A stretch of 62,011 nucleotides of DNA, filler included, from Kipferlia bialata (lineage: Eukaryota), in assembly GCA_003568945.1 (NCBI GenBank). It is 6 parts of 6 records of this genome, joined end to end, with 100 filler letters (N's around TTAATTAATTAA, not from the genome) between each part and the next. Parts side by side here need not be neighbours in the genome. Positions count along the whole stretch, not along the records: positions 22,369 to 33,446 come from BDIP01001298.1; 5 more parts are not named here. One strand, written 5' to 3'. How positions within the stretch are numbered: position 1 is the stretch's first letter; each line of letters opens with the position of its first letter. The notes beneath the pieces were generated by a model. That model had not been told where the DNA came from. It searched no databases and was given only the letters and a program-made list of their open reading frames with translations. Position numbers and translations under genes: made by a program. This document shows positions 1 through 62,011 of this stretch, piece by piece.

Positions 1-60
1 TTCCATTCCAATTCCCCCCCCTCTCCCCCCCTACCCCCCCCCCCCCACCCCCTTCTCATT

Positions 61-3000
61 TTGAGGGTGCAGCCATCAGCACTGTTGTGGCGCAGACCAC
101 ACCAGCAGTCCTCATCATATTCTTCCTGCTGTCACCAGATAGGTGTGTGACTATACATTTTATGCGGCTCGTGACTATGCGCATATTATGAGATACAGAG
201 AGGATGATCGTAACCCGTGTATATATCTATGTCCCGTGTATCTATCTATGTCTTTCTCACCCCCAGACCCGTGAGACTAGTGTTCAGGAGTAAAGGAATG
301 TAATTATTCATGTGTATATGATATGTATGAGTATATCTATATTATTACATCTAACATCTAGGCCCGTCAGACTAGTCTTCAGGAGCAAGGTTGACTTTAG
401 GTGCATGGGACGGTTCCTGGCGCTAGGTACATTGTATTTGTGTACTATAATAGGTATTTATAGATATATGTCGAGTAGTATGTATATAGTATTATACTCT
501 AGCAGTCTATTTAGGTGCATGGGACGGTTCCTGGCCCTAGGTACGCTGGAGAGATATCTATCTTATGTATATTTCTAACAAAGTATATGTCCGCGAGAAA
601 CGTGTTTCAACCTACGCCGTTGGCAATTATACACCTGTTGCAAATGGTTTCTTGCATTTATGACTGTCCATACACGTCTCACCCCAGGCTTCCCCCAGAT
701 GGGTCAACAGTCCTCCCAGGCCATACCCATCGTGGTTGGTATGTATAGATAATTATATATAGATATATATCCATACATTCGCGCATGCCTTCACACACAT
801 ATCCCAGGCCATACCCATCGTGGTTGGTACGTATAGATGGTTATATATATATATATATATACATACATTCACGCCTGCCTTCACACACATATGTCCCAGG
901 CCATCCAGATTGTGGTTGGTATGTTGAGTGATATATATGGTTGTATATATATATTGATACATGTAGCTGGTATGTGACATGTATATGTTAGCAACTACAT
1001 ATGCTACTAGGCCTAGTATTTTTTCAGATATGCCATCTATTCAATCTCACCCAGGTAACACCCTGATCAAGTACTATGCCGATGAGGCAGATGTCTATAT
1101 GTGTGTATATAGTGTATATCGTATAGTATATACTAAATTCCCACCCCAGGTAACACCTTGATCAAGTACTATGCCGATGATGCTGATGTCTATATATGTG
1201 TATATAGTATATATCATATAGTATATACAACATACCCACCCCAGGCAACACCTTGATCAAGTACTATGCCGATGAGGCTGATGTCGACAGATACATTGTG
1301 GTCTTCAGCGGGGTGCTCCAGCGGTACGCAATTACTCAGTCTCTCTACCTCTCTTCTTCTATTCTTCTATATCTCTTCTATAAATCACCTCAACATGTCT
1401 CAGTGTCAATTTACCTCACCCTAGCTAACTAGCTCTCCTCATCGCATACTATTCGGTCTCAGTGTATATACATTTATTACTTTTGCACATATACACCACA
1501 ATAGTATTATCACTAACCCCCCAGCTACCTCGCCCTGCTCATCCTCCCTATTATTGGTCTTACATTATATATATAGTATATGTAGTATTGCTATATATAT
1601 ATAATACTATATACCTCACCCCCAGCCATCTTGCTCTCCTCATCCTGCCCATCATCAACATATATGTTGATTCATATATATATATATATTCTATTATTCA
1701 CATATATAAGTGCAACTAACTAACCCTAGCTACCTCGCCCTCCTCATCCTCCCTATTATTGGTCTCAGTGCCGGGTACCTACCCGTATCCTCATACAACC
1801 TGGGGGCTAAGAAGTACCACAGGTTCCTAGAGGTATGCTATATTGACTAACAGTACATGATCTAGTGTGTATATGTTGAGTATATACAATGGTCACTCTA
1901 TCTCGCTGTCAAGAAGTACCACATTCCTAGTGGTAGTAGGCTTTCCTTTTGATCAGTATGTCATTCTCTCCAGCTACTTCTCTTAATTTGTATTGCATTG
2001 ACATCTATCTCTACACATACAGTATTACTCTGATTCCCCTACCCCTCAGAGCATTCACTGGGGACTGGTATTCGCCCTCCTACAAGTACTTATCCCTATA
2101 TATATTGTCTTGGCTATCATCCAGCTCTGCACATGGCATTCTGATACATATTATTCTATTCTGATACACATCTCCATCTCTGCACATAGCATTCTGATAC
2201 CCAGAGCATTGGGTGGGGCCTCTTCTTCGCCTTACTTATGGCTGGTGTGGGGTGGCTGGGCACATACCTAGTGCCTGACATGATTGTGTCCATACTGGGT
2301 GGGAACGACGAGGAGCTGCAGGACTTAGGGGTCTATGTGCTCAGGTGGGTGGTGGATTGATATATGATGTGCTATCATATTTATAGGAAAAGGGTATTAC
2401 CCCATGATCTCTGTGTTTATGTTCTCAGGTTGGTTGTGTGTGTGTCATATGTATTTACTGGTGGAATAGAATACTCAAGGATACATTTATAACTCTGATG
2501 ACCCGTGATCTGTTACTGCAATACATACTCCATTTTGGTACCTGTTCCCACCCACATATGCTGACCCCCAGGCACTGGTGCTACATGTTCTTCTGCGTGT
2601 CCTTCCCATACATAGTGGCCACTACATTCCAGGTACCAGGGAAGAGGATTGCACTATAATCCTTTATATATATATATTGTGGCCACTGCATTCCAGGTAC
2701 CAGGGAGATTGTAAACACATATAGTATATATAGTAAAGTAGTCCATAGTAATTTGGGCTATATTCCTATTGAATACATATCATGGCAAAACGCATTCCAT
2801 ACTCACTCCCCCATCCGGTATACATACCCATTCATATATTCTTTGTCTCTCTGTGTATACTATCTCTCACCCAGGCCCAGCACTCCCCCATCCTACAAAT
2901 ATGTGTATTGATGCCTGTATTCATATAGCAGATATATATGTTTATGTATATATACTATATGTCCCCATGTATCTTCTCACCCAGGCCCAGCACTCTCCCA

Positions 3001-4233
3001 TCCTGGCAGCCGGGTGTTCCTTTGCCAGACAGGCTCTGTTCCTAGTCCCCCTGATGGTCATCATACCATTCTTCACAAGGTGGGTATATATGGATACACT
3101 TGTGTCTATATATATAGTATAATAACCAACTCCCAGGGATGTCAAGTCTCTCTTCATAGCGGGTGCCGTCTCAGACGCCTCCTCAGCCGTGGTATCATCC
3201 ATCCTCTTGTACCTGTTCATCATCATCCCATTGGTGCCAAAGCTCGAACAGGTATATTCGTGTATTACTACCTACCTTATGTTAGGATTACTATTCATCA
3301 TCATCTATTCCATTGGTGCCAAAGCTGGAGTAGGTACAGACTGGTATACTACTGCGTTTCACACACTACTTATGGTATGAGTATTAGTACTCCCTTACCC
3401 CTTAGGAGAGAGAGGCTGAGAGGCAGCGTTGCCTTGAGGAGGGCATTGAGGGCCAGAGCGTACTGTACAAGATGAACCCATGGGCTAGGTGTGTATAGAG
3501 TCAATACAGTGATACTACGAGTGAATGACATCTCTCCCTGTATCATTACCCCCCTCTCTCACCCCCTAGGGACAATGGCATGGGTGCCTCCAACCTGACC
3601 TTGGGCCTATCCACCTTCCTGTCCCTCTTCTACATCAGAAGGAAGACAAAGAAGAGGGGGGAGGGCGAGGGAGAGGAGGGGAGCGTGGGTAGCTCCAGTG
3701 AGGGTGACTCGGATATGGGGGCTGACGCATTCCAGGTGTATTGATGTATATATTATATACTATATACAGGGATGTAGATACCGGTACATAATATATGTAT
3801 ATGGGCAGACGCATTTAAGGTGTGTGTTGTGTGGACACCAATCATTGCCATATTCCTTGTCAGTGATGTCAGGTGAGTAACTGTTTGAATCGTATATATT
3901 GGGTGTCTTATGCCTCTTCTGACCCCTAGGTCCTGGCCTCCGCTGGAACTATATATGAATATATGTATATCTATATATATTAACATGTGTACTTGTCCCT
4001 AGTATGTGGACACCTATCCCATTTCATGCTGTAACTTATGTAATCTGAGTGACCATTCTAACCCCTAGGTCCTGGCCTCCCCTGGTGTTGCCATGGAGAC
4101 ACAGATAGACACAACAGACACGATGGATATCATTGACACGATGGATATCATTGAGACAGAGTGTGTGGCAGAGAGAGAGAGAGAGAGAGAGCCCTCTCTG
4201 AGTGAGAGTGCATCCCATAGGGCGGATGCCTAG
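61..4233 (+). CDS. MATE family multidrug/toxin extrusion transporter (MepA/NorM-like), 5' partial, about 12 exons
   Basis: Spliced in frame: (E)GAAISTVVAQ...|RPVRLVFRSKVDFRCMGRFLALG|FPQMGQQSSQAIPIVVG|NTLIKYYADEADVDRYIVVFSGVLQR|YLALLILPIIGLSAGYLPVSSYNLGAKKYHRFLE|SIGWGLFFALLM...|...RQALFLVPLMVIIP. The GAAxxT and YNLGAKKY motifs are typical of MATE. Stop TAG at 4231-4233. Confidence 0.9.
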
Positions 4234-5388
4234 TTAGTATAGAGTCTTAGATCTAATCAGATAGTAGAGCGTTGCTGAGCAACTGTCGCAGTGTATTGAT
4301 CCTATCCACTGCACTAGCCAAGTTGTAGCACCTCGAGTGTGTGTATTCTATTGTTAATAGACCAGTGTGTTACTTGAGTTGGTGGTATGCTTCAACATAC
4401 ATAGGGCTTCTCAGCACTCCTTTGCTACTGCAAAGCCCTCCCTATCTAATACATAGTAAATATACAGAGTATATATAATACATATTTTAATACATCTATG
4501 GTATACACAGTAGTACTCCTTCGCTGTGTCGGTAGTACCGCAGGGGGTGATGACACACTGCTCCTCTCGACATCTACTGTCTCCCACTCCCTATCCCACC
4601 TGGGGTTCTGGTCCAACGGTCGGACTCCGATCATTCCCTCTCCTCTACACTTTCCTTCACTGCCAGAGCTGGTGTACGCCTCTGTCTAATTCTATATCTT
4701 CTATGTCTTCTTAATCTTACTACATAAGACTCTGGCCTCTCTATCGAATCGATAGTATATAGTATCGATAGTCGGTACCACTAACTGATACTGATACTGA
4801 TACACTAGTTCCTAGACTAGGACCTATATACGACCCTGTCTAATTCGGATCGACTTGACCCACAAAGAATCATTATGACATAGAGTCTTCAATAATGACT
4901 ATTTTTAGTGATTCATAGTATACTTCCATGCAGCCACCGTCTCTGCACCCCATTGGAGAGAGACCTTCGGAAGAGGTCACCTCTTTGAGGTCTCTGGAGA
5001 CTGCGGGGTTGAGGGGTATATGTATGTGACACAAATTCTGTGCGAGGGGTACATGTGTTGTCTCGAAGGAGTCCTTTAAGGACACCACGCTGGGAACAGA
5101 GATCGAGAGCGAGACAGAGAGGCAACAGGACCCCGGGAGAGTCAGGCCCTGACTCAGAGGGCGATGGATGGAGACTCAGAGAGAGCTTGTGGCAGACACC
5201 TCTGGTGAGACGGAGTGGTAATGGGTGGGGCTTGGTTCAAGCCTAGGCAGTGTACTATTATAGTAACTATATTAGTATATAGTAACTATATTAGTATAGA
5301 GAGAGACCACATACATATACGTAGGTAGGGGGAACATATATATTACATTATCTATTTATCTCTTCTGGCGTTCAAGGGCAAGGTAGAT

Positions 5389-5836
5389 CTAGTATCCTGT
5401 TGGAGGCCTCCTGACCGTCTCTAGGCATGAGTCCAGTGTATCCTGGCAGACATCCAGACCCTCTACGGCGCTCTCTAGGCTAGACACAAGAGCGCACATG
5501 GTCTCATTGCACCCTTTTAAGTCGTCCACGGTCTCCTCCATCTCTGTGCACACAGCCTCCAACAGCCGGGTGTTCTCTTCTATCCCTACCTGGGATAAAG
5601 GTAATGGTAAAAGAGTGCTGGTAGCTTGGATATATGAGGTTGGAGATTAGGGTACTGAGAGAGAGGGGGGAGGGGGAAAGTCTGTCCTCAATGGTAGCGC
5701 TGGGAATTGTGGTGTAGAGGGGTTAAGAGAGACATATATGATACCTCATGGCTCGATATTCTGTCACACAAAAGAGAAAACAACACCATTACGCCCTGTC
5801 TCTGTTGCACAGAGTCTGTGCCCTGTCCATGCTGAG

Positions 5837-5878
<42 letters not shown>

Positions 5879-6128
5879 CTATATATCCATACCCTGTCTC
5901 ATCTGCTAGTCTCTTCTGGGCCCTGTCCATGCTGAGTCTCTCCCTCTCTCTCTCTCCATATATATATACATATCCACACAACCCCTACGTACATGGAGAC
6001 CGACACTCAGACACATATATACACATACAAAAATATATACATAGACCCACCCTCAGATCATCCCACATAGCCTCTGCCTCTGCCTCTGCCTCGTCGTATC
6101 GCTGTGTAGCGAGGTAGAACTCATCCAT
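5389..6128 (-). CDS. small acidic coiled-coil hypothetical protein (multi-exon)
   Basis: First exon MDEFYLATQRYDEAEAEAEAMWDDLR; last exon VGIEENTRLLEAVCTEMEETVDDLKGCNETMCALVSSLESAVEGLDVCQDTLDSCLETVRRPPTGY*. Middle exon(s) uncertain. Confidence 0.5.
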
Positions 6129-6889
6129 TTATCTATATCCTGAATCAGGCAGAGAGGTGGCATATATCACCCAACCCTATAAGTCACTCAGTCTGAGACT
6201 CAGACTCTGAGTGACTACTAAGATAGTGTATATATATATCTAGCTCTGCCACAAACTTCAGTCACTGTCAATGCTCCTAATATCATAGTACTATACTACA
6301 CCAACAGCTCCAATTGGTATATCCCGCTGTTCCGTACCTGGTTTTGCTTCTTGTGGTGTACCTTCGGTGAATGAGCATATCATGATGACCAAGCTTGTTC
6401 CCTATACCCTTTCTGGTACAAAAAGTAGTATCGGATATCCGATGTATCGGAATGATCCAGTCAGATGTTGACCAGCGTCGTCGTACTGGTCCAGGGAGTT
6501 GGTGGCCCTCCTTGCAGCAGAGAGGGTCCAGCGGCGGAACAGGCCGTGTCCTTGGCCACCTTCTGCGGCCAGGCAAGCCGTTTCTTTATATATTGATACA
6601 ATATATGATATATCCTGTCCCGGAGGAGGGAGGGAGAAAGAGGCACTTTGTCGACCGTGAAACGATATAGTGTCTATTGCAAGTACTCTGATGTTGCGAC
6701 TCCAATGGAATGTATCCAATGGAATCTGAGGACAAAACAAGTCCTCTCTACCTCTCTCTCTCTCTCCATACACTCTCTCCAAATACCCTTCACTCCTCTC
6801 ATAACAGCCATACTGACTCTCACTGTCTCACCACCAACCTCCATCCACACTCGTACACAGGTACATAGCGTGTATCCACTGTATACCCC

Positions 6890-9800
6890 CTACACCAGCA
6901 TCTTCATCTCGCTGATGACATCTGACACGAGGTCAGCTGTCTCACGGGAGAGAGAGGCAAGGCCGGACTGGGGGTGAGGACACAGAGAGAAATATAGCAT
7001 ACATGTATTTATATATATGTATTACACACTGCCTACCTCTGTGCCTAGTCTGTGTCCCTCTGAGGCATCAGCCTTGTACACAACGGCACACCTGGGGTGA
7101 ACGAGAGAGAGAGAGACAGAGAGGGGGGAAAGTACATACCAACTTCCATGTACATAAATGTGTATATACTAATGAACACTACCCACCTCGTCCTTGGCTG
7201 CAGGGGGTGTCCCACTGGGTCTGCTGAGTAGTCAACCCCAGATGCTGACACCACCCTGATGGGTCTGGCAGAGGTATGGGCACCCTTGGCGATGTATCGC
7301 TCCTGGGGGGTGAGGGGTGGGATATATATATATATTTGCATGTACATTCCATACTAATATGGGAGAAGATAGTAGATAAATGGTTGGACAATATGAATGT
7401 ATGCATATACTGAATACATACTTGTCTCCCTACCTGCATCAGCGTGGCCTGGTTTGTGTTGCCTGCGTCTGTCACCACTATGCCCTGTACAGTGGGTACA
7501 GGCCTGCCATTGACACGCACGCTGGTGCTGGGGGGTGAGACACATGTACAGGGGAGTATTATGGTATCAGTAAATGAATATATACCTGTCAGTCTCTGGC
7601 ACTGTGAGGGCAGGGCTAGAGTATAAATGTATATATACACATATGATATACACATACACATTTAAATGTATATACCCACCTGTCTGTCTCTGGCACTGTG
7701 AGAGCAGGGCTAGGGGGCAGGGGCAGTGCCACACGGTAGGAGGGACCCTGGGAGGGGTAGTCCTTGGGCCTGGGGTCAGAGAGGGCATATGTAGAATATA
7801 TGTATCTGTTATACAGTATAGTATACATATAAACCCTACCTGAGCACTGGGTATGCACAGCAAGGTGGCATCTCCCCCAGCCTAGCAGCATACTCATCCA
7901 TGGGGGACACACCCTCTCCCTCTCCCTCTGCATCTGGTGTGCATGGGGCAGTGCCATCGGGCTGGATGTGCAGAGAGACCTGGGGGTTAATATTAATTAT
8001 ATATATACACACATACATATACTTGATAGATAGATGCTATCATCTGGCTGGATGTGCAGAGAGACCTTGAGTAAAAAATATTATTCATATACATATATAC
8101 ATAATGTATATACATATACTTGAGGGTTATATGGATCATCGGGCTGGATGTGCAGAGAGACCTGGGGGTTACAATAATTATACATATACTATATAGTATA
8201 TATTCATATATAATGTACTTGAGAGTTATATGCATCATCTGGCTGGATGTGGAGAGAGACCTGGGGGTTAATTATATATGTATACTATATAGGTTAATTA
8301 TATATATATACTATATAGTATATATATATATATGCAGTATACATATACTTGATAGATAGAAGCATCATCGGGCTTGATGTGCAGGGAGACCTGGGGGTTA
8401 CTACTATTATACATATACCATATACCATATACTATATATATAGGTATCCATACATATACTTGATAGGTAGACATGCCATCTGGCTATATGTGCAGAGGGA
8501 CCTGGGAGGGGAGCATATACAAATATTGTAACATACGTACACTCACATATAGATACTAATAATAATACATATACACGTCATATGCACCCACCTTAGCATC
8601 GTAGAGCAGTCCACACATGTCTGCCAGGTGGAGTATGGTGACCACAGATACAGAGGATGCCTCGACCTCAGTGGCAGAGGGGTGGGGGGAGAGGGTCGGG
8701 ATGTCCTGGGGTGAGACTGCATAGCTAGAGCTAGAGTTGAAGGGGAGATATAGAGGGGATACAAAGTATATATATACTTATGTATATATACATACATATA
8801 TATATACAATATACTCATATAGAGAGGACGAAGGGGGGAGGGGGGGGGGGAGAAGGAGGAACTTATATGTATATACACAAATATCCCTATACCTTGTACC
8901 CCTGTATGTCCCTAGGGCATGTCACCTCCATACATATATATATCCATATATATATAAACACATATATATACTATACACATATAGACACACAGAACATACC
9001 TTGTATCCCTGTATGTCCCTAGGGCATGTCACCTCCATACATACATATATCCATATACATATATACTCATATATCTATACTATACATATATACCCACTAT
9101 CCCCCATACCTTGTACCCCTGTATGTCCCTGGGGCATGTCACCTCCTTCCTCAGAGTCACGGTCTGCACTAGGCCAACGGCATCAGAGGCTGCGGTGAGG
9201 GACTATAGAGAACTATACATATATAGTGTATATATATATATAGTGTACAATGTACCCAACAGGGCCAACGGCATCATAGCCTGGGGTGAGGGACTATGCA
9301 TAACCATACATAATGAAACACTGATTAACCAGAAGAATGAATGCATAACAATATAATCTTGGAAATCTATACATAGTGTATCCCACCTGTCTTCCCCCCC
9401 CTGAGTGCTGCCGTGTCACACTGTACCTGGGCCTGCCACACATGCCTGGAGGGTGATGGTACAGTGTATGGATATACGTATACACCATAGATATACACAT
9501 TCTAATAAGACTTGGTCTGGTGGTCTGAGTCAATATACATATCCATATATATATATACTACATATACACTCCATACCTAGTCTGTGTCTCCTGGTATCTG
9601 CCTGACAATATATAGATATCTATCTATCTATACATACACATACCTGGTCTGTGTCTCCTGGTATCTGTCTGACAGCAGAGTGTCACAGTGCTGGGGGGTC
9701 ACACCGGACATGAACCTGGGGGGTCAGTCATATATACCACTTGGTATACTATATATACTATACATACTATATACACTTTATATACACTGTATATATCAGT

Positions 9801-11032
9801 GCTGAGGGGNTACTATACATACTATATACACTTTATATACACTGTATATATCAGTGCTGAGGGGTGACACCGGACATGAACCTAAGATTAGTCATGTATA
9901 TACACCATTTAAGCACCATATATATATATATATTCATGGCCTATATATACAATATCTACATATACAATGGGGGTGACACCGGACATGAACCTGGGGGGTC
10001 AGGGATGTATACTGATATACATAATACTTACTATATTTACTATGAATACTGTATATATATTACTGATTTATTATACAGGTGAGGGTAGTCCTTATCTATA
10101 TCCATTTGCCCTCATATACAACTATATAATAATCCAATAACTATGTACTAATATGCTATACCTGTGAGATTAGGCCTTCTCTAGATCAGTGATGTATACC
10201 ACTTACTATATATACTATATACCCTACACACTATCTATACCTGTGTGAGTAGTCCTTCTTCTCCAGCCCTGATGCAAGGTCACCCAGGGACAGGGAGTCA
10301 ACCTCAAGGGCCTGGGGGGTGAGATATCATACATCACACACACACACACACACATATGTATTTGTATTAATAACATTATACATATATATATATGTATATA
10401 CACATATATATATGTATATATCAACCTCAAGGGCCTGGGGGGTGAGGGGTGAGGAGGGGACGATGTATATATATTATGTCATACTTCTACACATCTAGGG
10501 CCATACCTCTATGCCCTTCCTCCTCATGGGTGGGTACATGCACCTACAATATATATATTCATATATAGACATACATACCTCTATGCCCTTCCTCCTCATG
10601 GGTGGGTACATGCACCTACAATACATATATATATATTTATACACACACACCCATACCTCTATCCCCTTCCTCCTCATTGGCGGGTACAGGCTCCTGCCCA
10701 GCTCCACTGTCACTCTGACCCTGCCTAGGAGGGAGAGGTCGGACGAGGAGGCGTCGGAACACGAGATGAACCTAGAGTAAGAGGTAATAGAATTAGTAAG
10801 ACAACGTATATCAGAGGAGGAGATATCGGTTCAGGAAATACACCTAGAGTAAGAATGTGCATATCCAGAGAGACGGAGAGTGATATGTATCAATCCATAT
10901 ACATACAAATACACATATCCATGCATACCTCTGCACCACTGCTGTGAGGCTCTTGTGCAGCAGAGAGTGCCACAGCGAGTGGCTACCCACATGGCTAGAC
11001 ATGGACAGAACGGCAAAGCGACGGTCGATGTG
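6890..11032 (-). CDS. hypothetical protein, about 13 exons, 5' truncated by the scaffold end
   Basis: Phase-consistent GT-AG chain: HIDRRFAVLSMSSH...|FISCSDASSSDLSLLGRVRVTVELGRSLYPPMRRKGIE|ALEVDSLSLG...|...|SGLASLSRETADLVSDVISEMKMLV*. No family recognised. Confidence 0.75.
7955..8507 (-). repeat. six-unit acceptor-side echo array
   Basis: CATC(G/T)GGCTGGATGTGCAGAGAGACCTGGGGG-like units (plus strand) at ~7955 (real exon start), 8041, 8137, 8236, 8367 and 8477. Confidence 0.9.
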
Positions 11033-11088
11033 CTGAGGTTAGAAGGGGAGGGGGGGGGGGGGGGGGGAAAAAACACATGTAGTAAAAA

Positions 11089-11188
11089 NNNNNNNNNNNN
11101 NNNNNNNNNNNNNNNNNNNNNNNNNNNNNNNNTTAATTAATTAANNNNNNNNNNNNNNNNNNNNNNNNNNNNNNNNNNNNNNNNNNNN
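11089..11188. other. artificial scaffold linker N44-TTAATTAATTAA-N44
   Basis: Exactly 100 nt with a six-frame stop cassette; identical linkers recur every ~11.2 kb. Confidence 0.98.
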
Positions 11189-11300
11189 AAAAACAAAACC
11201 CCCCCCGGAAGGGGGGGGGGGGGGGGGGAGTGGAGAATATACACAGGGCAGTCCAGTACACCAATGCATAGAGAGAGAGAGAGAGCCAGGACACCCGTAC

Positions 11301-12291
11301 CTCTGATGTACTGGCTAGCAAATACAGCAAAGTCGGGTCGGGACTGCGTCTCCTGCTGCAGCAGCTTCAGCACGGGCTCCAGCTGCCGGGTCTTGCGGGG
11401 AAGAAGCCTGAGGGTAGCATACAAGGAGCAGAGACAGTATCCCTGGGCATATACGATTGATATCTGTGATATCTATGATATCTATGCACATATATATATA
11501 TAGACACATGGAAGGGACAGAAGTGAGGTGGCTCATACCTTCCGCCGATGGGTGCGTAGAGGGGGTTGCTGAGCAGGAACCCGTTGACGTAGGGGAGGCA
11601 GGGTCTGATGTGGTTGTAGTCACAGTGCTCCAGGATGGTGAGTCTGAGGTTGGCAAGGGGGGGAGGGGCACAGCAATGATATAGTCTCCTACACTCACCT
11701 CCCGAGGGATGCGATGTCAGCCAGGGTGTTCAGCAGGTCAGTGATGGGTCTATCGTAGTCGTACTTGGCCATGGACAGCAGGAACCCATCAAAGCCTAGC
11801 TGCAGAGCACCCTGAGGTCAGGGAAGACGGGGTACGAGAGAAGAAGAGAGCCAACGCCGAAACACAGCCTATATATACCAATGACCCTCTGCTGCGTCCG
11901 TAACGACACACAGGACTCACTATGCTCACTACGTATAATATACATGACCCCTGTATGTATGTGACACCGCACCACCACCCCTGCACATACATTGAGCTTG
12001 ACGACGACCCTCATACATACACACACAAGCAGAACGTATAACCCCAAGCACAGCCCATACCTCTAGGTCTGCCATGCTGCTGTTGACGGGGTATGCCGCA
12101 AACATGGCATAGCACCCGTGCTTCTTCTTGTAGGCCAGGGTCTCTGACCGCTGTGCAAACGACGTGTTGGGGATGAACACCACATGCGCACAGAAGTCTC
12201 CGTCATCCAGGTGCTGTGACTCAGTGAACGACTTGAAGCTCTTGGCAGCCGTCAGCGGCCACAGCTCCTCAGCATTGATTGTTGCTGACAT
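11301..12291 (-). CDS. protein with GH114/PelA(DUF297)-like TIM-barrel motifs, 3' truncated
   Basis: MSATINAEELWP...MADLE|GALQLGFDGFLLSMAKYDYDRPITDLLNTLADIASLGR|LTILEHCDYNHIRPCLPYVNGFLLSNPLYAPIGGR|LLPRKTRQLEPVLKLLQQETQSRPDFAVFASQYIR. Resembles the GFDGxFLD, PYVDGVLxES and VFVIDY segments of GH114/PelA. The gene is well supported; the family call is tentative. Confidence 0.5.
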
Positions 12292-13492
12292 CGTCTCTCA
12301 GTCACTAATGGCGACTCTCTGTCTTCACAGACACAGAGCCCCAAGTTGTGTCTCTCTCGGCCCCCCTGGACTCTAAGGGGGAAGACTGGTGCACTCTTCT
12401 AAAGCTAAGCACTATTCCAGTCCAACCGAATCGATGTCTATGAATAGCTCGTTGGCAGCATGTGCCAACAAAGCCAACAAAAACACCTGGACCCTTGTTT
12501 CATTTAGATCTATATACATTCTGCAGGTTCTACTTTAGGGCCGTCCTACAGAATGAAGAGCTTGGGGGATCGACTCTGGTAATATCTGGATTATTCTAGG
12601 TGTCAGTCGGGTGCCTTTCGTCAAGTCTGTATGGCAAGAGAATATTTCACCATGAATACACGGTACAATGTACATGGTGATCTATACTGACTGACGGTCT
12701 GTCACAGAAAGTGGGGTCTGAAAAGTTTTCAGTTAAAACACGACTCTATGGACAGGTGGAGCCAGGGAAGTAGGGTGTGTCTTTCACAAGTCTTGTAGGG
12801 CACCTTGTTTACAGGTACTATGTACAGTGCTCAGTAAATCTGACCCTGCCCCCTCGTAGTCTATCGCGGTCAATGTGCTTGTGGTTGACGCCGAGGACGA
12901 GGGTGTTGTCGAGTAGCCCCTCGTCTCCATGGACATTGATGAATGATGATTGTCATGGGGGGGGGGTGCCGGTGGTGGCCGTGTTCCTCGGTCCCTGGGT
13001 CACAAGTGTTGCTAGTGCTCCTGGAGGGTCCAGGGTTGGACGGGTGGACGCAGAAAGCGCAGGCTAGTGACTTGTACTCAGTGAGTGCCACTCACACTGG
13101 TACAAGGGTAGAATTGTTACACTTACCCTCCCTGTCTGATACCCTCTACCATCATAACCTGGGGAATTCCTCAGTTGATACCGATATGCACCCTCCGCAG
13201 GTTGTGGAGCGCCCAGGGCGTGTTATAGGGGATCTACACAAGTGATCATTGACGATGCAAGAAGACCTTCTGAGTAGTAATTGAAATGCTGTAAATAAGA
13301 TCATGATACCCTCAACACTGAAGGGTTTACATGGCAAAGAGATATCCTCATACTGCCAATGCCGCCGATGATATACACACAACTTCCATTTCCATTGAAC
13401 CTAGAGGAGTTGTCTGTTTCATCCTGTCAGACTATCTCCGTTAATCGGTAGACCCCTCAAATCTCTCCATCACTCCGGGGTGGACGGCCAAT

Positions 13493-16400
13493 ATGTCGGA
13501 GAGTCTCACATACCGTCTCGTCCTGGTGAGTGCCAATACTATGTCAACCCAGCAGTATCTTTCACTGTGTGACTGGGTTTTCACCTTCAGACACCTGCCC
13601 GTGTCCTTGCTCTGTACGTGGCCTGGTCTTTCCTTTGCCTCCCCGTATACCTCGCAACTAACTCGGTCCTTGACGACTGTATCATGCTCTTAGTAAGCCA
13701 TGCCCCTCAATATGTGGTCATACAGTCAACACTTACTTCTGGTCTCCGGGGTAGTACTGGTCTCCCCACATCCCTGATAGGAAGAATGGTGGTGGCCTCG
13801 TGGTGCCTCAAGGTCCTGTCGGTGCTGTCTGATATATACAGCTCAGGTCACAGAGGCATACCAATGACATCAGTGGCAGTGGTAGGTGTTGTGCCTGTGG
13901 AAACACTGCTTCTAGTCCACCGTATGTTACCAAGGAGGACAAGCCTGGAACCAGGAACCACCATTTACACAATGTTCCGATCACAAGACCAGCTATTCTT
14001 CACATTGAACACCCTAACGAGTGTGATATCTTCAGTGGCTGTCGCTGGATCCCTCCTGCTACATGTACAGAGCAGTGTGGCCAGACTGGCTCCCAAGGGG
14101 GCAGTGGTGGTGGGGGTGCTGGTTCCAAGTTTGACTCCGCTTACCCTTCCCATATTGTCCTATGGATCGTTGTCCCATATATACCAACGCCTTGTCATCT
14201 TCTTCGACTCCACTGGAGGGGACATCGCAGATGATATCACTTCTTCTCTGTGGCTGCAGAGCTATCGATACATACTTGCACGAAGGCAGCTCCCATATGA
14301 CTCTGAGGTATGTAGCACCTTGTAAGACTGTAAGTATACGGCTATCTTAGAATGCCCATGTCTGAAGCCAGGCACGTAGAGAGGTGGTCCATGACATTCA
14401 TAAGACAGTGAGAGAGGGACTCGTATGTGACCCTTCTGAGATACCCTCGTCTCTCTCCAACCTCGTGACGTACACACCGGACCACCACCAGCAGGAGAGG
14501 CACTTGACCAATTTCACTGTACATTTGCTGCTGACGAACAAGACGTATCCTGTCGGAAATAGGCCCAGTGTTGGACCATTCGTCGTAAGCATAGTACGAT
14601 ATGCTTGGTTTGCTGTCCTGACATACCTAGCGTCGCACTACAATGGACGATGGTCTGGGTTCTTACTCGACAACGCCACCTGGGGTATGACTGACACCCT
14701 CAAGGGCACGGTGTCCTATCCGTGGCACCAGCAGGCAGCGGTGCTCCCAGGACAGGTGGTCACTAGCGCCGATGACCTCATTCAAGTACTTCAGGTGGTG
14801 TTGTGACATGCTATATTGTGGTAGTGCTAACGAATATTGAGGCTTTCCAGTGTGTTAGTATTAACCTTAGGCCCTCGCGAGGGATCCGGCCTTCAGTTCC
14901 CTTCAACACAGACTGAGGACACTGACGTCCTCTGTGATATCTCACACCCTGTATACAGAGCAGGAGAGTGGGGCCAGTGTCCAGATGACTGAGTGGCTAG
15001 CCGGACACTCTCTGGTGACAGCAGTGGAGGGAGGGCACCAAGAGGCCATCTCGCCACAGGGTCGGGACTGCTCGGAGATGACCCAAACAGAGCTCGAGGC
15101 ATCTGCAGATACATCACTCCAGACCGCAGGTGGTGGTGTGTCACACAGCTTTAGCAGCCACAGCAGTACTGACCTATCTGAGGTGTCCCCATCTGCCCGT
15201 CTGATAGTGCCAGACCATGTGCAAGAGACATCAAGTTCAACATTCACACATACAAACAATGTGAGGCCCTTGCGGCTATCGTGGATGCTTGTGATACCTA
15301 TAGGTACTGATATCATTTGGCAGAACCGATATGATCATCTCATGAGTCACATTCTCATTGAGAGTTCTTCACACTCTGACACCAGACCCTAAGCGACTGA
15401 CTGAGATCAAGTGCAGAGTGTATCTGCTTCAGAGCTGGTTGAACATATACGGCGCCGGCAATGACCTACAGGTGACGCAGGAGAACTCGGCATTCCCAGG
15501 CCGCATTCATCCTGACGACGTCCCTAAGGTATGGCAGGGGCAACTTAGAGTGTCAGTAACGATACTATACGATACAGTCTTGACAGGTGTTGATGGGTGA
15601 CTATAAGCGTCCTTTTCTCTTACGGTAGGTCTATGCTGCCATAAAGAGTGTGAGGTCAGCGTCCCCAGTCTATAAGGTAGGATAATGAGTGGTCATGAAC
15701 ATCCGCTAAAGACTCTGTTCAGAGCATTCAATGTAATAGCGTTTCATCGTCGATGACGGATACTAGTCGGTGTATGACATCCTTTCCTGCGTCGCATGAC
15801 TATAGGTGGAGTGTCGGCACCGCTGCCCAAGGACATCAGATCGGTATCACCTCATGCGGTCTGTTGGGTATGGTTATAGAGTATGCAGTGCACTCAGCTA
15901 TCGAGATCTCACCATATGACGTTACTTACCTACCAGTTCATATTGTGGACCAACCTCGGACGGAGACGGATATATCGTATGCGGCTATGAGGAGCGTATT
16001 CCACGTCTATCCGTCACCTCAGATGGACGCCGGTGTGGGGACATAGCCCCTATATATACGGTGGAGTGTCAAAGGGATGGGGAGTCCGACGTCTCCGTTC
16101 CCAGCTCTGCAGACATCTATACCGGCTGTCTTTCGAGCCCTAATGGCCGGCATGCTATGAGTCACAAGAGACAGTGTGTGACTAGGGAGTGTATGACCAT
16201 ACATGACATTGTAGACAAGTCAGGTGCAGTGAGGGTAGTGCCTGTCACACTGCCAGAGATCAGACACAGTGTACCACTGACAGTCACCTGTGAGCAATGT
16301 GTGGACTCTCTCCTCGTGGCATACCACTGTCTCCATGGTATGTTCTATCAGTACTATGTGTGGAATTTGACAGTAATTGTACGCCTAGGGACACCTGGTG

Positions 16401-18429
16401 GAAATCCGAAGCGCATATGGACTAACCGACAGCCAATAGAGAGGCCCAAGCGCTACTACAACAGGCAGTTGCAGACCCACGCTTTGATGCACACACATTC
16501 CAAGCCAAGTTTGGCGAGTTTGCTTTCGGGTACTGTTTTGTCACCGATGGTGTCCATTTCCAAGACTTCAATTTCCAAACATCACCCTGATATAGTTCTC
16601 TCAAAGAGAGCTCTGACCACCAGGTGGCTATATGTGCACGCAAGAACATACCAGACAGCCACTGCAAACGTGCATATACAGCTGCGCAGCCTAATGAAGA
16701 CACTATTTACCATATATAGGTACGCAACAAGGACTTAGTGGGGTAAATGATAGTAGATGCAATCATATACATCACAAGTCTTGTGTAACCGACAGCGAGT
16801 GCTTCATAAATCAATTGTAGGAGGAGATAGTATCTAGACTAAGAGTGACACTCAGGTTCCACCGAAGTGTCCCCTTTCACAACACAGTACACACACTCGA
16901 CTCGCTGCAGGTAAGAGAATCATGAGCATAGTGACCCAAAGTAGCATGTGACAGCTACGATCGCCAATATCTTCAATCAGAGGATTACTCTCCACATATA
17001 AATACGCTCTTTAGGAGTGCGCTTCCTCCCAGGCCGGCATCCTCCTCTCCGACTGTATCTATCGATGTGGTGCTGACCAGCTTCTGATGCCACCCAGACT
17101 GCAACTCATTATCATGACAGCCATTGTCTGTGGCAATATGGACCATTCAGGTATCGGTGCATGTTATCATAGTAACCACCACAAGAGCTATGATTTCGGT
17201 GGGAACTCTCCACCTAAGTACCATGCTCCCACATGTTACTCCTACACAGGGTTAAGCCGGGACTATCTTACAGGATCAGACAACTGCATATCTACCCTGC
17301 ATGGGAGGTACGACCAGGCAGCAAGGCAGGTGGGAGAGCAGACGTCTACCACTACCACTATAACAATGCAACACTGTAACAAGGTCCAATATGTCATGTG
17401 GCAGTACATATAGGCCTGATCCATGTGTATAACAGTAGCGTTGCGTCCTATCTCACGGTAGGCGGGGCTGCTCTTCGAGGCTGTGGTGTTGGGGTGCGGG
17501 GTTAGATGGGAGCGGCAGGGTCGACGTTGGGCTCGACAACTGATAGCGGTAACTCAGGGCTCTCAGATATGGGACACTCTCCACCAGATACAGACAATGA
17601 GCACAGTGGGTCCCCTCTACGGCACCCACCGCACAGAGGTGCAGATGCCCAGTGCCGTGTCCGACACAGGGGGAGAGCTAGGTAAGGACACCACCAATGC
17701 ACCATGATAGTGTGTCCTAGTCCCTGACCCAGGCCGTGTCCAAGGAGTGCTAGCCAGGTCGATAGTCCTTCTGGCTTCCACGGCCAATATGGCCCGGGCC
17801 TGGCATACTGCAGAGATATTCGGTCGAAACTACATGAGGGAAGAGTTTGGATCTGGTATTCTGGAGGTGGGCATCCTCAGAAGAGCTAATGTCGTGATAC
17901 CACTTCGTATATCATAGTCACTCAGTACCATGAGTCAAAATACTCTGACTGAATATAGGACATGTGTCGTGGTAGTATCTCTTTGTAATTGATGAGTAAC
18001 AACAGGGAGAAGCTGGTCTTATAGTGCCAAACAAGAGATGTCTTGATGCCGGAAAACCTGAGGTCACAGCAAGTGTTTGTCAGGTGGCTAATACCAGCTA
18101 ACACACTGAAATGCTACTGATCTCATAACCTCATCACCGGGTAGACAAGTCTCTGGCCCAATACTCCACCAATGATACCGGTAACCCCAGCGCACCTACC
18201 TGCAGCGTCTGGTGATGCCCCTTCTCAAGGCATACTCCCACAAGACAAGAAGACTTGGACTCACGGTACGTGGAGCAACTTCCAATATCCCGAGGGTATG
18301 AGCAGATCTACATGGGTATAAGACTAAGATTAATCTCAGGACACATCAGCTGTGGCTAGGACACTGTTACACCAAGCAGCAGACAATGCAGAATCATGGA
18401 AGGCAATTGAAGAAGCATCAAACGAGTAG
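13493..18429 (+). CDS. large membrane-anchored class I cyclic-nucleotide phosphodiesterase-like protein with a degenerate metal-binding site
   Basis: Hydrophobic N-terminal exons at 13.6-14.7 kb. C-terminal exons read FHRSVPFHNTVHTLDSLQ (~16858-16910), IIMTAIVCGNMDHS|GLSRDYL, IVLLASTANMARAWHTAEIFGRNYMREEF, YLQRLVMPLLKAY and LLHQAADNAESWKAIEEASNE*, matching the PDEase_I motif order. The 5' end and the junction near 16.7-16.8 kb are uncertain. Confidence 0.7.
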
Positions 18430-18471
18430 AGGGTTCAATTCCCTGCACAATCAATCAATGGACGGCGAGGT

Positions 18472-18791
18472 CTATTGTGTGTCCTCGAGAACCACCTTAG
18501 CGGCCCTAGCAACTGCGTCGCCGGCCCCTGCCTTACCGGCCTCCCCTGCCTCCCAGAGAGACACGAGGAGGAGGAGGGCCTACAGTTAGGGACCAGTTCC
18601 CAAGATAGAGACACACACATACCCATACACACTAATAGATAACGCAATGCTCACCTTGGTTGGTAGGGCTGTGACCCTGCGGAGTGCCCCCAGGAGCAGA
18701 ACGGCATCGACAGCACACAGCCGGAGCGACTGCATGTTAGGAACACTCCCATAGACACTCCCACATCACGACAGCTACCCCTGATACCTAT

Positions 18792-18828
<37 letters not shown>

Positions 18829-21800
18829 CCTGTACGACCATGAGCGCCGCGTCCTGTCGCAAGGGCAGTAACAGCTGTGCGAGGTCTGCGTCAGGCGAGG
18901 AGTAGCATAGCTTAGTGCGGGTGGATGTAACTGGTGCGATGAAGGTTGCCCCCCCCATCCCCACCCCTCCCCCCTTGGGCCCCAGGTGGATGTCGGCCAG
19001 GTACAGGTGTCTGACGGAGTGGAGCGTGGGCACCATGGCGTCTGTCCCCATATCCACACACCGTGTCAGCCGTTCCACTAGGACGGTGTCAGTGGCAAGA
19101 AGGGAGGCATAGATGCTAGACGTGTCTCGGTTGCCTATACGCCGACTCTGCTGTGAGAACCCTGTAAATCTCACAGATAGCATAGGATAGTGTGGAATGC
19201 ATCACTCATCTACATTGATAGATCTGAAATGCGCATATCCATATGCACCCCCCCACCTGGTTATCTTGGCACATGCCGTGCATACACTGGATGGCTAGGC
19301 GGGACAGGGCCAGGTGCGAGGCTAGGGGGTGGAGCGGTACTGGCAGGTGGGCCAGACCCGTGCGCGTGTGGCCGACCCAGCCCCTATTCGGTCCCACCCC
19401 TTCCCTGAGGGGCCCAGCTGAGGACAGGACGGCCTGGACCCTTTGGGAGAGGGGTAGAGGGGGGCAGGGCACGCTGAGTCGGGAGGGTGCCCCAGAGCCA
19501 TGGGGTGGATAGCCAGGGGGGTGGAAAGGCGGGACGGCAGGGGCGGTCTCCCCATCCCCATCACCCTGGCCTGGTTTGCAGTCTAGGTACGCACGCTGGG
19601 CATACAGAGAGTCTGGGGCACACTGAGAGAGGACAGAGCGTAACCCAGAAATCATATCCTGCGAGTGAGAAAATGCATCCATCCAAGTTTATACACCTAT
19701 GTACCCACATGCGGACGGGTGCCCATCTGCAACGCTTGGAGGTTACGGGTAGAGGTCAGCAGCTGGGCCAGTAGATACACTCTAGGAAGGGAGAAAGGGG
19801 GCGCCAGTAGAGACTTCAAGACCACTCCTTAGGGTGAAGGGGCTATTGGGACGGTGTAGTGGAAAGAGTGTAGGTGAAACAGGGTCAATCGGGCAAGATA
19901 ACACATACAGACCCACGTGACCCATCCCCCACTACTACTCACCTGGGTCGATAGGGAGGGAGTCGAGGTGGATGGGGGCAGGGGCCAGGGGGATGAGGGC
20001 GAGGACGGCCTCTTCACCCAGAGAGGGGGGGAGGGAGTGGGGGAGGGAGGGGGGGAAGACGGAGCACGGGGTGCGCTGCTGCAGGATGGCAGGGTGGGAT
20101 ATACCAGACGCCAGGGAGAACAGAACCCCGATTAGGGAGGTATCCTTCACTAACAGTGAGGGTGGGTCATCATCGTAATAAGAGGGGTGGGTTGAGACTG
20201 CAGTGACTACCCGCTATACATACACTACCCGCACATGGTCACCCACCTACTGCTGCCTGGGTGGCGGTGCCGAGTGCCCCAGCCACTCTGACCACTCTTA
20301 GCAGTGTGTCCCCCACCCACCGGTGCCTGTCTGCTGTGGGCACAGGGGGGACGGGGGGGACGGAGAGGGGAGGGGCGTCCGAGGCATCGGCCACCCAGGA
20401 CACGGCCTCCTTGAGGAGAGCCACGCCAAGGGAGCCCAGCCCAGCTGTACCCGTCAACCCATCCGCTGAAGGTAAGGTAAGGTAAGGTAAGGTACGGTAC
20501 GGTAAGGTAAGGTAAGGTAAGGTTAGGTTTGGTGGGTAGAAGATGTGTCCAATGAGGGAGGAGGCAGGCAATGGTACATATACGTGATATACACACGGTA
20601 TATATACACATCACGGTATACACACATATGGCACCTGGTAGATGGGGACCAACGGCTGGGACTGGCGCAATGGGAGGAATTGTGGCAAACTTGCTAGCAC
20701 CCTTTGGTCTCCGCCCTGGACCCTTTCTGCATTGAGTAGAGATGACTGATGAGATACACACCAGCCAATGGGCAACTACCACCCCGCTGCCCCTCACCTG
20801 ATGGTGACGTCCACACTGTCTGGCAGCACATCCCTCCGGAGGGTGGAGGGGTGGGCACGGGCGGCACCCCCGGCCAACCAGGCCTCGACCCTGTCTAGCG
20901 CAGAGGTCACGTCGGCCTGGGGTGGGCGAGACACTCTCTAGATACACAGGGCTAATGTAGCTATAACACACACTCCCACATATGGAATATATATATATAG
21001 ATATCATACCTGTCCCCTCAGGCTGCCACAGGCCACTGCCGTCTGACACTGGTCCATCACTGTCCTCAGCTGGGAGGGCGCAAGGACATCACGGGTCTGG
21101 CGTGAGACGAGAATGGTATACATCCAACACCCGCTGTCCGTTTCATTGATATCTGATGTACTGATATCTGTTATCTGCCATGCCCCCACCTGGGCTGCCT
21201 CCTCACTCAGTACATGGGTGGGCACGGGGGTGGCACGGTGGTCGTTGAAAGGGGCCGTGGATGCAAGTTCACGGATGGCCTAGGATAGTTAGGGGGAACA
21301 GTCATAGTAATAGTAATAGTATATACATATATATATCAATATATACCCATACGCAACAGATACACTCCACGACTGACTCTAGCACTGCTTCCAGAGTTTT
21401 CTGCCGCACCTGTGCCTCCGAGGGGTCGGAGGGGGTGTCTGAGGTCCAGTCCCTTGGGTACTTGAGCCACACCATCCTGACATACCGGATCTGGGGTGGG
21501 ACCAATGATAGTGGCTGAATAGTACACCAGCAGGACACTTAAACAGTATTGAGACTTCGCTCTGAATCTGACGCATACCCTTCCCCACACATCCATGTCA
21601 CCCACCCACCTGCTCCTGCGAGGCCCTTTGGCTGAAGAGGGCCTGCTGCTCGAAGAGAAACAGGGTCTTCTCGTAGCAGATGCGGATCAGCTGGCCTTGG
21701 GTCAGATATGCTGGATGCATACTCAGAATACACACACACAGATAGATGAATACCAGCGCCCTCTCACCTGGGCAGTGCTCGGGATGACTGTACCGCAGCT

Positions 21801-22203
21801 GTCTGGCTATCCTGGGGAAGCCACCGTCTAGCAGCACCTACGGGTTACAGAGAAGCATCAGACAATGAACCAGTAGAGCTGAGTAGGTTGGTATAGGATA
21901 GGCCTGTGAGGTGACATGAGACCCCATCTCACCTTGTTCAATCCGCCCTCACTTGATATGGCCCTGTACAGCTGGTAGAGATCCACATCCCTGATGATAA
22001 GACGGAACCCGCATATGTATATATATAATCATTATCAATATATATGTACGCAAGGATTAATACTATATGACAGCTGGCTACCACACCTAGCCCCTATTCT
22101 CGGCCAAGTGGACACGTGGACACTGTTATTCCGCCAGAACATGCAGAGATCTGCATTCCAGTTGAGGATCTGGGGGTCATTCCTGGACATGCGCATAGCG
22201 GCT
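18472..22203 (-). CDS. ARID/BRIGHT DNA-binding domain protein (possibly ARID1/ARID2 SWI/SNF-like), 5' truncated
   Basis: WPRIGAR|DVDLYQLYRAISSEGGLNK|VLLDGGFPRIARQLRYS...|GQLIRICYEKTLFLFEQ matches the ARID core (vDLyxLy..V...GG, Y.k.L..fE). A long leucine-rich helical C-terminus ends ...VVLEDTQ*. Confidence 0.8.
20471..20527. repeat. (GGTAA/GGTAC)n pentamer array at an intron 3' end of the ARID gene
   Basis: About 11 units; on the minus strand reads (CCTTA)n-CCTTCAG directly into the acceptor. Confidence 0.9.
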
Positions 22204-22228
22204 CTGGTGGTTAGGGGGAGAGGATGAA

Positions 22229-22260
<32 letters not shown>

Positions 22261-22268
22261 GAAGGAGG

Positions 22269-22368
22269 NNNNNNNNNNNNNNNNNNNNNNNNNNNNNNNN
22301 NNNNNNNNNNNNTTAATTAATTAANNNNNNNNNNNNNNNNNNNNNNNNNNNNNNNNNNNNNNNNNNNN
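22269..22368. other. artificial scaffold linker
   Basis: N44-TTAATTAATTAA-N44. Confidence 0.98.
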
Positions 22369-22512
22369 TTGTTTTCCCCCCCCTTTTGTTTTTCCCCCCC
22401 CCCCCCCCCCACCCCGTCACTCATCTTCATTCTCCACAGCCCATCACCCTGGCTCTTAAGCCATTCTCTCCTCCTGGTCTTCCCCCCCACCCCCCCTCTC
22501 TCTCACCCCTAG

Positions 22513-23041
22513 GCCATCACCCAGGTGGCAGACCAGCAGTCACTGCTTCTGGAGCAGATCAACCGGTTGGTCAAGGTGAGGATTGGTGTGTCTGCCAGAA
22601 CGAAATATATATGAGTATATAGTAGTATATTAGTGTACTATTCTGAAGCAGTTCAAGGAGGACACCCACTTATCTGCGAATTCACTCTATAAATGTGTAG
22701 CAGTATAGTATCTATTAATTTGTATTCCCTCACCCCCAGGATCTGAAGCAGTTCAAGTACACCCACTATTGTTGTTTCACTCTATTTTTGGATTGTAGTG
22801 TTATATATATTTTGTATACTATGTGGCACTCACCCCTAGGATCTGAAGCAGTTCAAGGAGGACACCAACCTGTACTCTCTCTCTATACATAAATCATAGT
22901 ATATATATATATACATTCTTGTCCTCACCCCTAGGATCTGAAGCAGTTCAAGGAGGACACCAACCTGTACTCTCTGACAGAGTACACAGACAGACTGATA
23001 CAGTGCAGAAGGAGGGCGCTTAAGGTATGCTTGTATACATG

Positions 23042-23084
<43 letters not shown>

Positions 23085-23675
23085 TACACAGACAGACTGA
23101 TACAGTGCAGAAGGAGGGCACTTAAGGTATACGTATATACATGTATATATATAGAGAGAGAGAAAGTACACAGACGGACTGATACAGTGCAGAAGGAGGG
23201 CGCTTAAGGTATGTGTATATATATATAGATAGATGGAGAGAGAGAGAGTACACAGACAGACTGATACAGTGCAGAAGTAGGGCGCTCAAGGTATATCTAT
23301 ACTCCCTCCACCCCACGTATATATGCATATTGAGGGAGGAAGAGAGAGAGAGGCAGAGACAGAGTCATAGGTGTATGAGTCTCCCCTAGTATTGGCATTT
23401 GTATGTATTCCTACCCCCCAGGTTGTGACTAGACTGGAGGCCATTGGCACCAAGGTTGTCAATCTAAAGGACAGGTACCTCTCTCTCTCTCTCCCAGTAT
23501 ATGTATATATATTCCTCTCTCTCTCTCTCTGTCAGTGAAGGTTGTCAATCTCAAGGACAGGTATCAGGGCATATGATCATCTATAATTATATAAGTATAT
23601 CTATTCATATGTATATATATCCCTCTCCCTTACCCTTAGGGCCGTGGCCCTAGATGCCAAGGAGCAGGCAGCTCC

Positions 23676-23711
<36 letters not shown>

Positions 23712-23797
23712 GTATGTATATGTATTGTGTGTCTCTCTCTCTCTCTTATCTCGCAGGGCCGTGGCCCTTGAGGCCAAGGAGCAGGCAGCACTCCCTA

Positions 23798-23854
<57 letters not shown>

Positions 23855-23913
23855 GTATCCCTTCCTAACCCTCAGGGCCGTGGCCCTTGAGGCCAAGGAG
23901 CAGGCAGCACTCC

Positions 23914-23955
<42 letters not shown>

Positions 23956-24026
23956 GTATATACATTGTGTATCTCTCTCTCTTATCTCGCAGGGCCGTTG
24001 CCCTTGAAGCCAAGGAGCAGGCAGCA

Positions 24027-24058
<32 letters not shown>

Positions 24059-24363
24059 TAATTAATTATTATATGTATATACATTGTGTATCTCTCTCTC
24101 TTATCTCGCAGGGCCGTGGCCCTTGAGGCCAAAGAGCAGGCAGCTCTCACATCGAGGGTGGGAGAGCTCACACAGCACGCGGTAAGTGGTATTCTATATA
24201 TATAGCTATATTTGATATATATGCGTTGTCTATGACTTATCTGATGGTGGTACCATGTCCTTATGAGTTGTAGTCCCTCACTCTCCAGGATGCCCAGGCC
24301 GCTGTCTCCCCCAACCGCTACGAGCCCCAGCTGGCAGAGCTTAGGTACATAATACTACTACTG

Positions 24364-24409
<46 letters not shown>

Positions 24410-24540
24410 GTAATACATGTCTGTGTCGGTATTATTTTGAGTATAGATATACATATCCATGTACTGACCCCAGGGGCATAGTCCAGACCACAGAGGAGGA
24501 GCTCAGGAGACAGAACATCCCAACAGAGGCCATGGAATAG
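22513..24540 (+). CDS. Snapin/Pallidin-family (BLOC-1/BORC subunit-like) coiled-coil protein, 5' partial
   Basis: AITQVADQQSLLLEQINRLVK|DLKQFKEDTNLYSLTEYTDRLIQCRRRALK|VVTRLEAIGTKVVNLKDR parallels Snapin (..SQ.eL.eqId.L..eL......L.pYv.kL...rrrv). Ends NIPTEAME*. Confidence 0.65.
22635..24150 (+). repeat. three arrays of exon-edge echo repeats in the Snapin-like gene
   Basis: TCTGAAGCAGTTCAAG x4; AGTACACAGAC.GACTGATACAGTGCAGAAG...AAG|GT x4; AG|GGCCGTGGCCCTTGAGGCCAAGGAGCAGGCAGC x5 (23640, 23757, 23876, 23993, real exon 24112). Confidence 0.92.
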
Positions 24541-24961
24541 AGAGTGAGGAATAGAATAGACAATTAGATATTTGTTGAGGGAGTTTGACAATTGTCACAA
24601 TTGTTGTAATATATTATCTGATGCATCCGAAACCCCACATATGACGTCTGAATGACTGGCTTAGTACATATAGGGTCTGTTTACCAGCATAGAGTGCGAA
24701 ATGGACATGGTCTTGGAGAGTCCTGCTAATGTCTCAAATTCATTTCCATTCACAGCATCTTTCTCAGATAGCCCACATCGGACGTCTTGGTAGTAATTGA
24801 CACAGATGAAGGAGTCTGAAGTATTTGACCTCCATACTTTCTCGCAACTCTTTCATCCTATACGTGTTCGACACTGGACGGCTCACTTGTTTCACGGTAC
24901 ATACCATACCACTGTGGTATAAAACCCTTTCTTGGACATCCATCGTCCTGGACAACCCCCA

Positions 24962-26291
24962 ATGGCCTCCCCCGGCGGTTCCCCTCGCTCTTCGCGGCTG
25001 AGTTCCCTTTCCTCCCCCATGTCTCTTCCCAAGTCGCCCTCATTCCGGTCCCCTATGCGCAGAGTGATGGGTTCTCCGTCTAGAAGGACAGGTATACTGT
25101 TTTGCGTCTTTCCATGCGTTTTGGATATATGACCCCGTCTCACTCCTAGGCTCCCCCTTGTGCTCCCCTAGATCCAGGGGGTCCTCGCCCCTAGCTGCCA
25201 GTGCAGAGCGCCAGCAGCTGCGGCACTCCTCGACCAATGCCAATGTGACTGAGAATGATGTGCTGGCAGCAGAGCGCCGCATCAAGGGTATGTCTCCCAG
25301 TTGTGTATCCCTAGCTTGATTGAGAATGCCTTATATTTCTATTGTTGTCTATTAAAAGGTATACTCTTCCTCGGGTGTATATAGGGTGTCTGTAAAAGCT
25401 GCTCTCTCTGTGTTTTGTATAGTGGTCTCAGGTCAGAGAGAGCAGGTCCCCTCTCTCTCTAGTATATGTCTAGTCTCTCTCACCCCTAGGCCAGAATGCT
25501 GAATTACTCTCCTTCGAGTATATGGTCTTTGTACATAGTATATAGTATGTATATCAGTATGTATTGTGTATATAGTACCCGCATTCTCTTACCACCCAGG
25601 CCAGAAGGCCGAGCTCCTGTCCCTCGAGTATATAGTATTGCCCTCTCTCCAGGATATATGTATATAAGTACACTCGTTGCTTACCATCCAGGCCAGAAGG
25701 CCGAGCTCCTGTCCCTCGAGTCCAGGCAGAGGGTGGCTGCACAGAGGGTGGCATCCCTGATGAGAGAGAGACATGGCCTCCAGGGGGAGCTATCAGCTGT
25801 TAAGGTATACATGGTGTGTATATATAGGATATATATAGTATATATATGGTGGCATCATTGATGAGGGAGATACACGGGCTACAGGGGGAGCTATCTGCTG
25901 TCAAGGTATGTATATACATATGTGTATCTCTATTCCTCTTGTTAGGATAATGTCTATCCCTTTTGACCTCTAGGCCAGGCGTCAGAGAGAGGGAGAGAGA
26001 CACCGCCTGATGCAGGCCAGAATGGGTGGTGCATCTAGCATATCCCCAAGGTATATATTTTTGTATGTATTTATATTCCAGTGTATGTGTCAGTGATACT
26101 GATACCAGGCTCTCCGGTATGCCCCTCCCCCCCACTGCCTTCCTTGTGCCTAGCAGGAATACAAGGCAGACACAGGTATCCTCCTCTGCGAAGCCTGCCC
26201 CCTCCCCCGCCATCTCTCTCTCTGAGCTGAGAGAGGTGGTGGTGCTGAAGAGAACACTGGGTGGTATCCAGAAGGTACATACCTCCCTCCA

Positions 26292-26322
<31 letters not shown>

Positions 26323-27342
26323 ACATATAGTCATCAGTATACTGGTGTATGTACTACTTACACTATATACTACCCACCATATACTAGTGTATTCCTAACA
26401 CCAGACCAATGCCGCCCTGTCCAAGAGACTCACCTTCTACCAGACTGATGGGGCCACCCTGGTATCCAGTGCACAAGTGCAGGAGGCAGAGCACGCTAGG
26501 AGAGAGACGGAGGTATGTATAGTGTAGTGGATATTTAGAATGGTACTGTGTTCATTCCTCTATTGTCTCTAAGGCCGAGGCGGACTTGGCATGACCCCCA
26601 TCTCTCTCTCTTACTCTCTGTCTCTTTCTCTCTCTATATATATGTATGTGTATATTCGTTTCTCACACCAGGCCGAGGCCGATCTGCAGGCTCTGCGAGA
26701 TAGAGTGGCAGCAGCAGAGGCAGAGGCAGAGGCAGAGGGAGAGAAAGAGAGAGAGGCAGAGGCTGACTCTGGAGACACATCCACCAACCCCCCTCCCACC
26801 AATGGCTGTGTCCCACCTGACCTGGGGTGGCCCTCACCCCCTGTACCATGTGACGTGGAGGTGCAGGTATGTACATACGAATATATATATACTATACTAT
26901 ACTATATATCTATGGTATATATGTCCCCCCTGACCTGGGGTGGCCATCTCCACCTGTACCATGTGATGTGGAAGTACAGGTATACACTACACTTTATACA
27001 TATATATACCATAATAATAGTGGCTGGCCCTCACCCCCTGTGCCATGTGACGTTGAGGTGCAGGTACGGGTGTATTCCAACATCCACCATAGTAGCCGAT
27101 ATTTATCCTACTAATTTAGTAACAACCGGTTCCACTATAATGTCTCTTCTCTATTCCTATTCTTATACACAGGATTCCCATGCCCACCCCCACGTGTCAC
27201 CCCCGGCGGAACTGATGCAGGTATGTATATATAGTGCACCTACTGTACTGCCCCCTCCTCTCTCTCTCCATCCACCATTCCACTCCCACTTATGCCGTCT
27301 CTGACCCCTCAGGAGGACGACTATGGCTACTGGGGCTTCTGA
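24962..27342 (+). CDS. SP-rich, coiled-coil hypothetical protein (about 9 exons)
   Basis: MASPGGSPRSSRLSS...|...AAERRIK|GQKAELLSLESRQRVAAQRVASLMRERHGLQGELSAVK|...|AEADLQALRDR...PCDVEVQ|DSHAHPHVSPPAELMQ|EDDYGYWGF*. Confidence 0.75.
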
Positions 27343-27714
27343 TCAATGTACACTCTCAATGTGCATCCTGTACTGTATCAGCGTCCCTTCCCTAGTGTCC
27401 CATTCTAAGGGTCTAGCCTTGTTGCTGGCAGGGCTATACCCAGTGTCCCACGTATTGATGTTGCGTGGTATTTATGATTTGACTTATTGGTCTCTCTAAC
27501 CTATGAGTAAATACACCTATGTATGTTATCCGTGGTGAGACTGCAAGTACCACATCTCAATCTTCAAGTGATACCTTATCCATCTACAATTTGTGGCGCT
27601 CTATCTATTGTCCACTTCATTCAGACTACTCCTGCTTCCTTCCCCTACAAGTCATCAACCACCCCTAGAAGTATATGTACGCCAAAAGTAATGTCTATAT
27701 CTATTCTATTGAGA

Positions 27715-29162
27715 CTACTTGCGCTGTTCCCCAGCCCTGGATGCCATCATCTCCTTCAGTGTGTTGGTGAGTGCCGCAATGGGGTCTGACCCTGCCTCTC
27801 CCTCCCCCTCTCCATCCATGCCGATCACTGTACTGTCACCACTGCCCCACATAGACATGGAGGGGAGGTCAGCAGCGGTGTTGCTAGGCCCAGCACTGGT
27901 AGGACCCATACCCATACTGCCCATACTGGTGTCTAGTGCCCTCTGCATCTGCCGCAGAAGGTCCCCCCCCTCCCCCTCCCCCCCTCCCTGTGCCCACTGT
28001 TCCTCCTCCTTGTCCAGCATGGAGAGCATGTGGTCGATGCGGGTGGCAGTGTCCTGGGAGTACCTGAAGTGAGAGGGAGAGAGAGAGAGAGAGAGAACAT
28101 CATGTATAACATGGGGTGGCAGTGTCCTGGGAGTACCTAGCGTCAGAGTACATACAGCTCAGAGAGGATTGATGATAGATATAATACCGGGTAGGATGTG
28201 ATGTCGATCTGACATTGTTGAGACAAATAGTCACCAAATATACCATATATCACATGTTGATACCTTGTTGTGTCTGATGCAGACCCGACCTTGGGTAGAG
28301 GCACTCGGTCAGAGGAGGACGCAACCCTGGTGTAAACATGTATATATGTATACATAAATAGGAGAAAATAGTGTACACATAAGTACATTACTGATATATC
28401 ACTCTGTCAGAGGAGGAAGCCACCCTGGGGTCAATGTACTCCATATAGTAGACAGATGCACGGAGTTGTAATAATAGTATGTACCTAGGGATGAAGGTCA
28501 TCCCTCTGTCTCTCTCTCTCTCTATATATATATGTGTGGGTATATGTATATGTATGTGTATGTGTAGGAAACTCTGTACCTTGGGTTGACTGTCCTCCCC
28601 TTCACCTTCCCCTTCCCCTTCCCCTTCTTCACCACATATATATAGGAAACAATATATATATATTGACATACTCCAATAGTGTATTAATAATACATATACA
28701 TACCTTGGGTTTACTGTCCTCCCCCTCGCCTTCCCCTTGCCCTTCCCCTTCTTCACCTTGGCACCACCCACATGGGTGTGGGTGGGGGCAGCGTCAGTGG
28801 CTAGAGTTAGTATTAGATATATATATACAGAGAGAGAGAGAGACATGGTGTGGGTGGGGGCAACGTCAGTGGTTAGGATTAGATATATGCATACAGCTAG
28901 GTGTACATGCAGGGGTACTCTTACATTATTTCCTACCCACTCTCTCCATATATAAAAGAAACTGAATATCTCCGTACCTTTCCCTAGCCCCTCGACACAC
29001 ACACATACATATATATATATTATGGAAAAGGAATGATGTACCTTTCCCTAGCCCCTCGAGCCATGCCAGCACGGCAGGGGACTGGGTCACACCACCCTTG
29101 GCCTTGGCAGTATTCTTCTTGGACACCTTCTTGCCCTTTCCTAGGAGTGAGAGAGTTAGTAA

Positions 29163-29203
<41 letters not shown>

Positions 29204-32003
29204 TCAACGTACCCTTCCCCTTCTTGCCCTTCTTGCCCTTGGTGGCACCACTCTCTCCCTCCCCCTCTCCCTCTCCCTCTCCCTCCCCCTCTGTCTCTCT
29301 GAACATCTCCTTGTTGAGGAAGGGTGTGGAGGGGTAGAAGGAGGGCTCAGTGTCAGCCATACTGAGTGACAGGTTATAAAGCGACCCGAGAGAAGGCAGG
29401 GCAGCGGTAGGTCCACACTCCTCACCATCCTCCTCCTCTGCTCTCTCTCTCTCCCTCTCCACGTTGGGTCTTCCGTACAGACCCCTCACACGGCTGGTGA
29501 GTGCTGCAAAGCGACCACCTCTTGGTGCTCCCTCCTCACTCTCTGGGGTAGTAGTGTCTGTAGTGGTAGGTGCAGGGGGTATGGTAGAGGGGTCGTACCA
29601 CTCCATGAGAGAGGGTAGTACCAGTACCCCATCGGCACCCTCCTCAATAGTCTCCACCCCTGCAACCTCTCTCTCCCCCTCTCTCTCTGTGCCTGAGACT
29701 AAGGCCAGACCGGCACTGGCGCACATGCCCTCCAGCACAGTGGCTATACAGCTATGCACATCATCCCCCTCTCCCTCTCCTTCCTTCCCCTTGCCCTTCC
29801 CCTTGCCCTGTGAGAGTATGTCCATGGCAGTCTGGTGCAGTGCCATCTCCTTTGAGCACTTGAGCACCCCCTTCCTCACACACTTGTCCACAGCTGCCTC
29901 GACAGCAGACAGGTCAATGTCCACATCAGGCACCTTCACCTTGCCCTTCTTACCCTGTGCCTTGGCCTCTGCCTTGGCCTGCACTCTCAGCCTCTTGGTC
30001 TCTCTCTTGACCCACTCCAGTGTGTGCTCAGAGGCCAGCTCCACCAGACCCTCCACAGCTATGCAGAGTCTGATACCAGCTAGGCCACCCTCCTCCTCGG
30101 CTAGGTGCATAAGGGCAGGGGGGAGTGGGTCCACCATGCCCTCCCCACTGGCACTCTCCTGCTGGTGCTGCATCTCATACAATAAGAAGGAGGCGGCATG
30201 GATCTCTGACAGATACACACACCCCATCACAGGGGAGGTGTCTGGGAGCACATCCACCCCTTGCTCGCCCTCCCTCACTGCCAGTATGTGGGGGAGGGTG
30301 GGGGGAGGGGTATACACAACGGGTCTCGAGTTGGGGGCAGGGCCCTCTCTCTCCGCCTCTCTCTCCCCCTCCCTCCTGTCTAGTAGGCATAGCGCCAGGG
30401 GTATGGTGTGGGCAGAGGCGTTGCGGAGTGTCTGCGTCATGGGTGCAGTAGATACACTGGGAGGGGTCTCTGTAGGAAGGGAGGAGAAGTGTGGCATACC
30501 ACCACTCTCTCCCTCCCCCTCTCCCTCTCCCTCCCCCTCTCTCTGACTGGCCTGGACGAGAGGGTTGAACCCCTTACCCTGCAGCATATCTGCAACACAC
30601 CTGGGCAGACATACAGGCACACGCACTAGCCCATCGGGTCTAGTGGTGGCATCAGATGCCACCACCCTAGGTGCCTGGGAGGCATACGCAGTGTGTGCAC
30701 GGCGTGTCAGACCCTCAGAGACACTAGGTAGGTGGTATGCAGAGGGGTCAGAGACAAGGAGTGACAGGATGTCAGACCGGCCCTTGGCCTTGGCCTCACT
30801 CTCTCCCTCTCCCTCTCCCTCTCCCTCTCCCTCTGTGTCTGAGTCTGACCCCTCGGAGTCTGTATCCTCCATGCCACCAGTATGGTGGGGGCCAACATAG
30901 TACACACCACCTGGGGTATTAGAGAATGATTCACGGGTTGCATATTACTCATGGCTGATTACTATTCCATATGTGCATACCTCTGTATAGATACACCCTC
31001 CCCTTGGCCTCAGATGGACTCAGGTCAAGGTCAGTGCCCTTACTCTCTCCCTCTCCCTCTCCCTCTCCCTCCCAGTCATCCAGGTCAACACCTCTCTTGC
31101 CCTTGGTCTTTGACCCCTTTTCACCCTTTCTTCTGGATGTACCGTCCATCAAGGGTGCAGCAGTGAGTAGGAACATGCCATCTGTGTCTAAACACTCAAT
31201 GGCAACGTCCAGGGAGAGGGAGAGGGCCTGCAGTAGCCACACTAGGGACTGGGGGTTAGACACAAGTAGGTACATTGGTAATAATACAATGGGAATATTA
31301 GATGGAGACACGAGATAGCACAATGGTATATATGCTATGTGTATGTATATCTACCCACCCACTCACTGGTCAGGTCCTGTCCGATGTGCAGATGGACAAG
31401 GCAGTGGGGGGGCTCAGAGGGGTCCTGGGTTAGGAGGTATATAATCATACGTGTGTGTGTGGTTAGAGAAAGACATAAATATATATGTGGATGGGGAATG
31501 TATCCCCTGTACCAGTGTTTGCATTCAATCAATCAATATGGTTGCTTACACATCAATACATATATCATAGGGAGAGACAGGATATACATCATACCTTTGG
31601 TGTCACTGCATATAACAATGGGTCACAGCAGTGGTTGATACATACAACGTACATACATATACACACACATATACTCATGTACCTTTGGTGTGACTGCATA
31701 CAACAGTGGGTCACAGCAGTGGTTGATACATATTGACATATATACACACACATATACTCATGTACCTTTGGTGTGACTGCATATAACAATGGGTCACAGC
31801 AGTGGCTGGTACATATTGATATATATATATGTATATATATGTATATATATACCTTTGGTGTGACTGCGTATAACAATGGGTCACAGCAGTGGCTGGAACA
31901 TATTGATATAAATATATATATGTATGTATATATATATGTGTGTATATATGTATCTATATACCTTTGGTGTGACTGCATATAACAGTGGGTCGCAGCAGTG
32001 GCT

Positions 32004-32050
<47 letters not shown>

Positions 32051-32480
32051 CTATACCTTTGGTGTGACTGCATATAACAATGGGTCACAGCAGTGGCTGG
32101 TCTTGAGCCTGGTCTCTATGAACTGCCTCATCTCACTAGCCACGTCCTTGACATCCCCGGAGAGGGGGAAGACCTAAGGGGGTAAGAGAGAGAGAGGGGG
32201 GGGCAACACCATCTGATACCGACGGGGGGAGGGGGGGGTTCAATATCAATTCCCACTTCCCCAAGATAAGACAATCACCACTCCAGTCACAATATAAACT
32301 GGACGATGAGACAGAGAGCGTAGATGGATAGAGAGAGTGACTCGAGAGTACACACTTGATTGGCTGGGACATAGATACCTCCTCACATACTCAACCCCTC
32401 CCCCACGAATATATATGGAAGAATAGGTGTATATATCTACGCACCTTGGCTGTCACTGCACCATCCGACACCACATTCAT
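27715..32480 (-). CDS. large low-complexity (EG/KG-rich) hypothetical protein
   Basis: [51 protein letters not shown]|... includes the ~1.7-kb exon underlying the 659-aa ORF and ends ...[12 protein letters not shown]. Confidence 0.75.
31590..32102 (-). repeat. six-unit donor-side echo array
   Basis: ACCTTTGGTGT(G/C)ACTGC.TA..ACA.TGGGTC.CAGCAGTGG (plus strand) near 31593, 31681, 31764, 31851, 31960 and 32056 (the last is the real exon end), with TA-rich spacers. Confidence 0.93.
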
Positions 32481-32675
32481 CACACAGCAGAGAGAGAGAG
32501 AGAAGGGAGCCAAACTGCAGTCGACATAGTTTAACGATTTGGGCGAACCCTTTTTTGCCAGTTTTTTGAGTCGAAGTTTGGCTAGTTTTGCCAAAGACTC
32601 TCTTCAACCCAGACTCAGCGTCTCTGCTGTTACTCTGTGCCTGAGAGAGACATAGAGAGAGAGAGAGAGAGAGAG

Positions 32676-32749
32676 ATGGCTCAGAAGACAGAGCTGACGC
32701 CTAAGCAGAAGGCCAAGCTCGAGAAGAAGAGACTGGAGGATGAGCTCAG
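32676..32749 (+). CDS. first exon of a gene truncated by the scaffold end
   Basis: MAQKTELTPKQKAKLEKKRLEDELR followed by a GTGAGT donor, with a donor echo at ~32855-32890. Divergent from the gene starting at 32480. Confidence 0.6.
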
Positions 32750-33390
32750 GGTGAGTGTGTATATACATATAGTGGTGGCTGTATTGGTAATAGTACATAG
32801 CCAGGGCATCTCAGGGCATAATTTATAACACTATATGTATTGTATTAGATATCTGAAGAAGGGAGAGACTGGAGGATGAGCTCAGGGTGGGTACATTGGT
32901 ACACATGTGTCGATATATAATGCATAGACAGAGCACACTATAGTACCCTGTTGCCACTATGTACACTGTTGTGTGTATACTTACGTTGTGTCTTTATAGT
33001 GTATACTGGTTAGAGTTGGTGATGCCTGGGAATGACCCTCAGGGTATGATTCACTGAGTGTATAGTTGGTACTTCATACAATCACCACACCTAGTCCACG
33101 CACTATATGTGAATGCTCCCTCTCTATACGTGATGAGTATGTGTATGTATGTAGTCTGGAGTGGTGCTGTGTGTGAGATTACATATTTCACTGCCGATAT
33201 TGGTTTGGTATCAGTTCCCGCCCACCGTGCATTCCCCCTCACTCTCCTCTCTCTCTCTCTTTTTCTTTGAGTGTACATAAGCACACTACTCACTGACAGG
33301 GAAGTGTGTTAAACCAATACTAGGGGAATCCACTCACTCTCTTCCTCCCCCTCTCTATGTCTTTCTCTCTCTCTATTCTCTCCCTCTCTC

Positions 33391-33428
<38 letters not shown>

Positions 33429-33446
33429 CCCCCCCCCCCCCCCCCC

Positions 33447-33546
33447 NNNNNNNNNNNNNNNNNNNNNNNNNNNNNNNNNNNNNNNNNNNNTTAATTAATT
33501 AANNNNNNNNNNNNNNNNNNNNNNNNNNNNNNNNNNNNNNNNNNNN
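33447..33546. other. artificial scaffold linker
   Basis: N44-TTAATTAATTAA-N44. Confidence 0.98.
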
Positions 33547-33804
33547 GTCTCCGTCCCTACAGTTCCCCTCTCCCCCCCCCCCCCCCCCCCCTACAATCTC
33601 CCTCATGTCAAACGAGAAGTGGTGTTACACCTTCCTAATTGGTCTCTCTCTCTCTGTCTCATCCCCCCTCCCCTACCTTCTATTTCCCCTCAGATTGGAG
33701 CTCATTACTGTATATCTAGTAGATTATATCTACTGCTATCTCCGTCTCAATGACACAATACTCCTCATGCCCACTTATGTATATTCCCCTCTCTCTCACC
33801 CTAG

Positions 33805-36742
33805 GTATGAGGAGAGTGGTCTAGATGCCTCATTCTGGAGTGATGGATACCCAACGGCAGGTACAGATGTGTGTATAGCATTACATATGAATACATGCAT
33901 CTGCTACACATATACGTATGCTCTATATGATATATATGCTGTGTATGTGATGAGTACCCAACGGCAGGTACAGATGTGAGTGTATATAGCAATGTATTTG
34001 TTTTGACTACATAACTTTGGATTGGTTAGGACTAACTTTCTGGTATATATGTGAGCGGTACATAGACAAGTGGGGGTATCATGGGTACGTTCAGAGAAGA
34101 CTACAATGTACATATACATCTATATTTACCTAATTGCATGTCCCCTTCTGTTCGCTATGGATGTACTGATAATCCATAAGTATAGATGGATAATTAAATG
34201 TATTACTACAGGTGCACTTCTGCTGGCTAAGAGTGTATATACATGAGAACGCATTAATAGATACAATGCATATATTTAATACACCTAATTACATCCAGTC
34301 CCCTACTAGCTATACATATCTGTTATTCATATTGGAAAAACTAATATATACATATACATAGTACTATAGTTATTCATATTGTATAAATTAATATATACAT
34401 ATACATGGACATACGTTTATATACCTGACCTGATATGGTCATATGAATATGTACTAACTGCAGGTGCCCTTCTGCCAGCCAATGATATACGCAGATACAC
34501 ATTACTGTATATACATCTATATGTATACATCTATATATACTATCTGCAGGTGCCCTTCTCCTAGCCATGTATATATGTGTATATGTATATTTATATATTA
34601 CTATATATGTACTATACATGTACTATACATACTCATATCAGGTTCCTTCTCCTAGCCATGGATGAACAGTCAGGGAGGCACTGGTTTATGTCAGGTATTT
34701 GTGTATGCACATATGATAGTCAGGGTACTATCCGAATATATATACATAGTAATCATACAGGTCTCGTTCTCCCCCCCCCACGCACCGTCCCCTCCCCATC
34801 CTCATGTTTATCCTCTTTCACCCCCTCACTCTCTAGCCGACCGCAAGACCGTCCACTGTGAGACAGTCAGGGGCAGTGACTGTCAATGCGCCATACATGT
34901 GTCAGCGAAGGGAAAGGGTGAGGCTCTGGTTCCTCTCTTAATACATATCGAACTATGTATCTCCCCTACTGCCCCACTTTCACGTATATGAGAATTGATT
35001 TGAATCATAGCTATGCTTAAACAGGTCAGAGAGTCTTAGAGGGGCAAGAGTGTTTCCGCATATTCGTCCTCTCCATGTATAGAAGCTATATACGTCTCTC
35101 TCCCTCTTATGTAGGCTGGCACCTGATACGGTTCAAACGCCCCAGTGTCAAGGGACCTAGCAACTGCCACGCTGACAACTGTGTGCGGCAGGTCAGTATT
35201 AGTACTTTGCAAAGAAGATAGAAGTAAGATTATCGTTGTTGTCCTCACCCCTTGATACTTTTGACTTATGTCGCATGTGTGTCCTAGCACCAGGTGTGAG
35301 TGTGTTGATATTATTCTCTATATGTTACTCTTCCATTCCATGCTGGGTACCAAGAGCACTTAGGGATTATGTGACAAGATTCTTCTCTAATGTCTCAGCG
35401 CCGTTATGACCTCCACTCCCAGCCTCTTTCCCTGTTCTACCCTATGGATGATGGAGAGGCCGTAAAGTCATGTGACAGTCTGACCCCGCTTGCAGCGCTT
35501 TCAAGCACTGAGGTTGGTATCTCCGTCTAACTCATGTCTCTCCATGTGTGCACTTATGTGGTAAGAATAACATTAGTTAATACCGTGATAGTACAGTGAC
35601 ACTTTAGCTGTCTCATATACCGGTAATGTGTCTCACTATAGGTGCTATGTGCTCCTGGTCCAAGAGTGTACAGGCTCAGCACTCTCTCCGTCCCCGCTGT
35701 GTGTGATGCGTCTGCCCTTTGCTTCTCTCGCAGTGATATCCTTACTGTACCCTACCGTTTAAGTGTAGTGTTGGATCCAAATACTCACCCGGTTTCGTGT
35801 GTAGTTGGCACCACTTTGTATACCGTGTGTCATGAAAGAGGAGGAGGGGTCGGAAACTGGTCCTTCCTAAGGCTTGAGATGGACACCTACGAGAGTACTG
35901 TAGTGCCCTGGGGACAGGGTGGTAGACACCCCATGCTGAAGAAGTCTATGGGTCATCCAGAACCCATATTCCCCATGCCAATGTGTGATATCTCTTGCGT
36001 GTCACTCGATGACCGCATTCTGTGTATGTGGAGAGTCGGCGATGGTGACGATAAAGACCTCGTCCTTGTGGTGTACACTCCAGCTACAGGTGCCTGGGAG
36101 TGGCCCCCAGTGCCAGCTCGTCTCTCTGAGCGCCTCTCTGACCCTCTTCGTGACGATGACGAGGATCTATACCCGTTGATGGCTGTGGTTAGAGGTGCTG
36201 TGCACCTTATCCCTGGGGGAATGAAGTATCCCATTCCTCACTGGACTATAGCTCCCAGGAGTGGGGATGGTGACAACTGGGTTTGGCGCCACTTGGGATG
36301 GCTGCCATTGGGCGTTTCAGGTGAGGAGGGTGTGACAGCTGTGACTACAGTGGGAGACAAGCTGCTGACTGAGTGTATGCCTAAGCATGATGCGCGTCGT
36401 ATCTATGGGAGTAGCCACTACCACTCTTACACTCCCGAGACTGGTGAGTGGGTTCCGTGGATATCCGCGGACGCATTCACGTTTCCAGGGGTGTCGGTCT
36501 CTCCGACTGGGTCTGTTCAGTTGAGCTCCAGATTGCGTAGAGATCGTTTTCAGTCTCTATCTATAACCAAAGAACTCACAGTGTGCTGTGTGACACCCGA
36601 CTCTCAGTACCCTCATGATAGTCTGAGGTGGGCAGAGCACTTCTTTCTATCGGCTACTGAGAGCAAGGGGTACAGACACACGTACGAGCTGATATATTTG
36701 ACGTTCCTTATGTACCATGATATATATAGAGGACTATACTGA
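33805..36742 (+). CDS. kelch-like beta-propeller protein (large last exon 35642-36742; upstream exons tentative)
   Basis: 366-codon exon after an acceptor, with repeated blades PVSCVVGTTLYTV, CVSLDDRILCM...VYTPATGAWEW, MAVVRGAVHLIPGG and TTVGDKLL...SYTPETGEWVPW. Confidence 0.6.
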
Positions 36743-36881
36743 ATAGAACTATGCCTTCTATATTCTATTGAATAGAATCTCTTCTCAAGATATTCCCATA
36801 TTCTCGCTTATGCCGACAATTCCGCCTCTGTTACTTGCAGAAGCTTTCTCATTGAAGTAACTCACTTCCCATGTACCACTT

Positions 36882-39800
36882 CTACTTCTTCCTCTTTGCC
36901 TTGGGACACTTGGCAGGGGCACTTGCTCTGGTGAACACAGGGGAGTCAGCCTCACCTCCCGCGTAGGTGTAGCCCTCGAGGTCGAAGCCCTATGATGAGA
37001 GACGAAGTAGGTAAGAGTGGTTATGATGTCACTACACCATCTCTTGATACTCTAATGTACAGTGTGTATACCCTACCTTGATCTGCCACCTCTGTCACCC
37101 TGTTGAGTACACACCACTATATATATATATATATATATATGATATACATATATATATATATATATATACCATACAGTGCTACCCACCTTGATCTGCTCCA
37201 CGTCTGTCACCATGTTGAGTGTAGCTAGTATATATATATATATAATACACATATGGTATAACATTGTGTCATATAGAGAATATATATTCATACATCTAGT
37301 ATGGCGTACCTTGATCTGGTCCACGTCTGTCACCCTGTTGAGCACACACCACCTCACCATGAGACCCCGGGCCTAGAGAGTGAGTGTTATATATACGCAT
37401 ATATGTGTATATATATATGGTATATATATATATATGTATATATATGGTATATANNNNNNNNNNNNNNNNNNNNNNNNNNNNNNNNNNNNNGTATATATAT
37501 GGTATATATATATGTGTATATATATATGGTATATATATATATATGGACTGACCATGAGACCCCGGGCCTAGAGGGTGAGTATAGAGGGTGGAGATGCATA
37601 GTGTACGCGTCTGATGTCCCACTTCCTTTCATATCTATACAAGGGTATCATAATACACCGTCTGTACGTGCCTACATCACTATCTTCCAATACAATTGAT
37701 ACCTTCTTGGTGTACACGGTGGGTGACTTCCCCCCTGTCTCAACACTCTATCCTCTCTATACATACATATATATAGGTATACATATGTATACATCTATAC
37801 CTTCTTGGTGTACACGGTGGGTGACTTCCCCCCTGTCTTGAATACGGGAGAGACGACACGCACACACTCAGGCAGGTGGGGGAGGACGGCCTGCAGGGTT
37901 AGTGTCCATGTGTATAGTGTATACTGGCCAATATTCATATATACTATATGAATGTGTAAGTATATGTATGTATAATGATAAGAAAGAGACTCTGGGAGGA
38001 CGGCCTGCAGGATTAGTAAACGTGTGAATATAAAAAAGTATACAAAGTATAAGTATAAGTATGAATGTGTTCTAAGTGTATCATACACAATGTATCGATA
38101 CCTTGCTGTACTCCCCTGATGCATAGTGACTACTATACTGAAGTACACATTGTCCATACATATAATACATTTTCCTTACTATAACATACACCCTGTATCA
38201 ATATATACAATACTCTTAGTGAGTTAGCCTGCTGTCTCACCTTGCTGTACTCCCCCGAGGCACAGTTGAGCAGGACCACCTCCTTGTTGTCGGCATGGCC
38301 TGGGGGTGGGATTGCATGCAAGAATCTTCAATCATGCGTGCTAAGTATGTGTGTATCGATACTGAATGTGTACATACACTTGCATTGTATATTGACTTAT
38401 ACCTATCTATTCATATTGATGTATCCATAAATGTCCACATACCTATGGGAAGGTCCCCGTTCAGAAGAGAGGGCTCCCAGTGGTCATAGAGAGAGAGACC
38501 CTGGGGGTGAGAGAGGTATACTCATGGATACATGGCCACCGACACCATGGTAGACAGTGTAGGGCGCCACATATCGAGTTATCTTGAAGCCCTTATGACT
38601 GAAAACTATTCACAATGACCACGTAATAGGATATGTATCCTATATAGTCCCTCTCTATCTCTCTCAGTATTTACATGATTACACAAATACTCATCCATAC
38701 CCCAGGAGTGTCCCCCATGCACAGCCTGTATATCTATACACGTATATATATATATATATACATCTGTATCATACATCTATACCATGTATATACATGTGTA
38801 TATACCTTAGCCTCATACATCTACAGCTCTAGTATGCATGTATACACAGAACATGTACACATACCTCGGGTGTGTCTGCCATGCACAGTCTGTATATCTA
38901 TATATACATCTATGACATGCTTTTGTTTATATATATATATACCATGTCAGTGTCTATTTAATGTACACATACCTCAAGTGTGTCCCCCATGCACAGTCTG
39001 TATGTATGTATCCATATATACCATGTATTTGTCTCTCTCTCTCTATATATATATATGTCTATACATGTGTCCATACCGCAGGTGTGTCCCCCATGCACAA
39101 CCTGTATGGCTTGATCCTGTCACAGGCACGCAGACAGCCCCACAGGCCTAGGAGTGAGTATACGGTCTCAATGCACAATATAATACGTACAATAGTAATC
39201 CCTCACACATATATGTATATGCGTACGTATTTGCACAAGAATACACCACTATGTACATACACTGTACATACCGGATATGACCCTTAAATGTCTGTGGCAC
39301 CACTCAGCATATGCTTATGTATACGTATACAATGTATGTATATATGTATATATATACACTGTACATACCCGATATGACCCTCAGGTGTCTGTGGCACCAC
39401 TCTGCGTCAGTCTTGTCAAAGTGTGTCCTGGGGTCCATGGCAGAGAAGGAGTCGCCATCATAACTGTGTGTAAGGGTATATAGATAACCACGGGAGTATA
39501 TACAAATATATACATGAATATATACATAGATATATATGTGTGTCCTGGGGTCCATGGCCGAGAAGGAGTCGCCATCGTAGCTGGATGTTAGAGTAATTGA
39601 TATATATATGGAGAGAGAGGGAGAGTGGAAGTACTATGGACACAAGTATGTATGTAGTGTATGGGCCCTGGGGCCCATGGCAGAGAAGGAGTCGCCATCG
39701 TAGCTAAGAGTTAGCAGAATAACGATACTCGAAGAAGAGAGAAAGAGAGAGAAGGAATAGAATGGCAAGGCGCTCTGAATCTCCACCCACCTTTCAGCAA

Positions 39801-40210
39801 AGTCAACACAGGTACACAACTATAGTTTGCGACACAAGTGTATATATTATACCTGTACAGAGCTGGCTGGGCCTCCACCCCGTCCCACTCCTGGAAGCGC
39901 TGGGGGTCAGAGCAGGGTAATGACATGTATTGATACATATATGCTTGATACTATGGGTTTGTCTTGTAAGGATACCGTCTATGGATATCGCCCACCTTGT
40001 GGTTGAGTGCTGCCAGGTTGACTAACTAGCAGCAGCACTAGAGTATAGTAATGTGTGTATATGTATGTATACCTATTCTCTCTAATACATTTGTAACACT
40101 GGTACCTTGTGGTTGAGTGCTGCCAGGTTGGCTGACACGTGCAGAGTCTTGGCCAGCTCAGCCTTGCTCTGCCTCTGAAGCATGGCTGGGGGTGAAACAA
40201 ACATACACAC

Positions 40211-40248
<38 letters not shown>

Positions 40249-40939
40249 ACTGAGAGAGAGCGAGAGAGTTTGGCCTTGCTCTGCCTCTGCAGCATGGCTG
40301 AGGGTAAGATATATAGTGTTATATATATATATATATATATATCAATATATATGTATGTATATATGTAGAGAGAGTGATAGAGAGTATATATATGTATATA
40401 TGTAGAGATATTGGCCTTGCTCTGACTCTGCAGCATGACTTGGGGTGAGATAGAAGTAGTGTCTGTATGTATATTGTACACAGAGAACCAGTGACTAGAG
40501 TAAATGTACCTGTCTATATGTGGCTGTAACTATGTATATTATACATACGGACGCACACACACACACATAGATCTGTCATATACACACCTACTAGCTCTGC
40601 TGCTTTCTAAGAGACACGTATACACGAATCAGTACCAATATATATAATATCTGGGTGTATCTATCTATCTATATATATATATATACCTACTAGCTCTGCT
40701 GTCTTGTCAGGCTGTCTGGGGTCCTGTGCCAAGGCCTGGGCATAGGAAGGGGGGCTGGGGTGAGGGTGTATATGATTTGACACATGTACCATATATACAA
40801 AAATGATACTGATACATATACCTCTCCTCAGACAGTCTCTTGGTTGGGCTGATGATCATCATGAGGCCACTGGGGACGGCTTCTACATTGGCATCAGCCT
40901 CTGACACAGAGGGGACAGAGGCGGCGGGCACAGGCTCTA
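36882..40939 (-). CDS. yaaA: YaaA / DUF328 (UPF0246) peroxide-stress protein domain
   Basis: MMIISPTKRL...AELAKTLHVSANLAALNHK|RFQEW...PALY|SYDGDSFSAMDP...HRHLRVIS|GLWGCLRACDRIKPYRLCMG|..LYDHW..|VLLNCASGEYSK|AV...VSPVFK...VYTKK|ARGLMVRW...DQIK|GFDLEGYTY...VFTR: all hallmark YaaA motifs, in order. Confidence 0.9.
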
Positions 40940-41599
40940 GAGATAAGAAAACACTGCATACCACTACAATGATATCAATTCTGAACCACTAGTTAAACAA
41001 TGAATCTCTTGTAATAATACAACATAGTAAAATACTACATAATTTACTACAATACCGCAGTCACGGTGCCTTGAGACAAGTTAGAGTCACAAAACCACAC
41101 AGTTCTATCAATCACAGCCCTAATACACACGCTACACCGTGTATCCTACATCTGGCTAAGTCGGTTCAGTCATCGGAAGAGGCAGGCTCGTATTATTGGT
41201 ATTAGCAACCATAATACTAATGTATACATACACATAGACTGTTACTTAACACTATGATGCTGTCATACATATTAATATATATATATTAAATGTAATATAA
41301 TACTATAGTAACAATTATTGTGTGTAATATAGTACACACATGTATATCACATATGTATATACCTCCTGGGCTGTGTGTGCATATATATATAAATTCATAT
41401 ATATATGTATGGGTGTGTACGTTTATCATATATGTATATGTATATATCTCCTGGGCTGTGTGTGCACATGTCCTTGAGACATACACATATGTATGTATAT
41501 ATATATATATATGTATACATTTAGTAATACATATAGTATGGTATACCTCCTGGGCACTAGTATATAGTATATAGTACACACATGCATATCATATATATA

Positions 41600-42332
41600 C
41601 CTCCTGGGCTGTGTGTGCACATGGCCCTGAGAGCACTGGTGTCCACAGTGAGCATGTAGGACCTGGGGTAGGTATATATATCTCTCTCTCTCTATATATA
41701 TATGGGTAGGTATGTAAATACACACACGACACTGGGTACTATATGCACCCAAACATATATATATTGATATTGATTTAGGAATACTAGTGTCCGCATGTAG
41801 GACCTGGGGTAGGTATATATGAATACCCATAAAAGACATACATATAGAAATATACGTTATACAAACATTTGATAACTGTTGTCAGAGTATAAGTTCTGGA
41901 GAAGGTACATGTACACACAAACCAAAATAGCTATGAATAGGAGTAATATACAGGATGATACTATTATATACAAGGAGATAGCTACCTGTATGTGTCCTGT
42001 CATAAGGAGAAGGAATATATGTACATACACACACTAACACACATATATGAGAAGAAGTAAGAGTAATGAGGATTCTTCTCCCCAAAAGTAACCTGTGGGT
42101 GTCACTTCCCTCGTCATAAGGAAGGGGTATATATGTACTAATATATATATATATAGTATCAGTATAGTATATAGTATATAGTATATAATAGTAGTACATA
42201 TGGTATATATAGTATAGTTAAATATAGTATATCTACCTGGGCGTGTCCTGTCCCCGATCACAGGAAGAGGTATATACATATATATATATATATGTGTATA
42301 GTATAAGTATATATAATAATGGTAGTATATAT

Positions 42333-42363
<31 letters not shown>

Positions 42364-43879
42364 GTATATATAGTATATCTACCTGTGCGTGTCCTTTCCC
42401 CCATCGTAAGGGAACGTGAGGTTGGCGAGAACCACATACTCATCTGAGGTGAGGGGAGATGGCATACATATACATTAGTATATATATATACATAGTATAT
42501 ACAGGTATCATACCCTCCTTGACCAGATGACCACATACTCATCTGAGGTGAGGGAGAACGTATACATATACAGGTACATATGTAATCATATACACAAATG
42601 AGAGTATATACATAATATTTGGCTACACTCTACATACACGCATGTATAGATACTTATCAAGTATCCTATAGTATGTATACACAGACGAAAACACACCCTT
42701 TTCGGCGAGTCAACACATATATGCCTACATCCACACATATACACGTATCATGCCCTACTTGACAGGGCAGCATGCAGAACTATAACTATACATATACCAA
42801 TGTATATTACATGACTACAAATATATTGCATATACACCATGAAAGAGTGAAGAGAGAGAGAGGTAAGAGAGAAGAGAGAAGAGAGAGAGAGAGAGACCAG
42901 CCAGCATGCTCAGGAAGTACATTGTATGTAATTATATACATACTCACTATAATATATATAATATATACTATATACTATATAATATCTTATATACTATATA
43001 ATATATATAATATATACTATATCCATAATACATACCCCCCTGGACATGGCAGCATGCATAGTGGCTGAACCCGTCGTGTTCATCGTGGTAGTCCTGAGTG
43101 AGAGGACATCTATAATAGTATATATATAATTGTGTAATAGTACAATAGCATATACATATATGTATGTACAATGGCATTATAGTATATATATATATATATA
43201 ATAGCATATCACACCCATCGTCGTAGTCCTGAGTGAGACTATATCTATAATAGTATATATATACAATGGTATAATAGCATATATGTATAATGGTATATAT
43301 GTATAATGGTATAATAGTACATACATACATGTATCGCCGTAGTCCTGAGTGAGAGGACATCTATAATAGTATATATATAACTGTGTAATGGTACAATAGT
43401 ATATACATATATGTATGTATAATGGTATAATAGTATATATATAATAGTGTATTACACCCGTCGTCGTAGTCCTGGGTGAGGGGACATCTATAATATGTAT
43501 ATATATATATATATAAATTATATAGAATAGTATATCATATATGTATCCACACATAATGAATATATACATTGTCGTAATCCTAAGTGAGAAGACATCTATA
43601 GTAGTAAATCTATATATATATAATGGTATATATGTATAATAGTATATATGTATAATGGTATAATAGTATATACATATTAGTAGTGTAAAACAACCATACA
43701 AATGTGTATATCTGTTCACATCGTTGCACACACACCTCGCCATGTGAAGAGACAGGTAATATCAGGTACATATACACATATATGTGTATACATACATACC
43801 GCGTCCTCCGAGCCAGGCGGCTTGAGTACAATAGTATATACATATATGTATGTATATACTATTGTACAGATCTAATGGA

Positions 43880-43921
<42 letters not shown>

Positions 43922-44458
43922 ATAATAGTATACATACATACCTCGTCCTCCTCGTCCTCCGAGCCAGGCAGCTTGACAACGGGACCCCAGAGGTTTCTGA
44001 CGGATGAGGAGACACTAATACTAAATGTACATTGTATATATAGAGAATTTTGTAGAATGTACACGTTGAATATATAGTTGTCAGAGTCTGGAATAGCGCA
44101 TTAATGAAGGATGAGGGGACTTCTTTGGTAGCAGACACGAGACATGGCAAGTTTACCAGGTTGTTTCATGTAGAATTTCAAAGAAATCTATAAATATTAT
44201 ATATACATACATACACCATACTATAATAAATAGACTGTCAGTAAGTGCATGCCAATGCACACATATATACGTATATATGTGTATCTGACCGTGTCCACGG
44301 GCTGATCTAGATATATATCTAGATATATATCTACATATACATATCTATATATCTATATAGTGCATACATCTATATGCATATTCCATGTATTACCTGACCG
44401 TGTCCACTGGCTGTATGCCCCTGGGCCCAAAGACCAGGGCCATGTTGTCGGGCAGGGC
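41600..44458 (-). CDS. kelch-like repeat exons, phase-compatible with the downstream YaaA exon (possible fusion); 5' truncated
   Basis: ALPDNMALVFGPRGIQPVDTVR|NLWGPVVKLPGSEDEEDE|DYHDEHDGFSHYACCHVQG|DEYVVLANLTFPYDGGKDTHR|SYMLTVDTSALRAMCTHSPG, ending at a phase-1 donor. Confidence 0.6.
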
Positions 44459-44573
44459 CTGTCATTAGTACATATGTATATATATACATACACATATATA
44501 TGAGGTACAACGGTAATAGAGAATGAGAGAGAATGCCCAAACACCAGGGCCATGTTGTCAGGCAGGGCCTAGG

Positions 44574-44622
<49 letters not shown>

Positions 44623-44722
44623 NNNNNNNNNNNNNNNNNNNNNNNNNNNNNNNNNNNNNNNNNNNNTTAATTAATTAANNNNNNNNNNNNNNNNNNNNNN
44701 NNNNNNNNNNNNNNNNNNNNNN
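44623..44722. other. artificial scaffold linker
   Basis: N44-TTAATTAATTAA-N44. Confidence 0.98.
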
Positions 44723-44775
<53 letters not shown>

Positions 44776-45429
44776 CTGAGAAGTGCACTCAGAAGGACGC
44801 TCTCGGGATGTACCCCTACTCCTCCGAGCAAGAGAAGACTGGTTGTCTGCCTCGTCCTGGGTGAGACAAGAGGTAACACATATGAAGGAGAGCTCTTATC
44901 ACCGCATTCAAACCAAGCACAAACAACAGCGCTAGAGTGTCTCTTACCTCACGCTATCACTAGAGAAGGCGCAGTCGAAAGGAATTCTGGAGAGGTAGCG
45001 ACCTGCGGTTGGTTCAGCCGAGATAGGAAGAAGTGCAAGAATGCTCATGAAAATGCAAGTGTTAATCTCTATATAATAACTATGAGACTGAGAGCGTATG
45101 CATCTATATACTGAATCCGGGTATCACCTGTCTCAAACGCCTGTAACTGACCAAGTTTGGTCAGTCCATTGGCGTCGGACTGTCCTGCCACCTCCTGTTT
45201 AGCGTTGCTGTTTGTCTCTCCATGACGAACAAACCAAATCTTGATATCAGCAGATAGACGTGTATGCTTTGGAAATATAATATGCCACTCCCAATAATAA
45301 TAACAATAAGACCTAAATGATGTATCTTCATAAAGAGGATTGTATGACTACACTCACCTCTGTACACGACCCAGAGCAAGAAGGGGGAGCTAGTGTCATG
45401 GGAGTGGGGGACATAGGACAGGGATTCAT
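44776..45429 (-). CDS. histidine phosphatase superfamily branch 1 (PGAM/GpmB/TIGAR-like), 3' truncated
   Basis: IWFVRHGETNSNAKQEVAGQSDANGLTKLGQLQAFET|GRYLSRIPFDCAFSSDSVR|TRQT carries the RHGE, LT.lG..QA and SSD..R..QT motifs. Confidence 0.88.
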
Positions 45430-45984
45430 TGTAACCGGGAGCAAGAGACCCCGCGGTTCAGCCCGGTGCACACCTCTACCCCAATAGGGACAATGAAGAG
45501 TGAAGAAAGGTGTCACAACACTACTGAAAATCTATTGGATTATAATGCCTAGCCAAAACTAATAAACCATAATACTTATGTGGAAAAGTGTACAATACAG
45601 AAACAACCACTATTCCACGCATACACTTCTTCTTCATAGATTCTATGTCGGGGTAGCTCTGATGCTTGACACAACATGGATCACTTCGTGTCACCCGTAA
45701 TAGAGTACGAGCTATAGGTGTTTACTTTTACTACAAATCCAAAAAGGGTCTCAGATCCGGAGAATTCGGAAACTCCGGATTCCATCCGATATTTGTTCAC
45801 AATTAGCTGGAAACCCTACTGGCTGACTTGGACTCCTAAGAACACAGCTCTGTGCGTTTTTCTGTCGGTCCTATAGTAAAGTAAGTAGGAGTGTTGTTTT
45901 AACAGGTCTGGGGAGGTTCTGTGGGGTGTTTTGTGGGTATGGGATGGGTTTTTTCCGTGGTTATAGGGTTGATTCTTACCTCAG

Positions 45985-46368
45985 ATGAAGTACCTCGCTG
46001 CTTACCTTCTTGCTACCCTCGGTGGAAAGGCTGAGCCCACCAAGGAGGACGTGATCGCCGTCCTCGAGTCTGTCGATGCTGAGGTTGACCAGGAGAAGAT
46101 CGCTCTCCTGATCACCAACATGGCCGGCAAGTCCATGGAGGAGGTCCTTGAGGCCGGACGTGGCAAGATGGCTTCCATGCCCTCTGCCGGTGCCGCCGCT
46201 GGACCCGCCGCCACCACCGCCGCTGTTGTGGAGGAGGAGTCTGAGGAGGTACGAGTATTGTATTATCTGTAGTTGTTTCATTTTGTCTTATCTATAGTTG
46301 ATTCATTCTTACCATAGGAGGAGGAGGAGTCTGAGGAGGATTCCGACCTTATGGGCGGACTGTTCTAA
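45985..46368 (+). CDS. RPLP2: 60S acidic ribosomal protein P2 (intron 46249-46317; probable 5'-UTR intron 45881-45984)
   Basis: MKYLAAYLLATLGGKAEPTKEDVIAVLESV...EEESEE|EEEESEEDSDLMGGLF*. Confidence 0.95.
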
Positions 46369-46871
46369 GTGCCTTGTGCCGATGAATAATCTGATTCGTC
46401 AAGTGGCCCAGGCACAGTGCAGTGTGTTGCATGGTGCTGTGGTTGATTACGTCATCTGACGGAGTCTCATAATTATAAATATGTGGCTAGCGCTCGCGCT
46501 GGTACATTATCCTTCTTTGAATGTTGTTGTGTGTTTATCTGTGGGATTGTGTATTGCTAAGAATGGTTGATTGCACTACGATCATTGGAAGGGCTGAACC
46601 GTTGGTTGTGAGACAGAGCCATATTTCTTTCTGGTAGGATATCATAGCTTTGTAATGTCTACAAAAGGTGGTGTGTAGTCGCCCAGAAAGCAATGTGGTG
46701 CTGCTGGCTGTTCATCAGGACGCCAGAGTTGTGAGTCACTCTGAGTCAGACTCTAATGCCAGTCGGACTGGCACTCTCAGAGTGCCACTCTGACACTCGG
46801 CCCCGAACCCTTAGGCACAAATGCAATGTCCTCTCAGATGATTCACTCTCCTGTCTTCTATCGTCATCGAA

Positions 46872-49270
46872 ATGGGCTTATTCTCCTTCCTCTCACGGAC
46901 GGGTGAAAACCCTGGTCCTTTCGAGGGGCTCTCTGCTGACTCTTCAGGTGGGTTTGTAGACGGTCAGTTATATACTCAAGCTTACAACCAGCCATCCTGA
47001 GTACCCCCTTTTCGGATGGAGTGAGTGTCACTGCGTCGAAGACCTTCAGCAAGAACTTCCAGGTGAGTTCCAGTTATTGGCTGTGTTGGGCCTGTCTCAC
47101 CCTAGATCATGCACTCCTTTGGAATGGGTCAGGGCACCAACTACAACATGACTGCTCTGTATGCCGGGGACAGGTCTATGCTGCAGGTGGGCTATGGAGG
47201 CACTGCTAGTGATGAGAGGGATGAGTTCTCCGAGTAACCCAATGATATTGTAATCACCCCAGGGCTCTGTGGACAATGGGGGCAATGTGTCTGGCCGGGT
47301 GAACGTAGTGCCAACAGAGCACGTATCTCTCAAGGTGGGTGCCTCCGTGCGGAGATATGTGTATGAGTATGAATGGTATGTGTGTGAATGGTGTATGTGA
47401 CACCACTATATGGGACATCGGTGCCACCTGTGACTTGTACTCATATACCTCACTCATATATATCATTTATCATATACATCATATGTCATATGCCTCATGT
47501 CAGGCAGCGTTTGAGATGGATGCAGCCTCTGGCGGTCTTAACCTGAGGGGAGACGTCGACTTGGCAGGTGGGTGGCTGTGGCTTCTGTATATGTATGTGT
47601 TTGTTTTCGTATATATGTATGTTAGTGTCTAGTCTCCAATAGGTGTGTGCCTATGACCCCTGATAGAATGATCATCATTCGATGATGTCCCTGACCCCAG
47701 GTGCTGACTTCAACCTCAACTCCATGTACAGCACACAGGGAGACCTCGTCAGTGTCGGATATCTCCAGGTGATTCATATAGTGTGTGGTCTCTCCTGTTA
47801 TCCCTCACATCTGTGTCCCAGTTCATATATATATATGTATATACATATCCTGATGTTTACTGTGTCCCCCTTCTTGCTCTCTCTCTGTAGTATCTGTACA
47901 GTGTGCACATGTGTGACCCCACCCCAGAATGTGACGTCCTCTGTCGCAGTGGGGGGAGAGGGGCTCTACATCGGGGCCAAGAGAATGTCTCTCCTTGCCC
48001 TCGGGGCCAGGTACTCCTAGGCATCTCTCCCACCCTCCACGTCATATTATGTATTATATATTATAGACATTATATATTATAGACTATATATATTGTGTTG
48101 AGTGTGTTGTGTTATGTATATTCCAGTCCTGTCTATGTGTATCACCATCCGTCGTCCCCTGTACCACTAGATGTGTATCCTCATGCCCCATGTGCTTATA
48201 CCCCAGGCACAGCACCCCGGTCACCTCTGCCTCGGTCACAGTCAACTCCCAGAGGACGGTGAGGGCAGATGTGTATATGTGTGATTGGATAGTGTGTGTG
48301 TAGTCTATATAGTCTCTCTCTCTCGCATGGCTGGTGTGAGTGTGAATCCTGTATATATATATGAATCCTATATATATATATATATATATATCCCTGTTTG
48401 TGGCATTCCTGTGACTATATGCACCTCACCCCTCACTGATACTGATACATACCCCATTTATCCTCAGGGTGCCGTGGCCCTAGCCGCTGCGGTCTCTGCC
48501 AACTCCCGTGCCGCTGTCAAGCTGAGTGTGGACTCCCGGTCATGGCAGACAGACGCGGTGGCAGGTGGGGGTGGGATGGGATATTCCCAATTGAACACTC
48601 AGTCTCTCCCCCTCTCCTTCCCACTCCCTCTGATGCATATATGTGTGTATGTATATATAGTGTACAGCATCTGATCTGTACATGCCGTGTGTCTGACTCC
48701 CAGGGATCCAGGTCAACTACCCCAGGGCAGTGGTCAAGGCGACCCTCGGCACCAAGGGCAGGGTGTCCACCACCGTCAAGGCACGCAGATATCATGTGCA
48801 TCATGTATATCATGTATATCATGTATATCATATAGTGACATAGAGAGGAAGGGGGGTATGGGTATCTGGGTGTGTATGTTTATATGGACGGTTTCACATG
48901 CCCTACTTGTGTATATATTCACCTTTCTCTTCCCTCTATACCCTCATCTCAGCACGTGCTATCCCCGGGGGTTGCCGTTGAGATTATGGGAGGGGGTGAT
49001 TGGAAGAAGGGACAAGCCAGGTATATATCATGTGGATTTGATTGTACACACACACACACATATATATATATATATGTTCGTAGACTTGTGTTGTGAATTC
49101 TGTCTCTACCGGTGTTGATACTGTGATATGTATTTGGTATTGTGTCATCCGTGTATATATACGTATGTCTTTGTACTCTCTATGTGTCCTATCATATCAT
49201 ATGATATGTATCGTATGGCTGGGTCCCTCACCTCAGGTGTGGGGTGGGTGTGAGACTCTCCTCTGTCTGA
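46872..49270 (+). CDS. TOM40: Tom40, mitochondrial/MRO outer-membrane translocase beta-barrel (about 13 exons)
   Basis: ENPGPFEGL...GVSVTASKTFSKNFQ|IMHSFGMG..YNMTALY..MLQ|GSVDNGGNVSGRV...VGYLQ|NVTSSVAVGGEGLY... with a C-terminal beta-signal RCGVGVRL. Confidence 0.88.
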
Positions 49271-50234
49271 GACCGAAGTCGGGAGCCGATATAGATACAC
49301 ATATGGATACTGATACACATATGGAAGGTAGCGAAAGTGGTGAGGGGGGGTTGAGGATTCTGACGGCCATTCCCGTATCATATATGTGTGTGTGTGTGTG
49401 TGTCAAGAGCATTCACAGGAGACTTCTTTGTTTTATTGATGCCTCCCTTAAAGCCCTGGATATCCATCATTGATACTATCCGTTATTGATGTATCCACCG
49501 TGGGTATAGGGGGTGGGTAACGCTGAGGGTGGAGAAATAGAGTTTTGTCGTCCATCTACCCTGAAATGGGGCCGGTATGTATATAGATTCTAGTAGTATA
49601 ATAGAGTGAATTTTTAACTCATTTGAGCTTTCACTTCCAAGCCCTGACACTCCTGTGTCTCCACAAGTGAAGGCACAAATCTGACATATGCATAAGGAAA
49701 GACTGAGGCCCACCACCTGTGCCGGCCTACACCCTTCTACTGTCCGAAAGAGGAGAACACGTCAAGAAACGTTACTTGAGCTACACGATACATCTATATA
49801 TTAAATGTGTTACATTTACTCGGCGTCACTTCCAACACTTAAACAGTATGGTTACCTCAAGTATTTGTCCTGATCCACATGTACTAGGCCCAGAACCCAT
49901 CTTGTTACCTCAGGTATAACGGAGTCCATCATCAAGAATGTCATGCATCTGATACTGTATCAGTACCAGTACCAGCACCAGTACCATTACCAATGTCAGT
50001 ATCCGTGACACAGCACCCTCCAGTCTGGTGTCTCAGTACTAGGACGGTCAGAGGCTATCGACGATGGCACACCTGCATAGTGATACTTGTACACTCATAT
50101 ACTGCTAGCGACACTTGGCATGAGGCCATCATGGTTGGGGCTCTCCCTAAGGTTGAGGCCATCAAATGGTTCTACCGCTGTAGCTACTTTGGACACATTG
50201 GGTGGTGCCTGCCTTCTCTAAGGATACAGAGCAG

Positions 50235-50904
50235 ATGCAAGCGTGGGAGAGCGTGTTTCTCACTGTGTACATATCCCTGGTGGCTGTGTTCATGCTGGGC
50301 TTGATGGAGGTGGGTGCGCACTAGTATATACCCTAATAGGTCAACCCACTATATCTCGGAGTTACCGAATGCCCCCCTGACCCCTAGACCATGGGGCTTG
50401 TCCACGTCGTGTCGCGCATCTTCCCCAAGTCAGGTAGTCTGACCCGTGCCCTCTATACGCATCTATGCATATATGTATCTATCTCCTATATACCTAGTGG
50501 CGTTGGATGTGGAAGTCTCCTGTCCATGATATCTCCATGATAAGTCCAGCCTTCAGTCTCATCAGTCTCACCAGTCCCCACCCTACTCTCAGGACTCCTG
50601 ACTCAGCAGATCACGAGTAATCATGTCTGAGTATTGGATATCTCTCACTCCCCAGGCTATGAGCCCTCGAGGAACTACCGCTACGCACTCAACGAGGCAG
50701 CGCGGCAGGTACCATATATATACCCTATGAATACCCTTTGTATACCCTATATACACCCTATATTCACCCTGTATCTATGGTGACACCTCCAACACCAGGT
50801 CGACCCCAAGCACCGCACCCCCGTCCCTATGTCCGGCAGGGGGGTTGGAGCCACACACTGACCGGAGGATAGTTGGGTCGGGTCGACTAATTCCATTAGT
50901 CTAA
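50235..50904 (+). CDS. small single-pass membrane hypothetical protein
   Basis: MQAWESVFLTVYISLVAVFMLGLME|TMGLVHVVSRIFPKS|GYEPSRNYRYALNEAARQ|VDPKHRTP...LIPLV*, phase-consistent; the start may lie further upstream. Confidence 0.6.
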
Positions 50905-51631
50905 TGGGTATTGACAGAGGCCCCCAAGCCTCACTGACTGATATAGACTGATATAGATACACTGTCACATCAGTGATGCGTCCTGTGGCACATGATGTAT
51001 ATGTATATATATATATCATGTATATCAGTCCGATACCATAGGCAGAAAGCAAACACACTCGCCTACATTACTGGATATTTATGGTAGTAAGATCTGAAAG
51101 CGTTTCTCATTGTCCCTTGGACAATAACGAATTGAATATATGAATGTCAATAGATACAGATGTGTGCACTGTATTGAGGTCTCCCTCTCTCTCTACAGTA
51201 TAGGAACCAAGGATCTCTTAGCATCCTAAGTCATCGAACGAAGAGACACTGTAACAAACATCATTGATGGCCACTGATATACAACTGATACAGCTGATAT
51301 AGCTGATACAGCTGATATAGCTGATATAGCTGATAGTTCAGGTGGTAAGGTCGTTGTATCATGGCTACTGTGACATAGGCCATAGGCCATGACGTCATGA
51401 GGCCATATGATGGTCCACGTATGCATGTACACACAACACACATGACCCATGGCTCGGGTCATATCATATGCCATATCATGCCCTGGGCCGATATGCACGT
51501 GCATGTGTATATGTGTATATACACATATACACATACACCCAGGACGGTAGTGTCCCCCATATGGGTGTGGGAATGCCGAGCCCGTCCTATGTCCACCAAG
51601 CCAACGCTGACTGTGTGTCATCTGAACACTG

Positions 51632-54600
51632 TCACATGAGTGTCAACTGGGTCACAACCACCCCCAGATGGCATCCAAAGGGGGCAGCGAGGGAGGGGGA
51701 AGGGTTGGAATCAGTGATATCGGCACTGACGCTGGCTGTGCCAGATGGAGAGGCAGAGGCTGGGCTGGGGTCCAGGGGTGTAGGCACCTGGTTGGCCAGA
51801 CCCCTCAGATACAGTGCTGTTCTGGGCACCGACACCCCCCTGCCCACCAGGCACTGCCACGCCCTGTCTCTGCCCTGGGGGGTCAGGGTCACACTATACT
51901 CATACACCCACACCCACACACCCACACAAATCCCCTACCTTTCTGAGCCTCCTCTTGAGCGATGCCTCCAGGTGCGGTGGGATGTATGCCCTCACAGGGG
52001 GGACAGGAGGGGGGAGGGCGGTACCCCTGGGCCTAGTCTGATACTGCTGCCCGAGCCCAATGCCCTTGCCCAGTGACACTGGGGTCAGGGTAGATGCAGG
52101 CGGATGTATATAATACAGGTATATAATATACATATATATATCATATAGATATATCCATACCATCAGTGGCATGGCATGGTCAGTATATATACTAGAGAGG
52201 ATACATAAACATATGTACTAGTATACATATACATACACACACAGGACCGAGCTCATCCATTACCTGTATATCTCATACCTGTGTTGTTGGTCTTGGTGTG
52301 TGTAGGTGCATGGTGCAGGCCCCCCCCTGCGACACAGACATAGAACAGACCGGTACAGGGGCAGCGGCCACAGATGGTGGTCTGGGGTGGGGATCGACAG
52401 GCAATATGATGTATCATGGTATATATCATGGTAGATAGGAGGTCAGACACCGAACCACTCATGTCACATAGACACACAGACAGACATGTATACACACACA
52501 CATATATATATATATACATCGCATACAGTGACACATATATCATATGTGTATGGCACATGCAATACACCATATACAATCCAAATGCCATATATACCATATG
52601 GTACATATCATACATATATACCCCATATATATCATGCCCATAGGTGGTGTGTCTCACCTGGGTCTGTGGGGGCAGGTGTGTGTCTGTGCTGTGGGGGTAG
52701 GACAGCATAACCTAACGTGAGTCAGGGGTCTAGGGGTGTGTGGAAGTGAGTAATAGGGGGGACTGATGATTCAGGATTGTTGATTGAAAGGGACAACGGA
52801 CTCAGAGACGTCTATATATAGATATCTCTCTATCCATGTACACACATACTCCGCCACCCACTCCAGTCATGATACGATACGATACGATACGATATGATAT
52901 GATATGATATATGATATGATATATGATATGATATATGATATGATATATGATNNATGATATGATATATGATATGATATATGATATGATATATGATATGATA
53001 TATGATATATGATATGATATGATATGATATGATATATGATATATGATATATGATATGATATGATATATGATATATGATATATGATATGATATGATATGAT
53101 ATGATATGATATCCCCGCCCCTGCTACTGCACAGCTGTACATTCATATACTCTCATATGCATATATGCATCAGTCGAATACACGTGCCACCCCCCCCCCC
53201 CTGGTGTGTATCTGTATCTGTATCACCTGGTGTGTGTACACCGCATGTCCCCGGGTGCCCTCCCCGGCATAGGGGTGGGATGGGTTGGATCTGTTGGACA
53301 GCATGGGGAAGATGAGCACCTGGGAACATGAGAGACACGCACACTAGAGACACGCACACTAGATACATGCACACACACATCTAGATACACACGATGGCAG
53401 TATCACCGCCTACCTTTGCTGGTATCCTGCGGCTGAGTGCCTGCTTGGCAAGGAAGGAGGACATGAGGGGGTCGGTGCCTGGGGTGAGACACACACGACA
53501 TCCACTCTATACACACAGAGAGACACGCACTATATATACCAACAGGTACATGCACACACGGTAACCATCTCCTATATCGCATATCGCACATCCCATATCC
53601 TATATATATCCTACATATATCCTATATATATCCTATATATATCCTATATATATCCATATATCCTATATATATCCTATATACATATATGAGTGCAGTGGGG
53701 GAGATGGTTCACAGAGAACGCATAACGAGAATATAATATATTATATTTGTATATATTCAATATATACAAATATACAAATAGTCACAACACATGCATACCA
53801 GCTACCGTATACCCATACCCATACTTAGCTCATTGACAGTCGCCATACACACATACATGCACTCCATACACACACACTATATGTAAACATGAGCATACAC
53901 CTAGCTCATTGACGGCTGCCCTCAGTATCAGCCTGCCCTCCCCCGACCGGTGGGGCCACCTGGCAATGAGAGGCAAGGGGGGTATGGGTACTGGTGTATG
54001 TATATATTAGTATATCCGCACAAAATATATTGGACCGGTAAGGCCATCTGGCGTCCAGAGACAACGAGTACCGGTATCACAGGGGTCTGATATACTCACT
54101 GAGCGATACAGGCAATAGTCTTCAGAGTGGTATATGCATATCTGTATAACAGTGTATACACAGATGGACACACACTCAACAGCCTACCTAGGGCGTCCGT
54201 CCCCCCTGGCCTGTGCTACGTACGGGAAGAGACGCGTGATGGCATCCCCCGTCCTATCAGTGTCAGTGGCAGTCCTATCAGTGGCAGATATATACCATTA
54301 CTTAGTGGCAGTGCCAGGTGGGAGAGGGTAACACACCGATACTTGACATAATGCCCAAGAGCAGTGGCAGGAGGCATTAACAGGTAATAGGGGGAACTGA
54401 TACAAGGTGCATACATACCCATACAATGACGGGACTGGGGCACCCGCAACTACTATACAACCATACACCCATATACCCCTATTCCCATATACCCCTACAT
54501 CTCATGGTACCTGGGGTTGTAGCCCTGGTTACTGTCCACAAGGAAGGGACAGGTGTGGGCAGCCCCGGACACCCGAGTGATGTCTCTACCAGCCTGAGGG

Positions 54601-55432
54601 GTAGAGGGTAGAGGGCATGGGTGTGCAGAGGAGCATGGTCATATATGGTACACAGCATATGTAGATGAGTAGAGGTATATATATAGAGAATATAACGTAT
54701 ACAGTGTATGTATAGTATGTATAGTATATATAGTATACATAATGTCTATAATGTCTATAATGTCTATATTGTATATAGTGTGTATAGTGTGTATATTGTA
54801 TATAGTGTATATAGTGTATATAGTGTGCAGAGGGACATGCAGCAACGGGGGGACAATGAACATAATAACAGGGCTCATCGACATCAGGACAGGTGACACC
54901 ATCGACACAACATGAATATATACATACATATTTATATACATATATATATACAAATATATGTTGAATACAGATGACGGTATGCACCCTGTTACCTGGGATA
55001 TGATATGATACATACACATCCATATACCTGTGACATTTATATATACACATATACACATATACACATATACATATATACACATATAGACATATACATATAT
55101 ACACATACACATATATACACATATACATATATATACATATACACATATACATATATACATATATATACACATATACCTGTGATATGGCCGCAGAGTGGGG
55201 GCAGAGGTTGCCTTGGAGGGAGTGGGCAGAGAGGGCCAGGTGGGAGGAAGAGAGATACAACTCGGGGATGGCTGAACCATTACCTAGGGGGTGGGAAACG
55301 GGAACACACTCAGACCAACGTCTACCTGCATCCATGTCACAATGTATATATGTATAATATATCACTTTCAGTATCACTATGAGTATACGTCAGTATACAT
55401 CAGCATACATCAGAATACCAGCTCTGGAACAC

Positions 55433-55471
<39 letters not shown>

Positions 55472-55714
55472 ACCGGTCTGATGACGATGATCCATATATA
55501 TCTAATACCGAAGTGACCTTGTCTTGTCTGCTCTCTTTCACTCATACCCTTATATACATGTGCATATATGTATATATATACGTACCCGTGGTCCGTCCCA
55601 TGCATGTGTCCATGACCCCCCTCGCGTCTAGCAGTCTCTCCTCCTTCAGTGCCACAGACACCGCCTGGCCCACACACACCTTGCCCAGCGCAGCAGGCAC
55701 AATCACAAACACAC
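51632..55714 (-). CDS. hypothetical protein, multi-exon, 5' truncated
   Basis: Exons such as [16 protein letters not shown]..., [41 protein letters not shown]..., [17 protein letters not shown]..., ending [10 protein letters not shown]. Some junctions are unresolved. Confidence 0.6.
52870..53111. repeat. intronic (GATAT/GATATAT)n satellite
   Basis: About 240 nt of alternating 5- and 7-mers, preceded by (GATAC)4. Confidence 0.95.
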
Positions 55715-55781
55715 CTGGGTGAGGGCGGGGGGGGGGAGAGAGGGAGAGAGAGAGAGGCACTCACCCGGCACCAGTGGGTGG

Positions 55782-55881
55782 NNNNNNNNNNNNNNNNNNN
55801 NNNNNNNNNNNNNNNNNNNNNNNNNTTAATTAATTAANNNNNNNNNNNNNNNNNNNNNNNNNNNNNNNNNNNNNNNNNNNN
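55782..55881. other. artificial scaffold linker
   Basis: N44-TTAATTAATTAA-N44. Confidence 0.98.
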
Positions 55882-55936
<55 letters not shown>

Positions 55937-56038
55937 ACCTTGGCCCTCTGGTTCTCTGGCAGGTGGCTGACAGCCATATATACTGTATATACATTATATA
56001 CTATCTATATATATACATACTCATATACATATGTGTAC

Positions 56039-58370
56039 CTTGGCCCTCTGGGTCTCTGGCAGGTGGCTGACAGCCCTGGGTACTAGGTACTTGGGGACAA
56101 TCCTCTGACAATTAGTGAATAACATACATACTATATATATACACAGTAATGTATGTGAGTGTATATTTATAGCCCTGGAAACAAGGTACTTGGGCGCAAT
56201 GCGCTAAGTATTAGAACGTTATTGACATTCAGAGCAAATATATATACAGAGCATGGAAGTGAGTCACTCACTAGTGAGTGTATATATCTATATGCAAAGC
56301 CCTGCGTATATGGTACTTGGGCACAATGCGCCGACAATTCTGGAAATGTGTAGAAACTGTATATATATATAGTATATGAATATGTCATATGCAGTAGAGT
56401 TAATGGAGACAGACCACATGTGTGTACTTGTTACCTGGCGAGAAAGGACTGAGAACCCCCAAACACTCGCTGTTGCAACAGCCCAGCACAAAATGTTAGT
56501 ACCAACAAGTCTGACATAAGGGTGTAGAGGAAGAGAGAGAGAGAGAGGGGGGTCCCAACCGCGTACAGAATCCCACAGCGCTAGACACTCGAATCTAGAC
56601 TTACCCAGCGGAAGGTTCACAGTGAAGTATGAGCTAAATACACCTGGAATACTACAGATAGAGTATAAATGACGTAACGATTATCTGATGTCCCAGTGAA
56701 GGTCGTAGGTGGGTGACTTTCAAGAGTAGAAATATGCAAAAAGCACTCGACATCTATAGAAATACTGCTAAACATGAGTCATGTTTAAAACATGACTTAC
56801 TTAATGTCCCAGCCACAGTCAGCGGAATCATCGACAAAGAGGATGAGGAGGGCGTAGAAGAGCACCATCAGGAGATACATGCCTGGGGGTAAAAGAGACG
56901 TAATGCATACGATAGTTATAGTTACTATATACATATACATGTGAGTGTATACTATATAAATTGAAGACGACGAGGGCGTAGAAGAGCACCATCAGGAGAT
57001 ACATGCCTGGAGATATACTCAATAACATATATATACAATATAGTGCGATCAGCAGGGACAGGAAGTCAGCCTTTAGCTCTGCCGTCCTGAACCTCACTAT
57101 ATACAGTGTATGTATAGTACATNNNNNNNNNNNNNNNNNNNNNNNNNNNNNNNNNNNNNNNNNNNNNNNNNNNNNNNNNNNNNNNNNNNNNNNNNNNNNN
57201 NNNNNNNNNNNNNNNNNNNNNNNNNNNNNNNNNNNNNNNNNNNNNNNNNNNNNNNNNNNNNNNNNNNNNNNNNNNNNNNNNNNNNNNNNNNNNNNNNNNN
57301 NNNNNNNNNNNNNNNNNNNNNNNNNNNNNNNNNNNNNNNNNNNNNNNNNNNNNNNNNNNNNNNNNNNNNNNNNNNNNNNNNNNNNNNNNNNNNNNNNNNN
57401 NNNNNNNNNNNNNNNNNNNNNNNNNNNNNNNNNNNNNNNNNNNNNNNNNNNNNNNNNNNNNNNNNNNNNNNNNNNNNNNNNNNNNNNNNNNNNNNNNNNN
57501 NNNNNNNNNNNNNNNNNNNNNNNNNNNNNNNNNNNNNNNNNNNNNNNNNNNNNNNNNNNNNNNNNNNNNNNNNNNNNNNNNNNNNNNNNNNNNNNNNNNN
57601 NNNNNNNNNNNNNNNNNNNNNNNNNNNNNNNNNNNNNNNNNNNNNNNNNNNNNNNNNNNNNNNNNNNNNNNNNNNNNNNNNNNNNNNNNNNNNNNNNNNN
57701 NNNNNNNNNNNNNNNNNNNNNNNNNNNNNNNNNNNNNNNNNNNNNNNNNNNNNNNNNNNNNNNNNNNNNNNNNNNNNNNNNNNNNNNNNNNNNNNNNNNN
57801 NNNNNNNNNNNNNNNNNNNNNNNNNNNNNNNNNNNNNNNNNNNNNNNNNNNNNNNNNNNNNNNNNNNNNNNNNNNNNNNNNNNNNNNNNNNNNNNNNNNN
57901 NNNNNNNNNNNNNNNNNNNNNNNNNNNNNNNNNNNNNNNNNNNNNNNNNNNNNNNNNNNNNNNNNNNNNNNNNNNNNNNNNNNNNNNNNNNNNNNNNNNN
58001 NNNNNNNNNNNNNNNNNNTATACATAGTATATATAGTATATATATATAATATATACCTTAGCTTCAATGCCTCATAATGATGCCTTGAGCATCATGTACT
58101 ATAAATATACATATCAATACTCTGTATATATAAAGTATATGTACCTTTGCCTCTATGCCCCTGAGAGATGCCTTGAGCATCATGTTCTTGGTGCCCTAGA
58201 GAACGTATAAATTAATGTATATAGTGTATATATACTATATATACACTATATATATAGTATAATACCTTAGCCTCAATACCCCTTAATGATGTCTTGAGCA
58301 TCATGTTCTTGGTGCCCTTGGCAATGAACACGACACACACCAGGATGGGGTACACATACCCAAGGCCAGC
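56039..58370 (-). CDS. multi-pass membrane hypothetical protein (spans the N gap 57123-58018; both ends uncertain)
   Basis: AGLGYVYPILVCVVFIAKGTKNMMLKTSLRGIEAK|...|MYLLMVLFYALLILFVDDSADCGWDI|...|LVGTNILCWAVATASVWGFSVLSRQ|RIVPKYLVPRAVSHLPETQRAK. Confidence 0.6.
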
Positions 58371-59116
58371 CTAGCGTGTGAGAGATGGACGAAAGAGAAA
58401 GAATTGGGGAATGGAGGGATGGTCATCATACACAACCTGTGTGTGATACACAAGACATCGCAATAGACCACATATATAATTATGAAATTATAGCCACTAA
58501 GGGGTCAGAGGACTCAATAGTGCCTGGTAGAGATACAGAGACAGAGCGATATCTTCCCGTGACAAGGGAATATGGAAACCGTATACGGTCCCAGAAGTCT
58601 TCACTGATTGCAGGGCATTTGCCCCAACAGGGCAGGGGTAGTGTAGAGTCTACACTGTAGACTACACTGTAGTTCTACTACTAGTGACCCTCACCTCGAA
58701 GATACTCATATTTGGGTTTACTTCAGGTACTGTGCCAACGCTAGAGAGCCACACCGACCAGAAAGTGTGACGATGTCCACCCTTATGGTGTGAGTCTTCA
58801 AAAACGTAGGTTTGTGTCGGACTTTCGAAGAATGAACCGGATTTTGCCAGCCCTGAACATTGAATTGTGTTGGACATTTGAAATGTCAGTTTTCACTCGT
58901 TATCTGGTCTCTTCCTTCTGAAGTTCAGAATCTGAACTGGACATCGGGGGCCACTCTAGGATATAACTTATATCATATAAGTTATATCATATAACAATTG
59001 CCTGATTACACTATTCTATAATGACCATAGTCACAATAGTCTGACCACACTCAAAATGAGATATATCTGAGTCTGCTTTACTACATCATGTACCTAATAC
59101 TGGCTGAGTACACAGT

Positions 59117-60550
59117 CTATTCGTCCAGATCCATCTCCTCTCCCTCTCCCTCTGGCTCAGAGACTGAGACAGCAGTATCTCTCGCAGATACAGACATACT
59201 CTCTCTCTCCCTCTCCCTCTCTCTCTCTCTATCTGTACCAGACATGCTCAGAGAGAGAGATGCAGAGATGTCTCTGTCCCTCTGCCTCTGCCTCTGCCTC
59301 TCTCTCTCGGCCTCCCGCAGCTCCTCGGCTTCTCTCTCCCTCTCTGCCGTGACCTCTCTCTCCATGTCTCTCTCTCTCGCCTCTCTCTCCTTCCGGGCCA
59401 TCTCTCTCTCCCTCTCGCGCTCGGCTCCTGGAGTGAGATAGTATAGAAAATTGAACCCAAAACATCAGTCCCTCATACATACAGCTGCAATATATATAGT
59501 GTATACATATACTTAATACTATTATATGTATACTTGTATATATTTCTGTATACACCCACCTGCCATAGTTATGGGTCTGCCCTCTATTGTCTTGGACACA
59601 TACACAATGCTAAATGATACACACTGTATATAGTGTATATAGTGTATATAGTTGTATATACATATGTTTATCCACCTGCCATTGTGATTGGTTTGCCCTC
59701 TATTGTCTTGGACACATTGAGCAGGTGGTAGAGAAGGGGGCTAGGGGTTAGCGAGAGAGTATTATACATATATAGGTATACAACACAGATACATATATAT
59801 AGAGTGTCTTGGACACATTGAGCAGGTGGTACAGAAGGGGACTAGATGGTTAGAGAGAGATAACATGCATGGAAATGTGTATCATATACATACATAAATA
59901 TACACATATATGTGTAAATATATATAGTGGCTTGGACACAATGAACACAAGGGACTGGGGGTAAGATATCCACGGATAGTAACACATGTACACATAGACG
60001 ATTACAACTATGCTATAAAAATATAGTATACATATAAACATATTTTCACATCTCACCCTGCATCTTGTCATGGGGCACCCCTACCTATACATGAAGTATA
60101 CCTATGATATATATGATATACATACATATATATATGATACATATGTATATATACACTCACATCTCATCCTGCATCTTGTCATGGGGCACCCCTACCTACA
60201 CACAGAGTATACCTATGATATTATTATATGATATATATATATATATATATATATATGAACATATACTCACATCTCATCCTGCATCTTGTCATGGGGCACC
60301 CCGGCCTCTCGGCACAGGAACTGCCTGGGGTTAGATGCCATATATAGAGAGATATACAGTGTACAGACTATCTATTATCCCCGAATGACTAATTATGTAT
60401 ATACCTCCCCAGTTCTCCATTCAGCACTTGGCAAAGTATATCCATATAAATATATATACATACAGTGTCTAGTATACATTACATACCTCCCCAGGTCCAC
60501 GTCTGGCAGCCCTGCCTCTCCATTGAGCCACTTGGCATTGTATATCCATC

Positions 60551-60589
<39 letters not shown>

Positions 60590-60707
60590 TGTCTAGTATA
60601 TATATTACACACCTTCCCAAGTCGACGTCTGGCAGCCCTGCCTCTCCGTTGAGGCACTTGGCAGTGGCGGCAAAGCCATGGAAGACTAGAGTAAGGTGGT
60701 AGGGGGG

Positions 60708-60741
<34 letters not shown>

Positions 60742-61549
60742 GAGAGAGACGGTAGACACCTCTGCCACACTGGTCAATAAATTATATATAAATTATATAT
60801 AACACATAAATTATATAAAATATATACATGTATGGGTGCATAAGAATGTCACACACAAATTCCATACAATTCAGACACATATGCTATGCACTTATATGCG
60901 ATCATATCATACCTAGGAACTCTCTGATGAGTGATGCCAGCACCCATGAGTCACCAGACAGGGAGGGGTATATACACTGTATATATAAATACTATACGCA
61001 TATATATTATATATACTAATACCTAGGAACTCTCTGATGAGTGATGCATGAGTCACCGGACAGGGAGGGGTATATACACTGTGTATATATATATACAATA
61101 TGCATGTATATTATATACACTACTATAGTACCTAGGAACTCTCTTATGAGTGATGCCAGGACCCACGAGTCACCAGACAGGGAGGTGGTGGGCTTGGGGA
61201 GCTGGTATTGGTAACTGCATATATATACATATATATATATATTACTATGGGGGGGAGAGGGAGAGAAGAAGAGAATGCCCTGGGAGGTGGTGGGCTTGGG
61301 GAGCTGGGTTAGTGACAGAGATTATAGTATATATATTAGATGTATGGATTATAATCATGATGGTAGGGGGGGGGGGAGAGAGAGGCATGTTGGAAAATTG
61401 GGGATTGTGGGAAGGGGGGGGGGGTAGAGATAATCCACAGGAAATTAGGATTGCACATACCGATCCTTCGAATGCCTTGACCACTGCTGCTCTGACATCG
61501 GTCTCTATCCGCTCATACTCCCCACTGGACTTCATGTCACGGAGCACAG
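59117..61549 (-). CDS. FOPNL: FOR20/FOPNL (CEP20) LisH-domain basal-body protein with an ER-rich tail, 5' partial
   Basis: VLRDMKSSGEYERIETDVRAAVVKAFEGS|LPKPTTSLSGDSWVLASLIREFL|VFHGFAATAKCLNGEAGLPDVDLGR|QFLCREAG...|PLLYHLL matches the TOF, LisH and PLL motifs of FOP/FOR20. Confidence 0.85.
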
Positions 61550-61574
61550 CTGGAAGTAAGAAGTATATATATGC

Positions 61575-61613
<39 letters not shown>

Positions 61614-62011
61614 ATATATACAAATATAGGAATATATTTATAGGGAGAGACGTAGACTTCATGTCACGAAGACAGCTGGGGTTAGTAAATGGGTGAGTAT
61701 ATATATAGAGAGAGAGAGGAGGTATATACATATGGGGGGGGGGGGTCTTCATGTCCCGCAGGACAGCTGGGGTAAGAGTACATATGTACTAACAAATGCG
61801 TAAATAGAGGGGGGTGAGGGCTGGACTTCATATATGTCACGAAGGACAGCTGGAAGTAAGAAGATAATCAGGGGCAAAAGAGAGAGAGAGAGAGAGACAG
61901 AGATTCAGCGATAGGCTTAAAGTAAGCGAGAGTAGTTAGATAGCGAGAGACTACATGAGTGAAGGGGAAGTAGGAGGGGGGGGGGGGGGGTGTGGGAAAA
62001 AGAGACATGCA

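Follow-up and report, generated by a model that had tools for sequence, protein, structure and literature searches.

Tandem copies of exon–intron boundaries within an intron, the so-called mirages, are known so far from marine invertebrates, which are very polymorphic. In amphioxus, they have been described in Adh3, the globins BflGb6 and BflGb9, troponin C, and PGBD5, with units of 10–160 bp, many of which keep AG or GT; normal splicing is unaffected, and their origin is called unclear (PMC3087553, PMC3902484). Another example is the 37-bp VNTR in intron 7 of human F7, where silent 5′ pseudo-sites stand behind the authentic donor and the most upstream site wins (PMC1557585). An authentic donor followed by intact silent copies is also found in the protist described here, but the VNTR is one locus with copies on the donor side only and near-identical units. 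Internal gene duplication, like the model of Rogers in which introns are gained by tandem duplication (Gao and Lynch, 2009), likewise involves short intragenic duplications with splice signals; in those cases a new intron arises from duplicated AG/GT, whereas here an existing junction is copied and the intron becomes longer, with no new intron shown.

Kipferlia bialata, a free-living protist (metamonad, fornicate) with 124,912 introns (PMC5874029), carries boundary copies of this type, here called echoes. An earlier note on this DNA could place them in no described intron class; the amphioxus mirages and the F7 VNTR were already known, and what is new is a dense protist case, the lack of intron-only duplications and a divergence structured by codons. 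Literature searches under terms other than "mirage" returned no report of echoes in Kipferlia or protists, and the main text of the Kipferlia genome paper contains neither "duplicat" nor "tandem". The window, that is, the whole stretch analysed, consists of six scaffolds (GCA_003568945.1; short-read SPAdes assembly) joined with filler (62,011 nt), and all counts come from these 62 kb. It was modelled as 124 hand-curated exons and 107 adjacent introns (26531 modelled intron bases); gene M, the region 12400–18500, and gene ends lie outside this set. These chains, curated by the analyst and with outside support for only five echo-bearing exons, were substituted for those of an automatic gene finder, which had inserted echoes as micro-exons. 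Echoes were called from exon-to-adjacent-intron alignments with a score of at least 14, the introns of other genes serving as control. Pfam searches of gene pieces gave no match for 6 of 7 in one set and 9 of 12 in another. One exon of the MATE-like gene matches MatE (E=0.0017) and two consecutive exons of the YaaA-like gene match YaaA at positions 80–109 and 111–130, all below cut-off; the tags "porin-like" and "ARID-like" on other models are resemblances that we presume, with no Pfam match. The main features are the following:

66..4232, + strand: MATE-like transporter gene; 12 modelled exons in a stop-free chain without echoes; echoes in 8 of 11 introns
267-293, 510-540, 802-826, 894-918, 1055-1095, 1150-1197, 1525-1560, 1626-1655, 2050-2081, + strand: example echoes of this gene (alignment)
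1040..1323, + strand: two acceptor echoes (1055, 1150) and complete exon 1245-1323 (alignment)
6896..11032, - strand: gene B; 13 modelled exons; echoes in 7 of 12 introns
7980..8520, - strand: five acceptor echoes of exon 7840-7979 (array 7955-8507), variants alternating (window sequence only)
18655..22203, - strand: control gene of 15 exons; all 14 introns free of echoes; frame broken at one modelled junction
22576..22934, + strand: intron with acceptor echoes 22740 and 22840 and an AG-less copy at 22642; an RNA contig joins 22575 to 22935, omitting the echoes
23025..23290, + strand: three donor echoes of exon 22935-23024; contigs break at microsatellites here
23625..24181, + strand: four acceptor echoes (23640, 23757, 23876, 23993), acceptor types alternating, and complete exon 24112-24181; contigs break here
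25288..25973, + strand: acceptor echoes 25490 and 25600, complete exon 25692-25804, donor echo 25848-25905 (RNA and two DNA contigs)
26867..27172, + strand: donor echoes 26922-26979 and 27022-27063 after exon 26672-26866, with GT after 26979 and 27063 (DNA contig)
31590..32056, - strand: five donor echoes of exon 32057-32173 (array 31590-32102; window sequence only)
36956..44568, - strand: YaaA-like gene; 16 modelled exons; echoes in 13 of 15 introns
46948..49270, + strand: control gene of 11 exons; 10 introns without an echo at a score of at least 14; a single weak match in the anchored search
55939..61850, - strand: partial gene models O, P, and Q; 16 echoes; in Q, 5 of 5 introns

In this metamonad host, unlike amphioxus, echoes are present in as many as 44 of the 107 modelled introns (about 40%). 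Self-alignment of exons against their flanking introns gave 92 matches, where introns of other genes would lead one to expect 1.1 (124 exons vs 107 introns). When terminal flanks are included, there are 103 matches, of which 44 are exon-start copies upstream and 51 exon-end copies downstream, with none in either reverse class (95:0); the other eight are mid-exon, mostly parts of edge copies that an indel or an internal repeat has divided. In a search anchored at junctions, 88 matches lay on the right side and 0 on the wrong side. The polarity claimed for every case therefore holds, and the coordinates of all copies named earlier (1055, 1150; 23640–23993; 31590–32102; 7955–8507) were recovered, the donor copy starting at 26922; as a sign of a special mechanism, on the other hand, polarity is simply geometric and uninformative, because any single-junction copy leaves the complete exon outside. 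The claimed spread is borne out for genes, with eleven unrelated gene models carrying echoes, but not for scaffolds, since strong echoes lie on four of the six (28, 27, 22, and 16) and a fifth has two weak anchored matches only. Echoes are clustered by gene (13/15 and 5/5 introns vs 0/14, 0/10, and 0/10; permutation 0/20000), so that not all genes have them.

The codon-analysed set comprises 93 echoes (51 donor-side, 42 acceptor-side) at 60 edges, 38 of them with one copy; single-exon models I, J0, O, and P were retained, and eight mid-exon matches, a low-complexity false match (gene B, 8856) and an ambiguous-frame echo (34554) were excluded. Both 5′ and 3′ intron boundaries carry echoes, as in mirages, and donor echoes are always 5′ of acceptor echoes when sharing an intron. 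AG is in register in 38 of 42 acceptor echoes and GT in 47 of 51 donor echoes. Fragments measure 14–58 nt (median 28 acceptor, 37 donor), and this upper limit applies even at 18 edges of exons of at least 95 nt (p 1e-7 vs uniform breaks). No whole-exon copy with both splice sites, as expected of mutually exclusive duplicated exons, was found among the matches, and none spans both exon ends. The repeated unit is, as had been proposed, a single junction together with some of the intron; its length has a median of 105.5 nt (range 64–278), and 60 of 84 units fall within the 85–130 nt seen in the earlier note. Introns are lengthened in this way: units make up 9194 of the 26531 bases (35%), and introns minus their units have a median of 152 nt, vs 129 nt for echo-free introns. 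Intron-only repeats of complex sequence amount to a single match in 7644 nt, and that one is an echo below the threshold; the enrichment of duplications at junctions is real.

Echoes are real tandem sequence. Four separately assembled DNA contigs span a working edge and its echo without mismatches at single-copy depth, 414–454 compared with 437 for a long unique exon; one of them (26773–27957, depth 414, mismatches 0) covers an exon edge with its echoes. DNA and RNA contigs were compared over 22420–31500 at a likeness of at least 95%, and no variant letters were found in the DNA contigs there. That a short-read assembler stacked alleles or strains in tandem is very improbable: stacked alleles would likewise yield synonymous differences, the SPAdes assembly has an exact 55-nt duplicate on the two sides of one N (9810), contigs end within the microsatellite-rich arrays 23031–23375 and 23663–24109, and the DNA run may be the window's own reads; but the mismatch-free contigs at even depth speak against it, and exon-to-intron joins require novel 31-mers, which exist only with a real tandem.

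RNA contigs omit echoes at three junctions, the number checkable, although minor use is invisible in contigs; they come from one run, whose RNA status was guessed by the tool, with no RNA label on the record. For example, the length of the RNA record at 25288..25973 is compatible with the complete exon only (189/189 nt). Normal splicing is thus undisturbed at the three junctions examined, as with mirages, and the spliceosome does pass over intact-looking sites, as the earlier note had supposed. A branch-like motif, often unlike the working one, precedes 31 of 38 echo acceptors, compared with 93 of 107 working acceptors and 58 of 626 other intronic YAG. The GC content of the exon-side 70 nt is 58% at working sites and 41% at echoes. 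In exon definition with exon-centric proximity, the splice sites that lie nearest across the exon are selected (PMC9225289), and such sites are used at the three RNA-checked junctions. However, the same source ties exon-centric choice to introns longer than about 250 nt and calls lower eukaryotes short-intron genomes, while echo-free introns here have the median given above and splicing relies on a reduced spliceosome, with 87 of 174 proteins. A likely preference of the spliceosome for the sites nearest across a GC-rich exon, with short fragments that adjoin AT-rich DNA passed over, may explain why echoes are tolerated.

Another difference from amphioxus mirages lies in the intron flanks, homologous to the working flank in only 19 of 93 echoes, and in 9 of 31 even among echoes at least 95% identical with the signal intact. 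Within arrays, 18 of 51 spacer pairs are homologous. Most units lack a common intronic part, so that they are not homogeneous minisatellites; whole-length likeness and concerted evolution are contradicted by these counts and by the many single-copy edges. The TA-step content of the flank is 0.46/0.55 at the working site, 0.33/0.36 at the outermost echo, and 0.30/0.32 at echo-free sites, from which it is the working junction that seems to have arrived last, the ordinary-looking flank having stayed with the outermost echo. Separately, the TA-richness of the spacers is not accounted for by a donor with ordinary introns, and counts against a displaced-allele origin. In some arrays, two-copy units alternate, as unequal exchange would give, and no age gradient is seen along arrays (far copy more diverged 10, less 7, tie 5).

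With a median of 73 nt, spacers are of intron size, as complete mobile introns (introner-like) with a long target duplication would be. This origin is the least probable of those considered: a branch motif plus YAG ends 0 of 51 donor spacers (background 4.8%), RGTR starts 6 of 42 acceptor spacers (background 22%), and the best mutual matches between spacers of different loci are CT/TA runs, so that complete GT-AG elements common to loci were rejected.

The divergence between echo and exon follows the genetic code, a feature for which the mirage passages report no codon analysis. Among 237 distinct changes, 141 (59.5%) are synonymous, where 24% is expected under neutrality and 39% under decay of the echo with silent changes only in the exon (p about 1e-10 with kappa near 1, as observed, and 1e-4 with kappa 8). 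For example, echo 23993 differs from exon 24112-24181 by four synonymous and no non-synonymous changes, 26922-26979 by seven and none, and 25848-25905 by eight and one. Divergence is 85/1948 (4.4%) at zero-fold, 78/622 at two-fold, and 107/504 (21%) at four-fold sites, a four-fold/zero-fold ratio of 4.8 (bootstrap over the 60 edges, 3.4–7.0), and 5.8 between echoes. The excess holds for each base, and base-composition bias is therefore rejected. Two-fold third positions favour transitions (26:15 vs 29:63 at four-fold, p=0.001), and first-position changes in Leu/Arg are 10:3 synonymous. The ratio is 5.4 without the single-exon models, 5.4 again at the five exons with outside support, and by gene as low as 1.6 (O) and 2.6 (K), two values that speak against displaced alleles.

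Tandem duplication on one molecule followed by neutral decay, the accordion of the earlier note and the origin assumed for mirages, accounts for structure, polarity, and unit size; the 12 echoes of 93 that match the exon exactly, the homologous flanks and the alternating units also agree with it. In 1000 simulations of same-molecule copying, however, the mean ratio is 2.1–2.2, a ceiling of about 2 that presumes equal mutation rates in exon and echo, and the maximum 3.55 (600 runs with detection filter) or 3.69 (400 without); the filtered runs also rule out detection bias as the source of the synonymous excess. Unrelated flanks adjoin near-identical exon pieces as well, and a plain accordion is improbable.

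A less simple course, unlikely but better placed, is that slippage gives birth to echoes on one molecule and that allelic conversion or unequal exchange later swaps the working edge and flank. The ratio is highest at multi-echo edges (6.5) and lowest at the 38 single-echo edges (3.2, inside the upper tail of the simulations); echoes with homologous flanks are biased too (4.4 vs 5.0 for the others, four-fold difference p=0.14), when a value near 2 had been predicted, a miss that counts against a displaced-allele origin; some within-array spacers are homologous, and amphioxus mirage clusters evolve in concert (PMC3087553). Slippage should, on the other hand, leave intron-only complex duplications, which the 7644 nt do not contain, and 74 of 93 flanks are unrelated. 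This course differs in the birth step only and still requires highly diverged recombining haplotypes.

Selection could also have kept old echoes as splicing decoys, regulators, or occasionally translated pieces, frozen while the working exon drifts silently. This would predict the synonymous bias between echo and exon and between echoes, the unrelated flanks, and the retained branch motifs, and GT directly follows 11 of 38 echo acceptors. Against it, GT also opens 4 of 25 working exons that have echoes. A recursive (AG|GT ratchet) splice site, where an intronic acceptor with a donor directly behind it would serve as an intermediate, calls for such AG|GT pairs, and these two counts are the observation that bears on it. 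It is as improbable as the plain accordion: AG/GT are lost at about the rate of zero-fold sites, stops and indels are present, arrays have no age gradient, whole genes lack echoes, and RNA skips them where checked.

Synonymous-biased divergence, unrelated flanks, and an ordinary flank at the outermost echo together suggest that echoes, unspliced at the three junctions checked, are mirage-type single-junction copies that represent displaced older alleles, edge and echo coming from different once-functional chromosome copies; we give this reading a probability of about 0.47. One-sided invasion, a homolog-templated break repair whose second end is end-joined to leave a partial tandem duplication from two templates, is known from engineered breaks; sequence and gene content are what point to it in Kipferlia. 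An exon break within about 60 nt of the edge would lead to one-ended invasion of the homologous chromosome, with pairing confined to the exon since allelic introns have diverged, by a mismatch-tolerant recombinase of Dmc1 type in the absence of Rad51A. The absence of intron-only complex repeats is expected if exon homology initiates the event. The edge of the donor exon would then be synthesised together with its splice signal and some 70 nt of adjoining intron, stopping in TA-rich DNA, and off-register rejoining of Pol theta type, without Ku70, would leave the old junction inside the intron. Unequal exchange between homologs might expand arrays to 2–5 copies, and echoes would decay neutrally, by about 4% so far; the 85 of 93 signals in register and the 4 stops in 81 codon states with a changed residue would fit such a short decay. 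The exchanging haplotypes would differ by about 0.16 per four-fold site. The ratios at single- and multi-echo edges argue less for the initial invasion than for unequal exchange. In this organism, four Dmc1 gene models and PolQ have been reported, with no Rad51A and no Ku70 (PMC8516963), and Dmc1 stabilises mismatched triplets (PMC6719624).

The donors might instead be diverged paralogs or homeologs elsewhere in the genome, acting by ectopic conversion. Some echoes are very diverged with amino acids kept (2050, 23/32 identical), and clustering by gene could follow gene families; still, eleven unrelated gene models are hit with no positive sign of close paralogs, and paralogous donors seem slightly less probable even than selection. 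At a likeness of at least 95%, the DNA contigs over 22420–31500 reveal no second haplotype, strain, or paralog, which counts against the displaced-allele reading. Two metagenome scans gave no close relative either, with no match for gene H and only two distant ribosomal P2 loci, L001 and L002 (44–48% identity), which were not used. Protein searches with a MATE-like exon and the long exon of gene H returned no match, nor the annotated protein itself.

A broader claim, that exon edges are continually replaced from highly diverged homologs by Dmc1-plus-Pol theta repair and that introns preserve displaced alleles like fossils, is possible but more doubtful than the displaced-allele reading itself. 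If true, hidden sex or hybridisation and extreme diversity would be readable from one homozygous-looking genome, mirages would have a general origin, and exon-type splice-site definition would have been imposed on a protist whose introns are short and whose spliceosome is reduced. Parasitic relatives in the same lineage have lost nearly all introns, and the echoes bear on fornicate population genetics and sex. The genome offers thousands of likely cases and a codon-level clock (time as working exon vs time as echo), which makes the origin of mirages testable, and its repeats are a natural genome-wide assay of splice-site competition. Finally, since echoes were mistaken for micro-exons by the gene finder, automatic models may be affected, as may the number of introns counted.

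Partial copies of exon edges and their splice signals (echoes) are widespread in the introns of the window, which comprises six scaffolds with N-flanked spacers between them. An earlier note had described such copies and suggested self-alignment of exon ends against their flanking introns; run within the window on 124 exons and 107 adjacent introns, this alignment gave 92 ungapped matches at a score of at least 14, against 1.1 expected, with echoes in 44 of the 107 introns and strong clustering by gene. With terminal flanks included, the matches numbered 103: 44 exon starts lying upstream, 51 exon ends lying downstream, none reversed and 8 mid-exon pieces. Removal of these pieces and of two doubtful matches left 93 echoes at 60 edges. 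The polarity reported in the note therefore stands, although it is explained by the geometry of copying one junction, because the complete exon must come after the last copy of an acceptor and before the first copy of a donor. Echo units (median 105.5 nt) occupy 35% of the modelled intron DNA, and donor and acceptor echoes are never interleaved. A search of 7644 nt for complex-sequence repeats confined to the intron yielded a single match, which proved to be a short echo, and duplications are therefore enriched at junctions, as had been claimed. Very short echoes are missed by the main score threshold and hence undercounted. The original observation is thus confirmed and its interpretation partly supported.

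The K. bialata genome was assembled with SPAdes from short reads and contains 124,912 GT-AG introns according to the genome paper, in whose main text "duplicat" and "tandem" do not occur (PMC5874029). Echoes were often mistaken for micro-exons by a self-trained gene finder, so the chains of complete exons were curated by hand. Once echoes are omitted, no internal stops are found in chains A (12 exons), B (13), C, F, G, H, J, K (16), N and Q or in an echo-poor control gene; chain E has one out-of-frame junction, and the exons of chain O were used singly. One exon of chain A matches MatE and two consecutive exons of chain K match consecutive stretches of YaaA (Pfam), all below the curated cut-offs. 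Located features, including the spans of contigs from run X1, which were assembled apart from the window, are the following:
45985-46248: ribosomal P2 gene, first exon, 100% identical to a Kipferlia bialata protein
36956-44568 (-): YaaA-like peroxide-stress gene (chain K), Pfam PF03883 on two exons, below cut-off, at least 15 introns
25692-26279: X1 contig span
26773-27957: X1 contig span
28104-28496: X1 contig span
28855-29153: X1 contig span

The X1 contigs, possibly built from the reads behind the window itself, span working edge and echo with zero mismatches at a depth of 414-454, comparable to that of a long unique exon (437), and no variant letters are listed for them. They break at the microsatellite-rich arrays, so these are supported by the assembly alone. 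At 9756-9865, a 55-nt sequence occurs almost identically on either side of one N (position 9810); this duplicate is unlike the echoes and most likely a scaffolding overlap artefact. As for splicing, a contig of run X2, which is RNA by the tool's guess, carries a GT-AG joint from 22575 to 22935 that passes over two intact echo acceptors. In another X2 contig, the unseen part measures 189 nt, the exact length given by complete exons; the lengths predicted for splicing at the echo sites are 281, 391 or 290. The proposal that the spliceosome passes over intact-looking decoys is thus borne out at three junctions, in contigs where minor use of echo sites would be invisible. Echoes are likely tolerated by a splicing machinery that picks the sites nearest across a GC-rich exon; GC content is 58% at working sites vs 41% at echoes, and the exon fragments of echoes never exceed 58 nt. 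A duplicated splice site is disfavoured by a truncated flanking exon, and in plants splice sites are picked at AU/GC transitions. The proposed choice can be likened to exon definition (PMC9225289) and to the scanning model for the human F7 intron-7 repeats (PMC1557585). Two donor echoes start at AG and look like small exons, one of 51 nt and in frame (58145-58197, -) and one of 19 nt and out of frame (802-826, +); judging from sequence, new exons or introns might arise from them.

The earlier note did not recognise this as a described intron class, yet the same architecture and silent splicing are known from the exon-intron boundary repeats of amphioxus, or mirages (PMC3087553, PMC3902484); the first of these two reports describes their origin as unclear. 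Four of five testable mirage features fit the K. bialata echoes; unlike mirages, their units are not homogeneous. The literature searched, though never under the word "mirage", held no report for Kipferlia or protists. What is new is how densely the copies occur in a protist, together with codon-level evidence pointing to displaced alleles; both make the origin of mirage-type repeats directly testable.

This evidence, missed in the earlier note, lies in the differences between echo and working exon. Synonymous changes make up 141 of 237 distinct changes. Zero-fold sites have diverged by 4.4%, two-fold sites by 12.5% and four-fold sites by 21.2%, a pattern that holds for every base. The four-fold/zero-fold ratio is 4.8 (bootstrap 3.4-7.0), and 5.8 between echoes. 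Plain duplication of the neighbouring junction, as first proposed, falls short of this value: simulated copy-then-decay gave means of 2.1-2.2 and maxima of 3.55-3.69, being limited to about 2 because silent sites change in both lineages and the others only in the echo. The four-fold excess, of about 0.16 substitutions per site, must have accumulated at a time when each of the two versions still served as a working exon. The stop codons in echoes and their losses of AG/GT are consistent with about 4% neutral decay. However, the displaced-allele account is weakened by a ratio of only 3.2 at single-echo edges, by two deviating genes (1.6 and 2.6) and by homologous-flank echoes, whose ratio is not lower, against an expectation of about 2. 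At 34212-34694 (+), three echoes lie upstream of the complete exon at 34642, which lacks one base relative to them and meets a stop in the frame of exon 33805-33860. The echoes keep that frame, and their mutual differences are silent by eye; the exon may have undergone a frameshift recently, or a gene boundary may lie here.

The intron flanks agree with the codon evidence. Echo and working site show an identity of about 0.92 within the exon, which drops to 0.59 immediately before the AG and to 0.38 at greater distance (0.42 and 0.30 for unrelated acceptors). The working site and the echo have a common flank in only 19 of 93 cases; a branch-like motif is present at 31 of 38 echo acceptors. The flank is ordinary at the outermost echo and TA-rich at the working site, which makes the working junction look like the later arrival. 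The simplest account would be exchange between diverged chromosomes that can pair in their exons but not in their introns: a broken end would invade the homolog via an exon, copy its exon edge together with the splice signal and part of the intron, and be rejoined off-register, stranding the old junction in the intron, after which arrays would grow by unequal exchange. Repair-gene content fits circumstantially, as K. bialata is listed with four Dmc1 models and PolQ and without Rad51A and Ku70 in one survey (PMC8516963), and Dmc1 stabilises mismatched triplets according to another study (PMC6719624). No second haplotype was observed. A close rival is echo birth by slippage with later swapping of the working edge by allelic conversion, which requires the same haplotype diversity as chromosome exchange.

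YaaA is mainly bacterial. If the YaaA-like gene was laterally acquired, every intron in it would have been gained in this lineage; "YaaA" is absent from the main text of a paper on fornicate oxygen detoxification (PMC6934886). At 43094-43600 (-), an array of very short acceptor echoes, with about 10 exon bases each, lies below the main score threshold. The control gene (46948-49270, +; 11 exons) gave no Pfam match for the three exons tested; its product, by eye, resembles a porin/Tom40. The stretch 12400-18500 (about 6 kb) is poor in TA runs, shows no evident echoes and contains a long open frame (13591-14307). At 52869-53112, inside an intron, ATATG/ATATGAT repeats extend over about 240 nt and are interrupted by a gap of 2 N.

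Follow-up and report, generated by a model that had tools for sequence, protein, structure and literature searches.

Short copies of exon ends and exon starts, which we call echoes, lie in the introns of at least ten unrelated genes of Kipferlia bialata. Each echo is a tandem repeat unit of ~100 nt that spans a splice junction and is unused within the intron, and echoes differ from their working exons with a marked excess of silent changes. The reading that we favor, with moderate confidence, is that the echoes are junction-spanning minisatellites into which working alleles on other chromosomes are repeatedly copied through unequal exchange; each echo would then likely carry the sequence of another functional allele with slight decay. 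All counts come from the window, i.e., the whole analysed stretch of ~62 kb, which consists of six K. bialata genome parts joined by N spacers.

Structure of the echoes and evidence from contigs

K. bialata is a free-living fornicate, and the portion of its genome report available to us (PMC5874029) gives a 51 Mb genome in a short-read, fragmented assembly with 124,912 GT-AG introns. Exons in the window were curated by hand via chaining into open frames, independently of the echo mismatches; a self-trained gene finder over-predicted and served as a guide only. The gene at 5392-6130 and the middles of genes I, K, and L were omitted from the curated set as uncertain, and exon H was taken one base short. 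Canonical GT-AG splicing is sufficient to give open reading frames in genes A, D, E, F, G, J, and N. The nine-exon model of gene F is an open-frame chain identical to the annotated KIPB_005515 protein, with a 100% match for exon 26672-26866, and a contig of presumed RNA agrees with its first exons. The exon at 45985-46248 encodes the K. bialata ribosomal P2 protein (100% identity). A Pfam search with 14 exon translations named only P2 and a weak MatE, so gene A is MATE-like solely by a MatE match at E 0.0017 on exon 1731-1832.

A donor echo consists of the exon end followed by GT and lies in the downstream intron, and an acceptor echo consists of an acceptor with its AG followed by the exon start and lies in the upstream intron. 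The units, each comprising the exon piece, its splice site, and an AT-rich spacer, are arranged in tandem, head-to-tail, with one to five echoes per junction side. The echoes are 17-53 nt long and the units are spaced 73-153 nt apart (both 5-95% ranges; median spacing 104 nt, n = 100). Young units resemble each other across the spacer as well. At least one echo occurs in 44 of the 69 internal introns of the curated genes, and the median intron length is 374 nt with echoes versus 107 nt in the 25 introns without. The 58 predicted introns in four other regions yielded no real echo and two low-complexity matches. The introns' own GT and AG border the working exons, and the echoes sit between them, separated by AT-rich spacers. 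An acceptor lies near the far end in 2 of 56 donor echoes (background 10.5%), and a donor lies near the far end in 17 of 44 acceptor echoes (background 48%), 3 of these 17 being in frame. Microsatellite microhomology at the far breakpoint is clear in gene E; overall it occurs in 20 of 100 echoes against a background of 15.6%, and without such an enrichment it was dropped as a general origin of echoes.

Table 1. Working exons, their echoes, and the gene F model in the window (syn., synonymous; rep., replacement differences from the working exon).
Feature	Position	Strand	Remarks
Gene F (KIPB_005515)	24962..27342	+	334 aa, lineage-specific, 9 exons
Gene F exons 1-5	24962-25091, 25150-25287, 25692-25804, 25974-26050, 26109-26274	+	
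Gene F exons 6-9	26405-26512, 26672-26866, 27173-27220, 27313-27342	+	
Working exon end	25747..25804	+	source of echo at 25848
Donor echo, no acceptor in front	25848..25905	+	8 syn., 1 rep.; shares a DNA contig with its exon, depth 453.5
Acceptor echo of exon 25692	25600..25629	+	30 nt identical; 6/16 flank positions differ
Second acceptor echo of exon 25692	25490..25519	+	4 syn., 3 rep.
Working exon end (VPPDLGWPSPPVPCDVEVQ)	26809..26866	+	source of two echoes
Donor echo 1 of exon end 26866	26922..26979	+	7 syn., 0 rep.
Donor echo 2 of exon end 26866	27022..27063	+	3 syn., 0 rep.; none common to echo 1
Four acceptor echoes of exon 24112-24181	23640..24029	+	10 syn., 1 rep.; two unrelated acceptor flanks in alternation
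Three donor echoes of exon 22935-23024	23078..23290	+	
Three acceptor echoes of exon 22935-23024	22642-22880	+	
Five acceptor echoes of exon 7979-7840	8041..8501	-	one with stop codon
Working exon end, five donor echoes downstream	32057..32101	-	four gametes at two sites, pointing to recombined copies
Acceptor echo of exon 362-426 (gene A)	268..293	+	3 syn., 0 rep.
Acceptor echo of exon 1730-1832	1630..1655	+	5 syn., 0 rep.
Donor echo of exon 10771-10657	10579..10617	-	3 syn., 2 rep.; twin 10507-10545
Donor echo of exon 58370-58266	58145..58197	-	5 syn., 2 rep.
Next echo after 58145..58197	58057-58100	-	has stop
Donor echo of exon 60685-60613	60487..60540	-	4 syn., 2 rep.

Contigs from the read archive, i.e., assembled contigs instead of raw reads, were compared over 22380-31580. 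Three contigs of the DNA run span exon and echoes with no differing letter: 22520-22858 (depth 379.9), 25692-26279 (453.5), and 26773-27957 (413.6), the last carrying exon end 26866 together with both of its echoes. Their depth of 380-454 compares with 431-490 for the remaining five listed DNA contigs. The DNA run may derive from the window's own sample, in which case it is a separate assembly and not a separate sample. With exon and echoes in tandem on single contigs at ordinary depth, haplotype mis-assembly, one of the origins proposed in the initial annotation, is rejected, and echoes do not fall on separate haplotype molecules at fractional depth. No allelic variants were listed in the DNA run over 9.2 kb, so the present culture looks haploid or homozygous.

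The second run was taken as RNA by guess and is therefore called presumed RNA. One of its GT-AG joints runs from 22573 to 22933 and passes over three acceptor echoes. In addition, the length left over in an 880-nt contig matches to the nucleotide the 189 nt that exons 25692-25804 and 25974-26050 require, although contigs drop rare forms. From the 189-nt fit and the skipping joint, the main message appears to gain no echo. No collapse joint occurs among the 15 joints listed, which come from contigs only.

Silent and replacement differences

To detect echoes, each exon was aligned to the introns on either side, ungapped and frame-blind. This gave 103 pairs from 15 hand-curated gene pieces, of which 3 without junction anchoring were dropped and 100, in 64 families, were kept. 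Shuffled introns gave 0-2 matches per run in six runs. A stricter low-complexity filter lost real echoes (89 pairs, ratio 5.8) and was replaced. The 100 pairs, 17 of them identical, contain 144.5 synonymous differences over 725 sites and 77.5 replacement differences over 2372 sites, i.e., pS 0.199, pN 0.033, and pS/pN 6.1, with 65% of the differences silent. Donor and acceptor echoes are concordant in this silent excess. In the 103-pair set, a family bootstrap gives a ratio of 3.8-8.0, one echo per family gives 4.3-5.8, and the mismatches at codon positions 1, 2, and 3 number 44, 38, and 150.

The initial annotation had argued that neutral decay should give mostly replacements. That null asks too little, because silent sites drift in the working exon as well, and the fair neutral expectation is a ratio of ~2. 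We compared the pooled ratio with a simulation under this fair null: across 240 replicates, neutral echoes, with the exon drifting at silent sites and the same trimming, give mean ratios of 2.05-2.49, and the highest ratio is 4.76. The observed ratio lies above this maximum, so the silent excess is real. A kappa of 4 raises the null ratio to 2.5 at most, and 33 of 79 replacements are transitions. The AIC of the neutral-echo model is 68 higher. An offset model, with an extra silent divergence of 0.14, and a model of constant selection on the echoes are inseparable (AIC 541.6 and 540.5). The exon-echo counts are barely overdispersed, below the random-age expectation.

The original description of the differences as almost only synonymous holds for the direction of the excess, but one third of the differences are replacements. 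All eight pairs on which that description was built were found where they had been placed; most of them, however, have top-tail pS values. Frame-blind alignment returned the same counts of silent and replacement changes for 26922-26979 against 26809-26866 (7/0), for 27022-27063 (3/0), and for 25848-25905 (8/1). The 3/0 for 268-293 becomes the claimed 5/0 with two more silent changes at the trimmed ends, and the longer span claimed for 1630-1655 adds one replaced codon to our 5/0. For 10579-10617, 60487-60540, and 58145-58197, the silent counts of 3, 4, and 5 stand, but each has two replacements instead of none, one, and one, respectively, as the earlier spans had ended short of changes at the far end.

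The existing replacements look like neutral decay. Stops account for 4 of the 68 replaced codons (3.4 expected), and the mean BLOSUM score is -0.39 against an expected -0.52 ± 0.20. Indels occur in 5 of 100 echoes and are wholly frameshifting in 4 of these. The GT and AG of the echoes change at 0-5% per base, similar to pN; among 96 pairs, eight losses of GT or AG were flagged, of which three proved to be artefacts on inspection and five real. Such unselected-looking replacements imply that the echoes are not under steady coding selection at present. An AT bias among the replacements (GC-to-AT versus reverse, 39 versus 21; silent changes, 53 versus 47) is suggestive only, given that the exons are GC-rich.

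Echoes also differ from each other mainly at silent sites (pS 0.255, pN 0.042, ratio about 6), and the changes private to one echo comprise 50 silent and 34 replacement changes, which supports the earlier proposal of past coding selection on the copies. Silent changes common to all echoes of a family number only 13, and in two-echo families 11 silent changes are shared versus 33 private. The two echoes of exon end 26866 carry 6 and 3 changes, with none in common. The pS is 0.197 in the 51 pairs without a replacement versus 0.202 in the 49 with one, and pS and pN are uncorrelated across pairs, which is a weak test because both counts are hardly overdispersed. The four-gamete pattern was found in the one testable site pair (one family), and among 102 variable sites there are 4 with three states.

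The flanks diverge and keep their consensus. Acceptor flanks of echoes differ from the real ones at 7.0 of 16 positions (38 pairs) and donor flanks at 2.5 of 6 (49 pairs), and the consensus scores are 9.6 versus 11.4 for acceptors and 6.2 versus 6.3 for donors. A random-change null scores 2.3 and 3.3 (z of 10 and 7, overstated because this null contains no indels). Zero-fold mismatches are skewed toward the far end (p < 0.001; p = 0.019 when the last 6 nt are dropped), whereas four-fold mismatches show no such skew. The gradient may in part reflect alignment overrun. Where the distance to the far end is at least 32 nt, pN amounts to 2/297 and pS to 0.28. The pS is unrelated to flank similarity (rho -0.10, n = 88; pS 0.17 in the eight most similar flanks), and echo 23993 has four silent changes beside a flank that matches the real one. 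With the free sites at least ~20% apart and the constrained sites ~3% apart, the ancestor of an echo spent most of the time after the split as a working junction.

Proposed exchange between alleles and competing explanations

An ancestor that was long a working junction means that two working copies must have coexisted, and as gene F has no paralog in the search, alleles or homologs remain as the second copy. The starting point of the proposed mechanism is observed: the exon piece, its splice site, and the spacer are repeated one to five times in the intron. An echo would be harmless, as it has a single splice site and exon definition would pass over it. Its 20-60 nt of exon homology could let it mispair with the working exon of the homologous chromosome, and exchange would write the junction-side sequence and intron flank of that allele into the echo, or add an echo. 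In the reciprocal product, the echo would collapse into the exon and there be screened by selection. Silent sites and free flank positions would then differ by the allelic diversity, about 0.14-0.17, whereas at constrained sites only the changes accumulated after the latest refresh would show, about 0.03. Donor alleles could be encountered through sex or parasex; alternatively, a diploid, polyploid, or hybrid phase could supply them as long-diverged homologs. The mechanism would cover the refresh of echoes; the origin of the first copy lies outside it. Since collapse is the reciprocal of refresh, two candidates of the initial annotation, i.e., collapse or conversion into the exon and capture from divergent alleles, become two products of one event.

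We examined such exchange in a toy forward model (N of 100-150) whose units have 40 sites, 25% of them free, and whose first unit is under lethal selection. With homolog exchange at N×u of 30-60, the ratio is 6.1-9.1, pS is 0.155-0.25, and pN is 0.023-0.028 in four of four settings, with about 0.9 echo per junction, a pS near the silent diversity of the population, and a pN that drops toward the junction as in the data. Divergent-allele exchange with collapse as its reciprocal thus reproduces the data, at settings picked after the data had been seen, which speaks for sufficiency and is no proof. At lower rates, the ratio is 2.8-5.9 (N×u 20) and 1.7-2.2 (N×u 5), and several further runs with homolog exchange gave 1.4-2.1. 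The model would demand a silent diversity near 0.15 and exchange at a few hundred times the point mutation rate per site. In addition, the missing relation between pS and flank similarity means that allelic exchange needs frequent exon-limited events, and echo 23993 needs an extra exon-limited conversion.

In the parts of PMC8516963 available to us, fornicates are described as having no NHEJ and no Rad51A, two Dmc1 paralogs, and retained meiotic genes; sex has not been observed in metamonads, and a relative is predicted to be haploid. Paramecium, according to the accessible text of PMC11334263 and PMC12895298, illustrates that protists can attain very high silent diversity, with Ne of 10^7-10^8. 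Sequence archives and metagenome scans yielded no second K. bialata strain or allele, so the donor alleles are putative. A metagenome scan for relatives with one query protein gave no match, and another query protein, run against 4 of 64 parts, matched just two loci, with identities of 44-48%.

A jump of transcripts between the direct repeats, via non-canonical splicing or template switching, would join the exon body to the junction half of the echo and thereby keep the echo weakly selected for coding and splicing. Such a jump would lead one to expect the excess of silent changes, the retained consensus of the flanks, and the shortage of replacements near the junction; constant selection on the echoes fits equally by AIC; the acceptor echoes skipped nearest to the exon do not differ from it; and a precise jump would keep the message at its length, compatible with the presumed-RNA contigs. 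However, we regard this explanation as unlikely in view of non-conservative replacements, stops at the neutral rate, frameshifting indels, five lost GT or AG, 25 of 69 curated introns free of echoes, and working exons that are intact and canonical. A weak hint comes from the presumed-RNA depth of 12.5 in the bin 25450-25756, which is nearer to read-through (11.7) than to a jump at 25746 (9.9). A jump at the RNA or DNA level, as first suggested, received no support from the contig data. A genome-wide reservoir of spare half-exons in use, in which the junction half is swapped into the message or, by recombination-based repair, into the gene, is similarly doubtful; the swapping, which has no described counterpart, would have to be frequent enough for selection to hold the echoes silent-only and splice-competent, and this too we consider improbable.

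Turnover within a single chromosome lineage, by sister-chromatid expansion and collapse or by echo-exon gene conversion, would likewise swap echoes into the exon, and it accounts for arrays of one to five units, apparently mosaic copies, and young units that match over the spacer. In the toy model, however, sister-only exchange with or without echo-exon conversion gives a pooled ratio of 1.5-2.2 in seven of seven settings, never above 2.2, with single seeds up to 3.5 and further runs at 0.8-2.5 per seed; fast turnover cuts pS to 0.02-0.06, well under 0.20. We therefore give little credence to this form of collapse and conversion. An equally poor case can be made for echoes as neutral snapshots beside a working exon and flank that evolve unusually fast at free sites, for example because they are selected to differ. 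The shared and private silent changes of the two-echo families are compatible with a ladder of snapshots, but roughly fivefold acceleration would be needed at silent and intronic sites alike, few silent changes are family-wide compared with the number confined to a single echo, and no change is common to the two echoes of exon end 26866. Capture from paralogous genes elsewhere in the genome is very improbable: a deeper echo at 2050-2085, with whole-codon replacements and no stops, is paralog-like, but gene F matches only itself (1 protein among 6069 candidates) and the echoes occur in all kinds of genes, always adjoining their own exon. Least credible of all is mis-assembly of divergent haplotypes, which could draw on the short-read, fragmented assembly (PMC5874029, in its available portion) and on a DNA run possibly from the window's own sample, but conflicts with the separately built contigs described above, the lack of listed allelic variants, and as many as five different copies per junction.

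Comparison with known systems and implications

The echo arrays resemble minisatellites in their head-to-tail order, their median unit of 104 nt, their variable copy number between junctions, and, going by the one testable site pair, apparently in mosaic copies. Minisatellites and other tandem repeats turn over by unequal exchange and conversion between alleles, and inter-allelic exchange is the engine that we infer for the echoes. Unlike in minisatellites, one end unit of the array is the working exon with its splice site, under coding selection, and the arrays recur at most junctions of many unrelated genes with a sequence own to each. Tandem duplicated exons, mutually exclusive or cassette, are neighboring copies with dN/dS well below 1. 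Echoes likewise adjoin their exon with dN/dS well below 1, but they have a single splice site, stops, and frameshifts; with acceptor and donor pairing at or below background and broken frames, we rejected them as cassette or mutually exclusive exons.

In the silent-cassette gene conversion of VSG, vlsE, and pilS, unexpressed partial copies recombine into an expressed locus. Echoes are also unexpressed partial copies able to recombine into the expressed locus, but the cassettes provide amino-acid variety in one family, whereas echoes store silent variety in ordinary genes. Their pS/pN and their spread over unrelated genes with no single surface family led us to reject an antigenic role, and there is no sign that echoes serve a purpose. 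In ciliates, the pointer repeats of IES excision are direct repeats that flank AT-rich spacers inside genes, as the echo repeats do. In contrast to IES, the exon is complete without excision, the echo repeats are 12-58 nt long and diverged, and the DNA contigs keep full arrays; pointer excision was rejected, as the seven genes listed above are open by GT-AG splicing alone.

Intron gain by proto-splice-site duplication, in which duplication of a coding segment that contains AG/GT gives rise to a new intron, is described in the available parts of PMC2891723 and of the review PMC3488318. It shares with echoes a short tandem duplication that leaves exon-derived sequence in the intron and the protein unchanged. 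Echoes, however, duplicate an existing junction within an existing intron, repeatedly and with a silent excess; they supply no new intron boundaries and lie between the introns' own GT and AG, and this origin was rejected. Such arrays were not described in the literature searched, including the accessible text of PMC5874029 and PMC6679479, supplements and most subscription papers aside.

If allelic exchange is true, one haploid-looking genome would hold tens of thousands of samples of other alleles, a figure that rests on rough scaling of 100 echoes per 62 kb to 51 Mb from a window that may be enriched. It would also offer a direct estimate of silent diversity, about 0.15, from one genome, and a testable trace of homolog exchange, or hidden sex, in a metamonad, a member of a group where sex is unobserved according to the available sections of PMC8516963. 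Echoes would account for much of the intron length of K. bialata, and they would imply strict exon definition in a reduced spliceosome, which has to pass over as many as five good acceptors. A warning for annotation is that dead copies of this kind can be mistaken for alternative exons by gene callers and in dN/dS tests. Furthermore, the exchange would provide a route for splice-site replacement and intron sliding.

Echoes below the detection threshold

Several echoes, that is, intronic tandem copies of an exon piece with its splice site, lay outside the reach of the search (see the table). The deep acceptor echo is 36 nt long, is in frame and is followed by GT; its replacements affect whole codons, and it contains no stop codons. 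The additional echo of exon 26672, in gene F (KIPB_005515), was missed because it is too short, and losses of this kind make the pooled pS/pN ratio of the echo-exon pairs conservative. The third codon in all four short echoes on the minus strand encodes D, and that of the working exon encodes H; the D is perhaps an older or alternative allele.

Acceptor echoes below the threshold or too short for the search
Feature	Position	Strand	Details
Deep acceptor echo	2050-2085	+	SIHWGLVFALLQ vs SIGWGLFFALLM; under detection threshold
Additional acceptor echo of exon 26672	26574-26588	+	15 nt, 3 silent changes
Four short acceptor echoes	43093-43579	-	Under threshold

Acceptor shifts and alternating flanks

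At 34212-34694 (+), three acceptor echoes retain an exon start reading GALLLA, and the distal copy at 34642 is one base short. The frame would be maintained by a 15-nt downstream move of the working acceptor, so these echoes may record the arrangement that preceded an intron slide. In an older acceptor echo near 56340 (region 56340-56039, -), the exon copy starts ~9 nt earlier than in the present exon 56104-56039, which again suggests an acceptor shift.

Along the array at 23640-24148 (+), acceptor flanks of two unrelated kinds take turns with a period of ~236 nt. Approximately 45 nt of the flank of echo 23993 (+) matches the real flank, yet the echo carries 4 silent changes in 37 nt.

Individual genes and the distribution of echoes

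The echo-bearing gene N, 59200-61549 (-), presumably encodes something resembling a LisH-type, FOP/FOR20-like centrosomal protein; the one exon scanned gave no Pfam match. The gene at 5392-6130 (-) carries a donor-type echo and yielded no in-frame chain of exons; it is excluded from the echo counts.

The 58 predicted introns of 11189-22268 and 45900-51000 contain no echoes, and thus the echo distribution is patchy along the genome. Genes in both regions have short introns and few AT microsatellites. The multi-exon gene at 46872-49270 (+), which we take to resemble a mitochondrial porin/Tom40-type barrel, is without echoes. In the ribosomal protein P2 gene, the second intron (region 46231-46338, +) interrupts a duplicated EEESEE motif, an arrangement expected where an intron has arisen by tandem duplication.
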